Virus record (IMG/VR): IMGVR_UViG_3300046522_000750
Strand: one strand, 5' to 3'
Length of the DNA: 64,000 nt
Source: a virus
Lineage: Duplodnaviria; Heunggongvirae; Uroviricota; Caudoviricetes
Under the pieces are notes generated by a model. It saw nothing but the letters and a program-made list of their open reading frames with translations. It was not told the origin of the DNA and made no database searches. Position numbers and translations under genes: made by a program. This document shows positions 1 through 64,000 of this stretch, piece after piece (the first letter of the stretch is position 1; the number at the start of each line of letters is the position of its first letter).

Positions 1-404
1 CCGCCCTTACGGACAACCTTCAGATCCGACATGCTCTTGACGATAATGTCGTTGATCGCGAAGTCGTGCGCCTTGTTGGCCAGCTTCCAGTTACGACCAC
101 GAAAACGTTTCCAGTAGTCGAGAGACACGTGAAGGGCTTCGTGAACAAACACAGCCACACGCTCACCAGGGGTGAGTGAGTTCATGAAATCTTCGTTGTA
201 GACCACTACACCGCTTTCGGACACGCCAATGGTAGGCACGGTTTTGGACGGCCCCGCGATCCACATTTCTGTTGCGAGAATGCCGAAGAACGGGCTGATG
301 TTCCGAAGCTCCAGGAGCAGGAATTTCAACCTGTTAAATAATTCAACATCCATCTCAGCCTTTGGAGTCATCTCCGGCTTGTATTTTTTTGCTGCCTCAG
401 TCAT
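1..404 (-). CDS. Putative metallopeptidase-domain protein (DUF2201 N-terminal-like, usually fused to vWA); runs off the window edge
   Basis: Not in ORF track. Hand translation MTEAAKKYKP...SPFFGIL...VVVYNEDFMNSLTPGERVAVFVHEALHV...ANKAHDFAIND has an HExxH motif. GAGGG RBS; lies downstream of an AAA ATPase. Confidence 0.8.
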   Translation of the reverse strand, partial: MTEAAKKYKPEMTPKAEMDVELFNRLKFLLLELRNISPFFGILATEMWIAGPSKTVPTIGVSESGVVVYNEDFMNSLTPGERVAVFVHEALHVSLDYWKRFRGRNWKLANKAHDFAINDIIVKSMSDLKVVRKG

Positions 405-504
405 TACGAGCCCTCTAGCAAAACCACATATATTTGATTTTGGCACGGGAGCTTACGCACGCACCACAAAAAGTACTCATTTTTTAAGGGCCTGGTTATG
501 CACT

Positions 505-577
505 ATGTTGTTCGACATTCATTTGCAAAATAACCGTTGATTAGGCTGTTCGATAACAATGTTGTTCGGCATTCATT
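505..577. repeat. Imperfect 19-bp direct repeat ATGTTGTTCGRCATTCATT (505-523, 559-577)
   Basis: Two copies differing at one base. Confidence 0.75.
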
Positions 578-981
578 CATCTTTTAATCGATCATTTGCC
601 TTTGCTTTGCCTCTTCGCTCCTAATCGCCTCTACCTCATCACTTCTACCTTCGCCTTCGCCTTTGCCCTTCATCGCCGTCACCCCATACCCCACCAATCA
701 GCTTTTTGCTTGTGTTCCTAACCAGCTTTAAATCTTTTATATAAATAATAATCAAAAATTAATAATGCCTGGATATCAATCTATAAATCCTTTTTCTTTT
801 TTTTGCCTGCAAAATCACTGTTTATAAAGCTTCCCAAGCAAAGCCTTTTTTCTAACAGCAGACAGCACCTTGCGGCCCTACAGCAACAGCCTTCTTTTTG
901 AAAGACGAAAAGCCTTTTCTTTAAAAGCGCAAAAGCGACAGAATTTTATGGCCTTAAAAGCAAAAGCGGTTTGACCAAAAG

Positions 982-1005
982 AAAAACCCCTCTCGCGAGG
1001 GGCTT
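982..1005 (-). terminator. Intrinsic terminator after the AAA ATPase gene
   Basis: CCCCTC-TCGC-GAGGGG hairpin plus A-tract, nested in a GGTTTGACCA/TGGTCAAACC inverted repeat (968-1020). Confidence 0.7.
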
Positions 1006-1024
1006 GGTGGTGGTCAAACCTGGA

Positions 1025-2275
1025 TCATCTCTTCTCCAGAATCGACCCCATTTCCTTGATGTTTTCGATGATGTTTTGGAAGTTGGCTTCCATCAGCACA
1101 GGCTTCTTGTCGTCCAGGTTCCAGACGTAGTCAGCGAGCTGGCCTTTGAGGCAGTCATCAGCCGGGCACTTTTGCAGGATGTGGCGGATGATGAAGGCGC
1201 CCATCTCGCGGTTGCCCTTCATGAGCGTAGCGGTGGCCGTACAAGCTTTGTCGAGCAGAGCGTCTTTTTCTTTTTCGATCTGATCGCCTTTGAACTTGTT
1301 GCCGTACTTCTCGTTGATCTTGTCGTTCGCCATGGTGACGTACTGACGCAGCGAGTGAGCCACGGCGTAGATGGCGCCGGCCTGGTTCTTGTCGGATTCG
1401 CTGACATTGTCCCAGCACGATGGATCGTCCATCAGCTGTTGAGCCGTTGGGTAACGGGTCATCATGTCGCAGTAGGTCATCAGCGGGGTTGCCGTCTGAG
1501 AACCGACCAGTGATGCGCAGTAGTCGTGCAGACTTCTGAACAGGATGCTTGGCTCGAAGTTCTGCATGCCGCCCCACTTTTCAACGGTGGAGTTGGACAG
1601 GGTTGTCCACTGACGAGCCGATGGGCCGCGACCCATGGCGTCGAAGCACTTCTTCTTCTCTTCGGCCTTGGTCACTTCCGGTGCGAAGAACATCGGGTTG
1701 GCTACCAGGAAGCCGTATACGACTGGGTCGATGTTGGCGTTCTCTTCGAGCTCTTTCCAGACGTCAAGGCTGGCACGGAATTCAACGTAGTGGCAGCGGT
1801 TGATCAGCGCCGAGCTCCATTGAGCAGCGTAAGCACCGTCAGAAACACCGTTACCGGTGAAGACGATGGCCACGTTCTCGCCCAGTTGGTGTTCGCCGAT
1901 GCGACCGAACTGTGCGATTTCGAGCAGGGCGCTCTGTACGCTCGGGTCAGCAGCAGTCACGTCGTCGACCAGCAGAACGCCGTAACCTTTGCCGATGTTG
2001 GTCTCGAGCAGAGCCATCAGGCTGGATTCGGTGATTGGCTGAGCGATCTGCCAGATGCCGGTTTTTTCGTCCTTCTCCGGGATCGGATAGGTCGTAAAGT
2101 CTTCCTTGGTCTTACCGGCTGCTGCGATACGCGCAAACGGTTCGTCAGGGTTGTTACGCAGGCTCATCGCGGCGTGCGTTTTACCGGCGCCTGGTGGGCC
2201 ACCCAGGATCAGGGGAGTAATACGACCATTTTGCTGTCTCGACAGCATGTCATAGTTAAGACTGGTGCCACTCAT
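1025..2275 (-). CDS. AAA+ ATPase (MoxR/AAA_5-like)
   Basis: Walker A GPPGAGKT, Walker B-like LLVDD, sensor TGN, ALINR arginine finger, PSARQW. Confidence 0.88.
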   Translation of the reverse strand: MSGTSLNYDMLSRQQNGRITPLILGGPPGAGKTHAAMSLRNNPDEPFARIAAAGKTKEDFTTYPIPEKDEKTGIWQIAQPITESSLMALLETNIGKGYGVLLVDDVTAADPSVQSALLEIAQFGRIGEHQLGENVAIVFTGNGVSDGAYAAQWSSALINRCHYVEFRASLDVWKELEENANIDPVVYGFLVANPMFFAPEVTKAEEKKKCFDAMGRGPSARQWTTLSNSTVEKWGGMQNFEPSILFRSLHDYCASLVGSQTATPLMTYCDMMTRYPTAQQLMDDPSCWDNVSESDKNQAGAIYAVAHSLRQYVTMANDKINEKYGNKFKGDQIEKEKDALLDKACTATATLMKGNREMGAFIIRHILQKCPADDCLKGQLADYVWNLDDKKPVLMEANFQNIIENIKEMGSILEKR

Positions 2276-2485
2276 TAAGCATACCTCTTGTGTTAATTGA
2301 TGAGCTCGGTTGGCTTATTTGTTTAATAAGAACCCTATGCAATTAACATAACAATGGAGAAACAGCCCGTGCATCACAAATTTCGAACAAAATTGGATTT
2401 TATTCGATTTTGCGAAAAAAACCAAAGCTAGCCTGAAAGAAGGTAAAGCTAGCCGCACGTTGTGCCGAAGTGGAAAAGCCTGATT

Positions 2486-2926
2486 TCATTGGGTCAGATG
2501 GATATTCATAGCGTCACGGGCGCTAAAAACTAGCCGCTGCAAGCGCCGAAATGAAAGCTCATCAACAACCTTAAGTCTCAACTCGAAGAAATTATGCTGG
2601 TCGCTGTGGTAGAAACCCCACGGATCCACCCAGCTGACCTCGAATGTCATGGTCTGTGTCGCAGTGGTCGGCAGATGGATCTGCTCGATGATGCCTTCAG
2701 CCCTGTAGCGAACCCGATGCCCTTCTCGACTGATCAGTTCCAGCACCTGCCGGCTCTCGTAAACGAGTCGCAGGGAGGCAGTCGGAATGCCAAGTCGTAT
2801 CGACTCCAGACTCATCAGCCGTTCAATGCGTAACTGCTGATGGTCAGCCCAAGAGACAGCATGTTCATCTGCTTCGAACAACTCTTCTCGGGTGGCTCTG
2901 GCTTTAGTCATGGTGAAAGACCTCAT
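2486..2926 (-). CDS. Hypothetical protein
   Basis: 146-aa ORF. Confidence 0.65.
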   Translation of the reverse strand: MRSFTMTKARATREELFEADEHAVSWADHQQLRIERLMSLESIRLGIPTASLRLVYESRQVLELISREGHRVRYRAEGIIEQIHLPTTATQTMTFEVSWVDPWGFYHSDQHNFFELRLKVVDELSFRRLQRLVFSARDAMNIHLTQ

Positions 2927-3032
2927 GTCATTCGTGGCCGAATTCTTTCAAATCCAAGGGCATTCGTCAATAAATAGCGCTCGGCTTGCTGATGTTTATC
3001 AGATGCGATATTTTTACTAAATTGACAGTAAA

Positions 3033-3443
3033 GTGAAAAGGATGATTGCCATGCAAGTCGAACTCAGCCTGGCCGGCCTCGAGCCGCAGGTCGCAGCGAA
3101 TGCTTTTGAGGCAGACATCGCTCCAAAGCTTGCGGACTACCTGAGAAATGACTGCATCTTGGACACTGCCGGCGTTAACCGTGTTATGCCGTTACTGAAG
3201 CAAACCTACGTCAACGGCATTCGCGTGGTGAATGCGCTCATCGACATCTACCACACATCGGGGATGGCGTTGATTGATGGACAGCCATCTCAAGAGATAA
3301 TCGAAGCGACCCGCGCCAATGGCGAGGCGGTTTGCAGCAATATCGTGAATAACCTGATCAATGCTCAAACCGATCTGCTGATCAGCATGGCCTGGACGCT
3401 CGCCGCCCAGGACGAACGCATCTTCAAGCGTCCGCGTCACTGA
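3033..3443 (+). CDS. Hypothetical protein (start may be ATG 3051)
   Basis: ORF followed by a terminator. Confidence 0.75.
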   Translation: MKRMIAMQVELSLAGLEPQVAANAFEADIAPKLADYLRNDCILDTAGVNRVMPLLKQTYVNGIRVVNALIDIYHTSGMALIDGQPSQEIIEATRANGEAVCSNIVNNLINAQTDLLISMAWTLAAQDERIFKRPRH

Positions 3444-3451
3444 TCCCGCAC

Positions 3452-3484
3452 AAAAAAACCACCGGGCATGGCCTCGGTGGCTTT
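3452..3484. terminator. Bidirectional terminator
   Basis: A7-CCACCGGG...CTCGGTGG-CTTT between convergent genes. Confidence 0.65.
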
Positions 3485-3510
3485 CGTTGTATGCCTTGTG
3501 CACTGAACGC

Positions 3511-3921
3511 TCAACTGGCGAGGCGTGTGGCCCCACTGGATTTGGCCCCGGCGTGCCGTTGGCTCTGCCGATGTGTGTCCTGAACGCGGTGGTGAGCGAC
3601 AGGCGACTTGACCCGCACACTGACTACGGGAAGCTCATGACCGAGGATGACCAATTCCTTGCGCCACAGCACGTGTGCGGCCACCAATGTACCTATTGCG
3701 GTACATGCCGACAGGATCAGGATCAATAGGTGAGCGCCGGAATGCCCCAGAAAGGCCTCACTGAGGATGGCCAGCATACCTACAACAATGCCAGCCCACG
3801 TGGCATTCAATGCGACCTGGCGCTTGTTGTAGACCTGCTGCGCTGAGCGCTTACGCTCGCGACGTCGGTTGATGACGAACATCGATTTCTCCGGCAGTCG
3901 ACCGCAACTGCCGGGCCGCAC
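3511..3921 (-). CDS. Hypothetical membrane protein
   Basis: Two hydrophobic segments; overlaps the stop of the upstream ORF. Confidence 0.65.
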   Translation of the reverse strand: MRPGSCGRLPEKSMFVINRRRERKRSAQQVYNKRQVALNATWAGIVVGMLAILSEAFLGHSGAHLLILILSACTAIGTLVAAHVLWRKELVILGHELPVVSVRVKSPVAHHRVQDTHRQSQRHAGAKSSGATRLAS

Positions 3922-4190
3922 TACCTTGCTTGTGGGTTACGGATGCCGTGCAGGATCAGAGATTGCATCCGAGCCTGGTGGTAGACATCAATCAGTTCGC
4001 TTGAATGCACCTGATCATTGCTCGGGTGCCTCGTCACGATGAAGTGGTCATCGCTGTACTTCTCTCGCACCTTGCTTTCGTTCAACTGAAGCTCAAGCAG
4101 GCTGCTGAAGAACTCGGTGATGACGTGCCGATTCTCTTGAATATCGGTCACCGTCATGAAAAACGAGGTACTGGCTGACTTTGACTGCAT
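3921..4190 (-). CDS. Hypothetical protein
   Basis: GAGGA RBS, 89 aa. Confidence 0.7.
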   Translation of the reverse strand: MQSKSASTSFFMTVTDIQENRHVITEFFSSLLELQLNESKVREKYSDDHFIVTRHPSNDQVHSSELIDVYHQARMQSLILHGIRNPQAR

Positions 4191-4253
4191 GCGAGTATTC
4201 CTCAGTTAGCCTTTAAAGTCGACCTTGGGGTTCACAAAGCTGGCCCGAAGGTC

Positions 4254-4856
4254 TCACTCGCTGACAAACAACGAGTGCTTGTTGATGAACTTCCAGTACT
4301 GAATTTCCTGGGCATAGAACTCAACATCCCCTTGTTGAAAATCCAGGTGTTTCATCAGCGCTTCTGGCGTAATGGGTGCCATGATGCCATTGACCTCAGG
4401 CTTCAGCCATTCCGGACAGTGCTTTGGATCTGTCGCGTACTGGACGATTTCGTCATCGCTCAAGCCGCCAAGTCTCGCCAAGACTTCGGTGATGGTTTCG
4501 TGATCAGCCTCGCTCATGCAGTCGAAAGCGATGTTTTCAGCGGTCAGATCTTCAACGGGTTCTTTGAGCGTGAATACCTGCAGGGCTATGCCTGCCGGAC
4601 TCACTTGGCCCTCAGACGGATTGAACACCTTGGTAAAGCGCACGTCTTCGTAGCGCTCCAGGATCGCCTTGGTGCCTTCCAACACCGGGCCATGGTCGCC
4701 CGAGAAGTATTCGTCAAAGGTGATGAAGTCCGCGTACTTTTCGAAGGTCTTGCGATCCACGAAGTACAGCAGCGCCATGAGCTTTACGTCGGACACGGTT
4801 CCGCCGACACTGGCTGCGAGCAGGTGCATAAGCTGAATGGCGCGTTCGTAGTTCAT
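4254..4856 (-). CDS. Panacea-domain (DUF4065/SocA-like) antitoxin
   Basis: KLMALLYFVDR...ITFDEYFSGDHGPV...PEW signature; AAGGA RBS. Confidence 0.8.
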   Translation of the reverse strand: MNYERAIQLMHLLAASVGGTVSDVKLMALLYFVDRKTFEKYADFITFDEYFSGDHGPVLEGTKAILERYEDVRFTKVFNPSEGQVSPAGIALQVFTLKEPVEDLTAENIAFDCMSEADHETITEVLARLGGLSDDEIVQYATDPKHCPEWLKPEVNGIMAPITPEALMKHLDFQQGDVEFYAQEIQYWKFINKHSLFVSE

Positions 4857-4951
4857 GTAAATTCCTTGTTTGGATTACTGCCTAGCCTGACCTGCGGTCA
4901 AAGCACCGATCCCCTGCGGCAAGACCCTCAGAGCCTGCCTGTGCCCACCCT

Positions 4952-5368
4952 TCAGAGAAGGAACGGCACCTTTCTTGGCTTCTTCGGGTTCGGCTCGTAC
5001 ACCTCTGTCGACGAATAGTGCAGGAAGGTGCGGCTCGAGGACGGGATCGGGCAGTGATCGGCCCGGTGCTGATCCCGGTACTTCTTGCACTTGAGGCACT
5101 GGTAGTCGACGGTGTAGCTCTCAGGCTCTGCCATGAACGCACGGCCTCGGCGCAGAAGATCGCTAACGACCTGCGCGGCCTTGCTCTCGCCCTCTTCTTC
5201 AAGCTGCGCCACCAGTTCAACCAGAGCGCTCTGATGCATTACAAGCATGTCTGTGCACGGCTCGCGCCGCTCCATGATCACAAAGCGCTTCTCTTCGCTT
5301 GGCACCGGAGCCATACGCTCAGGCAGGCGATTTGCCTTGTCCTCCGCCACATCTTTCTTGTCGCTCAT
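4952..5368 (-). CDS. Hypothetical protein with C-terminal CxxC/HC motif
   Basis: AGGAG RBS before MSDKK. Confidence 0.75.
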   Translation of the reverse strand: MSDKKDVAEDKANRLPERMAPVPSEEKRFVIMERREPCTDMLVMHQSALVELVAQLEEEGESKAAQVVSDLLRRGRAFMAEPESYTVDYQCLKCKKYRDQHRADHCPIPSSSRTFLHYSSTEVYEPNPKKPRKVPFLL

Positions 5369-5429
5369 GCTGTTCTCCTTGAGGAATTCGTTTTGCCAGA
5401 AAGGTATTTTCTTCGTGCTGGGCAGACCG

Positions 5430-5792
5430 TTACGCCAGTTCTGCCATAAGCTCGCGACCTTTCTGCACAAGCCCATTCAAAAGCTCGGCTTGATCCTTGC
5501 CGCCCAGAAGTTGCGCGACACCAATCAATTTCATGATCTCGTCTTCTGGCAGGATGATGACATCAGTGCGCACTTTTCCACAATCGAGTACCACAAAACG
5601 CTTTTTCGCCACCGGCAACTGATCAACACGCTCACCCTGACGATTAAACCGGGCCCCTGGCTCTACATCAAAGTCATGGTTATCCATGGCGATGCAGCGC
5701 TTGCAGGTGGTGTTTTTAGTGCCGTTGGCATCGACATCGCAGAGAAGCAACGGGTCGGTACAGCCGAGGCAGTAACGTGTTTGATCGGCCAT
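5430..5792 (-). CDS. Hypothetical protein, N-terminal Cys pairs
   Basis: CLGC...CKRC; GGAG RBS. Confidence 0.7.
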   Translation of the reverse strand: MADQTRYCLGCTDPLLLCDVDANGTKNTTCKRCIAMDNHDFDVEPGARFNRQGERVDQLPVAKKRFVVLDCGKVRTDVIILPEDEIMKLIGVAQLLGGKDQAELLNGLVQKGRELMAELA

Positions 5793-5835
5793 TCCATACT
5801 CCAGGCTTCAAGCCATGTTGTGATTTAGTTTTTAC

Positions 5836-5854
5836 AGTATATCAGGCGAATACC
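5836..5854. promoter_or_regulatory. Operator A (RGTAT-N9-ATACY)
   Basis: AGTATatcaggcgaATACC. Confidence 0.7.
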
Positions 5855-5995
5855 AGAATAGCCAGCGCCTTGGGAAAATCCATTGATTTATATGAATAAA
5901 TTGTCGATGAATGGCATCTTTATTTTGTTGACAATTGTCAGGCCATCCGTAAAATTCGCGGCCTTTCCGAACAAAAATCAGGGTTTATCGTTACC

Positions 5996-6208
5996 ATGTG
6001 CGTTGAATTCAAAGAACTCGTTACCGCTTCCCGTCTGTCGCAGTCCAAAGTAGCGGACTTCCTGTGCACCAAGTCGATCCAGATGGTGAGTGAGCGTGAC
6101 ATCCGCGCCTGGCTGGCCGTACCGGGCTCTAAAAACAGCCGTAACTGCCCGGCCTGGGTGCTGAAGGAAATGGCGGTGTTCGCCCCTGTTGTGGCACAAG
6201 CCGCCTGA
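5996..6208 (+). CDS. Small HTH-like DNA-binding protein
   Basis: LSQSKVADFL...VSERDIRAWLA; TTGACA-17-TAAAAT promoter at about 5928-5956. Confidence 0.65.
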   Translation: MCVEFKELVTASRLSQSKVADFLCTKSIQMVSERDIRAWLAVPGSKNSRNCPAWVLKEMAVFAPVVAQAA

Positions 6209-6236
6209 TCGACCTTCCCCGGCTAGCCTTTAAAGA

Positions 6237-6271
6237 GAAACCGCCAGTGCTGTTTAGCCTGGCGGTTTTTT
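6237..6271. terminator. Bidirectional terminator
   Basis: AAACCGCCAG...CTGGCGGTTTTTT. Confidence 0.7.
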
Positions 6272-6277
6272 CAATGC

Positions 6278-7093
6278 TTATTGGATGCTGATTGACCAGT
6301 CTGTGGTTTCGCATGGCAGGTGTTCAACCAAGCCTTCGTCACCAATCAGTTCCTCAATGTTTTCACGCAGCAGTTTGTGTACCACTGGCAGGCCAATGCC
6401 ATTGAGTCGATAGTCGATCTCCAGAGTCACCTTGACCTTCACCACCGTCGTATCCAGTACCTGAGTCGACAGCTTGTCATGCGCCGCCAGGGCCAGTTGG
6501 TGATAATCACTACCCGCCTCAGCCAGTTTGCGAACAAAGGCCAAGGCCTCATCGTCATTCGCAAAGCGCGGGTCTTCGTCGAATTTATCGATCATGAACT
6601 TGGCGTTGAAGCTCCCGCCAGAATGTTCACTCAGCAACCAGCCTTCACGCTGGGCCATTTCGTCGATAATGCCCATTTGATCGCCGGTCAGAGGCAAACG
6701 ACCTTGGCGAGTAGTGGCCGCTGGCACCGGATCAACCGATTGAAAGCTAATGGTATCGGCGTCTGCCCATTGCTGGAACCCTTCGGCATGCAACTCATCC
6801 AGGTCGTTCTGACTGAGGGTTACTTTTTGATCCTCGAAATCCTCAGGGGTGTTGTGGGCCAACAGGGCCAGCTTGTGGAGAACGCTGCCAGCCTTTGCGC
6901 ATTTTTCGATATGCTCAATTGCATCATCGTCGTTGGCAAATACGCCGGCCTCATCGTCACGCTGAATTCGGGCGACGGTCTCATCCTGGCCAATGTCAAA
7001 GAGAGCCCAGCCTTCCTTCATCGCCATGGCATTGATGTTGCTTTTTTGTTCCTGGGTGAGCAAAACGCCCTGCTGAATGCTGGAATTGGTCAT
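6278..7093 (-). CDS. Hypothetical protein with an internally duplicated domain
   Basis: AAGGAGG RBS; two copies of EGW-L...FANDD-A...AGS--H-LAL-AH. Confidence 0.8.
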   Translation of the reverse strand: MTNSSIQQGVLLTQEQKSNINAMAMKEGWALFDIGQDETVARIQRDDEAGVFANDDDAIEHIEKCAKAGSVLHKLALLAHNTPEDFEDQKVTLSQNDLDELHAEGFQQWADADTISFQSVDPVPAATTRQGRLPLTGDQMGIIDEMAQREGWLLSEHSGGSFNAKFMIDKFDEDPRFANDDEALAFVRKLAEAGSDYHQLALAAHDKLSTQVLDTTVVKVKVTLEIDYRLNGIGLPVVHKLLRENIEELIGDEGLVEHLPCETTDWSISIQ

Positions 7094-7113
7094 CGTGACC
7101 TCCTTGATTAACG

Positions 7114-7132
7114 GGTACTCCAAAACAATACC
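7114..7132. promoter_or_regulatory. Operator A (1 mismatch)
   Basis: GGTACtccaaaacaATACC. Confidence 0.6.
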
Positions 7133-7199
7133 CTAATGGCAATTTGTTGTAAACAGAACAATTTTACCCCTACTGAAATGAGATGGTTGCAGAGATGAT

Positions 7200-7667
7200 T
7201 TGACCTTGTTCATACTCGGTTCCACACCCAAACAGCAAAGGTTTTTCAGGATGAATGACGTGAAGTGGCAAGCGATCTGTGAGAACGCCGTGGAACAGGC
7301 CAAAGGCCTTTCGTTGGTATTTGCTGGCACTGACGCCGATGTGAGACATGCGCGGGGCACCTGCGAGCTGATAGGCGCTCACATTGAGCATGGCGAGTTG
7401 TTCGATGAGGAAGCCTTGCCGGTCTACATCATCAAGACTGCGAGCGGCGAAGTGCTGGATGTCTTCGAAGAGGAATTGCAGTGCGAAGACGCTGAAGGCC
7501 TGGCCAAGCTGATTGAAGGTGTTTCCATGACGTTTGGACTTGCCCGTCAGTTGGGCTGCCTTGGCCCTTCGGATTTGATGGAAACCGCCTCAGCCGAGGT
7601 CAAGGCGCGGTTCCTGGAGCTTCTGGTGAGTGACCGAGCCAGTAAGGTTGTTGCACTGGATCTTTGA
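7200..7667 (+). CDS. Hypothetical protein
   Basis: 155-aa ORF followed by a terminator (7672-7695). Confidence 0.7.
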   Translation: MTLFILGSTPKQQRFFRMNDVKWQAICENAVEQAKGLSLVFAGTDADVRHARGTCELIGAHIEHGELFDEEALPVYIIKTASGEVLDVFEEELQCEDAEGLAKLIEGVSMTFGLARQLGCLGPSDLMETASAEVKARFLELLVSDRASKVVALDL

Positions 7668-7699
7668 CAGCAAAAGGGGCCGGTTAAGGCCCCTTCTGA

Positions 7700-8089
7700 T
7701 CACTTCGCCCTGCTGACGTAGACCATCATCGCAATGCATTGCCACAAGATGAAAACCATGTTCTCAGGGCCAACCCATTCGGACAAGACTGATACGCTCA
7801 GGACTCTGATAAAGGCGAAGACGAAAAAAAGGCAGAAAATTCCGGCCACGCGTTGAAGCGGACAGGTTTTAAGGAACAGTACGAGGAATGCGGTGTAGAC
7901 CAGCAGGTCAATCAAAATCCCTTTGAAGTCTTTGCCTTCGACCATCAGTGCTACGACAGTCACCAGACTGCTGATGGCCGCGATGGTCAGCACGTTGTTT
8001 TTGCTGACGCTCTCCAGACCCTCGCCCTTGTGGCGAAAGGTCATGATGTTCAGGCCGTGCCATGCGATGGTTGAGAGGTAGTTCATCAT
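7700..8089 (-). CDS. Hypothetical membrane protein (about 4 TM)
   Basis: Hydrophobic segments; AGGA RBS. Confidence 0.75.
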   Translation of the reverse strand: MMNYLSTIAWHGLNIMTFRHKGEGLESVSKNNVLTIAAISSLVTVVALMVEGKDFKGILIDLLVYTAFLVLFLKTCPLQRVAGIFCLFFVFAFIRVLSVSVLSEWVGPENMVFILWQCIAMMVYVSRAK

Positions 8090-8095
8090 AAAGTC

Positions 8096-8350
8096 CTAAG
8101 CACAAAGCCGGACTGGTGAAGCCAGGTCGCGGCGGTCATCTATTGAGTAGGTATTGTCGACGGTTACCCTGCGAAGCTCAAGCTCTTTGCGGATAACGCT
8201 GATGTCATCAGTATTGAAATAATACGGCTTTTTGCTGCCCGATACATGCGCAATGGCCAGGATATAACCACGGCTGCTGCCTCGGATCTCAATTGTTGAG
8301 AGAATATTCACACATGATCCTTGTTTATCAAGGCGGCGCATTTTACACAT
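8096..8350 (-). CDS. Hypothetical protein (start uncertain)
   Basis: 84-aa ORF. Confidence 0.55.
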   Translation of the reverse strand: MCKMRRLDKQGSCVNILSTIEIRGSSRGYILAIAHVSGSKKPYYFNTDDISVIRKELELRRVTVDNTYSIDDRRDLASPVRLCA

Positions 8351-8379
8351 ATATAAACAAAGGTCAATTAACTAGATAT

Positions 8380-8412
8380 AAAAAAAGCCCCTATGTTTTA
8401 CCATAGGGGCTC
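8380..8412 (-). terminator. Terminator of the tRNA operon
   Basis: AGCCCCTATG...CATAGGGGCT hairpin with A-tract. Confidence 0.75.
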
Positions 8413-8505
8413 GAAAGGTATATCAGGGAGGGTTACAGCAGTCAGCAAGCATCAAACAACATCACTACATCACACGGCACAACAATTATGTCAATACATC
8501 GAAAA

Positions 8506-8582
<77 letters not shown>

Positions 8583-8595
8583 AGTTATGTCAATA

Positions 8596-8703
8596 TGGTG
8601 CAGAAAGGGGAGAGTTGAACTGCCCGACCTCTTACTAAATTCGCCAAGCTGGGGGAGTCAGGGCAAATTCAGACAAGCGCTCTAAACACTGAGCTATTTC
8701 CGC
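8596..8703 (-). ncRNA. tRNA-like RNA with a 30-nt expansion of the anticodon arm (possibly tRNA-Phe(GAA)-derived)
   Basis: Acceptor GCGGAAA/TTTCTGC-A-CCA, D stem GCTC/GAGC, T loop TTCAACT; a 37-nt hairpin replaces the 7-nt anticodon loop. Confidence 0.8.
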
Positions 8704-8719
8704 ATAAAACCTTTGAATC

Positions 8720-8793
<74 letters not shown>

Positions 8794-8798
8794 GAAAC

Positions 8799-8873
8799 TG
8801 GTATTGCTAACATACGTGAGCCACAGAAGTGGAATTGAACCCCTTCTCCGCCCCAACTGAGGCTCACGTATGC
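8799..8873 (-). ncRNA. Anticodon-less tRNA-mimic candidate
   Basis: 12-bp perfect stem CATACGTGAGCC/GGCTCACGTATG enclosing D-like TCAGTTGG and T-like GGTTCAATTCC; 3' tail ends in ACCA. Confidence 0.55.
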
Positions 8874-8904
8874 ACACTGCTTACGGACAGTGAATCGTTT
8901 TAAT

Positions 8905-8981
8905 TGGCGCTCCCGGCAGGACTCGAACCTGCGACCATCCGCTTAGAAGGCGGATGCTCTATCCAGCTGAGCTACGGAAAC
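8905..8981 (-). tRNA. tRNA-Arg(TCT)
   Basis: GTTTCCG...TCCGC-CTTCTAA-GCGGA...GTTCGAGTC...GGAGCGCCA, 77 nt. Confidence 0.95.
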
Positions 8982-9021
8982 GCTGAACAACTATGTTGGG
9001 CGTCTCGTCCAACTGAAATCA

Positions 9022-9050
9022 AGTCTACGGACGCCCTGACAATTTGTCAA
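9022..9050 (-). promoter_or_regulatory. Sigma70 promoter of the tRNA operon
   Basis: TTGACA-17 bp-TAGACT on the minus strand. Confidence 0.8.
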
Positions 9051-9063
9051 TACAGCATAAAAA

Positions 9064-9270
9064 TTATTTCTGACTTTCTTTCTCGGCCAGCACGCGAATC
9101 CTGGTAACCAGGTCGACCTGCTCCTGGCTCAACTGCTTGGGAATCTTGCTCGGATAGCAGTTCTTGAAGTCTTGAGCAGACAACTGAGCGTTGTTCGTCT
9201 CGATGGTGTTGGCCCAGGACTTCAGCGCGTGGGTGATCATCGACTTATCATCGGGAAACAGGCCGGACAT
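9064..9270 (-). CDS. Hypothetical protein
   Basis: GGAG RBS, 68 aa. Confidence 0.7.
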   Translation of the reverse strand: MSGLFPDDKSMITHALKSWANTIETNNAQLSAQDFKNCYPSKIPKQLSQEQVDLVTRIRVLAEKESQK

Positions 9271-9403
9271 GTGGTTTCTCCATCATGGGGACTATGGGCC
9301 TGGCTACAGGCCCTTTGCGAGTACTTGAGTGCGCGTCGTATGCTTAGCGAGAGCGTTTGGCCGGCATGATCCTAGCTGGACTGACGTCCAAAGGTACGAT
9401 CCC

Positions 9404-9874
9404 CTACTTCAGGCCAATCCGATCAATCACCGCCTCCCAGCCTGGCCAATCGATGGTTCCGTACTCCCCTGTGGCGACGTATTTCTCTTCCCACTCAGCC
9501 AGATCCTCCCGCTCTTCATCGTTGATCATGAGGGCGGCTTTGATGATGCGGCGGTCGGGCATCGGAAGATCTTCTTTAGGCTGCCTTATCCGTGGGCTTG
9601 TCAGGCTCAGCTTAGGTTCATTCAGGCTCTTGTTGTAGCGCGATTCGAACGGTTCGTAATTCAGTCGGTTCACGATTGCCAAATTGCGAGCATGGGCGAT
9701 AGCTTCTTCTGGAGTCGTGAAGTTTTCTTCGTCGACTACGCTCCATTCGTCGCGCTCGTAGGAGACACAGTGTTGCAGATCGATGACGGTCAATGTTGTT
9801 TTGGCGCTGAAGGCCACAAAATAAAAGGTATTGCTCACGGGTATCTCCTTTAAGCCTTTCGGTCGTCGTGACAT
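9404..9874 (-). CDS. Hypothetical protein (start may be GTG 9838)
   Basis: Operonic ORF. Confidence 0.7.
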   Translation of the reverse strand: MSRRPKGLKEIPVSNTFYFVAFSAKTTLTVIDLQHCVSYERDEWSVVDEENFTTPEEAIAHARNLAIVNRLNYEPFESRYNKSLNEPKLSLTSPRIRQPKEDLPMPDRRIIKAALMINDEEREDLAEWEEKYVATGEYGTIDWPGWEAVIDRIGLK

Positions 9875-10108
9875 TCAGGCCGCGTGGTTGATCATAGGCT
9901 TTACGCGAGCCCACATCCAGCCCATCAACTCGCCGCAGTTCACACGCGCTTCAACGCGATTGTCACCGGCGTAGTCGCAGACGACTTGCCACGAATCCTC
10001 GGTTTGAAAGCAATGGCCGATAGACTCCACTGGGCCGAACATCCTGGCGGCCAGGAAGCAGCTTTCGTCGCTGAAGTATTGTTTGAGCAGGTCTTTGAAT
10101 TCGTCCAT
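9875..10108 (-). CDS. Hypothetical protein
   Basis: GGGGA RBS, operonic. Confidence 0.7.
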   Translation of the reverse strand: MDEFKDLLKQYFSDESCFLAARMFGPVESIGHCFQTEDSWQVVCDYAGDNRVEARVNCGELMGWMWARVKPMINHAA

Positions 10109-10120
10109 CAGATCGATCCC

Positions 10121-10405
10121 CTACTGCGCCGAATTGAGCTTCTGAAAAGCCTTGTAGTATGCGTCAGCCTGGGCCTTGGCTTCTTCCATGGTTGCGCATG
10201 GTTCATCGCAAGTGTTCTTGCCAAGCCCGTACCAGTACCAACCGGTCTTTCGATCCCAAAACGCTTGGATAACAGCAACAGAGATAATGAGCTTATCGCC
10301 TTCGCGCAGCTGCATGCCTCGAGGCCCTTGACCCATTCCGGCCAAGCCTGTGGCCTTCGGCTGTTTGCGCCACCGTGCGGTGACTTTGGGTTTCTGTTCA
10401 GACAT
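10121..10405 (-). CDS. Hypothetical protein
   Basis: GAGGA RBS before MSEQK. Confidence 0.75.
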   Translation of the reverse strand: MSEQKPKVTARWRKQPKATGLAGMGQGPRGMQLREGDKLIISVAVIQAFWDRKTGWYWYGLGKNTCDEPCATMEEAKAQADAYYKAFQKLNSAQ

Positions 10406-10427
10406 CTCGAATTCCTCTGCATTGAAC

Positions 10428-10446
10428 GGTATGTTTGCAGTATACC
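10428..10446. promoter_or_regulatory. Operator A overlapping a minus-strand -10 (TATACT)
   Basis: GGTATgtttgcagtATACC. Confidence 0.8.
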
Positions 10447-10641
10447 GTAAATTGAGGCTCATGCCAAACAAATAAACCCATTGGCAGACTGCTTAGGTGG
10501 GAAAACCGTATACATTTCCCCTCGCCACAAGCAGGCGGCTCACTCACGCGCTTCATTTCAAGCCTTTTGAAAGCAGAAGGCCCGCACATGGCGGGCCGTC
10601 AAGCGTATACATTCACATGCATTTTTACATGCAAATGAGAA

Positions 10642-10791
10642 TCATTGACAAGCTTCGCAGTCAGGATTCTCCAATGAGCATGCCAACGGCACGCCTTGGG
10701 CTTCAACGTCGAGCAGGAAGTCATCGCCTTCCTGATCTTCTACTGCTGGCTCATCCCAGCTCATTACGGGTGCTGCTGCTTTCTCTGACAT
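10642..10791 (-). CDS. 49-aa mini-protein resembling the NrdA C-terminal redox tail
   Basis: Hand translation MSEKAAAPVMSWDEPAVEDQEGDDFLLDVEAQGVPLACSLENPDCEACQ; GAGGA RBS; below the ORF-track cutoff. Confidence 0.85.
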   Translation of the reverse strand: MSEKAAAPVMSWDEPAVEDQEGDDFLLDVEAQGVPLACSLENPDCEACQ

Positions 10792-10890
10792 GGTGATTTC
10801 CTCTGAAATATCGCTGCAAGAATTACATGATAAGGGCTGCGTCGACGTCGATGCAAGCTTGTCAATTTGCAGTTAAGTGTTGACATTATG

Positions 10891-10909
10891 AGTATAGCAT
10901 AAACATACT
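10891..10909. promoter_or_regulatory. Operator A
   Basis: AGTATagcataaacATACT downstream of TTGACA. Confidence 0.75.
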
Positions 10910-10998
10910 GTTGACTGAAATTTGTAGCAGGGAAAGGGATCAACCCCAACAAATCAAGCCTGGCTCAGTCAGCATTTTACATTTGGGAGGGTCATACA

Positions 10999-11505
10999 GT
11001 GCCCGCAGAAGTCACCACCGTCACATTGCTCAATGGCGAGATCAGCCACTGGAGCATCAGTCGCAACCTCGGGAGCCTATATCGCCCAGTCAATAAGCAG
11101 GCTGATGATCAGGAGGCAGTCAACTTACTACAGGGTGATCCAGAGCTTCAGGATCGCCTGATCTCTATGATTTGGCCGGAGGTCAACGATTTAGCCTCGA
11201 TAGCTCGTAAGGACGCAAGATTTGGAATTCTGTTTGAGCGCCGCTTCAATTGCGCCGAGGCAGCCTTGCAGACTGGCCATCACGTGGCGCCGCGAATGAG
11301 GGTTGAACAGCGGATTTTGGCAGATATTGCCAGCGAGCTTCGCCGCAACCCCAAGCTTGAAATGGTAGATCTTGCCATTGCCGATCCTGAACATGTCAAA
11401 AACTCCATGGTCGGCCTTTGGGCATTTGTCCCGGTCGACGTAATGCACGCCAATGACTGGGATTTTCACTTTCTGGATGATGTCATCGCCCTGCTGGTCG
11501 AATAA
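10999..11505 (+). CDS. Hypothetical protein, paralog of 46649 and 48243
   Basis: GGAGG RBS; VTLLNG...WSIS...VGLWAFVP. Confidence 0.8.
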   Translation: MPAEVTTVTLLNGEISHWSISRNLGSLYRPVNKQADDQEAVNLLQGDPELQDRLISMIWPEVNDLASIARKDARFGILFERRFNCAEAALQTGHHVAPRMRVEQRILADIASELRRNPKLEMVDLAIADPEHVKNSMVGLWAFVPVDVMHANDWDFHFLDDVIALLVE

Positions 11506-11519
11506 ACATTTTGCGTACA

Positions 11520-11552
11520 AAAGCCACCGCGCCCTTGCTGTGGCTTTTTTTT
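11520..11552 (+). terminator. Intrinsic terminator
   Basis: AAAGCCAC...GTGGCTTTTTTT. Confidence 0.7.
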
Positions 11553-11596
11553 CGACCCAAGGAAAGTGATGTGAGATTGCACAATTTGCACAAAAG

Positions 11597-11615
11597 GGTA
11601 TACTCGTAGAATACC
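11597..11615. promoter_or_regulatory. Operator A over -10
   Basis: GGTATactcgtagaATACC. Confidence 0.8.
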
Positions 11616-11640
11616 AATTGAAGGATTCAGGGAGCCTACC

Positions 11641-11979
11641 ATGCTGATTGCCACCGACTACACGATCTTGCGAGGCGTTATCCCAGGCAAAGGCAATATC
11701 GCCCTTGAGCGTGAGCCCATTCGCCTTGGGACGCTGGTCAATGAGGCCCTGTTCGAGTCGAGCGGCCATGAGATTCTTCAATTTCGCACGGTCTTGCTTG
11801 AAGAGCGCATGCACGACTGGGACTGGTCTCACGGGCAGCTTCGTTATCACACAGGTAGCCGTGATGCCTGTGACGTCCTGCTGGTGTTTGCCGAGAAAGA
11901 AGTCCTGTTCTGCACCCAGTGCGGAGCGAAAAAAGATGACGCTACCCTTGATCCATGTGAGGCCTGCAAAAAGGTTTAG
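11641..11979 (+). CDS. Hypothetical protein, C-terminal zinc ribbon
   Basis: FCTQCG...CEAC; GGAG RBS. Confidence 0.75.
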   Translation: MLIATDYTILRGVIPGKGNIALEREPIRLGTLVNEALFESSGHEILQFRTVLLEERMHDWDWSHGQLRYHTGSRDACDVLLVFAEKEVLFCTQCGAKKDDATLDPCEACKKV

Positions 11980-12005
11980 TTGCCGCTAATTAGTGCTTGT
12001 TTAAC

Positions 12006-12024
12006 GGTATATTTGTAGTATACT
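12006..12024. promoter_or_regulatory. Operator A
   Basis: GGTATatttgtagtATACT. Confidence 0.75.
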
Positions 12025-12057
12025 GCAAATACACCACAAACAAGCCTAGAGGCAGCC

Positions 12058-12558
12058 ATGTCAAAGACGACCTTTTTCCCGAACCTGCGCATTGCCAGAG
12101 ACCTGAAAATTTCCCTCAAGAAAGAAAAGGTCGAAGGTGGCTACTCCTGCAGCTACAAGTACAGCGTTCGTTTTGACGGTCGTCTTCTGGGCAACATCAG
12201 CCAAGACCTGCCGTCCACTGGCGTCCAAACCAGCATTTCCCTTGAAGACTGCCAAGTACTGGTGGATGCTCTGAAGGCAAAAGGCGCTTCGCCAGAAGCC
12301 ATGGCCGAGTTTCATTTCCTGCCCGCCGATGCCATGGTCTCTGGCCTGCTCAGCACCATCCTTGGCGAGGAAGAATCGCTGCAGAAAATGAAGCGTCGGG
12401 CAAAAACCAAGATTCTGTGGGTCACCCATGACGCCAAGCCCGGCGATTTCATGGAAATGAAGCATCTTTTTTCTGAATACGGAAAGCGGTCGATCATTGC
12501 CGCTTATCCCGAGAATACTATCGCCTTCTTCATTAACGATGATATTGCCGATCTTTGA
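12058..12558 (+). CDS. Hypothetical protein, paralog of 12627
   Basis: C-terminal IAFFINDDI versus IAYFVNEDI. Confidence 0.8.
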   Translation: MSKTTFFPNLRIARDLKISLKKEKVEGGYSCSYKYSVRFDGRLLGNISQDLPSTGVQTSISLEDCQVLVDALKAKGASPEAMAEFHFLPADAMVSGLLSTILGEEESLQKMKRRAKTKILWVTHDAKPGDFMEMKHLFSEYGKRSIIAAYPENTIAFFINDDIADL

Positions 12559-12626
12559 TTGGCCGCACCTAACCCTGCCTGATACTGCCGATTTTTGATC
12601 GGCAGTTCTGACTCAAGGAAGACGAC

Positions 12627-13130
12627 ATGAATACCATGTTCCCTGCGTTGCGCGCTGCCAAAGCCATTGATCTGGTGCTGAAGAACGTTGTAGTCACTGA
12701 CACCAACAATGTTCAGCACATGTCTTGTGATATTTACCTTGCCGGCAGCAAGCTGGGCAGCTTTGTTGACCATGGCAATGGCGGTTGCGGCCATTTCTCG
12801 GTCATTCGCAGCGATGCCGAAATCCTCTATGCGCAGATGCGCAAAGCCAACTTGCCTGTTTTGCCCAACGATAAAGCCGAGGCCATGATGATTGGGCCTT
12901 ACGCCGAATCGGCCCTGATCAACCTGATTTGCGAAACGTCCATGCTTAAGACGTTCAAGAAATACTGCAAGAAGCATACGGTCATCGTGTTCAAGGACAC
13001 CATGCAGGGTGAGTACTCGAAATACCCGCACCCCTTCACAAGCGAGAATCGCAGCGCGGCGGTAGCCAAGCTTGGCAGTCGCATTGCGTACTTCGTCAAT
13101 GAAGACATCACGAGCCTTGAAGCCGCCTAA
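12627..13130 (+). CDS. Hypothetical protein, paralog of 12058
   Basis: AAGGA RBS. Confidence 0.8.
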   Translation: MNTMFPALRAAKAIDLVLKNVVVTDTNNVQHMSCDIYLAGSKLGSFVDHGNGGCGHFSVIRSDAEILYAQMRKANLPVLPNDKAEAMMIGPYAESALINLICETSMLKTFKKYCKKHTVIVFKDTMQGEYSKYPHPFTSENRSAAVAKLGSRIAYFVNEDITSLEAA

Positions 13131-13181
13131 ATGGCCTGGGGCCTTCGGGCTCCCTTCCCACTCCTTACCAGGTAGACCCTC

Positions 13182-13739
13182 ATGCCCGTCACTGATGATC
13201 TCGCGCTGAATCGCTTGTTCGCCCTGCCCTACTGGGAACAGAAAAAGCTGTTTGCGGAGTACAAATGCACAATCAGCTTCGACACGCTCGAACAGATGGT
13301 TGCCCACGTGGCAGCGGCTGGCATTCCACTGCACGGTTTTGACAATAGTCGACTGCCAGTTTCAGAGATCATCACTGGCAATTGCCTTGTGATGCGCTCA
13401 GCGCCCAATTTCATCTTTAAGCAAGAAAAGTTCCTGTCCTATGTAATCTGCCCGTCAGGCAAGCCTTGTTTGCTGAGATTGGGCACGATCCATGCTGGCA
13501 GCGTCGATGAGGCGATTGCCTGGCTGTCGAGTCCTGAATTTGCCGAAAATAAATCTCAGATCATCGCTGAAAACGATGCCGAACTTCATGAGCATGACTA
13601 TGAGGCTACAGTACGGATTGCTGGGGGCAATGAGTCTGACCCCACTGTTGCCATGCACAAGCGGTTCTTTGCTGGCTTTCTACCTTGGGAGCGATCCCGG
13701 CCACAATCTGTGCTGTTCGGTGAAGAAAACCCGGACTGA
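13182..13739 (+). CDS. Hypothetical protein
   Basis: 185-aa ORF. Confidence 0.75.
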   Translation: MPVTDDLALNRLFALPYWEQKKLFAEYKCTISFDTLEQMVAHVAAAGIPLHGFDNSRLPVSEIITGNCLVMRSAPNFIFKQEKFLSYVICPSGKPCLLRLGTIHAGSVDEAIAWLSSPEFAENKSQIIAENDAELHEHDYEATVRIAGGNESDPTVAMHKRFFAGFLPWERSRPQSVLFGEENPD

Positions 13740-13795
13740 CTTTGCGAATTACCGAAAATTGGCCAGACCAGAACTTGTCAATTAGCATCTAATCC

Positions 13796-13814
13796 GGTAT
13801 GCTGCCGGAATACC
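13796..13814. promoter_or_regulatory. Operator A over -10
   Basis: GGTATgctgccggaATACC. Confidence 0.75.
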
Positions 13815-13838
13815 ATAACAAGTGGCAGTGAGGCCCTT

Positions 13839-14264
13839 ATGAGCGCATTTACCCAGCGAGTTCCGTTAACCGGTGAGCCGGTTGAGTTCGAGACAGTTCA
13901 CCTCATGGGTGCCCCCCTGGACTGGGCGATGTCTGTTGCCTTGAAAGTGCCTGTCACGGTTTCTGTGAGTGGTCAGTGCTGGCTGGCTGAGAAGCCCAAG
14001 CAAATGTACTCCCCTCACTCGAGATTTCGCCAAGGCGCCGAATTGCTAGACCGCTTTAACGTGCAGTTGACCACGGGTGCAACCACTGGCGGTCGTGTGG
14101 CACAGATCGATGACTTCTTCTGCTGCGGCCCCGACATGCTGATCGCGACTTGTCGCGTCATTGTCATGAAGCTGCTCGGCCCCAAGGTGATGATCCCCTA
14201 TGATCTAGCCCAGGCTTTCCTGATCCGCGAGCTTGAACGCACTGTCGTCAGCGAGGTGGCTTGA
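13839..14264 (+). CDS. DUF2591/NinX-like phage protein
   Basis: L-G--LDWA...YSP...G-ELL...GP--LIA-CR-IV...LG--V-IP pattern. Confidence 0.65.
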   Translation: MSAFTQRVPLTGEPVEFETVHLMGAPLDWAMSVALKVPVTVSVSGQCWLAEKPKQMYSPHSRFRQGAELLDRFNVQLTTGATTGGRVAQIDDFFCCGPDMLIATCRVIVMKLLGPKVMIPYDLAQAFLIRELERTVVSEVA

Positions 14265-14701
14265 TCATGGGCGAAATGAGGCTCACGCCAGAACAAATTC
14301 ACGACCAATTGGTTGGAAACAGCCAGGCGCTGGTTGATCTGCTCAAGCAGCAGATCCAGGAGAAGCAAGCGCTTCTGGCCCGAGTGGCCGAACTGGAAGT
14401 CATGGTTGGATTGCCAGTCAGCGAAGAACCTTCGCAGCACGTGGGAGTGCACGCCTCCAGGCACCGGAACAATCCACTGGAAGCCACCATGAGTCATTGG
14501 TGGGCTGAAAAACAAGAGCGGGGCCATCTGCTCAGTTATTTGCTCGGTACGGGGAATCAGCAAGCCTTTGTCACTCAGCGTGACGCCACGGTCGCTGCGA
14601 CCTTGATCCAGTGGCTCGCCTCAGACGCCGGCCAGAACTTCCTGTGCGACGTTCACCGGCTGACACAAGGTCAATTCCTTAAAGAGTTAGTTATCGATTA
14701 A
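14261..14701 (+). CDS. Hypothetical protein
   Basis: Overlapping stop/start; coiled-coil-like N-terminus. Confidence 0.7.
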   Translation: MIMGEMRLTPEQIHDQLVGNSQALVDLLKQQIQEKQALLARVAELEVMVGLPVSEEPSQHVGVHASRHRNNPLEATMSHWWAEKQERGHLLSYLLGTGNQQAFVTQRDATVAATLIQWLASDAGQNFLCDVHRLTQGQFLKELVID

Positions 14702-14747
14702 TTCTTTGTCAATTTATCACTAAGCACTTGCAACTAAGCTTGTTTTC

Positions 14748-14766
14748 GGTATACTGCAAATATACC
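14748..14766. promoter_or_regulatory. Operator A over -10
   Basis: GGTATactgcaaatATACC; TTGCAA -35 upstream. Confidence 0.8.
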
Positions 14767-14832
14767 GGAAGCGAGCTGCTGTGCGTAGATCCTTCCTCTC
14801 CTCTACTGCTCCACTGCATACGAGATTTCCGC

Positions 14833-14967
14833 ATGATGCGCTTTCTCTTCATTACCCAGACCTGCGGCACCAAGATGATCATGGCCGATGACATCAACCA
14901 TGCTTGGGACAAATTTGAAACCTGCGGCTTTCTGCGCAGTGAATGCCTGACCGTTTCCGAGGATTGA
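14833..14967 (+). CDS. Small hypothetical protein
   Basis: 44 aa between the promoter and the next gene. Confidence 0.5.
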   Translation: MMRFLFITQTCGTKMIMADDINHAWDKFETCGFLRSECLTVSED

Positions 14968-14970
14968 TCG

Positions 14971-15384
14971 ATGAACATCTTGAAACGCGTTGTCGCTGCC
15001 GCAGCCTGCACAGGATTCTTTGCCTACGGTGCCTTGCTGTGCACCATCGCTTACAGCGGGTACAGCATGTGGATGCTGCTGTTGGGTATGGCGGCACTTG
15101 CAGCCTTCTGTTTGTCGCTGTTGATTGGCCCATTGTTGCGCGACTTGACGGCCAGCATCAGGCATAAGCTGTTCCACCTCGTTGCCGTACAACGCGTTCG
15201 CCTTAAGATCATCGGCAACATCGTGACCTTTCTGCTGCTTTTCGGAGCGGCCTATGGCTTTATCTGGTTCGGCTCCGAGTACGCCGGTGCGATTGAATCG
15301 TGGATTTCGACGGCAAGCATTGCGGTCGGCACGCTCTTCGCTGTGACTGCCTTCCTGCATCAGCCATGGAACGTCAAAGCATGA
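14971..15384 (+). CDS. Hypothetical membrane protein (4 TM)
   Basis: Hydrophobic; GAGGA RBS. Confidence 0.75.
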   Translation: MNILKRVVAAAACTGFFAYGALLCTIAYSGYSMWMLLLGMAALAAFCLSLLIGPLLRDLTASIRHKLFHLVAVQRVRLKIIGNIVTFLLLFGAAYGFIWFGSEYAGAIESWISTASIAVGTLFAVTAFLHQPWNVKA

Positions 15385-16190
15385 GCAAGCTGATCGCGAT
15401 GTCCCACAGTGACCTGTTCAAGGCTGCCAAGGGGCTGGATGTCGACGCGCTGGCTGAAGACCTGCGCACGGCACCTTGGCCTGAAGTGGATAAGCCTGTG
15501 GTGCCGTCCGGTGAATTACAGATCAACTGCGGCAAGCTGCGGGTAATGGATGCGTCCTACCCCCTCGACCCTGAGTTAGATGGGCAAAGCGCCCATACCC
15601 TGACCAACGTCAAGAACGGCAAGTGGCTGGCCGGTGCGTTGACCGCGCATGACGCATCCGACATCAAGCGATTCCAGTATTGGCACAACCAGCGCATTGA
15701 CCGCTTGGTGAGCAATCACAAAGAACGCGAGCGCGATGACGATGATGTCTACTACGTGATGAATGATCTGAGCGAGGTGGTCACCTCGTACAAGCGAGCT
15801 ACAAGTCTGGGTGGTGTTGTGCACTTCCTGCACATCCAGCATGAAGACCTTAACGACCCGGTGAGTGAATGTCTTGACGGCCTTGAACTCGTTCCCGGTC
15901 AGATCGAGATTGAGCGTGGGATCGCTGGTTTCTTTGATCTGGAATGGATCACTGCTCAGCACCCAGCAGACGATAAAAACGACGAGCGCTTCGTGCATGA
16001 AGGCTGGAAGGCGTACTATCAACGCATGTGCGACCTTACCCCAGAAGCAACACTGTTTGGCACTGCCGAGCATGTGGCGGTCGCTTACGGACGCAATGGT
16101 GGCCCGCAGTGCTACATCAAACGTGATGCAGCCGGCCAGATCATCGCGGCCCGTCTTGTGTTCATCCAACCAGAATATTTGAGAGTTTAG
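15381..16190 (+). CDS. Hypothetical protein (DUF4241-like)
   Basis: G-L-V-D--Y...VKNGKW...G-I-I--G-AGFFD...YG--G pattern. Confidence 0.7.
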   Translation: MSKLIAMSHSDLFKAAKGLDVDALAEDLRTAPWPEVDKPVVPSGELQINCGKLRVMDASYPLDPELDGQSAHTLTNVKNGKWLAGALTAHDASDIKRFQYWHNQRIDRLVSNHKERERDDDDVYYVMNDLSEVVTSYKRATSLGGVVHFLHIQHEDLNDPVSECLDGLELVPGQIEIERGIAGFFDLEWITAQHPADDKNDERFVHEGWKAYYQRMCDLTPEATLFGTAEHVAVAYGRNGGPQCYIKRDAAGQIIAARLVFIQPEYLRV

Positions 16191-16201
16191 GGAGAGGCAC
16201 C

Positions 16202-16546
16202 ATGGCACTGAAAACGACCGGTAAAGAACTGAAGGCGTTCCTGGCTGACGATTCGATCTGGCCTGACGCTTCTGATAACAATGTCTTTCACGAAGAAGTC
16301 ACCTTGATGGTCGGTGGTGTCGAGCGTGATTCTGACTACTTGTCAAATATTAATGACGATGAAGCCGTCACCATCACCGGTGGCTATGTCTCTTCGGTTG
16401 GTTTGACCGAGGTCGACTGTACTTTCGAGGCCTATCTGAAGAAATGGCGCAAGCAGCAGAACACTGTGTACCTGTCGGTGAGCGTGCCGAAGGACAAGGC
16501 TGAGGCCGTTAAGGCGGCGATCAAGGCCGCTGGTGGGTCGTGCTGA
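16202..16546 (+). CDS. Hypothetical protein
   Basis: GGAGAGG RBS. Confidence 0.8.
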   Translation: MALKTTGKELKAFLADDSIWPDASDNNVFHEEVTLMVGGVERDSDYLSNINDDEAVTITGGYVSSVGLTEVDCTFEAYLKKWRKQQNTVYLSVSVPKDKAEAVKAAIKAAGGSC

Positions 16547-16761
16547 TGGTTCGGAGTATTCTGCCTCCGTGGATCTCCACCAAGAAGCGTCCCCCAAAGG
16601 GTGAAGAGTTCATCTTCATGGACGAAAATGGTGGGTATCACCTGGCCAAGTACAACGGCCAATACGTGTGCCCGGTGATCTACGGTAATGCGCCGAACGT
16701 AGAGCGCAACCTCAGTGAATTCGTGTGTTACACACCCATCATCGCACCACAGGTTGCCTAA
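16540..16761 (+). CDS. Hypothetical protein (DUF551-like WIS-K-R-P motif)
   Basis: Operonic overlap. Confidence 0.6.
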   Translation: MLMVRSILPPWISTKKRPPKGEEFIFMDENGGYHLAKYNGQYVCPVIYGNAPNVERNLSEFVCYTPIIAPQVA

Positions 16762-16762
16762 A

Positions 16763-17071
16763 ATGGATAATTCCATGTTTTCGCCAAAACCCATCGTTGC
16801 CGTTCGCGCCGTGTACGAGGCCGAGATTCAGTGGTATTGGGCTGATAGCCATGTGCATGACCAGGACTACCATAACAAGGTCAATGATGCGGTGGACGCT
16901 GAGATCAAGCGCGTCTGCGATCCGTCACCAACGCTGTACCAGGACACACGCTATTGCTGCCAGTGGGAAGGCATCAAGCTGATCGGTGAAAGCCTGGAGC
17001 AAGTCCGCCAAGCTGGCGAGCAGGTGGCCAAGGTCTTGGGCCGCTACAAATTCCTTCTCCACTTTGAATGA
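16763..17071 (+). CDS. Hypothetical protein
   Basis: Operonic. Confidence 0.7.
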   Translation: MDNSMFSPKPIVAVRAVYEAEIQWYWADSHVHDQDYHNKVNDAVDAEIKRVCDPSPTLYQDTRYCCQWEGIKLIGESLEQVRQAGEQVAKVLGRYKFLLHFE

Positions 17072-17127
17072 TTGCTGGGCAATGTGTATTTAACCGCACA
17101 TTGCCATTGCTATCGGTTCTGTTAAAC

Positions 17128-17146
17128 AGTACACTACGAGCATACC
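17128..17146. promoter_or_regulatory. Operator A (1 mismatch)
   Basis: AGTACactacgagcATACC. Confidence 0.7.
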
Positions 17147-17167
17147 CGAATTGCGAAGGATGTTGCA

Positions 17168-17713
17168 GTGTCCAGTGAATTGACCCCGCTCAACCCCTGT
17201 CCGGCAGCGACCAAGCGCGTCACCGACGCTTTTGAGATCCCGACTTGCTGCCGGTACTGCCAGGGCAAGGTCAGCGTTGTACATCACCGCGACATCTACT
17301 TCGGCCAAGTCTTCAACGACTGGCCCTGGGCCTACAAGTGCGACTCTTGCACCGCCCGTATCGGCATGCACCCAAAGACCAACCTGCCCCTTGGCAACCT
17401 CGCAGATGACAAGCTGCGCAAGGTGCGCAATGTCTGCAAGCCCGCGTTCGAGCAAATCTGGAAATCCGGCCTGATGGATCGCAATGGCGCCTATCGCTGG
17501 CTGTCCAAAGAGCTTGGCAAGCCGATAGAACTTTGCCACTTCGGCCTGTTCGAAGTTGATGACTGCCTTAAGGCCAAGGCCGCGAGCGAGAAGCTCATGG
17601 CCAACAAGCCCAGCGCCATGGGCATGGCCTTCAGCAAGGCAAGGAAAAAGGCCCAACTGCCCGAGTACATCCCGATGCCAGCCAGCGGCCCACAGATGGA
17701 TTTGCTACTGTGA
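17168..17713 (+). CDS. DUF3268-family zinc-finger protein
   Basis: CRYC...CDSC-A-IGMHP-T--PLG-LAD--LR...R--AY-WL...CHFG-F. Confidence 0.8.
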   Translation: MSSELTPLNPCPAATKRVTDAFEIPTCCRYCQGKVSVVHHRDIYFGQVFNDWPWAYKCDSCTARIGMHPKTNLPLGNLADDKLRKVRNVCKPAFEQIWKSGLMDRNGAYRWLSKELGKPIELCHFGLFEVDDCLKAKAASEKLMANKPSAMGMAFSKARKKAQLPEYIPMPASGPQMDLLL

Positions 17714-17758
17714 TGTCTGCACCCCAATCCTTTGTCCTGCCCTCACGGAGCGAGATCA

Positions 17759-18211
17759 ATGAATGAGCAGCAGCAACTCGCCATCTTCGCCGTTAAGGCG
17801 GCTGCCGAGGCCTGCCGGTCTGACCCGGCGATCTATGAGAAAGGCGCTTACCAAGTGGGCATCAGCGTCATTGCCGAAGCTGAAAAATACCTGATTGACG
17901 CTATCGAAGGCCGAATCATTGGCGAGACGACAAGCCGCACCTACAAAAATTTCGACATGGCTGCGGCCAAGCTTGTGCTGCTGTCCGTGGAATTTGGCGA
18001 GATCTTTGATCGACTGATGGTCAACATCTGCCTTGGCCAGCCGTTTGCCAGCTACACTGGTTTTGTGGCGACCTCTTGCTTCTTCCGCTCCCTGTCCGAC
18101 GATCATGACTATGTGCTTGTCGAGAATGGCGAGCATCCGGTGATTGTGATCGAGGATGGCTATCTTCTAGGCCCGGCGTCACTGCATTCATTCCTGAGCC
18201 GGTTGATCTAG
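17759..18211 (+). CDS. Hypothetical protein
   Basis: GGAG RBS. Confidence 0.7.
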   Translation: MNEQQQLAIFAVKAAAEACRSDPAIYEKGAYQVGISVIAEAEKYLIDAIEGRIIGETTSRTYKNFDMAAAKLVLLSVEFGEIFDRLMVNICLGQPFASYTGFVATSCFFRSLSDDHDYVLVENGEHPVIVIEDGYLLGPASLHSFLSRLI

Positions 18212-18223
18212 CCTTCAGGATTA

Positions 18224-18288
18224 TTTGCACTCAAATGCAAAATAGTCTTTGACTACCTGTCAATTTATGGGTATTCTTTGCACATACC
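18224..18288 (+). promoter_or_regulatory. Promoter with upstream box C (18224-18241) and operator A (18270-18288)
   Basis: TTTGCActcaaaTGCAAA ... TTGACT ... GGTATtctttgcacATACC. Confidence 0.8.
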
Positions 18289-18362
18289 GGTTCGGCACGA
18301 TGGGTTTGGTACTCACAAACCCGAAGTGACTGACCTTAACACCGTGTACAAGGTTGATGATC

Positions 18363-18545
18363 ATGAGCAAAGACACTGCTGACACCGGACTGCCGGAAGG
18401 CTTCTTCTCCAATCCGGAGATTATCCTGGTTTCCGATGAGGCGTTCGACAAGATCACTGAGATCATCGAAAGCAACGATGGCCCAAACCCTAAGCTGGTC
18501 GCGCTGATGCAGCGTCCTAAGCGCTGGGTTGATACAAAGGCCTAA
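18363..18545 (+). CDS. DUF1778 (TacA-like antitoxin) C-terminal-like small protein
   Basis: IILVSDEAFDKI-E-IE----PNPKLVALM---KRW. Confidence 0.6.
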   Translation: MSKDTADTGLPEGFFSNPEIILVSDEAFDKITEIIESNDGPNPKLVALMQRPKRWVDTKA

Positions 18546-18571
18546 GATAGGCCTATAGAATTTGAGGTGAT

Positions 18572-18820
18572 GTGATGGAATACCTGAAAATGCTGCTTTG
18601 CTTCGTAGCCATGGCCTTGATGGTCAGCTATGTGGAAAGCATGGAGATCGTCAACACTGAATGGGCGTTGGTCATTGCATTCGTCCTGTGCATGGCTCCC
18701 GCCGTTGCGAAAAGCGACCGGGTTCAGATGTTGCGTCTCAGCTTTGCCCCGGTGGGCAACCAGACGCATGAGGGGAACGTGGTAACGGCTTTGAACCACT
18801 CTGGTCAGTCAAGGGTGTGA
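18572..18820 (+). CDS. Small membrane protein
   Basis: Two TM segments; GAGGTG RBS. Confidence 0.65.
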   Translation: MMEYLKMLLCFVAMALMVSYVESMEIVNTEWALVIAFVLCMAPAVAKSDRVQMLRLSFAPVGNQTHEGNVVTALNHSGQSRV

Positions 18821-18991
18821 GTGAGTTAAGACGCTGAGGCAAAACGCTTGTCCAGGAACTTGCTCCACTCGCACTGCGCGAATGGCCTGATCTGACCAAA
18901 GCCGAGCCCGCCCCAACCGCATCTGCCGACAACACGAACCCTCTGGCCGGCAACGCCAGGGGGTTTTTCAGAAATTGACAGGGAGCATGCC

Positions 18992-19210
18992 ATGTCCTGC
19001 GAATTCTGCCTTGATGCCGATGGCATCCCGTGCTTTCCAGCCTTCGGCATCCACCCGCAGGCGCGTCCTGGCACCTTGAAATCCACCTTCTGGTGTCCGC
19101 ACTGCTTGAGTGCGGAGCCTGAGCTGGCCCCTAGCCTGCGTTGCACGAATTTCAGCCTGGCTCTGCCAGAAGTGGTCGACCTCCCCCCTCATTCCCAGGC
19201 TTACGCATGA
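18992..19210 (+). CDS. Small Cys-rich hypothetical protein
   Basis: CEFC...CPHC; GGGAG RBS. Confidence 0.6.
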   Translation: MSCEFCLDADGIPCFPAFGIHPQARPGTLKSTFWCPHCLSAEPELAPSLRCTNFSLALPEVVDLPPHSQAYA

Positions 19211-19671
19211 ATTACCAATCCCACGCACTGGACTTGGCCAGTAGTCAGGTGCCCGGTGCGCCGCTGCTGACTGACCTGCCTCGGCCCTTCGGCTATTACT
19301 GGATTCAGGTTGATCAGGAAGGCCCGTGGATCGCGGCATTCTGGTACACGGGAGCTGCTGGATCCGCTGGTTTCTTTGATTGCAGCAACACCACAGGCCT
19401 GCGCCATGTATCCACGGTGCATGCAGTCGGTGGGCCGGTGGCTTTGCCGAACCCAGCGGCGGTCATGCCTGAGTCGTACGCCGAGGGTTATCATTGGGTA
19501 CAAGGTGAGCTTTTCGGTGACTGGGTGCTTGCCCTGTGGCGCAATGAGGCCTTCAACTATCGCGGCAAGGCTGGCTATGGCTATTTTGATGGCTCGAACT
19601 GGTGGAACCATAACTATCACATCATTCCTGCGCCGCATGCCTATGGCGGCAAGGTCAATTTTCCCGCGTAA
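19207..19671 (+). CDS. Hypothetical protein with an internal repeat (GYYWIQ/GYHWVQ)
   Basis: ATGA overlap. Confidence 0.75.
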   Translation: MNYQSHALDLASSQVPGAPLLTDLPRPFGYYWIQVDQEGPWIAAFWYTGAAGSAGFFDCSNTTGLRHVSTVHAVGGPVALPNPAAVMPESYAEGYHWVQGELFGDWVLALWRNEAFNYRGKAGYGYFDGSNWWNHNYHIIPAPHAYGGKVNFPA

Positions 19672-19736
19672 TTTGCGGTAAATTGACAAAATGCGCTACA
19701 AATCACCACCTTGCGATTGTATACTGCCAGCATACT
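19672..19736 (+). promoter_or_regulatory. Promoter with degenerate box C and operator A (19718-19736, 1 mismatch)
   Basis: TTTGCGgtaaatTGACAA ... TGTATactgccagcATACT. Confidence 0.65.
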
Positions 19737-19752
19737 TAAACAGGGTTTTTTC

Positions 19753-20388
19753 ATGTTTTTTGACGAAGGTTGTTGCGGATATCTCGAAATCCCTGATCCG
19801 GTACAGACCGCGCCTGTGGTGAAGAGGATTCGCACCCACTACGACAACCTGAAGGTGTCCAGGACGGCCACGTTCGTTGAGATTCGTGCTTCTTATCGGC
19901 GCCTTCGCAGCTTGTACCACCCAGATCGAAACAGTACTGCAAAGGCTAAAACCGCGATCATTTGCATAAATGATGCCTATGAGATCTTGTCGGATGCCAC
20001 CGAGCGCGCCAAGTATGATGCCTTTATTGTCGCGGAAGAGCGCAAGCTTAATCCTCCGCGTCCCCAACAACAGCACTCAGCCAACGCAAACCCTGCGAAA
20101 GCCAAGCACACCCAGTACGCTCATGATCCGGCTAACTGGAACCCGGAACATGCCGCTGATTTCAGGAAATTCGTGCAAGAGAAGCGCGTGGAATTCGGCG
20201 AAGTTTTCGGTGAACTGTCGACGGATTGGCTCTACATGTGTTTTCTTGAAGATCTTAGGATGAAAACTCATTCTGAGCGCCTTGAGGAAAAGGCCAGAAA
20301 GGCTAAGATCCTGGTAATTTGCTGCTTTGTATCCTTGATTCTGGGCATGATCTACATGGGCTTTCTCATCGCACAGAGCGGAAAATGA
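19753..20388 (+). CDS. J-domain (DnaJ-like) protein with a C-terminal TM helix
   Basis: THYDNLKV...EIRASYRRL--LYHPDRN...INDAYEILSD---RAKYD; start uncertain. Confidence 0.85.
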   Translation: MFFDEGCCGYLEIPDPVQTAPVVKRIRTHYDNLKVSRTATFVEIRASYRRLRSLYHPDRNSTAKAKTAIICINDAYEILSDATERAKYDAFIVAEERKLNPPRPQQQHSANANPAKAKHTQYAHDPANWNPEHAADFRKFVQEKRVEFGEVFGELSTDWLYMCFLEDLRMKTHSERLEEKARKAKILVICCFVSLILGMIYMGFLIAQSGK

Positions 20389-20522
20389 CGCGACTTCGCC
20401 CAGTAAAGCTTTCATTCATGCAGAAGGTGGCCCTGCTGCCTTCTGAGGCTCTATACATCGTTTGCATGCTACCCGTGGTCGGGTTGCTGGCCGGCGTTGT
20501 TTACACGCTGTCGAGGCACTGA
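20385..20522 (+). CDS. Small membrane protein
   Basis: ATGA overlap, one TM. Confidence 0.55.
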   Translation: MTRLRPVKLSFMQKVALLPSEALYIVCMLPVVGLLAGVVYTLSRH

Positions 20523-20524
20523 GC

Positions 20525-20737
20525 ATGAAACCACATCCCCATCTGAAATTGGTGATCAGCAAGCCGGCTGACTGGCAGCCTGGTCATCTGCCATGTCAGG
20601 AAAATAAGTTGATTTCCGACGTGTCCCAGGTTGCAGCACCGGCCCATTTCATCATGAGGCTTTCCTTGCTTGAGCTTATGTTTTTGACTGGACTGATGAT
20701 TTTCGCCGTGAAGGTTGTCATCGAGTTCATGCACTAG
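20525..20737 (+). CDS. Small membrane protein
   Basis: GAGG RBS, C-terminal TM. Confidence 0.6.
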   Translation: MKPHPHLKLVISKPADWQPGHLPCQENKLISDVSQVAAPAHFIMRLSLLELMFLTGLMIFAVKVVIEFMH

Positions 20738-20821
20738 GCTGCGTGCCTTAGGATCGAAATTGTAAGCCAACCGCAATTTGCGGTTCGTTGCACATTGAGC
20801 TTGAAATGCCCCTTATTAACG

Positions 20822-20840
20822 AGTATTCTAATCGCATACC
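20822..20840. promoter_or_regulatory. Operator A over -10
   Basis: AGTATtctaatcgcATACC; degenerate box C at 20777. Confidence 0.75.
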
Positions 20841-20857
20841 GAATAAGGGGCTTCGTC

Positions 20858-21103
20858 ATGCAGATCGCCAATCCTAACCTTCCAGGCTCGCTCTGCCACC
20901 AGAAATTCAGCTCCTATGTGGCCTGGTACAAAGACAAGTCCAGTGAGTACCTGGTCGAGCGGCATGCGAACCTGATTGAAGAGTCCAAGGATTACCTGCG
21001 TCTCTCTGGTCAGTCGATGGCCAACTCGCAGTTCGAAGCCGAGTGCGTCAGCCATATTCACGAAGCCCTGTTTGGCACACCCCTGCAAGGAGAGTCTGCA
21101 TGA
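20858..21103 (+). CDS. Hypothetical protein
   Basis: AAGGGG RBS. Confidence 0.7.
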   Translation: MQIANPNLPGSLCHQKFSSYVAWYKDKSSEYLVERHANLIEESKDYLRLSGQSMANSQFEAECVSHIHEALFGTPLQGESA

Positions 21104-21333
21104 GCAATGAACATGACGCTGAAGGTTGGACGGAGCTTACCCACGCCGGAGAGCGCTGGTCGTTTGACGCAGATCAGCTAGCGATCTGGGATGAGGAAGA
21201 AGAGTACTACGAGTTCTATCTCTACCATGAGCTGACCAATCCCACCGTCGACACCGTTAAGCAGTTCATCGACGAGACCAATGCTCGGGTTGCCTTGGCG
21301 ACCAGCCAGCGTGAAGGCAAGGTCGACAACTGA
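21100..21333 (+). CDS. Small acidic hypothetical protein
   Basis: AAGGAG RBS, ATGA overlap. Confidence 0.75.
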   Translation: MSNEHDAEGWTELTHAGERWSFDADQLAIWDEEEEYYEFYLYHELTNPTVDTVKQFIDETNARVALATSQREGKVDN

Positions 21334-21403
21334 TCGATTTTGCTAAAACAACCCCCTTGATTGGGGGTTTTGCAGTAATAAAACAGACACGGAGAGCCCG
21401 GCC

Positions 21404-22042
21404 ATGAGCCAAAAAGTGACCTTTAAGCCTGACGGTGCCGAAACCCAGTGGCCCGGCGACAACGTTAAAAACAAAGACTGGAAGATCATGGTCGGAGACA
21501 AGGAGGTCGGCACCATGGAAAGCCAAATCCGTGACCTGAACATGTCCTTTACCACTCCAGGCTATTCGGTCACCGTCTTGGTGAAAATCCATGGTGTGGA
21601 GAAGCCGTATCGCGAGTATTCCGGCACGTTCTCGAATCGTAATTTGCGCGAGGCTCGCGAGAACCGCACCACTTACGTACGGCGCTCTAAGGAATGGGCT
21701 CTCAAGCGCTTGGCAGAGCTGGATAAGGCGGCGCAATTAGAAGCGAGCGCCAAGGCCGCTGACAAACCGTCAACGACTGATCTGGCGCTACGGCGACCTG
21801 TCAGCCAGGCACCTGTTTCGCAGATCGTGCCGATCACCGAGATCGACGTGTACCGCGCAACGTTGGAAGCCTGCGTTAAAGCAGAAGCCAGTGATCAGAT
21901 CAAACTCGCCGGGGTGTTGCGTGCCTGGGTGGATGCCTCGCCCTTTCACGGCTGCCCGAAATGCGATGGCCGGGGCCCTTGGCGCAATGAACCGCCCTGC
22001 ACTACCTGCAACGGTGATGGGTTCCTGCCAGACAACCACTGA
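21404..22042 (+). CDS. Hypothetical protein with a C-terminal CxxCxGxG zinc finger
   Basis: CPKCDGRG...CTTCNGDG. Confidence 0.75.
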   Translation: MSQKVTFKPDGAETQWPGDNVKNKDWKIMVGDKEVGTMESQIRDLNMSFTTPGYSVTVLVKIHGVEKPYREYSGTFSNRNLREARENRTTYVRRSKEWALKRLAELDKAAQLEASAKAADKPSTTDLALRRPVSQAPVSQIVPITEIDVYRATLEACVKAEASDQIKLAGVLRAWVDASPFHGCPKCDGRGPWRNEPPCTTCNGDGFLPDNH

Positions 22043-22057
22043 TCAACCCTACACAAC

Positions 22058-22083
22058 AAAACGCCCGCAATTGCGGGCGTTTT
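22058..22083. terminator. Bidirectional terminator
   Basis: AAAACGCCCGCAATTGCGGGCGTTTT. Confidence 0.8.
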
Positions 22084-22095
22084 CGTTTTAGCTCG

Positions 22096-22413
22096 TCACC
22101 CCGAATGGCGCATTTTCCTGGCCAGCTCCTGGCCCTCATCTGTGAGTTCCATGGTCGGAGAAAACTCAAAGGGCTCCGTGTCCCCTTTATTCAAGAAGAT
22201 CGGGTCTTCTATGGTTTGGAAGCAAAGCCCCTTCTTTTCCAGCTTGCGGAAGATCGTCATTCCAGGCACTGGGTTTCCAAAGACGTCACGACTGGTCTTC
22301 GGCTCGATGTTGTAGACGAACGGAGCCGGGCTGGTCTTGATCCACAAAATGGCATTGAGCTCAGCTTCGCTCAGGTCTTCTGGCTGGATGGCCCTCTGTC
22401 CTACAGTGGTCAT
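22096..22413 (-). CDS. Hypothetical protein, winged-helix-like
   Basis: FRKLEKKGL...ELTDEG-ELA; AAGGA RBS. Confidence 0.7.
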   Translation of the reverse strand: MTTVGQRAIQPEDLSEAELNAILWIKTSPAPFVYNIEPKTSRDVFGNPVPGMTIFRKLEKKGLCFQTIEDPIFLNKGDTEPFEFSPTMELTDEGQELARKMRHSG

Positions 22414-22475
22414 GTTCTGTTCCTTGAGTTGCGCAATGCAGCCCTCCGCTGGAGGAAAGAGCCGATTGGCCTGTT

Positions 22476-23114
22476 CTATTGCCTCCAGCCGGATCGTACA
22501 TCCTCCCGACCATCCTGGCATGTGTGATCGGCCAGCAGACCTTCCCATTGGGCCCAGCAGGTCTTGCAGTGCCACTTCTTGTCAGTTACGCCCGTAGGCA
22601 CCGCCATGGCAGCTTTGAGGTTGACATGCACCGCAGCGAAGACAGCATTGTGAGCAATCACCCACTCGTACATGTCGTCATCTTTGGGCTTATCCCCAAG
22701 GTCATAACGGGCTTGCATACGAACGTACTCAGCGCGCTTCATTTCAACCCACTTCAAGAAGGAATCCAGGTCAATGACCCCGGCATGCTTGATGAAGACA
22801 TCCATCGGTGCAGCGCCCATCATCTGAGACACTGTGAACATGCCTGCGGCCTTCATCCGCTCATCCAGAGTCTCGCTGTCCGGTTTAGCATTCAGGCGCT
22901 CTACCACTGAATCCCCTACGTCGGTGAATTCATAGCGCCTGAAACCCTTGGAGCGAATCAGGCCCAGCGTCGCAAGCGACTTCATCCGCTCAGCCGGCAC
23001 ATCATAGCCCTGGTCATCCTCGGTGGTTTCGTGAAAGCGCAGAAGGTCTCTGGATTGTTGCTCGCTCAGTGAAATCGAAACTTCGACGGTCTGGTTACCC
23101 ATGATTTTCTTCAC
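22476..23114 (-). CDS. Hypothetical phage-like protein
   Basis: 212 aa, operonic. Confidence 0.75.
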   Translation of the reverse strand: MKKIMGNQTVEVSISLSEQQSRDLLRFHETTEDDQGYDVPAERMKSLATLGLIRSKGFRRYEFTDVGDSVVERLNAKPDSETLDERMKAAGMFTVSQMMGAAPMDVFIKHAGVIDLDSFLKWVEMKRAEYVRMQARYDLGDKPKDDDMYEWVIAHNAVFAAVHVNLKAAMAVPTGVTDKKWHCKTCWAQWEGLLADHTCQDGREDVRSGWRQ

Positions 23115-23393
23115 CTAGGCCGACTTGCGAGCCTTCTTGAGTTCGATTTTGGCGTACACGACCGGCATCCCTTCACCCTGGGCGGCGATCACCGTCGAGC
23201 GCACCGATGTGCCCTTGGCCTGGCTGAACACCGGCTCTTCACGCATAAAGCCAAGCGCAATGTCTTTGACCACAAAGCCGCGCCGCTCGGACATGACCAG
23301 TTCTTCAAAGCCCTCAGTTTCGGTGCCTGGCATCCAGACGTACTGAGTGTCACTGCCAAACGTCCAAGTGTGCATCATATGAGTCTTTTTCAT
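23115..23393 (-). CDS. Hypothetical protein
   Basis: GGGGA RBS. Confidence 0.7.
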   Translation of the reverse strand: MKKTHMMHTWTFGSDTQYVWMPGTETEGFEELVMSERRGFVVKDIALGFMREEPVFSQAKGTSVRSTVIAAQGEGMPVVYAKIELKKARKSA

Positions 23394-23405
23394 GTCTGTT
23401 TCCCC

Positions 23406-23840
23406 TTAATCCCTGCAAGGTTTCAGAATTTCATCGTCTGGGTCGACGCCGTTGGCAATCGCCATTTCACGGTAGTTGTCGAACAGGTCATGGCCACCGT
23501 CAGAAACCTTGTCCGGCTCATAGGTGCCTTGGCTCAAGCGCAACCGGATTTTCAGGTTGTGATCGGCGCCGCGCAGCAGGAAGCCGGCACAGCAGGACGG
23601 CTTGCCGGTGCCTGATTCATGACAGGCAAAGGTTTCCATCGCCATGTCATAGGTCGTGTGCGCAGAGATCCGGAACGCCTCAGGCGGAAACTCCCCTACC
23701 GCATCACGACGCCAAGGGCAGCTTTTGCAGGGCTTCTTGCGGTATAAGCCCTGACCACCCACCACGGTGACCACCTGATGATTTTCATCAGCAGGGGTTT
23801 CTTTGGTGATGACTGCTTTGGTTGGTTTCTTGGTCGTCAT
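23406..23840 (-). CDS. DUF6283-like Cys-rich protein, related to 26656
   Basis: PCKSCPWRRD...FACH...CAGFL. Confidence 0.7.
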   Translation of the reverse strand: MTTKKPTKAVITKETPADENHQVVTVVGGQGLYRKKPCKSCPWRRDAVGEFPPEAFRISAHTTYDMAMETFACHESGTGKPSCCAGFLLRGADHNLKIRLRLSQGTYEPDKVSDGGHDLFDNYREMAIANGVDPDDEILKPCRD

Positions 23841-23897
23841 GATCAGTTTTCTTCCGGGCTGCGTTTGCGCTTTACGGCAAACTCTGCTTGTTTAATG

Positions 23898-23916
23898 AGT
23901 ATATTCTAGCTATACT
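23898..23916. promoter_or_regulatory. Operator A between divergent genes
   Basis: GAGTATattctagctATACTC. Confidence 0.8.
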
Positions 23917-23954
23917 CTGAGACATTGGCAACCACTGATCATAAAGGATTTAAC

Positions 23955-24302
23955 ATGATTACCAGCAAAAAATCTGTAGCCAAAGGCGATACCCTTTACG
24001 TGCTTCATAATTATTCATCCAACAAAGGCCCATTTCCCTATGTAGTGGAATCCGTGGGCACTAAATGGATCAATTTTGAAGGCAGTCGCCGCGTTTCAAA
24101 AGACGACCTACGCGGCGATCACCTGCACGCCTATTTGTCTCTTGCTGACTACGAGAATGATTTGCGACTTGAGCGACTCAAGCGCCGAATCATCAGCAAG
24201 CTGCAAGAATACAAATCATCCACCTCGGTCACTCCGGATCAGCTGGATGCCATTGGAGAAATACTCGGTATCAATGGCGACCTGCCCGCCGAGAAGCAAT
24301 AA
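23955..24302 (+). CDS. Hypothetical protein
   Basis: AAGGA RBS. Confidence 0.75.
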   Translation: MITSKKSVAKGDTLYVLHNYSSNKGPFPYVVESVGTKWINFEGSRRVSKDDLRGDHLHAYLSLADYENDLRLERLKRRIISKLQEYKSSTSVTPDQLDAIGEILGINGDLPAEKQ

Positions 24303-24339
24303 TCATTACTCTGCATTGCAATAGACCAAGGAGTCCTCA

Positions 24340-24600
24340 ATGGCACAGACGACTTCCGGTAATCATCGACGCGGCCCACTGTGGCCGGTCGGCACCACGT
24401 TCACCAATCGCCAAGACTTGACCGACGTGGATGCCGAGGAACGTCCTCGCGTCACGCCGGCTGGCAGTCTCTGGAGAGTGGTGGAGCGTGATCAGAAGAA
24501 ACGCGTATGGCATCTGGTCTGCGATCAGACTGGCGCCTGGATCGTGGTTAGCAAAAGTCGCTTACAGGATGAGCTCGATCCGTGTCCGCATGAGTCTTAA
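24340..24600 (+). CDS. Hypothetical protein
   Basis: AAGGAG RBS. Confidence 0.7.
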   Translation: MAQTTSGNHRRGPLWPVGTTFTNRQDLTDVDAEERPRVTPAGSLWRVVERDQKKRVWHLVCDQTGAWIVVSKSRLQDELDPCPHES

Positions 24601-24638
24601 TAATTAAGCATATATTGCTTGATCAATTTGCGGTTAAT

Positions 24639-24657
24639 AGTATACTGATTGCATACT
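24639..24657. promoter_or_regulatory. Operator A over -10
   Basis: AGTATactgattgcATACT. Confidence 0.8.
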
Positions 24658-24681
24658 CCAATGATTTACAGGATTCACGGC

Positions 24682-25008
24682 ATGTCGAAGCCAGACGTTT
24701 GCGAAACCCCAAGAAAGGCCATCATCCGCACCATGGCCGAAGCTCGCAAGCTTGGTTATTTCGCAAAGTTTGGTTTCCGGGTGGACAAGAGTCAGGCAAG
24801 AGACGAACTCGAGGCGTGTGGCATTACCCAGTTCGTCTTTGCGGAAAAATACTATGCCGACTACTTTGGCAAAGATGAACTCATCAGGTTCTTTTGGGCC
24901 GGTGATGGACAAACGTTGGTCGACTTATTCCGCGCCCATGGCCTGAGGGCTGACTGGGAAGGTGAAACAAAGCACTGCATTTATGTGCACGCCAATTTCC
25001 CTGCTTAA
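24682..25008 (+). CDS. Hypothetical protein, tandem paralog of 25039
   Basis: Shared RKA-IR-MA-ARKLGYFAK...WAGDGQ-LVDL-RA-GL---WEGE. Confidence 0.85.
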   Translation: MSKPDVCETPRKAIIRTMAEARKLGYFAKFGFRVDKSQARDELEACGITQFVFAEKYYADYFGKDELIRFFWAGDGQTLVDLFRAHGLRADWEGETKHCIYVHANFPA

Positions 25009-25038
25009 TACCACTTGACCTCTGTAAGGATTACCAGC

Positions 25039-25365
25039 ATGGCAAACCCAGTTTTCAGCGAAGCGCAACGAAAAGCCGTCATTCGCGCAATGGCCCAAGC
25101 GCGCAAGCTGGGGTATTTCGCCAAACTTGACTTCAAATATGATGCCAACATCGCCAGAGATGAGATCGAGGATCAGGGGTTCGCCCAGTTCATTTATTCG
25201 CTTAAGCCCCGCGAAAAAAGCATTGTCGACCGGGATTTTGTCATCTTCTACTGGGCAGGCGACGGCCAGAAGCTGGTCGACTTGCTCCGCGCCCAGGGTC
25301 TGAAGGTTGAGTGGGAAGGTGAGGAACGACATTCCATCCAGGTTTACACCCAGTCCCCTGCGTAA
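25039..25365 (+). CDS. Hypothetical protein, tandem paralog of 24682
   Basis: Same motifs; AAGGA RBS. Confidence 0.85.
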   Translation: MANPVFSEAQRKAVIRAMAQARKLGYFAKLDFKYDANIARDEIEDQGFAQFIYSLKPREKSIVDRDFVIFYWAGDGQKLVDLLRAQGLKVEWEGEERHSIQVYTQSPA

Positions 25366-25417
25366 CCACAAAAACACGAACCACTGTCTGCTTTAGCCAT
25401 CCTGGAGGGATGCCATC

Positions 25418-25924
25418 ATGTCCGACGACCTTAACCCTGCTGCCGGCCTGACCCCGCTTGAAAAGGCGCGTATTGCTCGTCAAAAGAAGGTCGATGATGG
25501 CACGCCTATCACCCGGATGAACCCGGTCGAGAAGGCTAAAGCCAATCCGAACAGCAAGGCCATGGCAATCCGTGCCATGTGCTACCAGTGCGTTGGTGGC
25601 GAGCGTGCGGTAGACACCATCCGCAATTGCTCCAGTCAGGCATGTGCGCTGTACCCGCACCGCCCGTATCAAGTGGGCAGCACCGATGAAGACGATGTGC
25701 TGGAAGCCTCAACCGATGCTGTTGTGGTCGAAATCGTCAACGTTACTGCGCTTGAAGCTGCGGTTGACGCGCCTGTGGTTGAAACGAACCCGGATGCTGA
25801 TCCAGAATTCGATCCATGGCGCCTGGAATCGGCCATTGATCTGGAACACGAATTCCTGGAGCAAGAGCGCCTTCAGGATGCGATGGCCCTGGAGCAGCTT
25901 TACAACGACGATGAGGCAGCTTGA
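25418..25924 (+). CDS. Hypothetical Zn-binding phage-like protein with an acidic tail
   Basis: AIRAMCYQC-GG...IRNC----CALYP-RP. Confidence 0.75.
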   Translation: MSDDLNPAAGLTPLEKARIARQKKVDDGTPITRMNPVEKAKANPNSKAMAIRAMCYQCVGGERAVDTIRNCSSQACALYPHRPYQVGSTDEDDVLEASTDAVVVEIVNVTALEAAVDAPVVETNPDADPEFDPWRLESAIDLEHEFLEQERLQDAMALEQLYNDDEAA

Positions 25925-26238
25925 TGAACGAGTCTGAGGATCTCCAGCCGATAGCGGAGGAAACGGCCCCCATATCGGATAAGACTTGGCAGGTTGTTGT
26001 GATCGGTGCAGGCCCCATTGGGTTAGCGCAGGGTCGCTCCCTCGCCTCTCGCCTGATTGCCAATTACGGCAATCGCATCGAGATCGTTGAGCCAAAGGAA
26101 TGTGGTCTATCGACCGACTCGTTGTCCATGTTGCCTACGCCTGCGCCCAAGGACATTTACACTGCGCAGATGGCTGGAGCCCACCATGGCAAAGGCCAGC
26201 GTAAGGCTCGCTGGAACCGCAAGAACCGTTGGCGTTAA
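25921..26238 (+). CDS. Hypothetical protein
   Basis: Operonic; VVVIGAGPIG. Confidence 0.65.
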   Translation: MMNESEDLQPIAEETAPISDKTWQVVVIGAGPIGLAQGRSLASRLIANYGNRIEIVEPKECGLSTDSLSMLPTPAPKDIYTAQMAGAHHGKGQRKARWNRKNRWR

Positions 26239-26294
26239 GTCGGCATAGCAAAGCCGCTATAATGCGCTTAGCCAACCTGTTAAGGACGAACATC

Positions 26295-26558
26295 ATGAAT
26301 TACGAAGCGCAACTGGCAGCACACGGCTTCAAGGCCACCAGCGGGGCCCGTCGATTGGTCTCCGCTGCCGTGTCTGGAGGCTCGCTTAAAGCACAGTCGA
26401 AAGATGGCACCTTTGAGTTGAGCTTTAAAGATGGTCAGATGAGCATCAAGAAGCTGCCCGATGGCACCCTGTGCAGCTCGCCTGTCATGCTGATGCAGAT
26501 TCAGCCAATTCCGCTGGCCAGCCTTACTGAAAACCCATTCAATCAGCGGTCTGATTAA
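26295..26558 (+). CDS. Hypothetical protein
   Basis: AAGGA RBS. Confidence 0.7.
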   Translation: MNYEAQLAAHGFKATSGARRLVSAAVSGGSLKAQSKDGTFELSFKDGQMSIKKLPDGTLCSSPVMLMQIQPIPLASLTENPFNQRSD

Positions 26559-26620
26559 CTACTGTATTTGCAGTTTTCTCTACAATTGTGCTGTCAGGTA
26601 TTGCCTTGTTTGCACTAAAG

Positions 26621-26639
26621 GGTATACTTGCAGCATACC
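26621..26639. promoter_or_regulatory. Operator A over -10
   Basis: GGTATacttgcagcATACC; TTGCCT -35. Confidence 0.8.
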
Positions 26640-26655
26640 GAATGTGGAGATGGTC

Positions 26656-27033
26656 ATGACGACAGAACTCAAAGCCGCCTGCAATGCCTGCCCTTGGCGC
26701 GTAAAATCTGCTCAAGGCTGGCTTGGCGCAAGTACCCCTGTTGAATTTCTCCAACAGAGTGAGGCTGAAACCCAGATGCCTTGCCACCTCCACGTCGACT
26801 ACGAAAACGATGACTGGGAGCGCCAGGCCCTCAAGGCCCCTCAGTGCGCCGGTCGTGCGATCCATTTCGCGAATCGCTGCAAGCGCCCAAAGGACACCAA
26901 TCTCCTGGTGCTGCCGGCTAACCGTGAGGAAGTGTTCAGCAACCCTCAAGATTTCATTGATCACCATACCTTGGGTGGCCCTGGCCCCAAAATCATGATC
27001 ATCGGCCCTCGCGTACAGGTGATTCAGCAATGA
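26656..27033 (+). CDS. Cys-rich hypothetical protein (DUF6283-like)
   Basis: ACNACPWR...MPCH...QCAG. Confidence 0.75.
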   Translation: MTTELKAACNACPWRVKSAQGWLGASTPVEFLQQSEAETQMPCHLHVDYENDDWERQALKAPQCAGRAIHFANRCKRPKDTNLLVLPANREEVFSNPQDFIDHHTLGGPGPKIMIIGPRVQVIQQ

Positions 27034-27293
27034 ATAAAAACACCGCTGCAACCGCAAAAACCAAAGTTTTCCAGTGGACTCAGTCCCTGAAGGCCGGCCA
27101 AAATATTGGCGTCTACTCGGGCACGAAGCTCCTGAAATCCGAGGTTGTATCCAAGCGTACGCTCTTTGGTCGAATCGTGTGCGAATCCGGCTCGATCTTT
27201 CTTGGCGACGGCAGTTTTTACGGTTCTCGAGCCAGACAAGCCAGCCTTTACGGCCCACTTGAACAATGGTGTCAGATTCGGCCAATGGAGTGA
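27030..27293 (+). CDS. Hypothetical protein
   Basis: ATGA overlap. Confidence 0.7.
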   Translation: MNKNTAATAKTKVFQWTQSLKAGQNIGVYSGTKLLKSEVVSKRTLFGRIVCESGSIFLGDGSFYGSRARQASLYGPLEQWCQIRPME

Positions 27294-27299
27294 TCTCAC

Positions 27300-27488
27300 A
27301 TGCGCGCATTGCTTAGTACCAAAGGTGGTCGCTATATCAAGGCAGAGGCTGAGCGCATGGCGACTGAACTTCAGGCGACAGACAGTGAGTGGACGTTCAC
27401 TGTCGCCTCAGCACCTGGAAACTGCGGTCTGTTTTGCATTGAAGTCCGTGAAAGCGACGGATCATTGATTGGGCGATTTGGACAATGA
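27300..27488 (+). CDS. Hypothetical protein
   Basis: GGAG RBS. Confidence 0.65.
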   Translation: MRALLSTKGGRYIKAEAERMATELQATDSEWTFTVASAPGNCGLFCIEVRESDGSLIGRFGQ

Positions 27489-28006
27489 AAAAAGGAACAT
27501 GTCAGGTGTGCTTTGCCGCACACCCGTTGAATAAAAATGGCTATATGCGCAAACATATACGGGAGCGAGGCTATTCAGAACGTGACTGCCCAGGTTCCGC
27601 GTTCAAGCCTTTTGAGATCGACTGCACAGGCCTGCAGTGGGTTTTAGATTCGTACATCAAGGAACTCGCCCTTACCCGCGAGAAACTGCTGTCTGTTCAT
27701 CTTTCCCCTGAAGTCTATGAGCGAGGCACATGGGTTGATCCTCAGGATGGCTTTGGCGTGATACAGGATGTCATCAAAATCATAAAACCTGGCGATCCAG
27801 ATTATGAGCGGCTGGTAGAGCAGAAGAGGCGAGCCCTAAACAACAACGTCATGAGCTACAGAAAAGCCCTCGCAGAAATGGATGCCGTGCTTAAGCGCTA
27901 CGAACCCACGGCAGGTTTTCTAGAGGATGCTTATGAGGCTCCCTACTATCATTTTGCACCCATTCACCATAACTTCTTCATTCCTGCGCCTAACCAGCCG
28001 GCTTGA
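27485..28006 (+). CDS. Hypothetical protein with an N-terminal CxxC...H...CPGS Zn motif
   Basis: ATGA overlap. Confidence 0.75.
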   Translation: MKKGTCQVCFAAHPLNKNGYMRKHIRERGYSERDCPGSAFKPFEIDCTGLQWVLDSYIKELALTREKLLSVHLSPEVYERGTWVDPQDGFGVIQDVIKIIKPGDPDYERLVEQKRRALNNNVMSYRKALAEMDAVLKRYEPTAGFLEDAYEAPYYHFAPIHHNFFIPAPNQPA

Positions 28007-28115
28007 CCCAGTCATCAGAAAACGCCAAGCCTTGTGCTTGGCTTTTTCATGCCTAATCCGCTGGCACAAAAAAAAGCCCCAAATCACGGGGCTCTGTCTT
28101 GAATCTTTGATCAGC

Positions 28116-28319
28116 CTAGCCGTTGGCCTGTGCCTTCTTGGCCAGTCGTTTGGCTTTTGCAGCCTTGGCTCGGTATTCTTTTTTACCCAAAACAAGGGCT
28201 TCATCGCGGTGGTTTGCCTCTACGACGAATACCTCGCATTCTGCGTAATCTGGATCGGTGGGTTTACCACCAACGTCCCACATACCGCTTGGGTAGCGCG
28301 CAACAGTCCACTGGGCCAT
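28116..28319 (-). CDS. Hypothetical protein
   Basis: AAGGA RBS; terminator at 28068-28095. Confidence 0.7.
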   Translation of the reverse strand: MAQWTVARYPSGMWDVGGKPTDPDYAECEVFVVEANHRDEALVLGKKEYRAKAAKAKRLAKKAQANG

Positions 28320-28453
28320 GGTCGTTCCTTCACAAAGTGGCTTAAGATCGGTCAACTATAGTTCTGATAAACAGAACCTGCAACGATTTTCCGCATAATT
28401 GCCACGCGCAGAGTTTGTATCCAAACAATGTATTTTGCGCTTTAGTGCAATTC

Positions 28454-28472
28454 AGTATTCGTGTAGAATACC
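28454..28472. promoter_or_regulatory. Operator A
   Basis: AGTATtcgtgtagaATACC. Confidence 0.75.
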
Positions 28473-28513
28473 CGTTATCGAAAGTCTTCAACTCTGCGCA
28501 CAAGAGGTGCCAC

Positions 28514-28954
28514 ATGTTTGTGATCTCCCAGGCCATGATCGACGCCGGCAATCGTGCAGAAGACCTTGCCTCCACGGCTCAGATCATCGAGTCCTTTGAC
28601 GGCCTGGGTGGTGGCATGACCATGGCTGAAGCCCCGTCTGAGATCACCCAATGGTTCGGTGTCGACCGCGAAGTGAGCGACATCATTTTTGAGGCGATGG
28701 ATGCGCTGTCCGAGTCGCCGTTTGGAAATCCCGCAACACCGGCGATGATCAAGGCAGGTAATCTTGTCCTTGAAAACATGATCACGGCTCGCGTCATGTC
28801 AGCAATGCACAACGATTCTCCCGAAGCCCTATGCACGCAATCTGAAGAGATCAAATCCTTCCTCGCCAAAAAAGACGAGGTTGTGAGCTTGGTGTATGCC
28901 CGCATGCGTGCTGTCGGTGCTGCGAAAAAGTGCAAATGCCGGACTGAGTTTTAA
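28514..28954 (+). CDS. Hypothetical protein with an internal repeat (AMI-AGN)
   Basis: GAGGTG RBS. Confidence 0.75.
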   Translation: MFVISQAMIDAGNRAEDLASTAQIIESFDGLGGGMTMAEAPSEITQWFGVDREVSDIIFEAMDALSESPFGNPATPAMIKAGNLVLENMITARVMSAMHNDSPEALCTQSEEIKSFLAKKDEVVSLVYARMRAVGAAKKCKCRTEF

Positions 28955-29016
28955 TTTGCATTAATTGACAAAATTGCTTGCGGCTATTCGCCATTACGGT
29001 ATACTGCACGCATACC
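28955..29016 (+). promoter_or_regulatory. Promoter with degenerate box C and operator A (28998-29016)
   Basis: TTTGCAttaattGACAAA ... GGTATactgcacgcATACC. Confidence 0.8.
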
Positions 29017-29035
29017 GAATTGGAGCTGTACTGAA

Positions 29036-29473
29036 ATGAATTCAACCGATCCACAACAATCCTTGCAAGCGCTGGTTTCAATATTCATCAGCGATTGCGG
29101 CCTGAGTCAGAAGCAGGCTGAAGAGCTTGCGTGCGACATGGTCAAACTGGCCTCAGCGCACCTGAACCTCAGCTTGCGCGAATGCCAGCAGGGTCTCAAC
29201 GGCCAGCAGAAAGAGCAGCTGTCCACCATCGAGTCTTGGTTCAAGCTCACAGCTGAGTCGACCCCTGGCCTCAAGTCAGCGTCATTCAACGGCGACGTCC
29301 GCTCGACCACTGTGTTCTTGCAACTGGACAGCGGCGCATCGAACAGCTTCAGCCAAGGCAATTGGCGTGTACCGGTGCAACTGCCAGCAGTACCGCGTCA
29401 AACCCTGATGCGCACGGTTCGCCAAGACATCAACCGCATGGTAGATCAAAAGAATCGTCGCGAGGTTTCATAA
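29036..29473 (+). CDS. Hypothetical protein
   Basis: GGAG RBS. Confidence 0.75.
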   Translation: MNSTDPQQSLQALVSIFISDCGLSQKQAEELACDMVKLASAHLNLSLRECQQGLNGQQKEQLSTIESWFKLTAESTPGLKSASFNGDVRSTTVFLQLDSGASNSFSQGNWRVPVQLPAVPRQTLMRTVRQDINRMVDQKNRREVS

Positions 29474-29474
29474 A

Positions 29475-29819
29475 ATGAGTGCTGCGGAAATTCAAGGTCA
29501 CCTGCTCGCTACCTGGATCAATCACGAACCCACCGAGACGATGCGCATTCACTGCATCCAGCACGGCCTCACCGCCGAGCTCAATGGCGTGAAAATGTTC
29601 ACCGGCCCGAAATCGGTGATGGATCGTAAGACTCCTTTCGAGCAGTACAAAGAAGTCCCCGGCTTGTCCTGGTTCTTCCTGAATGACCGCAGCGAGTTCG
29701 TTAGGGGTTTTGACGGCGCTCCGAATGGCTCAACCAGTCAAGGCACGTTCGAAGACGTAGCCAAGTATGTGCCCGATTTGGTGCGGGCTGAGTGGGCTTA
29801 TACCAAACGCTCCGCTTAA
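29475..29819 (+). CDS. Hypothetical protein
   Basis: GAGGT RBS. Confidence 0.75.
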   Translation: MSAAEIQGHLLATWINHEPTETMRIHCIQHGLTAELNGVKMFTGPKSVMDRKTPFEQYKEVPGLSWFFLNDRSEFVRGFDGAPNGSTSQGTFEDVAKYVPDLVRAEWAYTKRSA

Positions 29820-29866
29820 TTCTAGAATTACACGCTGGTCGGGCACATCCCGACAAAGGACATGAC

Positions 29867-30337
29867 ATGACAGGCCAGACAAGCACCCCCTCCTCGCAGT
29901 GGAAAGATGCCGGTGCCGAGGATCCACACGGCACACGCTATGATGTCGAGCGCAGGGAGCTTAGCCTCGGCGACTTGACTGACGAACAGATGGCCAATGC
30001 GGTGTTCATGCACGGCAACGCGAAGCTGACTCATGCCGAAATCCTGGCCGGTGCGCTGATGCCGATTGTTTACCTGACCGGCGCCAAGGATCGCATTCGC
30101 TGGTTGTCGCGCTCACTGGAAAAAGCGCTGGCCGCGCTGACCAAGATGACGCAAGACCGCGATGAGCGCCTGAACAGCAATCTGGCCCTGCGCGCTCGGA
30201 ACGAGTTACTGCAAGAGCGTCTGAAGGCTGTAGCCGACCTCTTCAAAGATAACCAGAGCATCGATCTTCACCCTGACCTCGTTGAGATCGTGCTTAAACT
30301 CACAGATACTCCCGACATCGCCAAGACGGCTGAGTGA
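29867..30337 (+). CDS. Hypothetical phage-like protein with a coiled-coil
   Basis: AAGGA RBS. Confidence 0.75.
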   Translation: MTGQTSTPSSQWKDAGAEDPHGTRYDVERRELSLGDLTDEQMANAVFMHGNAKLTHAEILAGALMPIVYLTGAKDRIRWLSRSLEKALAALTKMTQDRDERLNSNLALRARNELLQERLKAVADLFKDNQSIDLHPDLVEIVLKLTDTPDIAKTAE

Positions 30338-30783
30338 TCATCATGCTACCAATTCAACTGCGCGAACTGCTGAACGACCTTGACGCTGCGCCCGTGGAAT
30401 GTGACGGCATGTGCCGGCTAATCACTACGCGCCTGCAGAACCTGGGCATTGCACATCAGGTGATGGTTGGCAGCGTCAGCCTCAACGACGGCTCTATCCC
30501 CCACCACTACTGGATTGTTGTCGGTGATCTGACTGTCGACTACCGGGCCCGCATGTGGCTTGGCGAAAGCCCTCTGGTGCCGCACGGCATTTTCCGTCAG
30601 GACACCTGCGCGGCTCGCTACGATGGCATCGAGATCCAGATGGATGCCCTGCACCCTTCCATGGTTCAACTGCTGAGCATGCCATTCTCAGAGCCGGGGA
30701 TAAAAGCCCAGCAGTCGCCTACGGGTGACGAGAAGGTGATTTGCCTTGGCGACATGGTTGATCGTCACCAGCCATCGGTGTGA
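30334..30783 (+). CDS. Hypothetical protein (C...H-W...D, possible papain/transglutaminase-like fold)
   Basis: ECDGM...PHHYW...VDYRARMW. Confidence 0.65.
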   Translation: MIIMLPIQLRELLNDLDAAPVECDGMCRLITTRLQNLGIAHQVMVGSVSLNDGSIPHHYWIVVGDLTVDYRARMWLGESPLVPHGIFRQDTCAARYDGIEIQMDALHPSMVQLLSMPFSEPGIKAQQSPTGDEKVICLGDMVDRHQPSV

Positions 30784-30819
30784 CTGGTTCAAGGATTGAG
30801 TAATCAACGAGAGGATTTC

Positions 30820-31089
30820 ATGAGCATTCCAAAACCAGAACCCATTGTTTTCGAGACATTCACTGACATTCAGCGGCTTGTCAGGCAGGCCACGCAGGAT
30901 GCACCTTCGCACCTCAACAACGAAATCCGCGTGCAGCGCTATCGCGTGACCGTCGAGCTGATCGAAGAACCTGACGATGTCATTCGTGATCGTCTGCTGG
31001 CCCTGGACGCCGAGCGCGGCCATGTCGATAAGCATCGCAGCATCAAAGCTGAAGCGAAACGCCTGGGAATCGACCTCAAAAGGCCTTGA
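30820..31089 (+). CDS. Hypothetical protein
   Basis: GAGGA RBS. Confidence 0.7.
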   Translation: MSIPKPEPIVFETFTDIQRLVRQATQDAPSHLNNEIRVQRYRVTVELIEEPDDVIRDRLLALDAERGHVDKHRSIKAEAKRLGIDLKRP

Positions 31090-31100
31090 TCCCGGCTTAT

Positions 31101-31130
31101 AAAAAAGGCCCTTTTGCAGGGCTTTTTTTT
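31101..31130 (+). terminator. Intrinsic terminator
   Basis: AAAAAAGGCCCT-TTTGC-AGGGCTTTTTTTT. Confidence 0.75.
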
Positions 31131-31204
31131 CGTCTTTTGCTTGCAGATAATTTAAGTAGAGTTTAATCTTTTCACATCAAAACAATCTGCGAAGGACGCC
31201 GCTC

Positions 31205-31543
31205 ATGACCGATAAAGCCTCTGAGATCAACGAATACTTCGAGTTCAGCAAGGTCAAACGTCCATCCTTGATCAACACCGTGATTTTCATTGTCGTGGTC
31301 GCAGGCACCACCATCGCCGGCCTCTATGCCGAGTCGACCTACGGTGATGTGGTGGTGATCGTTCCCTTTCTCTCGGTCATGTTGTGGTGCGATTACTCAG
31401 AAATCACCTTTCGTAACACGCCTCACCTTAAAACCTTGCAGACCGTCGTTAGCTGTCTTTACCTGCTGTCCGGCTTGGTGATCCTGGCGTATACCAGGGA
31501 GACCGGCTGGGTCTACGACCACGTGGTTATGCATTTCCTCTAA
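31205..31543 (+). CDS. Membrane protein, tandem paralog of 31564
   Basis: VIVPFLS---WCD...NTP-LK...GW-YD. Confidence 0.8.
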   Translation: MTDKASEINEYFEFSKVKRPSLINTVIFIVVVAGTTIAGLYAESTYGDVVVIVPFLSVMLWCDYSEITFRNTPHLKTLQTVVSCLYLLSGLVILAYTRETGWVYDHVVMHFL

Positions 31544-31563
31544 ACCTCGCCCAGGACATCATC

Positions 31564-31938
31564 GTGACAGACAACACTGCGAGCCCGAGCATGGGCCAGG
31601 AAATCAACAAGGTGAAGCTTCCGGCATGGTGGAAGACCCTGCTGGTCATTCTTCTGGCCGGCTCGACCTGTACGGCAGCCGTGTACTTTGAGAAAGGCCT
31701 GGGCGCCGCTCTGGTGATTGTCCCGTTCCTCAGCTTCAGCTTTTGGTGTGATGAGGCGAACATCAACTGGAAAAACACCCCGCGCCTCAAAGCATTTCTA
31801 TTGGTCATCCTGCTGGCCCTGAGTGCGGTCTATCTCGTTGGAGCCTCCCAAGTCAGCCGAATCAAGCACCACAAGAAGCCCCTGATCGAGTCGGGATGGA
31901 TGTACGACATGTCCGTAAAGGTGTCCCGCCTTGTTTGA
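31564..31938 (+). CDS. Membrane protein, tandem paralog of 31205
   Basis: Same motifs. Confidence 0.8.
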   Translation: MTDNTASPSMGQEINKVKLPAWWKTLLVILLAGSTCTAAVYFEKGLGAALVIVPFLSFSFWCDEANINWKNTPRLKAFLLVILLALSAVYLVGASQVSRIKHHKKPLIESGWMYDMSVKVSRLV

Positions 31939-32149
31939 TCCAGAAGCGCCTGTAGCACTCATGACGCCCGACGAGTTCCGGGCCGAATACCGTGGCCGTG
32001 GATGGACAGGCAAGGCCCTGGCCAAGCGCTGGAAGAGGTCTGCCACCTGGATTTCCATCATCGGCAATGATCTCGACCGAGACCCGCACTGGGACGATGC
32101 GGTACGTGGCTTGCCGACAATCGAAAAGAAGAAAAAGATTAAAGTATAG
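31931..32149 (+). CDS. Small Cro/XRE-like HTH protein
   Basis: MTPDEFR...GWTGKALAKRWKRSATWIS...DAVRGLP. Confidence 0.7.
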   Translation: MFDPEAPVALMTPDEFRAEYRGRGWTGKALAKRWKRSATWISIIGNDLDRDPHWDDAVRGLPTIEKKKKIKV

Positions 32150-32161
32150 TTACAGAATACC
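32143..32161. promoter_or_regulatory. Operator A
   Basis: AGTATagttacagaATACC. Confidence 0.7.
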
Positions 32162-32209
32162 TTTACTTTAATCCCGGTTTTATTTACCATCTACTTTATC
32201 GAATACAAG

Positions 32210-32491
32210 ATGAAGGAACGCCCCGTGAGCCAAGAATCTGCTGCAACCAGCCCTGCCTCTCAAGCCAGCCAAGCGCCTATTGTCGTCGGCAAGATGTGGT
32301 GGTTTGCTAACAGCCAAGCAGAAGCAGAAGCCACGAAAGCGAACCTGATCGACAAAGGCGTGATCAATGTCGAATTAGGCAAGCCCAATGAACGCGGCGT
32401 GATCGATGTGATCTTTAGCCTGGATCGCAACCGCGCACGTGAAATCCTCGGCTTTGAGGTTGCTGATGAGGAATGGCTGGAGGCTGAATAA
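32210..32491 (+). CDS. Hypothetical protein (start may be GTG 32225)
   Basis: 93-aa ORF. Confidence 0.75.
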   Translation: MKERPVSQESAATSPASQASQAPIVVGKMWWFANSQAEAEATKANLIDKGVINVELGKPNERGVIDVIFSLDRNRAREILGFEVADEEWLEAE

Positions 32492-32530
32492 GCATCGCCC
32501 TTTCAATCACCAACTTCTTTAGGAGGGATT

Positions 32531-32728
32531 ATGAAAAAGATTGAGACCATCCAGGTCGCCGTATTCTACTGCGACGTCTGCGGCACCAAGTGTGGGTCGA
32601 GCATGACCACCCTGACCCTCAAAGGTCAGGATTTTCACGCCTGCGGTGGCTGGAACGAGTTTGAGGTGATGTGCCGCGACCAGCTCCACGACGTTGCTAC
32701 CGAGAAGGCCAAGGACATCGCACCATGA
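32531..32728 (+). CDS. Small Cys-rich protein
   Basis: AGGAGG RBS; YCDVCG. Confidence 0.7.
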   Translation: MKKIETIQVAVFYCDVCGTKCGSSMTTLTLKGQDFHACGGWNEFEVMCRDQLHDVATEKAKDIAP

Positions 32729-33060
32729 AGCCAATGACCCCTGAAATGGCCACCGGCCTGCACCACCTTGTCGCGACAATTGACCTGAATGCCGAACAGG
32801 TAAATGGGCAGGACTGGCCCGGCGCGGTGTGCACGGCCCGTGACGCACTACCAGAAGGCACTGTGATCGCACTGGAGCAGCTTGTCACCGCCTGTTCTGG
32901 TGCTCTGGCATTGGCGACTGAGAGCACGTCCATCCTCGACCTGGCTATCAACAGCGCTGAGCGAGGTTTTAAAGACGAAACGCTGCTGCACTTGGGTAAG
33001 CTCGGCACCAAACTGGAGGCGCTCAAAAGCATGCTTCGCCAGGACAGCAAGGAGACCTGA
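32725..33060 (+). CDS. Hypothetical protein
   Basis: ATGA overlap. Confidence 0.7.
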   Translation: MKPMTPEMATGLHHLVATIDLNAEQVNGQDWPGAVCTARDALPEGTVIALEQLVTACSGALALATESTSILDLAINSAERGFKDETLLHLGKLGTKLEALKSMLRQDSKET

Positions 33061-33061
33061 C

Positions 33062-33241
33062 ATGTCCACTCCATACAACTTCTGGATCTCCCAGGCCAAG
33101 CGCTGGGATAGCTGCATCAACTTCGGCTCCCCCATCAGCGCATGGTCTCTCGACATGCTGAAGGAATACGACGCGGCGAAAGCTGAAGGTCGTCCGCCGT
33201 CGCTGCAGAACTGCCCTGACCGTCAACCAAAACCACTCTAA
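33062..33241 (+). CDS. Small hypothetical protein
   Basis: AAGGAG RBS. Confidence 0.65.
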   Translation: MSTPYNFWISQAKRWDSCINFGSPISAWSLDMLKEYDAAKAEGRPPSLQNCPDRQPKPL

Positions 33242-33255
33242 GCACTGGAATCACC

Positions 33256-33912
33256 ATGCCCGGCACCGTAAAAACAGAGTTGAATGCCGTTGATCGCTTT
33301 GTAAAACAGCGTCTTCTGAACCATTCCAGCCTGTTCGGCAGCCGATTGGAAGTGCTTCAGTACGTGTTCTTCGTCGGTGGCAACGGCAGCTTGTGGAACG
33401 CCGATGGCACGCTTGGCAGTCGAAGCCCAGAGCCCACAGGGACGAAAATGAACTATTTCGACCTTGACGGGGCTCCTGGAGTCATTGACGAAGCCATTGC
33501 CAAGCTGATGATTTCAAGCCAGGAAGAGATCAGCGTCCGGAGAAAGCGAGAGCGCGCAATCCGCGCCCTGATCGCAGAAGACATTGACGTCTACGCCCAG
33601 TGCAACGTGATGCAGGACACCGTCCATGTGGACACCATTCAAGCTTGGGACATCGAGGGCTCCCTGGCTGCTGAAGCCCCCTTCGAAGTCTTGAATCATG
33701 ATTGGGCTAAGGCCTTGATGGAGGTATTGCAAGCGGCCTGCCAGTCCCTGCGTAGCCATCTTCGCATGCAATACGAAGACTTCTCCCGTGATAAGGCCAA
33801 CCCACTACTTCTCGACAAGCACGACCAAATCAATACTCTTATTGGTAAGGTGTCCAATGTGCCAGGTCTGTACAACAAGTCAGCCATCAAAGCGATAACG
33901 AGCATGCTGTAG
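33256..33912 (+). CDS. Hypothetical protein
   Basis: 218 aa. Confidence 0.8.
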   Translation: MPGTVKTELNAVDRFVKQRLLNHSSLFGSRLEVLQYVFFVGGNGSLWNADGTLGSRSPEPTGTKMNYFDLDGAPGVIDEAIAKLMISSQEEISVRRKRERAIRALIAEDIDVYAQCNVMQDTVHVDTIQAWDIEGSLAAEAPFEVLNHDWAKALMEVLQAACQSLRSHLRMQYEDFSRDKANPLLLDKHDQINTLIGKVSNVPGLYNKSAIKAITSML

Positions 33913-33989
33913 AAGGCAAGAGGAAGTCGTTAATTCGAGGTGTTTAGCCGGAGGCTGAACCCTCGGCTACCCTGTCTATTTTTTGAGCG

Positions 33990-34014
33990 AAAAGCCCGGC
34001 ATTGCCGGGTTTTT
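33990..34014. terminator. Bidirectional terminator
   Basis: AAAAGCCCGGC-ATT-GCCGGGTTTTT. Confidence 0.75.
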
Positions 34015-34073
34015 GTTGGCCGCAAGATTTTCGACGGCTCCGCGCCGGGCCTGTAGCCGCGCATGCGCCGAAT

Positions 34074-34493
34074 CTAGTTCGGTATCGGCTCATTTATCGG
34101 TGTATTGGCAGCGAAGTCCCTCCTGCCCTCCCGTTCCAGCTTCGCTGATCTCAAGGCCTTCATTGGGTTGTATTTAGGGTCTGCGATGAGCGCAGCCCTG
34201 AGAGCCATAAACGCATCGGAGTCAGCCAGGAGGTCGCCCCTAAGCTGATTGCACAGAGCATGGGAGATCGAGAGGTTGTCCATTTCATCGGTGCCGCCGT
34301 GAGCAAGCGGTACGACGTGCTCCAGGCTAGCCATTTCTTCGTCGACATGCCGTGTGCAGACAAAGCACGGAACGCTGCCCTGCCGGCGCAGAAGCATCTT
34401 GTACACTGTTTCGCGACGATTCTGCCTGACGTTCCCAGCCAGCCTGGCCTTAAGTCCGCCCGACATCCTGACTTTCCCGTTGCGTTTGGCCAT
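34074..34493 (-). CDS. HNH endonuclease
   Basis: CFVC...SLEHVVPLAHGGTDEMDNLSISHALCN. Confidence 0.85.
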   Translation of the reverse strand: MAKRNGKVRMSGGLKARLAGNVRQNRRETVYKMLLRRQGSVPCFVCTRHVDEEMASLEHVVPLAHGGTDEMDNLSISHALCNQLRGDLLADSDAFMALRAALIADPKYNPMKALRSAKLEREGRRDFAANTPINEPIPN

Positions 34494-34607
34494 GCGGGTT
34501 ATCCATGAGTCTGGTTAAACGCGAAGATCGTTAGCCCTGGCGGAAGGGGCGATCCCCTCCTCGACTGGCCAAGCACTGCTTGAGTGCCTGGCTCAGCATG
34601 GGACAGG

Positions 34608-35156
34608 TCAGACCAGGATCAGTTTGTAGTCCACCAATTGAGGCTCATTGACGAACTTGATGGTCACCGCATGGCTTTCATCAGCTTCCCAGCGACCCTC
34701 GGTGGTAATCCATGCGCTCTGGTCGAAGTCGCTAGCACTTGAGTAGTAAACGTCACCGTTGTCCACAAGGTGCCCTTGGACTACGCCACCATCAGCCATG
34801 AAGGCCACGGTGTTGTCGCTGGTCTCGCAGATACGCAGCGCCTTGCCTGGATTGTCCTTCAGCAGGTTCTGGTAAGCATCCAGAATGCCGGTGTAAGTGA
34901 TCGGCGCATGGAGTTGCGCATACTGGATCTCGACCTCATTCGCGAAAGCGATCATCTTGGCCGCAGCGGCGCGCACCTCATCCGGCGACATGCGCGTGGG
35001 CAGATCAACTGAGATGTAATCCAGAGGATCGTTCTGGTAGATGTTGGCATGCAAGATCCGCTTTTCAACGGTCTTCTTGCCTTTGCTGATGTCCATCATC
35101 TCGTTGGCGAACCCACGGATGTTTCCGCTTGGCTTTGGGAAAATAGTGACTTCCAT
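34608..35156 (-). CDS. Hypothetical protein
   Basis: GAGGG RBS. Confidence 0.8.
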   Translation of the reverse strand: MEVTIFPKPSGNIRGFANEMMDISKGKKTVEKRILHANIYQNDPLDYISVDLPTRMSPDEVRAAAAKMIAFANEVEIQYAQLHAPITYTGILDAYQNLLKDNPGKALRICETSDNTVAFMADGGVVQGHLVDNGDVYYSSASDFDQSAWITTEGRWEADESHAVTIKFVNEPQLVDYKLILV

Positions 35157-35182
35157 GGAGCACCCTCTTTTTGATTAAAAAG

Positions 35183-35255
35183 AGTATGCCATACGCATAC
35201 CCTAATTTCAACCCTAAATGACTCTTCCTCTACCGATTTTGCAGTTTTTTGCAAA
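35183..35255 (-). promoter_or_regulatory. Promoter with operator A (35183-35201) and box C (35238-35255)
   Basis: AGTATgccatacgcATACC; TTTGCAgtttttTGCAAA. Confidence 0.75.
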
Positions 35256-35270
35256 CAAACCCTCCGAGCG

Positions 35271-35705
35271 TTAACGACGATTCTGTTTTCGCCGTGGCTC
35301 CAGGTTCGTCAGGCGGGCGCTGTAGCGATTGCGCTGTGAGTCACTTCGATGATCGACCCTCAAGGAGCAGTTTATGGCGTGGCGTATGTGCCAAACCGAT
35401 TCGCCAACGACACCGCAACATGGGCATGCTGGCCAGGTCGTCAGGAAGATGCCATCGGCGGGTCGAGCCAGATGGTAGCGGGAAATCCTTTTATCCCGGC
35501 CTTTGGCTATCGCCAGGCTGGTACGACCTCCGCTGTAGCGGCTTTCACGACTCAGGGTTACCAAGCCCTCTTGGACGAGACGCTTGAGGTCATCGTCCAG
35601 TGCGATCCCGCCCGAGCAGTTGACCGCCCTGCCACTGATGGAGTGACGAATGCTGAGAAGCAGCAGTTCACGGCGAAGCTGTCCTTGCGACTTTTTATTG
35701 CTCAT
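35271..35705 (-). CDS. Basic hypothetical protein with CPCC, related to 39174
   Basis: AAGGAG RBS. Confidence 0.7.
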   Translation of the reverse strand: MSNKKSQGQLRRELLLLSIRHSISGRAVNCSGGIALDDDLKRLVQEGLVTLSRESRYSGGRTSLAIAKGRDKRISRYHLARPADGIFLTTWPACPCCGVVGESVWHIRHAINCSLRVDHRSDSQRNRYSARLTNLEPRRKQNRR

Positions 35706-35784
35706 GGGCGGTCACTCCTTCATAGGTGACTGAAATCTTCATGGCAAAGTATGCCATAAGTATATCGTTAAATCATCTTTATTA

Positions 35785-35848
35785 TTTGCAGATAAATGCA
35801 AATCCCTACTCGACATGCAATATCATAATGGTATACTTACAGAATACC
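35785..35848 (+). promoter_or_regulatory. Promoter with box C (35785-35802) and operator A (35830-35848)
   Basis: TTTGCAgataaaTGCAAA ... GGTATacttacagaATACC; a near-match operator lies at 35748-35766. Confidence 0.8.
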
Positions 35849-35870
35849 GAAACGAATGATGGTGAATGAC

Positions 35871-36227
35871 ATGTCACAGGCAATTCAAACAGAAATCTAC
35901 AAGGCCCAGCCAGCTCGGTTTGACATGGCTGGCCAGCGCTTGCCTGATTTTCTTGACCTCACCAACGAGCTGATCAGTGCAGGTTTAGCTGATCGCCTGG
36001 CGCGTTATGCGCTCAAATCCCTGGACTATGCTGGCTTTAAGGAAACCGTGCAGGGATGGGCGTGCATCGTCAGTTCTTCTGATGCCGAAGATACCCCGGC
36101 TAATCGCAGCTACCACGTACGCTTCAAGAATGCCAAGGGCGGCTTCATTGAGGTGATGGGTATTCTTACAAAGAGTGGTTGGCCCTTCCTTGACCATGGC
36201 ATTACCGCTGGCCAAGAGAGCTATTGA
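35871..36227 (+). CDS. Hypothetical protein
   Basis: First gene after the promoter. Confidence 0.75.
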   Translation: MSQAIQTEIYKAQPARFDMAGQRLPDFLDLTNELISAGLADRLARYALKSLDYAGFKETVQGWACIVSSSDAEDTPANRSYHVRFKNAKGGFIEVMGILTKSGWPFLDHGITAGQESY

Positions 36228-36267
36228 TCAACAGCCCGGCTTAAACCCATTGCAGAGGAACTGCCCC

Positions 36268-36486
36268 ATGATCTCCAACGCACGCCAGACCCTTGAACGA
36301 GACATCGCCGCTCAGCGCAAGATCGTCAATCAGGCCTACTGTGCCACCAACGATTGCAATCCGCTTTACGAAGCCGAGTTCGACAAGTGCTCGGAGATGG
36401 TCAACAACCTGATGATCTTGAAGTACAAGGAAGAACGCGGGCTGCTGTCCCCTGACGCCAAAACCCCCTACGACCGGAGGCACTAA
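36268..36486 (+). CDS. Hypothetical protein
   Basis: GAGGA RBS. Confidence 0.7.
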   Translation: MISNARQTLERDIAAQRKIVNQAYCATNDCNPLYEAEFDKCSEMVNNLMILKYKEERGLLSPDAKTPYDRRH

Positions 36487-36489
36487 GCA

Positions 36490-36780
36490 ATGACCAGCAG
36501 CCTGCTGATGTGTCTTGAGGCGCGCCGCCTGCATGAGGTTGCGCAGATATGGAGTGACGAGGATATGCAGATCCAGGCTGAGCACACTGCCTTTGATGCG
36601 GGCAGGCTCGATTGCAAGCTCGATGTCGGCTTTCTTGAGGTTCCGCCGTTGTTTCGCACGACGCCCTTTCTCTTGGGTTCGTGGAAAGAGGGCTGGCAGC
36701 TTGAATGCGAAAGCGAGGAAATGTCGCATTGTGAGGGCTGTCTCGAAAGCAGGGGAGATCCTTGTCCTTACCACGGCTGA
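36490..36780 (+). CDS. Hypothetical protein, C-terminal CxxC...CPYH
   Basis: GGAGG RBS. Confidence 0.7.
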   Translation: MTSSLLMCLEARRLHEVAQIWSDEDMQIQAEHTAFDAGRLDCKLDVGFLEVPPLFRTTPFLLGSWKEGWQLECESEEMSHCEGCLESRGDPCPYHG

Positions 36781-36829
36781 CAATTAGTGAATAAATAAAG
36801 CTCCATGGTTGTCGCCCCTGACAATTTAC

Positions 36830-36848
36830 AGTATACTGCAAACATACT
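36830..36848. promoter_or_regulatory. Operator A over -10
   Basis: AGTATactgcaaacATACT. Confidence 0.8.
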
Positions 36849-36863
36849 TGAATGGAGCTTGTC

Positions 36864-37556
36864 ATGCCGCAGATCGCCCAATCCATCGCTGCCCAATTCA
36901 TCTCCGTATGGGATCAATCAACGCAGGTCAAAACGAATTGCCTGATCGATCCTGCTAGCGGGGTGCTGACCCTTATCGAGAAAGCCGATGAGGAAGAACT
37001 CTTCGTGCAAACACTGGATTCGCAGCACGTGCTGTTCGATGGCATGGCCTACAGCGTGACAGAGGCAGATAACGGCACGTTTTCAATCAATAACTTGGTT
37101 GGCCTTCAAGCAGGGCTTTGCATGGCCGCGACTTTTCCCGAGATACCCGCCTACCTGATCGACAAATCTTTTATCAAGCTGGCTGGTAACCCTGCAGCTA
37201 ACACGGCGCTGGCCTACATGTATCGTGACGGCGGGAATATCAAGACGACCGAGGTCGTTATATTCCCCGGTGCGATCAGCATTGCTCAGCTAAAAATCAT
37301 CGAAGACAATCTACTGCGCGATGAAGGCGATAATGATTTTCTGCCACGGCAGGTAGACCTCTCTCCGCTTTGCCCTGACGTAGACGATGATAGCTACGAC
37401 GAAGACATCGATCATTGCGTGCATACCATTCTTGAAATCGAGCTAACGCTTAAAGCTCCTGACGATCAAACGCCTATCACTGATTTTGTGAACAAATTTG
37501 CCGCCATTGGCCCGGAAGGCTGGGACATGGTTAATTTTGGCAATTCGACCTCTTAA
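36864..37556 (+). CDS. Acidic hypothetical protein
   Basis: YMYRDGGN-K...FLP-QV-L motif; GGAG RBS. Confidence 0.8.
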   Translation: MPQIAQSIAAQFISVWDQSTQVKTNCLIDPASGVLTLIEKADEEELFVQTLDSQHVLFDGMAYSVTEADNGTFSINNLVGLQAGLCMAATFPEIPAYLIDKSFIKLAGNPAANTALAYMYRDGGNIKTTEVVIFPGAISIAQLKIIEDNLLRDEGDNDFLPRQVDLSPLCPDVDDDSYDEDIDHCVHTILEIELTLKAPDDQTPITDFVNKFAAIGPEGWDMVNFGNSTS

Positions 37557-37566
37557 GGAGCACGCT

Positions 37567-37779
37567 GTGGCCAAGCATAAGCCCGCAGAATTGATCGAGG
37601 ATTACCTCTCGGCTTTTCGCCGCGTCAACCCGGACGCACCACTGCCGGTGATTGAATACAGCCAAGGCTGGTATCGCTACAGCTTCGGGTTCCTGCGCCG
37701 AAACATTCGCGCCGCCAATTTGGTGGCAATGCGTGACACCTTACTGAACAGAGCCGAGAGCCATGAAAAGTCCGAATGA
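37567..37779 (+). CDS. Hypothetical protein, similar to the N-terminus of 37763
   Basis: AAGGAG RBS, GTG start. Confidence 0.7.
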   Translation: MAKHKPAELIEDYLSAFRRVNPDAPLPVIEYSQGWYRYSFGFLRRNIRAANLVAMRDTLLNRAESHEKSE

Positions 37780-38227
37780 ATTGATCGAACAGTACAAGAG
37801 CGCCTTCAGCAAGGCCCACCCCGGCCATGATGCCCCGGTGATTACCTTCGACAATGGCAGCTTTCGCTTTAAGGAGCGCGGCGAACACCTGACCACGCTG
37901 AGCGACAAAGACCTGGCCCACAAGTGCAACGAACTGGTCAAGCTGGTCAACAACCGTGAGTTCGACCTGAGCACACTGTCCGGCCTGGCAGCGGCTACCG
38001 ATCAGGCTTACCGTGCCAGCCAGGTGTATTTTCGCGAACATATCGCACCGCGCCTTAACGCGGTCACGAACCTGGAAGAATTCAAAGCGCTGAAGTCCGA
38101 GATCTGCATGGGCTGCGCTGGGCCAAATGGCTTCATGCTCCCCCTGCCACCCGAGTTCGATCTGCACTTCATGATGAAGCTCAGCGACCTCAAGCACTTT
38201 GCCCGCGAAGCGGATAAGGCCCTCTGA
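37763..38227 (+). CDS. Hypothetical protein
   Basis: P-ELIE-Y-SAF---P----PVI shared with 37567. Confidence 0.75.
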   Translation: MKSPNELIEQYKSAFSKAHPGHDAPVITFDNGSFRFKERGEHLTTLSDKDLAHKCNELVKLVNNREFDLSTLSGLAAATDQAYRASQVYFREHIAPRLNAVTNLEEFKALKSEICMGCAGPNGFMLPLPPEFDLHFMMKLSDLKHFAREADKAL

Positions 38228-39054
38228 TGAAATCCTCGACCCTCTGCGCCAAGACCCGGCAGCTTGACCAATACTTTACCGCCGCTTGGGTGGCCGAGGC
38301 ACTGGTGCGCAAGCACTTCAGCGACCTGACGGCCAATGATCTGGTGTGTGAGCCCATGTGCGGCCCTGGGCGCTTTCTGGAGGCGATCCCGGCGCATGTC
38401 CCGGCCATGGGGATCGAGATTGACCCTGTGCAGGCACAGCTCGCCAGAGAGCGCACTGGAAGGCAGATCATCACCGGCGACATTCGCGACGTTGAGATCC
38501 CCGGCCAGCCCACGCTGTTTATCGGCAACCCTCCGTTCAAGACCGCGCTGTTTGACCTGTTCCTGGCCAAAGCTGATCAGGCCATGGCCATGGACGGACG
38601 CGTTGGCATGATCCTGCCGACTTACTTCTTCCAGACGGCCAGCCGTGTGTCTCGCTATAACGAGCGGTGGAGCCTGTACCAGGAAATGATCCCACGCAAC
38701 ATCTACCCCGGCCTTGAGAAGCCGCTGTGCTTTGCAATCTTTCGAAAAGACGCCAAGCGCCTGCTGGTGGGTTTCAGCCTGTTCCATGAACAAGCCTTTA
38801 TCAACCAATTGCCAGAGGACGTTCAAGAAGCTTTGGTGCAGGGCCGGTCGACCTGGCCGGATCTGGTCTTGGAAGCCCTCGACACCTTTGGCGGTGAGGC
38901 CGACTTGCCGCAGATCTACGAGTACGTGAGCAACCGTCGACCCACGGAAAACCCGAACTGGAAGGAACAGGTGCGCAAGATCTGTCAGATCAGGACGCAT
39001 CGGGTCGGTCGAGGCCGCTACGCGAAGGGGGCGAACTCCTCAGTGGCAGCCTGA
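38227..39054 (+). CDS. Orphan DNA methyltransferase (N6-adenine, gamma-type motif order)
   Basis: DQYFT, EPMCGPGRFL (motif I), GIEID, GNPPF (motif IV). Confidence 0.85.
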   Translation: MKSSTLCAKTRQLDQYFTAAWVAEALVRKHFSDLTANDLVCEPMCGPGRFLEAIPAHVPAMGIEIDPVQAQLARERTGRQIITGDIRDVEIPGQPTLFIGNPPFKTALFDLFLAKADQAMAMDGRVGMILPTYFFQTASRVSRYNERWSLYQEMIPRNIYPGLEKPLCFAIFRKDAKRLLVGFSLFHEQAFINQLPEDVQEALVQGRSTWPDLVLEALDTFGGEADLPQIYEYVSNRRPTENPNWKEQVRKICQIRTHRVGRGRYAKGANSSVAA

Positions 39055-39173
39055 CCAACGGTTGGCAATTTTACTTAAATTACTTTCGCTTTTTCGTTGA
39101 ATTTCCTACACTTGGCAGTATCAAATAGCCACCCAGCCGTTCAAGCGGCGGGTGCCAGGCAAGAGGCCGAATA

Positions 39174-39515
39174 ATGAACGCACTGACCAACCCGCAACGT
39201 CGCACGCTGGCTCTTGAGTTGGTGCGCTTTCGCTCACACGAAGGCAACTATGGCTTTCGGGTTAACAGCCGTCACACGCCGATCCTCAAGCACTCCCCAG
39301 AGCTTAAAGCCCTGCTCAAGAAGAAGCTGATCAAGCAGGTGCGCAAGTTTATTGGAGGCGGTGCAAACGGAACCTATCTGGTGCCCACGGACGGCATCAC
39401 GATTGAAAACGCGCCGTGCTGCCCGGTGTGTGGCCGCGAGATCAAATCCTTTCATCCGCTGATGCGTGACAGCGGCATTGCCTGCAACCATCAGCCACCA
39501 AAGCCCCTGATTTAA
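39174..39515 (+). CDS. Basic hypothetical protein with CPVCG
   Basis: GAGG RBS. Confidence 0.7.
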   Translation: MNALTNPQRRTLALELVRFRSHEGNYGFRVNSRHTPILKHSPELKALLKKKLIKQVRKFIGGGANGTYLVPTDGITIENAPCCPVCGREIKSFHPLMRDSGIACNHQPPKPLI

Positions 39516-39522
39516 GTAGACC

Positions 39523-39780
39523 TTGATGATTAAGACTGCACTCCTTTCCAGTGTGACTCGTACCGCAAAGGCCGAGGGCTGGAACCTTAAGCCACAGCGC
39601 GAAGGCGCGTTCGCCGGTAAAGTGATGATCGTGCGTGACGCGGCCACCAATCGCTTTGAATGCGACGTAGATGCTGAGCAGTACGTGCGTTATCGCGCCG
39701 CCCATGGCAGCCAGATGCACCGGATCGCCCTGAAGGCTCACCGGCTTCCGGCAATAATTTTGCCTTTAACTGCAAAATAG
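39523..39780 (+). CDS. Hypothetical protein
   Basis: Operonic. Confidence 0.6.
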   Translation: MMIKTALLSSVTRTAKAEGWNLKPQREGAFAGKVMIVRDAATNRFECDVDAEQYVRYRAAHGSQMHRIALKAHRLPAIILPLTAK

Positions 39781-39821
39781 GTTCCCTCTCTTTCTATTTA
39801 TGGGTATACTAAGCGCATACC
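39759..39821 (+). promoter_or_regulatory. Promoter with box C (39759-39776) and operator A (39803-39821)
   Basis: TTTGCCtttaacTGCAAA ... GGGTATactaagcgcATACCC. Confidence 0.8.
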
Positions 39822-39841
39822 CAAAGATTGCAGGGAAGCCC

Positions 39842-40423
39842 ATGAAGCCTTACAACGTCGACCTCTTTAAAACCGTTCGCTTTGCTATCCAAGGCATCTC
39901 TGCCAACTCGCCTGAAGAAGCTGCACGTGCTGCGAACGTTCTCCAGCTTCCTGATCTATTCCATAACGGAATGGTGGCTCACTCCCTGGCGTCTGTTTGT
40001 CCGAACCACAAGATCTCGGACGTCCGGGTTCAGGATTTGGATGCGCATTACTACGCCGTATACCCGGCCATTGTCGTGGACGGAGAGGATGCCAACGACT
40101 ACAACAATGAAACCCACCTGGCCGGTGATTTTGTCACGTTGCTGCCCGGTGAAGAACCGCAAGACCGCTTCAAGGTCATGATCAAAAACCTGTTGGGTCA
40201 GATTACCTTGGTGGCCGATAAGACCATTGGCTTCAACCAGGAGTCCTTGACCCTGCTCAACGAGGTAGCCCGCGAAGTCGGCCACCCGATGTTCGAGTTC
40301 ATGGAAAAAGGCGACGGCGCCGAGGTGGATGGCTACCCTCGCGAAAACTGCCCTCCTCATCTGGATTACGCCGAGTGGGTGCACCCGCTGATGAAGGCTG
40401 ATTTTGAAGCCCCGTTGAAGTAA
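39842..40423 (+). CDS. Hypothetical protein
   Basis: AGGGA RBS. Confidence 0.75.
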   Translation: MKPYNVDLFKTVRFAIQGISANSPEEAARAANVLQLPDLFHNGMVAHSLASVCPNHKISDVRVQDLDAHYYAVYPAIVVDGEDANDYNNETHLAGDFVTLLPGEEPQDRFKVMIKNLLGQITLVADKTIGFNQESLTLLNEVAREVGHPMFEFMEKGDGAEVDGYPRENCPPHLDYAEWVHPLMKADFEAPLK

Positions 40424-40449
40424 TCCCACCTACAAGACAGGGGAAAATC

Positions 40450-40974
40450 ATGAGCCAGTTCACTTCAGTGTTTCAAAAGCCAGGACAAGCCCCGCACTTT
40501 TATCCAATGAGTGGGGCTACTCTGAAGCAAGAGATAGCGTCCGCCAAAATGATCGTAAGCCAGCCTGGATCGGTGTTTGGCACCTACCTCTACAGTCGAC
40601 CTGTTCGACAGGTGTTGATGCGTACAGGAGAGCGCTACGCCATCAGCTTTTACGACGCCGCCCTCTATTTCAGATACCGCAAACACGATGAGGCCATTAA
40701 CGCATCGTTCGATTATTACCAAGTCGGCGGGCCTCACCAGGGGACGCTTATCTTGCACGTTGACCACCGTGTGGAAGTCGCTTTAGGTGGCTTCAGTGGT
40801 GACGTGCGCATCAAGCTTAAATTCACTGGTTCCCGAACCTTACAATTTCGCGACATGTGCAAAGACAGACTGGTGGCCATCGAGGTCGGCAGTGGGAAAG
40901 TTATGATGCGTATTTACGACAGTGCTCATGCATACAACCCATCGTTTGAGCTACCGCTTGAGGTTGTTCAATAG
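40450..40974 (+). CDS. Hypothetical protein
   Basis: GGGGA RBS. Confidence 0.75.
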   Translation: MSQFTSVFQKPGQAPHFYPMSGATLKQEIASAKMIVSQPGSVFGTYLYSRPVRQVLMRTGERYAISFYDAALYFRYRKHDEAINASFDYYQVGGPHQGTLILHVDHRVEVALGGFSGDVRIKLKFTGSRTLQFRDMCKDRLVAIEVGSGKVMMRIYDSAHAYNPSFELPLEVVQ

Positions 40975-41032
40975 CGCACACACACAAAGCACTCCCGACC
41001 TGACCGAGCCCCATTTCACACAAGGAACTATC

Positions 41033-41485
41033 ATGAGTATCACCATCGGCGTCATCTTCTCGGCTGATTCGGTCAAAATGTTCGAGGAATTTGGCCTCAA
41101 ATGCGTCTACGTCCTCAACGACGTCAAGACCTTCAGCTTCGAGACTAACGCTGAAGTCAGTGCCTTCCTGAATGGCGTCGACGACTCAGTGGGTTACGAC
41201 GCATGCAAAATCAAGAAAGCCAAGCCTGGCTCGAAAATCTCCCAAGTGGCGTTCTGTGAAGACGACGGCGAGGGCTTTGAGTACCTCAAGATCCAGCAGG
41301 GATCGGAAGCTGAGCGCATTGCCTATGAAGCCGGTGTGGAGGCTTGTGAAGGCTGGTTCGGTTATCAGCAACTTGGTGATCAAGACCTGAACAACTACCT
41401 TCAGGCCAAAGCGGCTGCAAAAACATCACTGGGTAACCATGTGATCCGCTTTATTCAGTCGGCACCCCTCGCAGCGGTGGCCTAA
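41033..41485 (+). CDS. Hypothetical protein, paralog of the 43270 N-terminal domain
   Basis: FEE-GLK...LND-K-FS--T--E--AF--GVD--VGY...AERIA-E-GVEA-EGWFG. Confidence 0.85.
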   Translation: MSITIGVIFSADSVKMFEEFGLKCVYVLNDVKTFSFETNAEVSAFLNGVDDSVGYDACKIKKAKPGSKISQVAFCEDDGEGFEYLKIQQGSEAERIAYEAGVEACEGWFGYQQLGDQDLNNYLQAKAAAKTSLGNHVIRFIQSAPLAAVA

Positions 41486-41586
41486 GCCCCGACCTCGATA
41501 AAGCCCTTCATGATTTTGGCGTTTATTGGTAAGTTTGCCTTCGGCGTCCATGCCCGAGACAACTACATCACGCAGGAGGGCCTTTT

Positions 41587-41766
41587 GTGAGCCAGAAATA
41601 CCGATTGGTGATTGACCACATCCACCGCACCCAGTCAGACCGCTCAGAGAGCGCCGTAGGGGCCACCGTACGGCAAGCGGCCCGTGCCCTGGGTGTGGAA
41701 CTGTCTGATCGTGACGGCGAGCAGATTTGCGACATGCTCCTTTCGACCCAATCCTATAACGGATGA
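41587..41766 (+). CDS. Small hypothetical protein (59 aa)
   Basis: Hand-found: AGGAGG RBS, GTG start, MSQKYRLVIDHIHRTQ... Confidence 0.65.
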   Translation: MSQKYRLVIDHIHRTQSDRSESAVGATVRQAARALGVELSDRDGEQICDMLLSTQSYNG

Positions 41767-41773
41767 ACCCGCA

Positions 41774-42190
41774 ATGAGCCAGGCAGCCCCTACGACACCC
41801 CGAGAGCCTTCCGGCTTTCAATTGCTGGAGGTCGGCCAGCACGACATGTTCGTCGTCGAGTACCTGAACGGCGATGAGTCAGTGGTGCACCTGATCAGGA
41901 TGCCCGATCCCCGCGACAAGAGCTGGTACACCTCACTTGGCACGATCAACGCCTTCCGGCACCGGGAGCAGGTGCGCAGCTCCGAGTTCATCAGCAAGCA
42001 CGGCTACGGGGCTCGCAACCCACGCTACTTCCGCTTGTTCTTTCCTGATGATCTCAAGGGTGAAGAAGCCATCTTCAATCAAATCGGCACGGTCATTTAT
42101 GCCGACCTGCCGACTGCTAGCCATGAATCGCCTTACGCGTTCTACGCGGCTATCGGGTTTGACTACAAAAAGAATCGCTACCTTAAGTGA
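41774..42190 (+). CDS. Hypothetical protein, tandem paralog of 42212
   Basis: F-VEY---S-VH-I-MP...HES---FY--IGFD---NRY. Confidence 0.8.
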   Translation: MSQAAPTTPREPSGFQLLEVGQHDMFVVEYLNGDESVVHLIRMPDPRDKSWYTSLGTINAFRHREQVRSSEFISKHGYGARNPRYFRLFFPDDLKGEEAIFNQIGTVIYADLPTASHESPYAFYAAIGFDYKKNRYLK

Positions 42191-42211
42191 TTCACTAAAA
42201 CGGAGTTTCGC

Positions 42212-42625
42212 ATGACTGCTGATTTTGCTGTTTCGAGTGGCCCTGCCAATTTCTTGCTTATCAAGCCCGGAGCGACCGACCTGTTCGCAGTCGAGTACCG
42301 TGCCGAGAATCCTTCAGCAGTGCATCACATCAAGATGCCTGTTAAGACTGATGCTTGCTTTCAGGCACTTAAAGCGTCGGTCGCAGCCTTCCATGCGCAT
42401 GAGATGGGTCGTTGTACACCTGTTGAGGCTGGCAGTTGCATGGTTACGAAGCCTGAGCACTATTTCGAGATTCATGAGGCCCAAGCCTTGATCAACGAGG
42501 AGGAGTGGCTGTGCACCGAGGAAGAAGCTTTCTATGACAGCGTGCCCGCCCAAACGCATGAATCCCTGGCTCATTTTTACGAGATCATCGGCTTTGACTC
42601 AGCCGCAAATCGCTACACCAAATAA
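42212..42625 (+). CDS. Hypothetical protein, tandem paralog of 41774
   Basis: Same motifs; GGAG RBS. Confidence 0.8.
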   Translation: MTADFAVSSGPANFLLIKPGATDLFAVEYRAENPSAVHHIKMPVKTDACFQALKASVAAFHAHEMGRCTPVEAGSCMVTKPEHYFEIHEAQALINEEEWLCTEEEAFYDSVPAQTHESLAHFYEIIGFDSAANRYTK

Positions 42626-42688
42626 TTTGCAGTAAATTGCAAATTCCGCTTTCAGTCTGTCAATAAAAGAGTATACTTAGCGCATACC
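42626..42688 (+). promoter_or_regulatory. Promoter with box C (42626-42643) and operator A (42670-42688)
   Basis: TTTGCAgtaaatTGCAAA ... AGTATacttagcgcATACC. Confidence 0.85.
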
Positions 42689-42714
42689 CAAACAGACTGG
42701 AAGGATCATTCACG

Positions 42715-43215
42715 ATGAATGCCGTTCTCAAAGCCCTGGATTCTGCTCACCACCTGTGTGCTGCCACCCAAGGTAACACCGCCTTGACCCTCGAGATTGG
42801 CGAGATCCTCGAGCGCCTAAAAAAGCTCTCTCCCGATCTAATTCATCTTGTTGAAGACGGCAAGTTTGTTGACCCTGAAGCTTACGGTCGCATTCTGCCG
42901 TTGTTCGCTGAGAGCACGAAGCAGGACATGACTCCTGTGTATGTCGTTGTCGAGAAGCTAGTAGATCAATCCAAACTGCATGAGTACGACACCGAAATTG
43001 AAGGCCACTACGAAATTCTGGTGCCCTCTTTCCTGAATGACGAACTGCAGGCCGCGTGCGCACTGGATCTGTTCCATGGTTCGGTGGCCATCAAGGTGCT
43101 GGACTGCTTCAGCATCGTGGTTTCGAAGCCGCTGGAATCTCCTGAAACCTATGAAAACGGCACCCTAGAGCGCCTTGGTGACTTCGTAGGCATCACCGAA
43201 CGCACCTCGTTCTGA
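42715..43215 (+). CDS. Hypothetical protein
   Basis: AAGGA RBS. Confidence 0.75.
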   Translation: MNAVLKALDSAHHLCAATQGNTALTLEIGEILERLKKLSPDLIHLVEDGKFVDPEAYGRILPLFAESTKQDMTPVYVVVEKLVDQSKLHEYDTEIEGHYEILVPSFLNDELQAACALDLFHGSVAIKVLDCFSIVVSKPLESPETYENGTLERLGDFVGITERTSF

Positions 43216-43269
43216 CCCTTCTACGGCCCTGTCACGATGGCAGGGCAAACCCCCGTTTAGGAGTTCATC

Positions 43270-43965
43270 ATGAGCACCATGGTTGCTATCGTTTTCTCGC
43301 AATCCTCTGCAGCCACCTTCGAGGAGGTTGGCCTCAAAGACGCAGAGGTATTGAATGACCTCAAGCTGTTTTCCATGAACACCGAGGAAGAAGCCCGAGC
43401 GTTTATCAGTGGCGTTGACGAGGCTGTTGGCTACGAAGAATGCCGCATAAAAGAAGTCCTCCCTCGCTCCAAAGTGGCTCAAATCGCCTTCGGTAAAGAA
43501 GAATCCCGTAATGGCAAGTTTGAAAAACTTAAGCTGGACTCGGTGGCCGAGCGCATAGCCTTCGAGCAAGGTGTCGAGGCGGGTGAAGGTTGGTTTGGTC
43601 ATGCCGAAGTCGAAGGCGAGCAGATGGATAACCTTGTTCAGGCGCTGGCCGCGATGCAGGCCGATGGCAAAGAGCACACCGCCGAGAATCTGCTGCCATA
43701 CATCAAGAGCAACGACGAACTCGAAGAACTGGCCGATGCCGATGAGTCCAAGCTGCGTGCCGAGCGCCAGTTCTCCGGCATGACTGAGGCGCAGAAGACC
43801 GTTATCAAGTACGTGCTTGATAACCACCTCATGACCAGTGATGTGTATGTCACCCTCGGGGACAAAGTGCGTCATGCCGTGTTCATGGTGGCGGATCAGC
43901 TTGATGGTGTTGAGTTGACCGAGCTGGAGTACAACGAGATCTACGACAACATCCTGAGCCGCTGA
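43270..43965 (+). CDS. Acidic hypothetical protein, paralog of 41033
   Basis: AGGAG RBS. Confidence 0.85.
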   Translation: MSTMVAIVFSQSSAATFEEVGLKDAEVLNDLKLFSMNTEEEARAFISGVDEAVGYEECRIKEVLPRSKVAQIAFGKEESRNGKFEKLKLDSVAERIAFEQGVEAGEGWFGHAEVEGEQMDNLVQALAAMQADGKEHTAENLLPYIKSNDELEELADADESKLRAERQFSGMTEAQKTVIKYVLDNHLMTSDVYVTLGDKVRHAVFMVADQLDGVELTELEYNEIYDNILSR

Positions 43966-44018
43966 GCCAGTTCTATCCTGTGCGCCCGGCTTCCGGGCGC
44001 CAAACCTTTTGGAGCAGC

Positions 44019-44207
44019 ATGGAATCAATGCCCTTTAGCCAGTTTCTGGCCCAAGCGACAGCCCAGCAGCAAGACTCTCGTCCTGTACGACCAAAAAGCT
44101 TACCCCAGGAGCCAGACCTGCCGTCCTTGCAGCCTGGCTTTTTGTCCGCCAAGCCGACAGCGGCGAACAGCTATTGCACTGTGCTGCAATACATGCAAAA
44201 TGTTTAG
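44019..44207 (+). CDS. Small hypothetical protein
   Basis: GGAG RBS. Confidence 0.45.
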   Translation: MESMPFSQFLAQATAQQQDSRPVRPKSLPQEPDLPSLQPGFLSAKPTAANSYCTVLQYMQNV

Positions 44208-44233
44208 GTGCAACCCCATAATAATAAGAACAG

Positions 44234-44476
44234 GTGAACCACATGGGACTTCGAGAAGTCACGCAACAGGCCGATCTGGCCGGCAAGCTCTACCGATACG
44301 CCAAGGAACATCACGACCAGTACCCAGGCGTCCTCGACACGCATGAAATCCTCGACGTGCTTGCGACTGACCACGGGTGGCGATTGAGCCTTGGTATCGG
44401 CAACCAGGGTGAGTCCTTCATCGACATAACGATCTTGAAAACCGCGTTCCACCACTGGGAAAAAACAACGCTTTAA
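44234..44476 (+). CDS. Hypothetical protein
   Basis: 80 aa followed by a hairpin and T-run. Confidence 0.65.
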   Translation: MNHMGLREVTQQADLAGKLYRYAKEHHDQYPGVLDTHEILDVLATDHGWRLSLGIGNQGESFIDITILKTAFHHWEKTTL

Positions 44477-44514
44477 GCTCGCATCCTCTCCAGCCTGCCG
44501 ACCCCGGTGGGCTT

Positions 44515-44578
44515 TTTGCAAAAAACTGCAAAAATCTCGAAATATCAAATTGACACTATGTCAATTCAAGGATAAAGT
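44515..44578 (+). promoter_or_regulatory. Promoter with box C (44515-44532), TTGACA-17-TAAAGT
   Basis: TTTGCAaaaaacTGCAAA lies 17 bp before TTGACActaTGTCAA. Confidence 0.6.
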
Positions 44579-44641
44579 CCGCGCCAATCCCTTGAGTCAC
44601 CGGCAATTTAAGATAAATTGCTTGATGATTCAGTAGTTTGC

Positions 44642-44660
44642 AGTATACTGAACATATACC
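44642..44660. promoter_or_regulatory. Operator A over -10
   Basis: AGTATactgaacatATACC. Confidence 0.8.
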
Positions 44661-44685
44661 GAATAAGAGCCTTAGCAGGATTCTC

Positions 44686-44964
44686 ATGATGACCGTATTC
44701 GCGACTTTTTACCCTCAAGCTTGGGTCAACGACCAGTTGGTCGACGTTACTCCTGAAGGCGCTACCTTGTTCGATGTGACCCCCGAAGTCGAGTCGATGG
44801 GACAGGAAAATGCCCTGGCGATCAAGGACAACTCCAACGCTTCCGACGTGTTCCAGTACTCGGCCCATGCGCCTCATTGGATCAAGCACTGGCAAGGCCC
44901 GTTTCACATCAAAGTCAGCGATTCGATCCAAGAGCATTACGGGCAGCAGAAACTCTGCGCTTGA
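44686..44964 (+). CDS. Hypothetical protein
   Basis: A-F-PQAWVND...FDVT...WIK-W-GPF; AGGA RBS. Confidence 0.75.
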   Translation: MMTVFATFYPQAWVNDQLVDVTPEGATLFDVTPEVESMGQENALAIKDNSNASDVFQYSAHAPHWIKHWQGPFHIKVSDSIQEHYGQQKLCA

Positions 44965-45080
44965 CTCTTTTGGTCTGATCAACTAAATAGCCAGACCTTT
45001 TTCGTGCTGGATGAATGATCGTCTAGCCAACACCAAATCAAAGCCAACGACAGGCCTAATTGCTTAGAAGGATTCTCACC

Positions 45081-45584
45081 GTGAATACCCCAAATTCCAG
45101 TTCGATCATCGGCTCAGTTCTTCCGCGCAAACAAGCCATCTACAGCTCCCGAACGGCGGACAAATTTGTTGTTCGTTTTCTGGAAGGCATGCGTACCGCC
45201 ATTGCTCAAATTGCACGCAAAAACCATCGCAGCATGAACAGCGAGGTCATTAGCTGCCTCGATCTTCACATGCGCCTGGATGCCCTGGGTCTGTCTCAGT
45301 ATGTTGAACAGCTTGCAGAAGGCCAGATCGTTCCAGAAGGTGTCAACATTGACCCTGCTGCCCTTGCTGCAGCCCGTGAAGCCAATGGCGGCAACGTAGC
45401 TACCCTGGCACAATTTCGCGCTGGTGATCCTGTCATGTACAGCGGAACCCCGTGGATCATCGCCAAGCTGACCGTACGCAGTGGCAACGTCTACGCCAAG
45501 ATCGAACGCGAAGACCCGTCAGATGCCAGCAAGACCGACGAAACAGAAGTGCGTTACAGCGCGCTGAAGCCTTTCATGGTCTAA
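45081..45584 (+). CDS. Arc/ribbon-helix-helix regulator, AmrZ(AlgZ)-like, with an extra C-terminal domain
   Basis: [32 protein letters not shown] closely matches the AmrZ DNA-binding domain as I recall it. Confidence 0.85.
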
Positions 45585-45637
45585 GCCTTAGACTAAGCCT
45601 GGCTCCCAGCCCTTGGGAGCCTTACAGGACGTTACCG

Positions 45638-46195
45638 ATGAATGACTTGCTCATCACAGGCGCGGCGCTGACCGCCGATACCCTTACCGAATTCAAGACC
45701 CGCCTTGAACATGATTGCACTGGAGCTGGTTACGCGGAGCATTGCACCGTCCAGCCGGTGTTTGTCGTCAAAAAACGCGAGTATATCTACGGCGTTGATC
45801 TGGATTACGCTGAAAAGCGTGCGATCTATTGCAATGACGAGTACTACCACAGCATTGCCGAATTCATGGAAGACTCAAGCGAGTCATTCAAGCAGAGTCT
45901 GGATACCTTGGTGCAAAAAGGTCTTGAGATGAATTTCTCTGACCTGGACGAGGACGTTCAGTTTTCTACGCTGGCCCTAAACGAACACATTCAAGTTTTC
46001 GGCTACATCGAACGCTGGGACTACCTCAATGTTCATTTCACCCAGTCGGCTGCTGATGAATTCATTCAGCGCAGTGCTCACAACTACCCTGACGGTCTGA
46101 AGGTGTGCCAGGAAAGTCAGCAATACTGCCCTGAGTTCAATACCATTCACAATGCCATCCTGACTGGCAAGCTGGTTCTGAAGGAGCAATCATGA
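45638..46195 (+). CDS. Hypothetical phage-like protein (Ead/Ea22-associated type)
   Basis: HCT--P-F-V-K---IYG-D-DY...W-Y-N-HFT--AA--FI. Confidence 0.7.
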   Translation: MNDLLITGAALTADTLTEFKTRLEHDCTGAGYAEHCTVQPVFVVKKREYIYGVDLDYAEKRAIYCNDEYYHSIAEFMEDSSESFKQSLDTLVQKGLEMNFSDLDEDVQFSTLALNEHIQVFGYIERWDYLNVHFTQSAADEFIQRSAHNYPDGLKVCQESQQYCPEFNTIHNAILTGKLVLKEQS

Positions 46196-46458
46196 GCGGC
46201 GGACACTTTGACCATGTTCACAGCCGGGTTCGGGCATTTGCTGAAGACCTGGAGCGCGAGATTGCCAACAATGCTGTGCCAAATGACGCGGGCGACGTAT
46301 ACAATTTCTCCCCGCCAGTGATGGTCGCGCTGGCCTCCATTCGAGCACAGGCTGAAAAGATAGCCATCCTGATGAAGGCGGCTGATTATCTATACAGCGG
46401 CGAAATTCTAGAGGAATCATTCCTTGAAATCGTCCTTGAGGCCGAAAAGACCCTCTAA
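46192..46458 (+). CDS. Hypothetical protein
   Basis: AAGGAG RBS; MSGGHFD...DYLYSG. Confidence 0.75.
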   Translation: MSGGHFDHVHSRVRAFAEDLEREIANNAVPNDAGDVYNFSPPVMVALASIRAQAEKIAILMKAADYLYSGEILEESFLEIVLEAEKTL

Positions 46459-46553
46459 TCCTTACCGGCGAGCCTGCTTAGTCCGTTAGAACATCATAGG
46501 CAGGCTTCGCCTGAAGGTGGCGACTTCCTCCTCCAAAATACCCCTCCTCTTTA

Positions 46554-46617
46554 TTTGCACTTTCATGCAAATTTAACTTATTGACATATTGCCAGGTCAG
46601 TTTAACTGACCTATGAT
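46554..46617 (+). promoter_or_regulatory. Class B promoter 1: box C + TTGCCA-[operator B]-TATGAT
   Basis: AGGTCAGTTTAACTGACCT at 46594-46612. Confidence 0.85.
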
Positions 46618-46648
46618 AATCAGCACTTATCACCAAGAAGGTGCTGAA

Positions 46649-47197
46649 ATGTCGTCTACTGCGCATGATGTTGCGATCTTAAACGTCCAAGATCCCTTGA
46701 TCGACGTTACTTTGCTGGTCGGTACACCTGGAAAGTGGGCCATCAGCAGCAACCTGACTGATCGCTGGGGCAATATCAACATGTTTGATTTTGAGAAAAA
46801 GCCCCTGGAACAGCTTGAGAACACACCTGGCTTGCTGAATTCTCTGATTGAGCAGCTCACCGATGAAATCACCTTTGTCGTGCGAAAAGACGGCCATTAC
46901 GGCCTGTTGTTCGAAGTTGAGTATTCGAGCATCGAATCAGAGGCCAACAACGGCGACCTTGACCCAACCGGCGAGGATGCCGAATACGTGGCCGGTCTTA
47001 AGCCTCACAGCGAGGTCGTAGCCCGCATCCTCCAAGCACTTCAGGAAGAAGCGCATCGCTTCCCGCAAGTTGAAATGTGCATACCTGACGCCTCTCAGAT
47101 CTGTAATGATCGCCCGGCAGCATGGGCCTTCATGCCGAGCAGCAGCATGACTGTCGAGCAGCGTGAAGAACTGGCATTGTTGCTTAATTCCATCTGA
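46649..47197 (+). CDS. Hypothetical protein, paralog of 48243 and 10999
   Basis: EITF--RK-G--GLLFE-E...EAHRFP-VE-CIP...WAF-P. Confidence 0.85.
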   Translation: MSSTAHDVAILNVQDPLIDVTLLVGTPGKWAISSNLTDRWGNINMFDFEKKPLEQLENTPGLLNSLIEQLTDEITFVVRKDGHYGLLFEVEYSSIESEANNGDLDPTGEDAEYVAGLKPHSEVVARILQALQEEAHRFPQVEMCIPDASQICNDRPAAWAFMPSSSMTVEQREELALLLNSI

Positions 47198-47202
47198 TCT
47201 TC

Positions 47203-47266
47203 TTTGCGGTTTACTGCAAATAATCATTATTCGAGTATTGTCAGGTCAGTTAAACTGACCTACAAT
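47203..47266 (+). promoter_or_regulatory. Class B promoter 2: box C + TTGTCA-[operator B]-TACAAT
   Basis: AGGTCAGTTAAACTGACCT at 47243-47261. Confidence 0.85.
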
Positions 47267-47295
47267 ATGCCTTATAAATCAGGAGGAATTGCAGC

Positions 47296-47673
47296 ATGAG
47301 TTCGAGAATTGTCGGCTACCAAGTCCATGATCATCGCGGTAACCATTGGGCTGACCGCTCCTCCTTCGAGATCCTTACCGAAGAAACCGCGCTCAACGAT
47401 CTGAAGGCTGCCCGCAATGGCCAAGGTTGCTGGCTCATGACCGCCATTCTGGATGGCGACATCGAGAAACCCACGTTTGAAGCGGGTGGCCCACAGGTGC
47501 GCTACTCGACATCCGAGATTGCCGCTTTGGTACAAGCTGCCGAGCCATTGGCCGAACTGCTGTTTGATGATCACCCGGACGGTAAGGTCTTTAGCCTTGA
47601 AGTCGACGGCGGTGAAGTGACACGTCTTAAAAAGGCGCTTGGCCCTTTTAAAGAACAACCGGCGAAGTCTTAA
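47296..47673 (+). CDS. Hypothetical protein
   Basis: AGGAGG RBS. Confidence 0.8.
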   Translation: MSSRIVGYQVHDHRGNHWADRSSFEILTEETALNDLKAARNGQGCWLMTAILDGDIEKPTFEAGGPQVRYSTSEIAALVQAAEPLAELLFDDHPDGKVFSLEVDGGEVTRLKKALGPFKEQPAKS

Positions 47674-47682
47674 GGAACGTTC

Positions 47683-48216
47683 ATGTCTCTGAGCGCTGAA
47701 CACCTCGCCGGGCCGACAGGCACCGACCAGCTTTACGTGATGGCAGTGCAAATCCCTCATGAGCAAGCTACCAGTTACCTTCTGGAGCTTTACGCGGTCT
47801 ACACGCCGCAACGCGTAGCGCTTGAAAACGGCCTCTCCCTGATTGCAGTAGATCAGGCCTGCTTTGTCGTTTTTTGCCGAAACCGTGCTTACGATGCTGC
47901 GATCATGGGACAGCCCCTTACCCGGCATAAAGCCGGCCAACTTCTGGCTCGCACCCTGGAGCACGCCAAAGGTCGCTCTGAAAAGGTCTGCGCCGTGTAT
48001 GACGCTTTAAATTCTGAGCGGGACATTGCCCTCGGTGAAAATGAAAGAGAGGGCTGGGAGCTGACGGCAGAGGGCCGCATTCAGTACCTGGAATCGGCAG
48101 GCCTGCTCAATTGCCAGCAAGATGCCAATGGGTATGTGGTAGCCCAGGCCTCCAAAGGCAGTGTGCGACACGCCGAAGCGCTGGCCTTCGATCAGCGCAT
48201 GCGCGCCGAAGACTGA
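47683..48216 (+). CDS. Hypothetical protein; C-terminus resembles the repeat unit of 6278
   Basis: AAGGA RBS; EGWEL...RIQ...A-KGS--H--AL. Confidence 0.75.
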   Translation: MSLSAEHLAGPTGTDQLYVMAVQIPHEQATSYLLELYAVYTPQRVALENGLSLIAVDQACFVVFCRNRAYDAAIMGQPLTRHKAGQLLARTLEHAKGRSEKVCAVYDALNSERDIALGENEREGWELTAEGRIQYLESAGLLNCQQDANGYVVAQASKGSVRHAEALAFDQRMRAED

Positions 48217-48242
48217 TCCCCAATCCAACTGGAGCTTACAAC

Positions 48243-48785
48243 ATGACGTTGAGCAAGCATGAATTCGAACACCGTGATGCTAGTGACTACACCTCTGGCG
48301 TGGCTGATACTCCTATCAAGGTCATTCTGCTCGATGGATCTCCTGGCCAGTGGCTGATCAGCCCTACCCTGACCTGTCGTGAAGGTGAGATCAATGACCA
48401 CGAAGCCGAGAAAAAGCCCCTCTTTGAGTTGCTGAGTCAGCCTGAAGTGCTGGAGTCACTTCGGGATCAAATGACCGGCGAAATCACCTTCATTGCGCGC
48501 AAGGGCGGCGTGTTTGGTCTGCTGTTTGAGATCGAGCGCGAATGTCAGGAGTCCGATGGCTTTCCACCGCTACCTGGCTGCCAGCCTGCTGCTCGTGAAG
48601 ACGTCATTGAAAACTTGCTGAGTAAACTCAACGCTGAAGCCCATCGCTTTCCTGGGGTTGAGTTCTGTATCCCAAGCGAATCCGAGATCTACAACGAGCG
48701 CGTCGGTGTGTGGGCCTTCGTGCCGAATGGCGAGCTGCTACCAGACCCTCTGGAAGAACTGGCCGATGTCCTGAAGGCTCTCTGA
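48243..48785 (+). CDS. Hypothetical protein, paralog of 46649
   Basis: GGAG RBS. Confidence 0.85.
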   Translation: MTLSKHEFEHRDASDYTSGVADTPIKVILLDGSPGQWLISPTLTCREGEINDHEAEKKPLFELLSQPEVLESLRDQMTGEITFIARKGGVFGLLFEIERECQESDGFPPLPGCQPAAREDVIENLLSKLNAEAHRFPGVEFCIPSESEIYNERVGVWAFVPNGELLPDPLEELADVLKAL

Positions 48786-48789
48786 CAGT

Positions 48790-48853
48790 TTTGCATTTTT
48801 CTGCAAATTTTATTTACTGATATATTGCCAGGTCAGTTTAACTGACCTATAAT
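48790..48853 (+). promoter_or_regulatory. Class B promoter 3: box C + TTGCCA-[operator B]-TATAAT
   Basis: AGGTCAGTTTAACTGACCT at 48830-48848. Confidence 0.85.
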
Positions 48854-48896
48854 TCTCCCCATAAAGCAGGATAAGCCTGCATGGGGAGACACCTAG

Positions 48897-49094
48897 ATGG
48901 TCGCGAAAAACTGGCATGACGCCCTGCACATCCTCAAAGTGGTGAGCAGTCAACTCAACCGTGACGGCATCACCAATTTCTGCAATCAGGTCTGCGGTGG
49001 GGGCCAGTGCGGCACCGGCCCGATCTGCCCTACAGGCATCGACCCTACGACCAAAATGCCTTCGGTGATCATCCACCCGTTGAAAGCAGCATGA
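48897..49094 (+). CDS. Small Cys-rich protein
   Basis: GGGGAG RBS. Confidence 0.65.
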   Translation: MVAKNWHDALHILKVVSSQLNRDGITNFCNQVCGGGQCGTGPICPTGIDPTTKMPSVIIHPLKAA

Positions 49095-49546
49095 ACGGCT
49101 CAGTAAAGGCCAGCGGCCTGCTCCCCATCATCTTGATCAAACAGAAAGACCGCTCGATCAAGGGCACCCTGCCCTCCGGCCAAGTCGTGACCTGGCCTTC
49201 TGACCAATCCGGTCGCCCTACCCGCCGCAGCAAGAAGGTAATGCTCAACTGCTATTGGTGGGAGCCTGTATGGCTGGATGCAGAGCCTGACGCTGAAACT
49301 CTGCGTACAGAGCGTGAAAAGAACGCCAATGCCGTATTCGAGCAGTATGACTTTGGTGTCGAGGTGGATGAGGCCGGTGGCTGGGATACCTCTGAGCCTC
49401 TGAACTACACCCGAATGGTTTACGGGGAAGGTGCCCGTTTCAATCTTCATATCCTGTTCCACCCATACTCAGCGGTCGTGGTTGAGGGCTTTGCCTACAA
49501 CATGGCCAGCGGTGCCCGGATCAACAGCTACCCAGCGCCCTTTTAA
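49091..49546 (+). CDS. Hypothetical protein
   Basis: ATGA overlap. Confidence 0.75.
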   Translation: MNGSVKASGLLPIILIKQKDRSIKGTLPSGQVVTWPSDQSGRPTRRSKKVMLNCYWWEPVWLDAEPDAETLRTEREKNANAVFEQYDFGVEVDEAGGWDTSEPLNYTRMVYGEGARFNLHILFHPYSAVVVEGFAYNMASGARINSYPAPF

Positions 49547-49561
49547 GGCCAGGAGTTCACG

Positions 49562-49819
49562 ATGAACCTCGTATTTTCGTACAGCCCGGAAGAAGACCAC
49601 AAACTGGCCGAGGCAGGTTTCACGTTCCTCGGCGCCTCGTACGACAACAAGAAGAGTGAGGTGCACGTTTTTCAGCTAATGAGCCTGAAAGAGTGCGAGG
49701 CGGATGAAAGTGACAAGAATCTTGATCGCCTGACAGAAAAAGCGGATCGACTGGTGAATCACAGCATCACGTTTGGCAGGCCGTCGACACCCAGCCATCT
49801 TTCTCTTGTGATCGGGTGA
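49562..49819 (+). CDS. Hypothetical protein
   Basis: AGGAG RBS; terminator at 49837-49862. Confidence 0.7.
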   Translation: MNLVFSYSPEEDHKLAEAGFTFLGASYDNKKSEVHVFQLMSLKECEADESDKNLDRLTEKADRLVNHSITFGRPSTPSHLSLVIG

Positions 49820-49889
49820 TCTGACTCGATCCGATCAAGCCGCCTCACTCAGGCGGCTTTTTCATGCCTGAAACTCAAGGGCCTTACGA

Positions 49890-49951
49890 TGTGCAATTTA
49901 CTGCAAAATGATTGTTTAGATATTGTCAGGTCAGTTTAACTGACCTATAAT
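49890..49951 (+). promoter_or_regulatory. Class B promoter 4: degenerate box C + TTGTCA-[operator B]-TATAAT
   Basis: AGGTCAGTTTAACTGACCT at 49928-49946. Confidence 0.85.
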
Positions 49952-49978
49952 TAGGCTCATCAAACAACGAGATCTCCC

Positions 49979-50440
49979 ATGGCCACCTTCAGCTTTATTC
50001 TCAATGATCAGCGGTACGGACATGGATCAGGTGAAGGTCGCTACGAGGTCACCTCAGCGTCCGGCGATAAATTTCCTTGCGATAACCTGGCTGCAGCTCT
50101 CAAGAAGGTGGAAGACTTGAACTTGATCGAATTGATCCAGAGTGCAGAGATGAGCCCCTGCCGCGCCATTAAACTCCACGTGGCACCTCTGTTTGCCAAT
50201 ACCGAGTTCCAGGCCTGGCTCGAATCGTCCAAGGCCATGACCTGGCACCAACGCGGCTTAGGCGCACCTACCGAGGACGATGCTGCCGACGTGGCAATAT
50301 TCGTAGATCCATCACTGTGCGGTGATGGGTCGGATTCGGATATGCCCGGTCACGATCTGGTCGTAGATCGGCTAAAAGCTCATTTTGGTGCTGGCCCATT
50401 CTCTGGCGAGCCTTTTATCGTTATCCTTTCCAATACTTAA
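49979..50440 (+). CDS. Hypothetical protein
   Basis: F-AWL...TWH--G...GDGSDSDMP. Confidence 0.8.
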   Translation: MATFSFILNDQRYGHGSGEGRYEVTSASGDKFPCDNLAAALKKVEDLNLIELIQSAEMSPCRAIKLHVAPLFANTEFQAWLESSKAMTWHQRGLGAPTEDDAADVAIFVDPSLCGDGSDSDMPGHDLVVDRLKAHFGAGPFSGEPFIVILSNT

Positions 50441-50487
50441 AAAATAAACGACGGCACCGGGACTCACTGGTGCCTTGGAGTCCACCC

Positions 50488-50793
50488 ATGCAGCAACCCA
50501 GCTCTCAAGCCTCAGTTCAACCCCCTCGCGGCTCTATCGAGCGCATTTTGCGTCATCTGGCGTTTGAAAACGCCAAGTTCGAGCCGTTTAACTTTGGCTT
50601 CGTGCGCTGCTACATGAAAAGACCAGGGATCGACGTCAGCAAGCTGGCAGGCCTGAATCGGTTCTTTGCCGAAGGCGGCCCCGCTTTCAACGCACCGTTT
50701 TTGTATTCAAAGAACCTCTACGACGAAGCGGTCGCAATGTTCGAGTACGCCACCCAGGAGCTGGGCACGCCGAGCGGTGAAACCGTTCACTGA
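50488..50793 (+). CDS. Hypothetical protein
   Basis: GGAG RBS. Confidence 0.7.
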   Translation: MQQPSSQASVQPPRGSIERILRHLAFENAKFEPFNFGFVRCYMKRPGIDVSKLAGLNRFFAEGGPAFNAPFLYSKNLYDEAVAMFEYATQELGTPSGETVH

Positions 50794-50811
50794 TCGCTGC
50801 ATGTAACGCCC

Positions 50812-50839
50812 AAGGCCCGCCTGATCAGCGGGCTTTTTT
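50812..50839 (+). terminator. Intrinsic terminator
   Basis: AAGGCCCGC...GCGGGCTTTTTT. Confidence 0.75.
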
Positions 50840-50844
50840 GTGGG

Positions 50845-51160
50845 TGCCGCAATGTCTCGCCAGGCAGGCCTCACCCGCGATGACCACGTCCGCCTAGCCT
50901 GCTAGCGCACGAATCCGTGTTTGGGTTGGGTTATGTGTTGTGGATCACTTCAGCCGGCCTGGCTCTGCCAGAAGGGTCGATTCCCCTCGATCAGCACTAC
51001 ACACAACTGCCTTTATGCTGCGAGGTCTGAGGCGTAGGCACTTGTCCATCAGGATTGTGCCTATGCGATGTGAGGCCAGGGAAGCCCTATGGCAAGGTTG
51101 GTGAAGAAAGCACGTCCTTGTAAAGACCAAGGGCTTAGAATGGCGTCAGCGCGACGAGCG
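50845..51160 (+). ncRNA. Candidate structured non-coding element
   Basis: No credible ORF; nested helices with G-T pairs favouring the plus strand. Confidence 0.4.
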
Positions 51161-51166
51161 CGAGGC

Positions 51167-51337
51167 TCAACGGGGGTTACGGTGCTTTCCGGTGCCGTGG
51201 CATGATGCGCAGATCGGACTGCCGTTGTGATCGTAGTGGCCAGAGCCATTGCAAGCCAGGCAAGGCTCATTGGGATCAGGCTGGCCAGCCAGACGTTTCT
51301 CAGCCATGGCTTTGGAGCGGCGCATTGTCTTGTTCAT
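51167..51337 (-). CDS. 56-aa stand-alone DnaJ-type zinc-finger protein
   Basis: Hand translation ...PCLACNGSGHYDHNGSPICASCHGTGKHRNPR; GGGGAG RBS. Confidence 0.75.
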   Translation of the reverse strand: MNKTMRRSKAMAEKRLAGQPDPNEPCLACNGSGHYDHNGSPICASCHGTGKHRNPR

Positions 51338-51584
51338 CGCTAGGACTCCCCTACTTTATTCACACATTGACCGATGAAGGTATCACCGCAGGCAGGAAAT
51401 TCAGCCGAGCGTTTGCCTTGAGATCCGCGAGCTTTGTGCATAGCCCACTCTGTGCGGCATGCATGGCGAACCTTACAACATCGAACTCAAAGGATTGCAC
51501 GCACCTGGAATCGACGGATCAGCTGGATCAATGTCCATGAGCCCACATGTCACACAAACAATTAACCGTAAAATACTTTATCGG

Positions 51585-51836
51585 TTAGCCATCGATTCTT
51601 TTTTTGCTTAATTCACCGGAATACTGAATCACCGCCCCGGCACAGAGCACGGTCAGCGAGCCAGTCACCAGCAAGCCGGCATAGGCCAGCAGACCGTGCG
51701 ATCCGATAGCCGTGTAGGCCAGATAGGTCAGGATACCCCCTGCCACTCCAGCGAAAGAAGAGACTCCAACCATCATGGCTGCACCGAGCTTTTCATCGGG
51801 ATTGAGTGCGTTTAAATGCTTCATGCTCATCTCCAA
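51585..51836 (-). CDS. Small membrane protein (2 TM)
   Basis: Hydrophobic segments. Confidence 0.7.
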   Translation of the reverse strand: MEMSMKHLNALNPDEKLGAAMMVGVSSFAGVAGGILTYLAYTAIGSHGLLAYAGLLVTGSLTVLCAGAVIQYSGELSKKRIDG

Positions 51837-51853
51837 GCCAATTCCCAGAAATC

Positions 51854-51880
51854 AAAAAGCCCCCTAATTTAGGGGGCTTT
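51854..51880 (-). terminator. Terminator after the mvaT-like gene
   Basis: AAAAAGCCCCCTAA-T-TTAGGGGGCTTT. Confidence 0.8.
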
Positions 51881-51894
51881 GCTGATCGATACGC

Positions 51895-52269
51895 TTAGGC
51901 AGCTTGAACCCAGCTTTCAACCACGTCGGCGCCGAACTGTTCTTTCCAGCCCTTCAGGGCTTTGTGGTTGCCACCCTTGGTTTCGATGACCTCGCCGTTG
52001 TGCGGGTTCTTGTAAACCTTGACGGTGCGAGCGCGGCGGGTTTTCTTGCCACCGGCAGCCTGGGTGCGAGCACCGGTAGCCAGTTCTGGGCACAGTTCCA
52101 GAGCCATTTCACGGCGGGAGATGCCACGGGCATCGCATTGTTCAGTGATCGACTTGAATACTTCCATGTGCGCTTGAACTTGTGGCTGCAGCTCTTGGGC
52201 GCGAGCGGTCAGCTCAGCGATGGAAGCTTCCAGTTGACGCAGTTCGTGTACTTTAGAAGTGGTGTTCAT
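51895..52269 (-). CDS. mvaT: MvaT/MvaU-family H-NS-like nucleoid protein
   Basis: RRARTVKVYKNPHNGEVIETKGGNHKALKGWKEQFGADVVESW is the MvaT DNA-binding domain. Confidence 0.92.
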   Translation of the reverse strand: MNTTSKVHELRQLEASIAELTARAQELQPQVQAHMEVFKSITEQCDARGISRREMALELCPELATGARTQAAGGKKTRRARTVKVYKNPHNGEVIETKGGNHKALKGWKEQFGADVVESWVQAA

Positions 52270-52563
52270 TTGGTCATCCTCGACAGCGTTGGTTAGTTAG
52301 GCTTAGTGCCTTGTTGTGTGAGATGAATATAAGGCTTAATTGCCAGAGTGTCAAACGCCTTTTTTCAAATAATTCAGCTTTTTTAGTTTAAACCGCAAAC
52401 TAACTACGAGTTGCTCAAAAAACAATCAAACTACTTTTTTGTGGACAAAAAAAAGCCCCTGTTACGGGGCTAGGCACTTGAGTTATCTCAGGCAAAAGCT
52501 CGGGGTAGAGCTAAATCTCGTCCAACGCTAATGAACGAAGTCTTGGCGGGCATAACAAGGGTG

Positions 52564-53082
52564 TTATGCCCAGTGTGGTCTTTCGTTTGTTTTTTCAAAC
52601 TCATCGGAAAAATCAGCGTTCGACCAAACGTCGTTGTGGTTTAGGCTTTCCAGCAAGTCTTCACGCCATTCTTTATTGAGAGGCGTCCAATCATCGCCGT
52701 CCAGCACATCGGCACGCAGAACGACTTGATCAACGGTGTCCAGGAGCAGCCGGCAAACGGCTGGGGCGTCTCCCTCTTTAAAGATGTGCTGCCACTCACC
52801 GTGCATGTAGCGCGTCATGGCATGTTCTTTAATGGCAAGATCAAGCAAAGACGCCTGGTCGTCACCGACAACAGCCCATGCCCCCAGGCTGGCCGGTAGA
52901 TTGGCAAGCATAAGACTACCTTTCGTACCCGTCATAATTGCGAGGTTACGAGACTGCAAGTGAAAGCCGTAAGACTTGACAAGCTCGATCTTTTGCTCGA
53001 TTGACAATGCCACTAGATTCATCCCCAAAAACTTTAGGCAGCCGTCAAAGACGACATAAACCAGATCTGACTGTTGAGTCAC
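52564..53082 (-). CDS. Hypothetical protein
   Basis: 172 aa. Confidence 0.7.
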   Translation of the reverse strand: MTQQSDLVYVVFDGCLKFLGMNLVALSIEQKIELVKSYGFHLQSRNLAIMTGTKGSLMLANLPASLGAWAVVGDDQASLLDLAIKEHAMTRYMHGEWQHIFKEGDAPAVCRLLLDTVDQVVLRADVLDGDDWTPLNKEWREDLLESLNHNDVWSNADFSDEFEKTNERPHWA

Positions 53083-53129
53083 TTTTGAAGAAAACAGCCA
53101 TCCATTTCTGACAACAGGCTAGGCCGCGT

Positions 53130-53429
53130 TTAAGCATGAGCCACTTGATCAATCCGATTCAAAAGCTCCATGGCCCAGACAGGCACATAAAACTTTGTCA
53201 TCCTGGAGATGCGGTCGTTTTCGTTGTGCAGCGTACCAAGACGGCTCGAGAACTGACTGAAATTCGCGCCGTGCATTTCGCACGCCACTTTCTTTTGAGT
53301 GCCGTTCACCAAATGCTCTCGCAAGGCCAGCTTGACTTTATCACCTTTGATCGAGGTGCCGGCCATGAGGAGGCAGAAGTGCTCCAGGGTAAACTCGCCT
53401 TTCTGATTGCTTTGGGTAGTCGTCATCAT
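53130..53429 (-). CDS. PapB/FocB-family transcriptional regulator
   Basis: G----EHF-LL---TSI--DKV-LALREHLVNG--KK-ACE-HG-N-SQFS--L--L; GAGGA RBS. Confidence 0.8.
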   Translation of the reverse strand: MMTTTQSNQKGEFTLEHFCLLMAGTSIKGDKVKLALREHLVNGTQKKVACEMHGANFSQFSSRLGTLHNENDRISRMTKFYVPVWAMELLNRIDQVAHA

Positions 53430-53550
53430 GATTTCCTCGGCTGCAGGGTACACGCTGCTATGCCATGTCTACTCACCCTTCATGGGTGAATGCTGTACGG
53501 CCTGCTGAGTCGCTATCAGGCCTCTATAGGCATGAATTATACCGATTAAC

Positions 53551-53569
53551 GGTATTCTGTCAATATACT
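53551..53569. promoter_or_regulatory. Operator A over the -35 of a TTGACA-17-TATAAT minus-strand promoter
   Basis: GGTATtctgtcaatATACT. Confidence 0.8.
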
Positions 53570-53711
53570 AGATACTACTTATCGCGTTTTGCACTTAACC
53601 GAATAACCACTTTCTCCCAGGCAACAAAAAAGGCTTTCTGGGAAAGCCTTTCTTTTTAAGCCAGAACCAGCAGGTGACTGCGCACCTAATGGGCGAGCTC
53701 CTTACAACAGA

Positions 53712-53864
53712 TCACGCCGCTGAAGCCGGCGCCAGGACGGCAATGGCGTCGAGCAGGGCCATCAGGGCCTTGGTGCCTTTGAGGCTTTGTTGAATACGGG
53801 TGCGAGCAGCAATGTCACCTTCCAGCCACTCTTTAGCCAATGGCAGCGCTTGTTTCTGATTCAT
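53712..53864 (-). CDS. Small hypothetical protein (50 aa)
   Basis: Hand-found MNQKQALPLAKEWLEGD...; AGGAG RBS. Confidence 0.65.
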   Translation of the reverse strand: MNQKQALPLAKEWLEGDIAARTRIQQSLKGTKALMALLDAIAVLAPASAA

Positions 53865-53935
53865 GTCGTCTCCTGAGACTTAACAAACAAAGGGGCAATC
53901 TTTCGATCACCCCTTAGGATCGTGCTTACTGCGTA

Positions 53936-54325
53936 TTAGGCAGCAGCGGTGGTGTCGGCGGCAGCTTTTTCAGTGCCTTTCGAGCCCCACTTGGTGATTT
54001 CCTGAACCACGATGCCTTTGTTGACGAACTGCTTTTCCACGCCTTCGCGGGTCTTGCCAGTGCGTTTCTGGCCGGTTTTCAGCTTGCCTTCCAGTTCCAG
54101 AACGCGGCCCTTGTTCAGGCGCTCGGTCAGCTTGACAGCTTTACCCTTGGCAGTGAACACCGAGCAGTTGTGGAACTGGGTGTTTTCTTTCTGATTGCCG
54201 TCCTTGTCGGTGTAGCTGTCGGAGGTCAGCAGGGTGAAGTTGACCACGTCCTGGGTGTCGCTCACGGAGCGCAATTCACCAGCTTTTACAACCAGACCAG
54301 CCAAAAGAATCTTGTTCATGTTCAT
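53936..54325 (-). CDS. ssb: Single-stranded DNA-binding protein lacking the acidic C-terminal tip
   Basis: MNKILLAG...ELR...VVNFTL-TSDSYTDKDG--KENTQFHNCSVF...L-KG----LEGKL-T. Confidence 0.85.
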   Translation of the reverse strand: MNMNKILLAGLVVKAGELRSVSDTQDVVNFTLLTSDSYTDKDGNQKENTQFHNCSVFTAKGKAVKLTERLNKGRVLELEGKLKTGQKRTGKTREGVEKQFVNKGIVVQEITKWGSKGTEKAAADTTAAA

Positions 54326-54411
54326 GTTCCTCGCGTTGGATTTGTGTGCCGCTGATTGGTTTTCATCAGCTAACGGTTAAGAGTATACGTTTGAGATACT
54401 CGTTCTGTCAA
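54326..54411 (-). repeat. Duplicated ssb promoter/leader, copy 1, with operator A (54382-54400)
   Basis: Near-identical to 55427-55490; TTGACA-18-TATACT. Confidence 0.85.
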
Positions 54412-54488
54412 CGACATTTTACTGAAATTGACAAATTTAATCTAAAATAACACTGAAGCATCAGGCGGCGCAATTTGGCCCACCTGGG

Positions 54489-54866
54489 TCACGCCGATTC
54501 AAACATGTACAGGCAGACCACTTGGGCCAGCCCCAATCGAAGGTGGTGAGGGTCATGCACGATCTTCCCGTTGAGACCGATGGTGGCATGCTTGTTACCA
54601 CGCTCAGACAGACCCAGGGCGATGTAGTGCTCATTCTGGACATAATCCCCAGGACGCTTCTTAACCAGCCGTTTTCCCTGCCCCAATGCCCAGTGCTCGA
54701 GAGCCTGCTTCCAGGCACCCTCAGGCATCTCCTCGAATTCAGGGATTTCAGTCAGCGGTAAATTGAACAAGCTGGCCACTGAGGCAGCCAGACAATTTCC
54801 ACGTAAACCTTCGGCAAGGGTTTTGGTTTGGTCAACAGGCGTCATGACAATGATCTCTCCAGACAA
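54489..54866 (-). CDS. Hypothetical protein (GNC--A--AS...H...HDP, possible cysteine-peptidase-like fold)
   Basis: 125 aa. Confidence 0.7.
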   Translation of the reverse strand: MSGEIIVMTPVDQTKTLAEGLRGNCLAASVASLFNLPLTEIPEFEEMPEGAWKQALEHWALGQGKRLVKKRPGDYVQNEHYIALGLSERGNKHATIGLNGKIVHDPHHLRLGLAQVVCLYMFESA

Positions 54867-54923
54867 AACTCAACCGGCCTAAGCCGGTTGGGTTATTCCA
54901 TTGGGTTATTAAAACCCTCTCGC

Positions 54924-55421
54924 TTAGTGCGAAAATGGAATATCGTCGTCGAACGAATCGAAGTCCGGCGCCGGCTGCGGAGTGACGTGTGCTTGTTGCT
55001 GAACACCAGCGGCACCCGCTTGATCAGCACCAGCTTCACGTACCGGGGTGTCGTCGCCAGCGGTGGCAACAGTGGCGTTCTTGCTGCCGGTCAGTTGCAG
55101 GTCGAACTGGCTGCCGATTTCCAGCAGGGCACTGGCGTAGACCACGCCGTCTTTTTCGTTCTTCTCGGTGATTTCCGGGTAAACCAGCTTGCCGATGGCC
55201 AGTACTGGTTGACCTTTCGAGAAGAACTCGATGGATTTGTCGAACTGGCCGAACTTGCCCCACAGGGTGGCGTCGACGAATTCAGCAGGACGTGGGTTGC
55301 CGTCTTTGTCCTTGCCTTCGTTGCAGGCAATGGTCAGCGCCATGAATTGACGGTCGCCAGCGGCGTTGGTGTGAAGGGTTGCGGCTTTAGCCAGGTTGCC
55401 TGCAGCAATAAAACGGTTCAT
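54924..55421 (-). CDS. ssb: Single-stranded DNA-binding protein with an acidic tail
   Basis: MNRFIAAGNL...F-D-TLWGK...KG-PV---GKL; C-terminal DFDSFDDDIPF-SH. Confidence 0.88.
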   Translation of the reverse strand: MNRFIAAGNLAKAATLHTNAAGDRQFMALTIACNEGKDKDGNPRPAEFVDATLWGKFGQFDKSIEFFSKGQPVLAIGKLVYPEITEKNEKDGVVYASALLEIGSQFDLQLTGSKNATVATAGDDTPVREAGADQAGAAGVQQQAHVTPQPAPDFDSFDDDIPFSH

Positions 55422-55426
55422 GTTCG

Positions 55427-55512
55427 TGTTCCTCGCGTTGGATTTTGGTGCCGCTGATTGGTTTTCATCAGCTAACGGTTAAGAGTATACGGAGCGCATA
55501 CCCTACTGTCAA
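55427..55512 (-). repeat. Duplicated ssb promoter/leader, copy 2, with operator A (55484-55502)
   Basis: GTTCCTCGCGTTGGATTT..GTGCCGCTGATTGGTTTTCATCAGCTAACGGTTAAGAGTATACG. Confidence 0.85.
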
Positions 55513-55586
55513 TACATATTAAATGATTTTTCGAAAAAAAGGGAATCTGAGCCAGACCCCCTTCCTTATTAGGTATCAAACGGTGA

Positions 55587-56294
55587 TCAAGCCGGCTCAG
55601 GGGTGTCTGCTTTCGGTTCTTTCTCACGGATGGTGAAGCCCATCTCGCGCAGCACCTCAGCTCCCTTGGTGATGAAGAAGTTCTCGTAGCGACCGGTTTC
55701 CTTGCGGGACTTATTGATCGCGTCTTTAACCGTCTTGCACTCTTCGCTGTCCTGGCCTTCTACAAAGACGCCGGCCTGCTTTTCCTTTTCCCGCAAAGCA
55801 GCCAGCTTGAAGACGTGACGTTCAGCCTGCAGGGCTTCATCGTCATTGAACAGCTTGACGGTGATCATGGTGAAGGCATTAGGGGTTTTGTTGTCGTCCT
55901 TCCCCTTGGTGTTCGTCACGTTCATCGTAGCGATCTGACCGTACACCAGTTTGCTGGTGTCGTTTTTCTGCGTCTTATAGACGTACTCGCGAGCCGCCTG
56001 AGCTTCGGACTCAACAACCTTACCCTTGGCATCCAGGAATTTGCCGTCTTTTTGCTTGGCGCGGGTCAGGAACTGGCCATCCTCGCCTACTTCACGCAGT
56101 GGCGCCTGGACGGTCATGAAGGCGTTTTCGCCTTTGCCAATCACGTTGAGGAATCCACGACGACTTGGTTGACGTTCGCCGGCTACAAAATCAGTCACCA
56201 CGGCGAAAAACTTGCCGTCTTTTCTCTCGATGTCGATGTAGGTGCCAGACTTGGTGTTTTTGTCGATTTTTGAAACTTCTATTTTTTCAGCCAT
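55587..56294 (-). CDS. Lys-rich hypothetical protein
   Basis: 235 aa; GAGGG RBS. Confidence 0.85.
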   Translation of the reverse strand: MAEKIEVSKIDKNTKSGTYIDIERKDGKFFAVVTDFVAGERQPSRRGFLNVIGKGENAFMTVQAPLREVGEDGQFLTRAKQKDGKFLDAKGKVVESEAQAAREYVYKTQKNDTSKLVYGQIATMNVTNTKGKDDNKTPNAFTMITVKLFNDDEALQAERHVFKLAALREKEKQAGVFVEGQDSEECKTVKDAINKSRKETGRYENFFITKGAEVLREMGFTIREKEPKADTPEPA

Positions 56295-56722
56295 GATGCC
56301 AAAACCCTCGTTTAAATATTGTCAATACATTATATATCAGCGGAGCACGAGGGGTGTCATTCGTTTTTCTACAAATTCGGGTGATCTTTGCGCAGTTAAT
56401 CCTAAGCTCATGAAGACGCTGGAATTTTGTCACCCATCGCAGGGTATGAAAAAAAGCGTCGAAGTGGTACTACTGCAATTGCCGATTTCTTGACGCTTTT
56501 TTACTGGCGGAATGCTGAAAATGCGACACAGTTCTACAAATTGCTTTTTTGCACAGGAAAATATACCGTTCGTCGGCAGTGTTGAACTTTTCCGAGATGC
56601 TGTCACATGGCCGCTATTTTTTTCTTGACCAATCGTCAAGTAATCCATAGATTTGCCGACAAGCTACACAGCACCTGGATTCGGATGCCCCAAAATTGCG
56701 GCTGAACTATAGTCAAAGGAAC

Positions 56723-57454
56723 ATGATGTCCCACAACCTTATTGAGCTAATGTCGAATCTGTCTGGCCGCGCCGGAGAGATAAAAACAATATTGCATCAG
56801 GCCAGTTTGGAAAAAACCGCACAAGCCAGCGGGCATGCCGCCTATTTTTCGGGGCAGATGGACGCTATTGGCCAAGCATTCGGCCCGATCTGCGAGAAAA
56901 TCGTTGAGCAAGAGGATGGTTACATCCTTCACCTGACAAAACAGCAAGCCGAGTTTTTGCCAGACCACTTGATCAGCACAATTGGGCTGATTGCCGATGG
57001 CCTGGCCACGCGAGTCAATGAGCACAGCAGTAACCTGCGCGTGAACACTCGGATTGATGATTTGATCAGCAGCTACTCTTCCGATGACTTTCCGGTCACC
57101 ATCCGTGAAATGCTGTCTAAAGGGAAGACTGAAGAGCTCAAAGAGGTCATTTCCGAAACGCTGAAAAAAGCCGCCCTGCGTGACTTGGATAGGCTTATGG
57201 ATCAGGTGGCTTCCATTGCAGTTGAGCGTGCCACGCTTGATTTCCTGGCAGCCCCGGTACTGTCACAGTTCCACGACATCGTTGAAATCGGCATCGGCAA
57301 CCATCAAAAGCGCTCGACCACCGCAGCCGGCGAACCGAATGGCATGGGCAAAGACTTTGCCGGAGCTAAGGTCTACCACCACAATTTCCGCAATCCGCGT
57401 CACGCTGTCAGCGCGAGAGTCGATGTGGTGCCCGTAGAAATCCTGGCCAAGTAG
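56723..57454 (+). CDS. Hypothetical protein
   Basis: AAGGA RBS. Confidence 0.8.
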   Translation: MMSHNLIELMSNLSGRAGEIKTILHQASLEKTAQASGHAAYFSGQMDAIGQAFGPICEKIVEQEDGYILHLTKQQAEFLPDHLISTIGLIADGLATRVNEHSSNLRVNTRIDDLISSYSSDDFPVTIREMLSKGKTEELKEVISETLKKAALRDLDRLMDQVASIAVERATLDFLAAPVLSQFHDIVEIGIGNHQKRSTTAAGEPNGMGKDFAGAKVYHHNFRNPRHAVSARVDVVPVEILAK

Positions 57455-57472
57455 TTTCTCCAGTCCTACAAG

Positions 57473-57495
57473 AAAACCGCGAAAGCGGTTTTTTT
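57473..57495. terminator. Intrinsic terminator
   Basis: AAAACCGC-GAAA-GCGGTTTTTTT. Confidence 0.8.
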
Positions 57496-57504
57496 GTGCC
57501 CGAA

Positions 57505-57880
57505 AACTGAGAGAACTGGATTTTGTTCGGTTGGCAGGGTGCCGATGAGCTCAAATCAACACTCGTGGATGGTTCATTGGTATGAGTGAGGGTTCCGCTA
57601 TGCCCTGCCCCTGCTCATTTTGAGGAAAAGACCGATGCCAGGTGCTTGTGTGGCTCTCGATACAATGCACGCTCTTTGGCGAGCCCTCACCACATCCAGA
57701 GTCTTATGGGCATGACATGGATCACATTCCCGTGATCACTTCAGTGTTATTTGGCGCCCATAGCAGCCACTGACGTCCATCATGGACTTCAAAGTCCACA
57801 TTGAACCGCCAAAATCTCGATACCTCTAACCAATTTAACGAAAACCTGAAGGTTCTGAAGCTGACTTATCAGTTCTCGTT
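57505..57880 (+). ncRNA. Candidate structured non-coding element
   Basis: ORF-poor; nested long-range helices. Confidence 0.4.
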
Positions 57881-58019
57881 GCTGTGTATCAAAAGCCATG
57901 CACTTTGGCATATATCACCTGCCAATCTACGACCAAAGTCTAGTAGTCGTGTATTTTGGCTTCGTGGCGTCAATATATAAAAAAAACAGCCTTACGGCTG
58001 TTCGTTTGAAACCCCAGCT

Positions 58020-58268
58020 TCAGGCGCATTCATCCAGCTCGATCTGGCTGTGTAATTCCGCCAAGGCCAAGGCCGAATTCACCTCAGCCAGCATCTGGAC
58101 ACCGCCGTCGACCCAGAACTCATGTTCCACCTGATCTTTTGCGTTGCGATAGTCTGGGTAGCGCTCCAAGAGGTCATTGGCTTTGGCTGCATCCATGCAC
58201 GCCAGATCGGCAAAGGTCAGGATCAACGCGGCCTGCACAATGTGTTTGAGACCTGCAAGGTTACCCAT
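58020..58268 (-). CDS. Hypothetical protein
   Basis: GAGGA RBS. Confidence 0.7.
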   Translation of the reverse strand: MGNLAGLKHIVQAALILTFADLACMDAAKANDLLERYPDYRNAKDQVEHEFWVDGGVQMLAEVNSALALAELHSQIELDECA

Positions 58269-58299
58269 GATGAAATCCTCTACGTCCTGTCGTCACTGA

Positions 58300-58656
58300 T
58301 CAGTGGTGCGTGCACTGCATGGCTTCACGCTGTGCATGGCGAGCGCGGCAAATAGCGCGCTGGATCTCGTTGCTCACTTCAAAGCTGAGCGTCCAGGAGT
58401 GTTCCAGATCCACGCACGCATCCAGATCACTGCTGTCGTAGAAAGGAATTGCCTGACCCCGCTGATAAACTTTGAGTCGACCACTGGTTTTATCCATCTC
58501 CACGGAGGCTGTTTGCCCCTGATAGAAGAAGCAAGTCTCTTTGTCTTCAAAAGCCGGCAGGTTGCCGTTTGTCGAACCGATCATCAACACGTGCAGCAGG
58601 CAGCTTTCCACCTGGCGCATCTCGATGATCTGAGTCTTGCTGTGGTGAGTTTTCAT
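58300..58656 (-). CDS. Hypothetical protein
   Basis: TAATG overlap. Confidence 0.7.
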   Translation of the reverse strand: MKTHHSKTQIIEMRQVESCLLHVLMIGSTNGNLPAFEDKETCFFYQGQTASVEMDKTSGRLKVYQRGQAIPFYDSSDLDACVDLEHSWTLSFEVSNEIQRAICRARHAQREAMQCTHH

Positions 58657-58901
58657 TATCCAAACACCATGGCAATGAAGGCCTCACGAAGGTCAGCGCT
58701 CACGACATGCTCGCCACCTTCACGGCGCACGCCGAATTGGCTGCCTTCGATCTCTACGTAAAACTCGTCGGGTTCTTCGGCACCCAGTTCCATGCCTTCA
58801 ACGATGAGCAACAGCCCAGCAGAGTTGAATACTGCAGTGCAGGCTTTATCGAACCCCGCTTGGATCGGTACATCACACTTAATCGTTGTGCTCATGGTCA
58901 A
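58656..58901 (-). CDS. Hypothetical protein
   Basis: Operonic. Confidence 0.7.
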   Translation of the reverse strand: MTMSTTIKCDVPIQAGFDKACTAVFNSAGLLLIVEGMELGAEEPDEFYVEIEGSQFGVRREGGEHVVSADLREAFIAMVFG

Positions 58902-58907
58902 TACTGC

Positions 58908-59399
58908 CTAAAAATTACATTGAGTTGTACTGGTTCTTGATACCTGAACAGCACCGTCTTGGCGGGTTTCAAGGTTCACGCAGTCACCAGGCACCAGGTC
59001 ATTATAGCTATGTTCGATTTGGAGGGTTTCACCTCGAGCAGTCTCGACCACCAATTCGGTCTTGGGATTGCCGGTCGTGAAGGCCTTGTTCAAGGCCGCC
59101 CCGATCAGTGCTCCGCCTGCACCACGTATCACTTTTGACTCAGTGGAATGACCGATGCCGGTGAGAACCCCTACTCCGCCGCCAATCGCAGCACCAGGGG
59201 CCCATGAGCCTTCGGTTGTTCCTCTGTGAATATCCACGACCCGCGCTGTTTGAATACGTGTGGGTGTTGTAAACCCGCTGTTGCCGACACATCCGGATAG
59301 CAGCAGTGACACCATCGCGCAGGAAGCGTATAAACGTCTCAAGTTGAACCCTCTGAAACCTTTGATCTCTAGTGTCACATTAAAGGTATTAATAGACAA
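58908..59399 (-). CDS. Glycine-zipper outer-membrane lipoprotein (SlyB-like); true start probably downstream
   Basis: Lipobox LLSGC; GAAIGGGVGVLTGIG...GAGGALIG. Confidence 0.75.
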   Translation of the reverse strand: MSINTFNVTLEIKGFRGFNLRRLYASCAMVSLLLSGCVGNSGFTTPTRIQTARVVDIHRGTTEGSWAPGAAIGGGVGVLTGIGHSTESKVIRGAGGALIGAALNKAFTTGNPKTELVVETARGETLQIEHSYNDLVPGDCVNLETRQDGAVQVSRTSTTQCNF

Positions 59400-59423
59400 A
59401 TTGTCAAGAGAAATAGTTGGTTT

Positions 59424-59981
59424 ATGAGAAAAATACTGCTAGGTCTGACGCTTTCCTTTTTATGCGGTTCCGTTATTGCCGGCCCCTCTTCTAATGATGA
59501 AGATTTCCAAAAAGCCTTGAAGCGTTACGCACAATCATCGGCGCGTGAACTGATGGCCAGTCTTATTGAACAGCATCAAAAAGGAACCTCCTGGAAGCTG
59601 ATCCTCAGCCAGAACCTGCCCAAGCTGATTGATGACCGCTGCGGCTACAAAGACAAAATCAATCTGCCCGATGATGGCTTCGAGCAGATGCGCAACTCAG
59701 TCATTAAAGTGGCCGGAGAGCGCTTTGATAAAGCGTTTTCCAATCAGCTGGCTCGTCCTGGTGCTCAGCTTGCCCTGGTGGAGGTCAAGCCCATCAAATA
59801 CGGCGACCTGGATCAGGCCATTGTCACCACTCGCGTCAATCCAGCCCGGCCAGGTGACATTCTGATCAGCCTGCTCTACCAGCTCGATGACGGTGGGCAC
59901 ATGTCCTTATGTGATGTTGGTACGGGCAACTCACCAGAATCCGGAATACTGGCGGTCATCGGAAAAGAGTTGGAACGTTAA
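59424..59981 (+). CDS. Exported protein, weakly MlaC/Ttg2D-like
   Basis: N-terminal signal peptide; A-V-TRV---PGDI-I--LY-L----L-DV pattern. Confidence 0.6.
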   Translation: MRKILLGLTLSFLCGSVIAGPSSNDEDFQKALKRYAQSSARELMASLIEQHQKGTSWKLILSQNLPKLIDDRCGYKDKINLPDDGFEQMRNSVIKVAGERFDKAFSNQLARPGAQLALVEVKPIKYGDLDQAIVTTRVNPARPGDILISLLYQLDDGGHMSLCDVGTGNSPESGILAVIGKELER

Positions 59982-60110
59982 TACATTAATTGACAATTGT
60001 TTAATTGCAGCTATTATAAAAATAAAGGTTAGTTTATAACCGATTGCGAACAACTTATGGGTCGATTAGCTTTAGTGCTGTCGTCCCTTTTTTTATACCT
60101 GGAGATACCC

Positions 60111-60893
60111 ATGGGCAACGTGATCATCATGGCGGTTCGGCACCAAGACCTCGACGCAGTCGCTGCTCTTGATTTCAATGCGATAGGTGGATCAGCGTGT
60201 CACCGCTCTGACGCCCTGCCTAAGTCGTTTGATGGCCAGCCACTGTGGATTCGTCCTAAGGACGTCCCCTATGAAATCTGTACGCCCAATGTTGTCTTCA
60301 CCCAGTATCATCACACTTCCGGCACATGCAGCTTCTACATCGATGACCAGATGCTGGTCAGTGCGAGCACTTTAGGATGGACAGCCAGGCTCAAGGACGC
60401 CGGGCCAGCCTTTGACTTCAACAGCAAGGTCACCGAGCTTCGTCGTTATCTGCGCGGGTACAAGACCAAGCTCCTCAAGAGCAAAGACTCTCGCGAGCTC
60501 CGTAAGCCCGGCAGCCACGTCAGCTTGTTCCGAATCTTCACCGACACCATGGATCGTGTTGAAAAGAACCCGTACGTGATGCAGGACGTTGCACAGTACT
60601 GCCGCAGTGGTGAAGCCAACCCGCGTACATTCGGTTCATTGAATGCCGGCATTGAGGCCATCGGCACCCTTGATGGTGAGCATGCTCATCTGTTTGTTTC
60701 AGCCGGATATGAAGGCAAGGCCTTCACGCTACCGCGCCACGAACTGGTGTTTTCTGATGAGGAGCGTGTGAGGATCCTTGCGCAACCGCTTGGTTATAAC
60801 AACGCGCAGTCCTTTGAGATGGCACTGCTGCGAGAGCTCGCAGCTGGCTTTGGCTATCAACTCGTCCCATCAGGGAGTGCCGTGAAAAAATAG
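60111..60893 (+). CDS. Hypothetical protein
   Basis: GGAG RBS. Confidence 0.8.
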   Translation: MGNVIIMAVRHQDLDAVAALDFNAIGGSACHRSDALPKSFDGQPLWIRPKDVPYEICTPNVVFTQYHHTSGTCSFYIDDQMLVSASTLGWTARLKDAGPAFDFNSKVTELRRYLRGYKTKLLKSKDSRELRKPGSHVSLFRIFTDTMDRVEKNPYVMQDVAQYCRSGEANPRTFGSLNAGIEAIGTLDGEHAHLFVSAGYEGKAFTLPRHELVFSDEERVRILAQPLGYNNAQSFEMALLRELAAGFGYQLVPSGSAVKK

Positions 60894-60900
60894 TCACCTT

Positions 60901-60932
60901 AAAAAAAGGGAGGCTTTCGGGCCTCCCTTTTT
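60901..60932 (+). terminator. Intrinsic terminator
   Basis: AAAAAGGGAGGC-TTTCGG-GCCTCCCTTTTT. Confidence 0.8.
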
Positions 60933-60988
60933 AATTCTGTTTTTCTGAATTTGTGGTTAACCGCATATTGGCTTATCAATTCAAAACG

Positions 60989-61007
60989 AGTATACTGCCA
61001 GAATACC
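60989..61007. promoter_or_regulatory. Operator A over -10
   Basis: AGTATactgccagaATACC. Confidence 0.8.
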
Positions 61008-61023
61008 CAAAAAGGACTGGCTT

Positions 61024-61275
61024 ATGTCGACTCCCACCAGCAAGAATACCCAGGTCACCACGAAAGAATATGCTGATCTCATGGGAGTGACGCCGGCCAC
61101 TGCTCGACGTCGCCTGGAGAAGATGGTGATCGAAGGCAAGGCCACCGCTGCCTACAACTGTCAGCGAGCCATCCCACGCAAACGCTACTCTGGCCGGATA
61201 CCGCCGTACACCTACGTCACGGTCTATACCCTGCTGGATGAAAGCCCAAAAACCAATGCCGAGGTGATTGAGTGA
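61024..61275 (+). CDS. Small winged-HTH DNA-binding protein
   Basis: VTTKEYADLMGVTPATARRRLEKMVIEG. Confidence 0.75.
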   Translation: MSTPTSKNTQVTTKEYADLMGVTPATARRRLEKMVIEGKATAAYNCQRAIPRKRYSGRIPPYTYVTVYTLLDESPKTNAEVIE

Positions 61276-61772
61276 GCACTGCCGATTGCAAAGAACTCCT
61301 GGTCGAGGAGTACCCTGCGACCAAAGCGAAAGAATGGAAGCGCACCTCGAAGTACCTGAACGGCTGGAACGAAGAGATCCGTGTGTTCACCCACCCCGTC
61401 GTTGGTGCGGTCTTCGTTGATGAAGATGAAGGCAATATCATGACCGACCCGACCAGCCTGGCTACCCGTCAGAAGTCATCCTTGAATGCATCGGACTTCT
61501 ACTTCTCCATCGACAGCAGCCATGACTGCGGTGACCAGATCCAGGTCTACCTGGTGTTGAAGGATTACTACGACAAGTACGGGTACGTCGATTCCATCCA
61601 CCTGGGCAATTCAGTTAAGAACCTCTTTCCGAAGGGTCTGGAGTTTGATGAAGAGATGGAAGCCTGCTTCGCGATTTACTCAATCACTGACCCAGAAGTG
61701 ATCAAGCAGATGTTCCTCGACAGCGGCTTCATCCACTGCCCCTTCATGGAAGAAGGAGAAGAAGAACAATGA
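61272..61772 (+). CDS. Acidic hypothetical protein, tandem paralog 1 of 3
   Basis: MST-DCK--LV--YP-T--KEWKR--K--N----EIR-F-HP-VG-V. Confidence 0.85.
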   Translation: MSTADCKELLVEEYPATKAKEWKRTSKYLNGWNEEIRVFTHPVVGAVFVDEDEGNIMTDPTSLATRQKSSLNASDFYFSIDSSHDCGDQIQVYLVLKDYYDKYGYVDSIHLGNSVKNLFPKGLEFDEEMEACFAIYSITDPEVIKQMFLDSGFIHCPFMEEGEEEQ

Positions 61773-62281
61773 GTACCGAAGACTGCAAAGCCCTCTTGGT
61801 CAAGCAATACCCGCACACCCTGATCAAGGAGTGGAAGCGCGAAAGTAAGTTCAAGAACGTCGTCGGCACCGAAATTCGGGTGTTTAAACACCCTACGGTT
61901 GGCCAGGTGTTCGTGAACGAGAGCCGGGCTGAGATCGGCACGGATCCTCAAGACATGAGCTATCGCAAGCCATCGAGCTTTACGGCGCAGGAGTTCTACT
62001 TCTCGATCACCATGAGCGATGGTGAGGAGTTCGAGTTCCCGGCCACCGCCTTGGTCTCCATCGTTCACAAGCCATTCTTTGATACTGAGGGCTTATTGGA
62101 TGAGGTGAGTCTCGAGACACTCCTTGAGCCATTGCTCCCAAAGGATATCGAATGCTATGAGGAGATGGACGCAGTGTTCGCCATCCACGACGAGCTCTCG
62201 TTCGAGGAGCTCCAGGCGAAATTCATTGAAGCCGGCTTCTGCCCTTCCGAAGCCCTGGACAATCTGATTCGAGGTCAGTGA
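61769..62281 (+). CDS. Acidic hypothetical protein, tandem paralog 2 of 3
   Basis: Same motif; ATGA overlap. Confidence 0.85.
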   Translation: MSTEDCKALLVKQYPHTLIKEWKRESKFKNVVGTEIRVFKHPTVGQVFVNESRAEIGTDPQDMSYRKPSSFTAQEFYFSITMSDGEEFEFPATALVSIVHKPFFDTEGLLDEVSLETLLEPLLPKDIECYEEMDAVFAIHDELSFEELQAKFIEAGFCPSEALDNLIRGQ

Positions 62282-62781
62282 TGAGTACTGAAGACTGCAA
62301 AGCGATCCTGGTCAAACATTACCCGCAGACCGCTGAAAAAGAGTGGAAACGCGAGGCCAAGTTTAAAAACCTGATGGAAGACGAGATCCGCCGTTTCCGG
62401 CACCCTGCGGTGGGCACGGTACTCATCAACGAAGACCGCGAAGAGATATCGGTCAACGATAAGGACATGTTCTACCGCCCGCACAACAGCTTCGCACCTC
62501 AGGATTTCTATTTCACCATCACCCCGTACGATGACTACCACCGTCTCTACCTGGCTGAGAAGCGGATGTACGACGTCGATGGTGAGATGGAGGACGTACA
62601 CGTGGAATGGATCGTTAAGTCCTTCCTCCCAAAGAAGGGCATGAAGTTCGATGAGTGCATGGAATCTGTGTTCGACATCGAGACGAAGCTGTCGGTTGAT
62701 GAGATCCGCGATGCCTTCCTTCAGATCGGCTTCCACCCCTCGGAGAAGCTCGATGCCGAGGTTCTTCGAAACTACAGTTGA
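62278..62781 (+). CDS. Acidic hypothetical protein, tandem paralog 3 of 3
   Basis: Same motif. Confidence 0.85.
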   Translation: MMSTEDCKAILVKHYPQTAEKEWKREAKFKNLMEDEIRRFRHPAVGTVLINEDREEISVNDKDMFYRPHNSFAPQDFYFTITPYDDYHRLYLAEKRMYDVDGEMEDVHVEWIVKSFLPKKGMKFDECMESVFDIETKLSVDEIRDAFLQIGFHPSEKLDAEVLRNYS

Positions 62782-62813
62782 ACTGGCCCTTTAATCCCAC
62801 CTGGATGAACAAC

Positions 62814-62836
62814 AAAAAGGGCCCACTAGGGCCCTT
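62814..62836. terminator. Bidirectional terminator
   Basis: AAAAAGGGCCC-ACTA-GGGCCCTTT. Confidence 0.75.
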
Positions 62837-62863
62837 TCGCTTCTCCAGACAGCTTTTCCTGGA

Positions 62864-64000
62864 TTAATCCCAGGTCAGTGCACCACCGGTTTGGTACTCG
62901 ATCACGCGGGTCTCGAAGAAATTCTTCTCTTTCTTCAAGTCCATGATCTCGCTCATCCACGGGAATGGGTTGCCAGCGTCGGCATACTCTTCCTTCAGGC
63001 CGATCTGAGCCAGGCGACGGTTTGCGATGAACTTGAGGTAATCCTCCATCATCTGGGCATTCATGCCGAGCACACCGCGTGGCATGGTGTCCCGAGCGTA
63101 CTCGATCTCAAGTTGGGTGCCTTCCAGGATCATCGTCCTGGCCTCGAGCTGAGCCTCAGCCGTCCACAGGTGCGGGTTTTCGATTTTGATCTGGTTGATC
63201 ACGTCGATACCGAAGTTCAGGTGCATCGACTCGTCGCGCAGGATGTACTGGAATTGCTCAGCCACGCCTTTCATCTTGTTGCGACGACCCATCGACAGGA
63301 TCTGGGTAAAGCCGCAGTAGAAGAAAATACCTTCGGTGACACAGTAGTAAGCAATCAGGTTCTTCAGGAGAAGGGCATCTTTCTCCGGAGTCCCGGTGGT
63401 GAAGGTCGGATCGGTGATCTCACGCATGTACTTGATGCTCCACTCGGCCTTCCTCGAGATCGAAGGAATTTCGTGGTACATGTTGAAGACCTCACCTTCG
63501 TCCAGGGCCAGCGACTCAACGCAGTACTGATAGGCGTGGGTGTGGATCGCTTCTTCGAAGGCCTGGCGCAGGATGTACTGGCGGCACTCTGGGTTGGTGA
63601 TCAGGCGGTAAACAGCCAGTACCAGGTTGTTGGCCACCAGCGAGTCTGCGGTAGAGAAGTATCCCAGGTTGCGCATCACGATCCGACGCTCATCATCGGT
63701 CAGCCCTTCAGGGTCTTTCCAGAGCGCGATATCGTGGTTCATGTTCACTTCTTGCGGCATCCAGTGGTTGGCACAGCCGTCGAGGTACTTTTGCCAGGCC
63801 CAGTCGTACTTGAAGGGTACGAGCTGATTGACGTCGGCCTGAGCGTTGATGATCTGCTTTTGACTGACGTGAACGCGGCCTGCAGAGGCATCGCCCAGTT
63901 CATTAGCGCTATCCACTTCCAGTCCTGCGATACCCGCCACCACGCCATCGGCCTCAGCACCAAGACCTGACTGTGGTGCTTCTTCATCCCAACTCAACAT
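62864..64000 (-). CDS. nrdB: Class I ribonucleotide reductase beta subunit
   Basis: [27 protein letters not shown] (radical Tyr), [26 protein letters not shown]; Pseudomonas-type MLSWDE start. Confidence 0.96.

Follow-up and report, generated by a model that had tools for sequence, protein, structure and literature searches.

A 19-bp palindrome on core promoters of a Pseudomonas megaplasmid fragment is probably the operator of a plasmid-encoded repressor

The stretch of DNA analysed here (64 kb at its full length; the window) is a fragment of a Pseudomonas megaplasmid distantly related to the pMPPla107 family of ~1-Mb megaplasmids, and it carries at many of its promoters a 19-bp palindrome, RGTAT-N9-ATACY, which we call O1. 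Judged from sequence, O1 is probably the operator of a two-fold symmetric, megaplasmid-encoded repressor, because it sits on core promoters in three registers, is conserved at ssb promoters and changes symmetrically in both half-sites between plasmid subfamilies. Most likely a single plasmid-encoded repressor would bind it, which would make this plasmid control of a familiar type acting through a new motif. The predicted regulon comprises ~29 transcription units, made up of small genes of unknown function and both ssb genes. The original prediction was that one repressor silences dozens of operons; a symmetric operator for it, placed at the core promoters of both ssb genes and of many operons of small genes, is supported by the three lines of evidence above, while a protein that binds O1 and represses is what we infer from them.

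A pattern scan with RGTATNNNNNNNNNATACY found 25 exact copies in the window, recovering every copy previously listed at identical coordinates. Dinucleotide-preserving shuffles of the window (n = 100) gave a mean of 0.01 exact matches with a maximum of 1; the earlier chance estimate of 0.25 hits per 64 kb holds as a fair upper bound. All 25 exact sites fall between called genes, 7–121 nt before a start codon. One-mismatch copies number eight in the window, versus ~5 expected; the four named in the original prediction (7114, 17128, 19718 and 35748) look real, since they are intergenic with a gene start 16–42 nt downstream. The expected position ahead of genes is thus found at 29 of 29 sites, all intergenic and within the same 7–121 nt, and 28 of the 71 promoter-facing intergenic gaps of the window hold an O1 site. 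The consensus reads ttaacg-GGTATACT-nnnaG(C/A)ATACC. Its arms are also compatible with a direct repeat (GNATACY, 11-bp spacing), and strict dyad symmetry therefore stays putative.

Table 1 Putative O1 operators and genes of interest in the window.
Feature	Positions	Strand	Promoter arrangement	Gene or remark
O1 site	5836..5854	-	right-arm TATACT = -10	ahead of gene 5430-5792
O1 site, one mismatch	7114..7132	-		ahead of gene 6278-7093
O1 site	10428..10446	-	class A	ahead of 10121-10405; near-identical site in pPL1
O1 site	10891..10909	+	class B (TTGACA-N18-CATACT)	ahead of 10999-11505
O1 site	11597..11615	+	over -10/start	ahead of 11641-11979
O1 site	12006..12024	+		ahead of 12058-12558
O1 site	13796..13814	+	class A	ahead of 13839-14264
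O1 site	14748..14766	+	class A	ahead of 14833-15384
O1 site, one mismatch	17128..17146	+	class A	ahead of 17168-17713
O1 site	18270..18288	+	class A	ahead of 18363-18545
O1 site, one mismatch	19718..19736	+	class A	ahead of 19753-20388
O1 site	20822..20840	+	class A	ahead of 20858-21103
O1 site	23898..23916	+		divergent gap; ahead of ProQ-C-like gene 23955-24302
O1 site	24639..24657	+	class A	ahead of 24682-25008
O1 site	26621..26639	+	class A	ahead of 26656-27033
O1 site	28454..28472	+		ahead of 28514-28954
O1 site	28998..29016	+	class A	ahead of 29036-29473
O1 site	32143..32161	+	class A	ahead of 32210-32491
O1 site	35183..35201	-	class B (TTGAAA-N17-CATACT)	ahead of 34608-35156
O1-like site, one mismatch	35748..35766	-		ahead of doubtful ORF 35271-35705
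O1 site	35830..35848	+	class A	ahead of 35856-36227
O1 site	36830..36848	+	class A	ahead of 36864-37556
O1 site	39803..39821	+	class A	ahead of 39842-40423
O1 site	42670..42688	+	class A	ahead of 42715-43215; orthologous site in relative L029
O1 site	44642..44660	+	class A	head of operon 44686-46458 (AmrZ-like gene inside); orthologous site in L029
O1 site	53551..53569	-	class C (TTGACA within site, N16-TATAAT)	ahead of PapB-like gene
O1 site	54382..54400	-	class B (TTGACA-N18-TATACT)	promoter of ssb gene 53936-54319
O1 site	55484..55502	-	class B (TTGACA-N17-TATACT)	promoter of ssb gene 54924-55421
O1 site	60989..61007	+	class A	16 nt before winged-helix gene; position kept in all orthologues
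ssb gene A	53936..54319	-		predicted O1-controlled
ssb gene B	54924..55421	-		predicted O1-controlled
PapB-like regulator	53130..53429	-		predicted O1-controlled; weak alternative repressor candidate
AmrZ-like ribbon-helix-helix protein	45081..45584	+		within predicted O1-controlled operon
Winged-helix protein, stand-alone, 83 aa	61024..61275	+		best in-window O1 repressor candidate

O1 overlaps a sigma-70-type core promoter in three registers. In class A (~19 sites) the left arm serves well as the -10 (TATACT) and the palindrome spans -14 to +5; in class B, which includes both ssb promoters, the right arm is the -10 and the palindrome covers -25 to -7; the one class C site lies over the -35, from -41 to -23. 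The best -35/-10 pair with a spacer of 16–18 bp takes a hexamer from the palindrome, or has the palindrome over its -35, in 28 of 29 sites, and for the one-mismatch site 35748 the arrangement that uses the palindrome ranks second. An independent promoter scan of 35–45 kb returned seven promoter-like sites, four of which coincide with the palindrome. The original prediction had already noted overlap with a TATACT-like -10, or with the spacer or -35. A pure promoter element would keep one register, so the three registers, always on the core promoter, point to something more. One arm usually doubling as the -10 hexamer TATACT, a bound repressor would block RNA polymerase in each of the registers, since O1 spans the core promoter in every class.

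Membership in the pMPPla107 family is seen in backbone synteny (nrdB, ssb-ssb-mvaT and Dot/Icm-type transfer genes). The nrdB product shares ~77–78% amino-acid identity with its pMPPla107 and pPL1 counterparts, synteny extends to the ssb, mvaT, 235-aa and small genes, and DotI/DotH adjoin nrdB in close relatives. A plasmid nucleotide search with 10–30 kb of the window gave a single match, of 220 bp, to pPL1. The palindrome is present at the ssb promoter in every fetched relative whose ssb promoter was in reach, and these promoters retain TTGAC-N4/5-RGTAT-N9-ATACT, with neighbouring proteins only ~30–50% identical and diverged flanking DNA. As the ssb operators are common to the whole pMPPla107 family, the putative regulon predates this replicon. 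At position 7 of the half-site, 45 of 66 pooled arms from the pMPPla107 subfamily have G, and 66 of 86 pooled arms from the window's subfamily have C; the switch affects both arms, including the arm free of -10 constraint. Complete relatives carry 5–14 sites per ~1 Mb, compared to 1–2 for a reversed-pattern control; the replicon-wide reach in the original prediction is accordingly conjectural for this replicon, of which ~74 kb is visible.

Could O1 be a lineage-specific promoter consensus, that is, a -10 with a conserved start region read by a plasmid sigma factor or by sigma-70 of the host, no repressor being involved? The good -10 in the left arm of ~19 sites, the -35-like hexamers 16–18 bp upstream and the location of all 15 plus-strand TATACT hexamers of the window within O1 sites agree with this, but we judge it improbable: one 19-mer stands at three different distances from the -35, the arm outside the -10 is conserved as well as the arm that serves as -10, position 7 switches on both arms between subfamilies, and the left arm at the near-consensus ssb promoters falls within the spacer, a stretch that sigma-70 does not read. 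The same ssb promoters, needing no activator, argue against O1 as the binding site of an activator or dual regulator required to fire the promoters, an idea that many class A promoters with weak -35 hexamers and the TTTGCA-N6-TGCAAA box ~45 bp upstream of several of them would favour. A protein over -14 to +5, -25 to -7 or -41 to -23 would overlap the polymerase footprint, and the spacers measure 16–18 bp compared to the 19–20 bp of MerR-type activation, which leaves an activator highly implausible.

A borrowed site of a chromosomal Pseudomonas regulator would fit with the lack of a pinned-down plasmid repressor gene, with the recruitment of host factors by plasmids and with the AmrZ-like gene and the MvaT gene, which is also present in the window. 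Yet the ~7-Mb chromosome of P. fluorescens CFBP13716 is at control level, with six O1 matches, none with a GTATA arm, against five control matches over the whole genome, whereas its 0.97-Mb megaplasmid has seven O1 matches. The half-site moreover differs by plasmid subfamily, for which a shared host factor would not account, and a full-text literature search for GTATAC operators gave no fitting host regulator, with CcdA as the sole lead. Because matches in this one host chromosome are at chance level, O1 seems not to be the site of a host regulator, a possibility raised with the original prediction, and we consider borrowing very unlikely. Equally slim as the case for an activator is that for a nucleic-acid hairpin, either an antisense terminator or a structure in the transferred single strand. 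Two sites are terminator-like on the opposite strand (palindrome, then T-rich run) and the region resembles a conjugative leading region, but the arms are kept in sequence without co-variation, the stems are just 5–7 bp with few G-C pairs, the predicted class A transcript start lies inside the site, so that the mRNA would lack the left arm, and O1 placement follows promoters rather than gene ends.

If O1 is a repressor operator, its most likely reader within the window is the 83-aa winged-helix protein, a tentative assignment that is possible but falls short of an even chance. Pfam gives this protein an HTH match, its AF2 model is a winged helix, and O1 ends 15–19 nt before the start codon in all its orthologues (57–96% identity). 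It is confined to the subfamily with the C-type half-site and was not found in the pMPPla107 subfamily, although the operator core is the same there; this would imply another O1 reader in that subfamily, an unrecognised conserved repressor, or a repressor outside the visible ~74 kb of the replicon (the window plus ~10 kb from one Logan contig). A profile search for distant homologues found a family of 60–80-aa stand-alone proteins, with no O1 palindrome upstream in the two contexts fetched (1-kb contigs), and a structure search with its model gave generic winged-helix matches only, with E above 0.04. By conservation, none of the AmrZ-like, PapB-like and winged-helix proteins tracks the motif in four complete relatives, and the first genes behind the O1 sites of pMPPla107, pBASL58 and pPL1 include no DNA-binding family. 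The conserved small proteins near ssb were set aside as regulators: they comprise a lipoprotein, several membrane peptides and a conserved 50-aa protein that has no PDB relative. The AmrZ-like protein is an unlikely O1 reader because its DNA-reading strand matches that of AmrZ, whose sites differ, being A/T-rich with GCC (PMC3946381). A KorA-type family is not among the Pfam matches listed for the 128 window proteins (best 25 of 49 weak families).

In a new recipient the O1 genes would all be expressed at once, ahead of repressor build-up. A fuller combination is rather doubtful as a whole: that the master repressor of at least 29 promoters is the 83-aa winged-helix protein, a member of an uncharacterised family, with a phage-like timed programme after conjugative entry and a specificity switched symmetrically between subfamilies. 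These promoters would lie in a ~40-kb establishment or anti-defence island adjoining the transfer genes of a ~1-Mb megaplasmid, and the programme would be run together with two more operator types, a spacer-filling 19-bp palindrome and the TTTGCA-N6-TGCAAA box.

The likeness to ArdK-type plasmid regulons drawn in the original prediction is apt. ArdK of the IncW plasmid R388 is plasmid-encoded and exerts negative feedback on maintenance and establishment promoters, repressing Pssb and four others, and R388 genes show a transcriptional burst upon entering a new cell (PMC3937220); ArdK binds direct repeats in the form of a dimer that is not symmetric (PMC9723621). Both systems place several promoters of one plasmid, Pssb among them, under a plasmid repressor, which for O1 is putative. 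O1 differs in serving ~29 promoters rather than five through a 19-bp inverted repeat of other sequence rather than direct repeats, and the burst known for R388 is for O1 a prediction. ArdK belongs to the KorA family, with related ArdK/ArdR control in IncN pKM101. As in a KorA/ArdK-type regulon, an operator is shared, here in 25 exact and four near copies, and lies over the core promoter, overlapping -35/-10 in registers A, B and C, where it would repress. In IncP-1 plasmids (RK2/RP4), KorA and KorB act globally, repressing many promoters through palindromic operators; that of KorA, GTTTAGCTAAAC, overlaps the -10 and that of KorB lies just upstream of the -35. This two-operator layout resembles O1 plus the TTTGCA-N6-TGCAAA box, and a TrfA-like gene lies ~10 kb beyond the window start, but the two systems are unlike in operator sequence, scale and gene content, and the window showed no homologue of KorA or KorB.

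CcdA, at the ccd operator of the F plasmid, recognises short GTATAC palindromes ~10–12 bp apart (PMC5389731). In O1 the half-sites form GTATAC-like boxes at a spacing of 11 bp, which is a lead only: CcdA autoregulates one operon with low specificity, and the window yielded no CcdA-like protein, its sole ribbon-helix-helix protein having the AmrZ reading strand. Frpo elements of F and ColIb leading regions are long imperfect hairpins active as single-stranded DNA, and from their promoters ssb and anti-defence genes are expressed early, once the DNA has entered by conjugation. O1 also sits at ssb promoters, but those here are conventional double-stranded -35/-10 promoters carrying a putative operator, the two hexamers lying on one strand at 16–18 bp and the palindrome being just 19 bp. 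The O1 arms, RGTAT/ATACY, also lack the CTG/CAG of the LexA/SOS box (CTGT-N8-ACAG).

The pMPPla107-family megaplasmids have about a thousand genes, most of them unknown, and place a heavy burden on hosts new to them. To our knowledge nothing has been published on their transcriptional control, and the pMPPla107 family paper does not mention the O1 motif. O1 reveals no new mechanism; what is new is the motif and the scale, a known plasmid strategy of strong promoters under a global repressor apparently being extended to a megaplasmid. As a handle, O1 points to the unknown genes that would share their regulation with ssb and would thus probably act early after transfer, and it offers a simple bait for the putative master repressor. 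The G-type and C-type half-sites form a natural operator pair for the study of how repressor specificity evolves.

An Rfam search of the window returned three tRNAs and nothing else. Two further elements were noted at the promoters: the TTTGCA-N6-TGCAAA box is a second box, upstream of the -35 and ~45 bp upstream of several O1 promoters, and another 19-bp palindrome fills the spacer of four promoters.

The palindrome RGTAT-N9-ATACY (O1, 19 bp) is present as 25 exact copies in the 64-kb window compared to 0.01 expected from dinucleotide-preserving shuffles, and a pattern search recovered every copy that the original prediction had located. There are eight more copies with one mismatch, against ~5 expected; the four such copies that had been put forward are intergenic, with a gene start 16-42 nt away. 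The sites had also been placed upstream of genes and, judged against gene calls made independently in our analysis, 25/25 exact copies are intergenic and lie 7-121 nt 5' of a start codon on the fitting strand. O1 is found in 28 of the 71 gaps facing a gene start. When oriented by the downstream gene, the consensus reads ttaacg-GGTATACT-nnnaG(C/A)ATACC-gaa, and every + strand TATACT hexamer of the window (15 in all) falls inside an O1 site.

To relate O1 to the promoters, the best -35/-10 pair with a 16-18 bp spacer was sought at each site. The predicted overlap of O1 with the -10, the spacer or the -35 was seen as three registers, classes A, B and C. In class A, comprising ~19 sites, the -10 is the left arm (site positions 3-8, mostly TATACT) and O1 covers approximately -14 to +5, with the start codon 15-45 nt further on. 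In class B, the -10 is the right arm, a consensus or near-consensus TTGACA is located 17-18 bp upstream, and O1 fills the spacer and the -10. Class C has a single member. A separate promoter scan of 35-45 kb gave seven candidates, four of them on O1. Because one sequence is used in three registers and always lies over the polymerase footprint, we read O1 as an operator; a plain promoter element would hold one register. The operator assignment is well supported by these sequence patterns and is probably correct. The sites fit neither a LexA box nor a single-strand promoter.

Positions of predicted DNA binders, O1 sites by class, candidate boxes and adjacent features in the window
Feature	Position	Strand	Remarks
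MvaT homologue	51895-52269		Pfam
PapB-like protein	53130-53429		Pfam; O1 over its -35
AmrZ-like ribbon-helix-helix protein	45081-45584	+	Pfam; second gene of O1 operon at 44642
Winged-helix protein, 83 aa	61024-61275	+	Pfam; O1 16 nt before start
O1, class B (members include)	54382, 55484		ssb promoters
O1, class B (members include)	10891, 35183, 5836
O1, class C (sole site)	53551		before PapB-like gene; perfect TTGACA inside palindrome, TATAAT 16 bp later
AGGTCAG-type operator candidates	46594-46612, 47243-47261, 48830-48848, 49928-49946
TTTGCA-N6-TGCAAA box (examples)	18224, 35785, 42626, 44515, 46554, 48790
Three clustered tRNA genes	8506-8981	-	Arg-CCT, Gly-TCC, Arg-TCT (ARAGORN, Rfam)
ssb leaders	54320-54381, 55422-55483	-	short hairpin; conserved CCAACGCGAGGAA stretch before start codon
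Three tandem paralogues, 166-170 aa, acidic	61272-62781	+	same operon, after winged-helix gene

That O1 might be a known host regulator site, an objection raised with the original prediction, was examined in a single host, Pseudomonas fluorescens CFBP13716. Its ~7-Mb chromosome has six O1 matches, none with GTATA arms, which is about the level of the control (five matches in the whole genome). The 0.97-Mb megaplasmid of this strain has seven matches, six of the conserved type. Judged from this one strain, O1 does not look like a host site.

The window showed no nucleotide match in the phage collection, and its 10-30 kb part gave a single match, of 220 bp to pPL1, in the plasmid nucleotide search. 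The nrdB at its right end is ~74-84% identical at the protein level to nrdB of large Pseudomonas plasmids, and four of these plasmids (pMPPla107, pBASL58, pPL1 and a plasmid of strain FeN3W) are syntenic with window regions 1-10.8 kb and 51.9-64 kb, which contain an AAA protein, small genes, mvaT, two ssb genes, a conserved 235-aa protein and nrdB. The intervening 10.9-51 kb of small + strand genes is almost unmatched in the regions fetched from these four. Closer relatives were reached via the winged-helix protein, namely a contig of 436 kb from Pseudomonas putida (JAEHTE010000002.1) and three long contigs from metagenomes; they have the same synteny, which runs on from nrdB into Dot/Icm-type transfer genes, and a portion of the small-gene block is present in two of them as well. 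The synteny common to the window, the four plasmids and the closer relatives indicates that the window is part of a pMPPla107-like megaplasmid and that this megaplasmid belongs to a new subfamily. The fragment resembles a leading or establishment region, and a transfer origin was not located there. A Logan contig (L006, SRR26076530) extends the replicon ~10 kb beyond window position 1; it carries a gene for a DUF2201 protein beside that of the AAA protein, a hipBA pair, a Mu gp6-like gene and, at the contig end, a TrfA-like gene.

Exact O1 copies number 9, 14, 6 and 5 in the complete relatives, versus 1-2 for the reversed-pattern control. We compared the ssb promoters of five complete plasmids, seven metagenome contigs and four close-relative records, and O1 is present in every fetched relative with that promoter in reach. 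These promoters keep TTGAC-N4/5-RGTAT-N9-ATACT; their flanks are divergent, and the proteins encoded nearby share only ~30-50% identity. O1 often also precedes the mvaT region, and the remaining sites of pMPPla107 are scattered plasmid-wide, each 20-40 nt 5' of a gene start. The half-site differs between subfamilies: with both arms pooled, position 7 is G in 45/66 arms of the pMPPla107 subfamily (RGTATAG) and C in 66/86 arms of the window's subfamily (RGTAT[A/G/T]C), and position 6, an almost invariant A in the former, is variable in the latter. The position-7 change affects both arms, including the arm free of -10 constraint, which would follow from recognition of both arms by a two-fold symmetric protein whose specificity differs by subfamily. 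The centre-to-centre spacing of the half-site boxes is 11 bp, which puts them on one face of the helix.

Which protein reads O1 was addressed with Pfam scans of 128 window proteins, which recognised four DNA binders among the families listed (of the weak families, the top 25 of 49). Close homologues of the winged-helix protein number eight and are confined to relatives of the window's subfamily, and in every orthologue fetched, down to ~57% identity, O1 ends 15-19 nt before the start codon. Its AF2 model is a plain winged helix (pLDDT 74 overall, 81-92 in the core) with generic fold matches. Searched library-wide, a profile uncovered a broader family of winged-helix proteins that stand alone and are 60-80 aa long; the two whose surroundings were fetched sit on 1-kb contigs without O1. 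In the pMPPla107-type loci and whole plasmids, the profile of the 83-aa protein's family found no member. This agrees with the differing half-site there and means that G-type sites (those with G at position 7) must be read by another protein. The AmrZ-like protein (167 aa) has a ribbon-helix-helix domain that aligns to AmrZ (PDB 3QOQ, E 1e-13), an unrelated C-terminal half and the same DNA-reading strand as AmrZ; it is a poor candidate since the sites bound by AmrZ itself are rich in A/T and contain GCC (PMC3946381). The PapB-like gene is absent from 3/4 complete relatives, and the genes behind O1 in pMPPla107, pBASL58 and pPL1 yielded no regulator. On this evidence, the winged-helix protein is a possible, tentatively favoured O1 repressor within the window and any other window protein an unlikely one, while we see an even chance that the repressor is encoded beyond the visible DNA.

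Control through O1 would be a new member of an already known kind of plasmid control. In IncP-1 plasmids the KorA operator overlaps the -10 and the KorB operator lies a short way upstream of the -35, and the layout here is similar, with O1 over the -10 and a further box just upstream of the -35. By analogy, the nearest functional counterpart is ArdK of R388, and the predicted parallel is apt: besides Pssb, which is its own promoter, ArdK represses four others, and with the other R388 repressors it produces an overshoot of transcription once the plasmid has transferred (PMC3937220). Of published GTATAC-type recognition a single case was found, CcdA at the ccd operator of F (PMC5389731); it offers a lead but does not match O1. 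The motif is not mentioned in the family paper on pMPPla107 and pBASL58. O1 stands out in three ways: 29 sites are packed into 55 kb, its arms also serve as the -10, and the half-site switches symmetrically from one subfamily to the other.

Two further boxes were detected. The AGGTCAG-type motif, AGGTCAGTT(T/A)AACTGACCT, fills the 17-bp spacer between TTG(C/T)CA and TA(T/C)(G/A)AT at four promoters, all without O1, and may represent a second, putative operator type. Elsewhere it was seen only in the closest relative (L029, two copies), being absent from the five complete relatives. The box TTTGCA-N6-TGCAAA has 22 window matches with up to two mismatches versus 5.1 expected. At six class A promoters the start of the box is 43-46 bp ahead of O1, and all four AGGTCAG-type operators have a box that begins 38-40 bp ahead of them; at five sites the box overlaps the O1 left arm (TTTNCAGTATACTGCAAA). 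A third regulator may bind this box; that the AmrZ-like protein fills this role is a guess. The operon holding the AmrZ-like gene is putatively O1-controlled, and the four AGGTCAG-type promoters come just after it.

Several smaller features accompany O1. The ssb leader hairpin is kept in relatives with a changed sequence; its folding in the window gives a z-score of only -1.5. In pMPPla107-type plasmids (L001 35719-35960, L007 12832-13090, L008 10492-10740), an O1 promoter lies ~250 nt upstream of mvaT and is followed ~110-130 nt on by a strong terminator-like hairpin and T run, which makes the stretch a candidate O1-controlled small RNA or leader; the corresponding place in the window holds the PapB-like gene. 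Despite the differing half-site types at other sites, the O1 copies at window 10428-10446 (GGTATGTTTGCAGTATACC) and pPL1 88501-88519 (L030; GGTATGTTGCGAGTATACC) are near-identical, and each adjoins the gene for a conserved 49-aa acidic protein. The tandem paralogues behind the winged-helix gene have one homologue in pMPPla107, located beside an AbiEii-type gene.

Follow-up and report, generated by a model that had tools for sequence, protein, structure and literature searches.

The 49-codon ORF and its local signals

The stretch of DNA analyzed here (64,000 nt in full, referred to below as the window) carries short ORFs only, together with three tRNA genes. At its right end lies nrdB, encoding the beta subunit of a class I ribonucleotide reductase (RNR), and 52 kb downstream of nrdB is an ORF of 49 codons. 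The features of these two loci, all on the minus strand, are as follows.

10642..10791 (stop included), minus strand: 49-aa ORF (P0001), whose translation reads as a free-standing NrdA-type C-terminal redox tail
10799..10803, minus strand: Shine-Dalgarno-like GAGGA, 7 nt upstream of the ATG, read from the sequence
10885..10914, minus strand: predicted sigma-70-like promoter (9/12 match), from a consensus scan only
10569..10597, minus strand: intrinsic-terminator-like hairpin (7 G-C pairs, loop of 5) with a T-rich tail
62864..64000, minus strand: nrdB, beta subunit of the element's class I RNR, from its translation; 74-80% identical to four megaplasmid NrdBs

The small ORF translates exactly as quoted in an earlier note on this DNA, and the good ribosome-binding site claimed there corresponds to the GAGGA, which is unchanged in five metagenomic relatives. 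The predicted protein carries a hydrophobic-S-W-D-E motif at residues 10-14, an acidic linker containing D-F-L at residues 24-26, and three cysteines (Cys38, Cys45, and Cys48) in a C-x6-C-x2-C spacing that ends two residues from the C-terminus. Its counterparts in related plasmids are annotated as "hypothetical protein." The region upstream of the ORF is a divergent intergenic region that is nearly invariant among relatives; the terminator-like hairpin begins 45 nt past the stop codon and is kept in the relatives L005 and L006 although the flanks vary. Since it has a promoter-like site, a divergent position, and a terminator-like hairpin, the ORF looks monocistronic, which suggests a small transcription unit.

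An 11-nt motif (G/A-AATGTATACG) occurs in two copies around the hairpin, at 10507-10517 and 10604-10614 (minus strand), and nowhere else in the 64-kb window; two copies were reached in 3 of 100 shuffles, and both are conserved in L005 and L006. A third palindrome, containing GTATAC (10426-10448), overlaps the -10 element of the next promoter-like site. These sequences may be putative operators.

Translation of nrdB also confirmed what had been read at its two ends (MLSWDEE at the start and GGALTWD at the end), i.e., a hydrophobic-S-W-D motif at the extreme N-terminus and a hydrophobic-T-W-D motif at the extreme C-terminus. The closest solved structure to this NrdB is 6Y2N.

Affiliation of the window with pMPPla107-family megaplasmids

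A tblastn search against plasmids found the small protein in four Pseudomonas megaplasmids of 0.90-1.17 Mb, namely, the FeN3W plasmid, pPL1 of P. silesiensis, pMPPla107, and pBASL58, and the 49-aa protein is also carried on metagenomic contigs, one of them recorded at 1.13 Mb. The window also has the following features.

1025-2275, minus strand: ATPase-like protein of 416 aa (phrog_1297, E 3e-37)
8506-8981, minus strand: three tRNA genes (Arg-CCT, Gly-TCC, and Arg-TCT), ~1.7 kb downstream of the small ORF
38227-39054, plus strand: protein with weak DNA-methyltransferase and helicase-associated PHROG matches
51898-52296, minus strand: MvaT/MvaU-like nucleoid protein gene, syntenic with annotated genes in three megaplasmids
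53939-54376 and 54927-55478, minus strand: two SSB-like genes, syntenic with annotated genes in three megaplasmids

By translated comparison, the window and the megaplasmids have a gene order in common that runs from nrdB through a hypothetical gene, two SSB genes, an MvaT-like gene, the small ORF, and a 68-aa gene to tRNAs. Judged from this shared order, the window is part of a pMPPla107-family Pseudomonas megaplasmid (~1 Mb) and not of a phage. Its GC content (0.49-0.57, ~0.53 overall) and its tRNA genes fit this family, whose members have a GC content of 52.8-55.4% and dozens of tRNAs (PMC6482414). A phage origin was considered and rejected, given the synteny with megaplasmids and the lack of any DNA match among 50,697 phage records; the only peptide matches in the phage collection were NrdA tails of mislabelled Acinetobacter contigs. 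In pMPPla107, pBASL58, and pPL1, tRNA-containing stretches lie at the same relative position as in the window.

The distance between nrdB and the small gene is greater in the window (52 kb) than in the relatives (13-30 kb) because ~40 kb of extra small ORFs are inserted. This stretch (~11000-51800) lies between the MvaT-like gene and the small ORF, which are ~2 kb apart in pMPPla107, and consists mostly of small ORFs without a family; relatives of some of them are scattered in pPL1. In pMPPla107, nrdA is located at ~30 kb, nrdB at ~142 kb, and the small gene at ~160.6 kb, with similar spacing in the other three megaplasmids, so that nrdA lies ~110 kb from nrdB in the relatives and ~130 kb from the small gene in pMPPla107. 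The RNR genes being so dispersed, the earlier expectation that nrdA would be found just beyond position 64000 is probably wrong.

The gene downstream of nrdA in pMPPla107 is RecJ-like, and no endonuclease is annotated beside the small ORF in the related plasmids. A single thioredoxin-family protein of ~110 aa (E about 1e-30), but no glutaredoxin, is encoded by each of the megaplasmids (4/4, W01-W04). A search for NrdR boxes, which recovered the P. aeruginosa nrdA box as a positive control, gave none near the small ORF or most of the plasmid nrd genes; no NrdR-box regulation common to these genes was detected.

The small protein is a conserved homologue of the NrdA tail

An exhaustive phmmer search over 1.84 billion representatives returned eight further small proteins (42-68 aa, E 9e-10 to 7.5e-4) with the same architecture: a variable N-terminus, a hydrophobic-x-W-D/E motif, an acidic linker with D-F-L, then V-P-x-A-C-S, and finally C-x2-C, which sits two residues from the end in an alignment that includes the plasmid copies. 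In these family alignments the W, D, and L are invariant or nearly so, the three cysteines are invariant across 16-17 members, and 24-29 residues separate the W from the first Cys throughout. One member, P0015, has no W-D motif, possibly due to a miscalled start on its 1.4-kb contig. Word-index searches with the 49-aa protein returned itself or no match, and a pattern scan of GTDB, which was saturated by NrdA tails, yielded no small ORF; a profile search over genomes was used in its place (see below).

The tail portion of the family corresponds to the last 25-30 residues of Pseudomonas/Acinetobacter-type NrdA, over which the small protein is homologous to the class Ia tail (residues 930-963 in the P. 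aeruginosa structure 5IM3). The likeness to an NrdA tail goes beyond coincidence. Among 177,635 PDB sequences, the only match was 5IM3_A 947-963, the last 17 residues of P. aeruginosa NrdA, and four family members searched against NCBIfam matched only the last 21-27 positions (939/945-965) of the NrdA model NF005544. By tblastn, the small protein is 56% identical to the end of Acinetobacter NrdA over 32 aa. The Pseudomonas NrdA ending given in the earlier note is correct for the P. putida group. No Pfam family matched the small protein at E ≤ 1. AlphaFold2 with the family alignment predicted a single 7-residue helix at a pLDDT of 64, as would be expected for a flexible tail.

An 83-codon frame in a gammaproteobacterial MAG (L076, 2887-3135) corresponds to the last part of an NrdA with its tail and lies near a contig end. 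The same MAG also encodes a full NrdA (L028), and the frame is probably a frameshift or fragment that falls outside the small-protein family.

The family resemblance raises the question of whether the ORF could be a decaying, functionless remnant of the nrdA 3' end, perhaps fused to the nrdB 5' end. Its small size, its distance from nrdA, and its chimeric appearance, with an NrdB N-terminus joined to an NrdA C-terminus, would all suit a remnant. However, start, stop, and length have stayed intact in at least nine lineages despite divergence to 43-70% identity, and none of the three cysteines varies. Nei-Gojobori estimates of dN/dS for the two informative close pairs are well below 1 (0.12 for the window versus L005 and 0.06 for L005 versus L006), which indicates purifying selection; values for distant pairs are 0.1-0.5, with dS saturated. 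The ORF is also conserved beyond all of the surrounding DNA, the FeN3W plasmid being alignable at the DNA level to a 4-kb query only over the small ORF. The drifting nrdA fragment that the earlier note had named as the fallback outcome is rejected by this conservation and the dN/dS values, and we regard a functionless remnant as highly improbable.

The NrdA proteins that accompany the small gene lack a tail

Class Ia NrdA ends in a flexible tail whose cysteine pair shuttles electrons from thioredoxin or glutaredoxin to the active site; in E. coli NrdA these are Cys754 and Cys759. We checked the NrdA proteins of five related replicons (pMPPla107, pBASL58, pPL1, the FeN3W plasmid, and genome G286), and in all five the protein stops 2-3 residues past the LNAV motif, without the redox tail. 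The four PLSDB megaplasmids with the small gene have a single class I nrdA each, all of them tail-less, and G286 carries the small ORF and a tail-less nrdA on one contig. By comparison, the chromosomal NrdAs of G058, G286, P. aeruginosa, and Acinetobacter are 28-45 residues longer and reach the Cys tail; for P. aeruginosa and Acinetobacter the extension past the megaplasmid end amounts to 34-45 residues. An alignment of the pMPPla107 protein with the 963-residue NrdA of P. aeruginosa is colinear up to residue 929 (71% identity), and the plasmid protein retains the cysteine pair of the active site, the motif of the radical cysteine, and the YY pair.

When a profile built from the tail-less NrdAs was searched against the database, the 23 top-ranking clusters (882-890 aa) were tail-less without exception, and many of them are on contigs of 0.3-1.28 Mb; the next 97 clusters, from Pseudomonas chromosomes (955-971 aa), were all tailed and end in C-x2-C. 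Two tail-less NrdA clusters could be paired with small-protein clusters by equal longest contigs (395,644 and 903,019 bp), and for the pair at 903,019 bp, the NrdA and small-protein records are both from P. aeruginosa. In a quick maximum-likelihood tree whose root is not established, a branch with an SH-aLRT of 100 separates the tail-less NrdAs from the rest, and branch lengths within the tail-less group greatly exceed those within the chromosomal Pseudomonas NrdAs. Judged from this single branch and its deep internal divergence, the tail-less state is old and has been maintained.

The profile search over GTDB recovered the small ORF from 1 of 67 members of one Pseudomonas genus and from 2 of the 401 Pseudomonadaceae genomes sampled. 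Both positive genomes encode a tail-less NrdA on the contig of the small ORF as well as a tailed chromosomal NrdA. In this sample the small gene is confined to genomes with the megaplasmid-type NrdA, and every chromosome has a tailed NrdA. The earlier note had proposed that the gene be followed by tBLASTn for conservation and co-occurrence with nrdAB and that the element's nrdA be inspected for loss of its tail; the gene did turn out to be conserved and to reside in nrdAB-bearing megaplasmids, and the tail was missing in 5/5 related replicons and 23/23 NrdA clusters. The nrdA of the window's own element was not recovered from viral and metagenome collections by an exact NrdB look-up or by exact DNA patterns, and two candidate tail-less NrdAs were traced to other samples and hence are not the window's own; a tail-less NrdA in this element is therefore deduced from its relatives.

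A tail-less NrdA might be served in some other way, by the tail of the host NrdA in mixed dimers or by another reductant, leaving the small protein with a different job, for example, as an adaptor between thioredoxin and NrdB/NrdA, a gating regulator of the plasmid RNR, or a metal- or redox-sensing peptide. Mixed dimers are conceivable because host and plasmid NrdA are ~71% identical, and in normal dimers the tail of one polypeptide serves the other (PMC4078304). A separate job would also suit a gene whose promoter-like site and terminator would allow separate control, and a W-D motif that occurs at the NrdB N-terminus as well. Direct complementation is nevertheless the simplest explanation for why tail loss and a free tail gene go strictly together and why exactly the tail residues are conserved, and we consider a different job unlikely.

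A putative split alpha subunit with a redox arm acting in trans

The comparative evidence, above all the absence of the tail from the cognate NrdAs, favors the earlier proposal of a trans-acting free NrdA redox tail. We think it likely that the alpha subunit of the class Ia RNR of these megaplasmids is split and obtains its redox tail in trans from the small protein; in genetic terms, the enzyme would probably be encoded by three dispersed genes, a tail-less nrdA, nrdB, and the 49-aa gene as the missing tail. Nearly all class I RNRs carry the C-terminal double-cysteine motif (PMC9669993), and the active site is reduced by the tail of the second R1 polypeptide, redoxins having no direct access (PMC4078304), which means that the chemistry already works between polypeptides. 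Since the tail-less NrdA keeps its active-site cysteines and redoxins have no access to them, a substitute relay is needed, and because the only conserved candidate is a free homologue of the missing piece, we read the locus as a split alpha subunit.

Under this split-subunit reading, each turnover would oxidize the active-site cysteine pair of the tail-less NrdA, out of reach of thioredoxin. The small, largely disordered protein would then insert its own C-terminal cysteine pair, reduce the active site by disulfide exchange, and be re-reduced by a plasmid-encoded or host thioredoxin. The hydrophobic-x-W-D/E motif, 24-29 residues ahead of the first Cys, would dock the peptide on the RNR in place of the covalent tether; it resembles both termini of the cognate NrdB. 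Taken as a whole, this scheme of a diffusible "redox arm," a ~50-aa protein that docks through a beta-subunit-like W-D, reduces in trans, and is recycled by thioredoxin, seems to us somewhat better than an even bet. Because the host chromosome already encodes a complete RNR, neither the plasmid enzyme nor, by extension, the peptide has to be essential.

Classically, NrdB docks on NrdA through its C-terminal peptide, which makes a docking role plausible for the W-D motif of the small protein, by analogy a putative docking element on the RNR; the tails of the full-length NrdAs that we read have no W-D motif. If it were used in the NrdB-tail groove of NrdA, the motif would compete with NrdB. The small protein has hydrophobic-S/T-W-D in common with the docking peptide, but its W-D is internal, near the N-terminus, and so lacks the free carboxylate of the NrdB C-terminus; it resembles the N-terminal copy in NrdB more than the C-terminal docking peptide.

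The resemblance to the docking peptide also suits a protein directed against the host. The earlier note had raised a decoy or inhibitor of host RNR or redoxins as its second option, whereby the W-D motif would block the NrdB-tail groove of the host NrdA or the cysteines would soak up thioredoxin. The protein would then act like yeast Sml1 and other small, disordered inhibitors of RNR, and dNTP synthesis would shift to the plasmid enzyme. The protein is indeed small and predicted to be disordered, and acquiring a megaplasmid is known to carry a cost for the host. Inhibition, however, leaves the loss of the plasmid NrdA tail in every case unexplained and has no need for an invariant three-cysteine tail patterned exactly like functional NrdA tails. 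Moreover, the C-terminal motif is common to plasmid and host NrdB, so that blocking the groove would affect the plasmid enzyme as well. We find an inhibitor or decoy quite improbable.

Comparison with known systems

Sml1 is an RNR inhibitor without redox cysteines, and inhibitors of the Sml1/Spd1 type have no sequence relation to the small protein, the only similarity of which is to NrdA tails. In yeast, Zhang et al. (PNAS, 2007) are said to have reported that the R1 C-terminal CX2C tail acts in trans and competes with Sml1. As is proposed for the small protein, the yeast tail reduces the active site of another polypeptide, so the relay need not be intramolecular, but it is still covalently part of the R1 subunit of the dimer, whereas the small protein is free.

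The likeness to NrdA tails lies in the three-cysteine pattern, the extreme C-terminal position, and the predicted disorder, and the small protein presumably shares the disulfide-relay chemistry of the tail. Unlike that tail, it is detached from the catalytic body and has an added N-terminal W-D motif; it is encoded by a gene of its own, with nrdA 110-130 kb away in the relatives. NrdH, glutaredoxin, and thioredoxin are small redox proteins that feed electrons to RNR, as proposed here for the small protein, which by contrast has neither a thioredoxin fold nor a Pfam match and would sit between the redoxin and the active site and not replace the redoxin.

The nearest known counterpart is the naturally split RNR large subunit NrdA-a/NrdA-b of Aeromonas phage Aeh1. 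The split Aeh1 NrdA is functional, with new terminal sequences on the fragments that mediate their interaction and assembly (Crona et al. 2010, PMC3045599) and are conceptually like the proposed role of the W-D motif. The Aeh1 catalytic core is interrupted by a homing-endonuclease gene, with the two halves next to each other (PMC3045599), whereas in the megaplasmids the split falls where the flexible tail begins and shows no evident endonuclease; the two parts are encoded far from each other, and the smaller one is only ~50 aa long.

Implications for class I RNR

We found no description of a split RNR of this kind in the literature and no publication linking pMPPla107 with "ribonucleotide reductase"; the paper on the family lists ribonucleoside-diphosphate reductase among the plasmid genes, with no mention of a split (PMC6482414). 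Of the steps in class I RNR turnover, re-reduction of the active site by the flexible C-terminal tail is the one least understood in structural terms, since the tail is disordered and tethered. A separate 50-residue tail, if true, would make this step directly testable, as concentration, docking motif, and cysteines could be varied independently, and the redox arm would provide a ready-made system for studying how tail and beta subunit alternate at the active site. A free shuttle could also be overproduced, be separately regulated, and perhaps serve or compete at the host enzyme. A feature described as almost universal in class I (PMC9669993) would be able to move to a separate gene and be kept across a deep clade of mobile elements, and a function would be assigned to a "hypothetical protein" conserved in Pseudomonas megaplasmids of approximately 1 Mb.

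The W-D motif at the N-terminus of NrdB

Hydrophobic-x-W-D/E is present at both ends of NrdB in chromosomal P. aeruginosa and Acinetobacter and in all of the megaplasmids (L004, L020, and L016-L019). We know of no described function for the N-terminal copy, and the present analysis highlights this unexplained motif, which is a probable interaction element of Pseudomonas and Acinetobacter NrdB. Because the small protein starts like NrdB and ends as an NrdA tail, it may have arisen when the 5' end of an nrdB was fused in frame to the 3' end of an nrdA, although this is speculation on our part. A Logan contig matching the right end of the window (L007, 7403-7483) stops within the nrdB 3' end, which may be an assembly break arising from similarity to the host nrdB.
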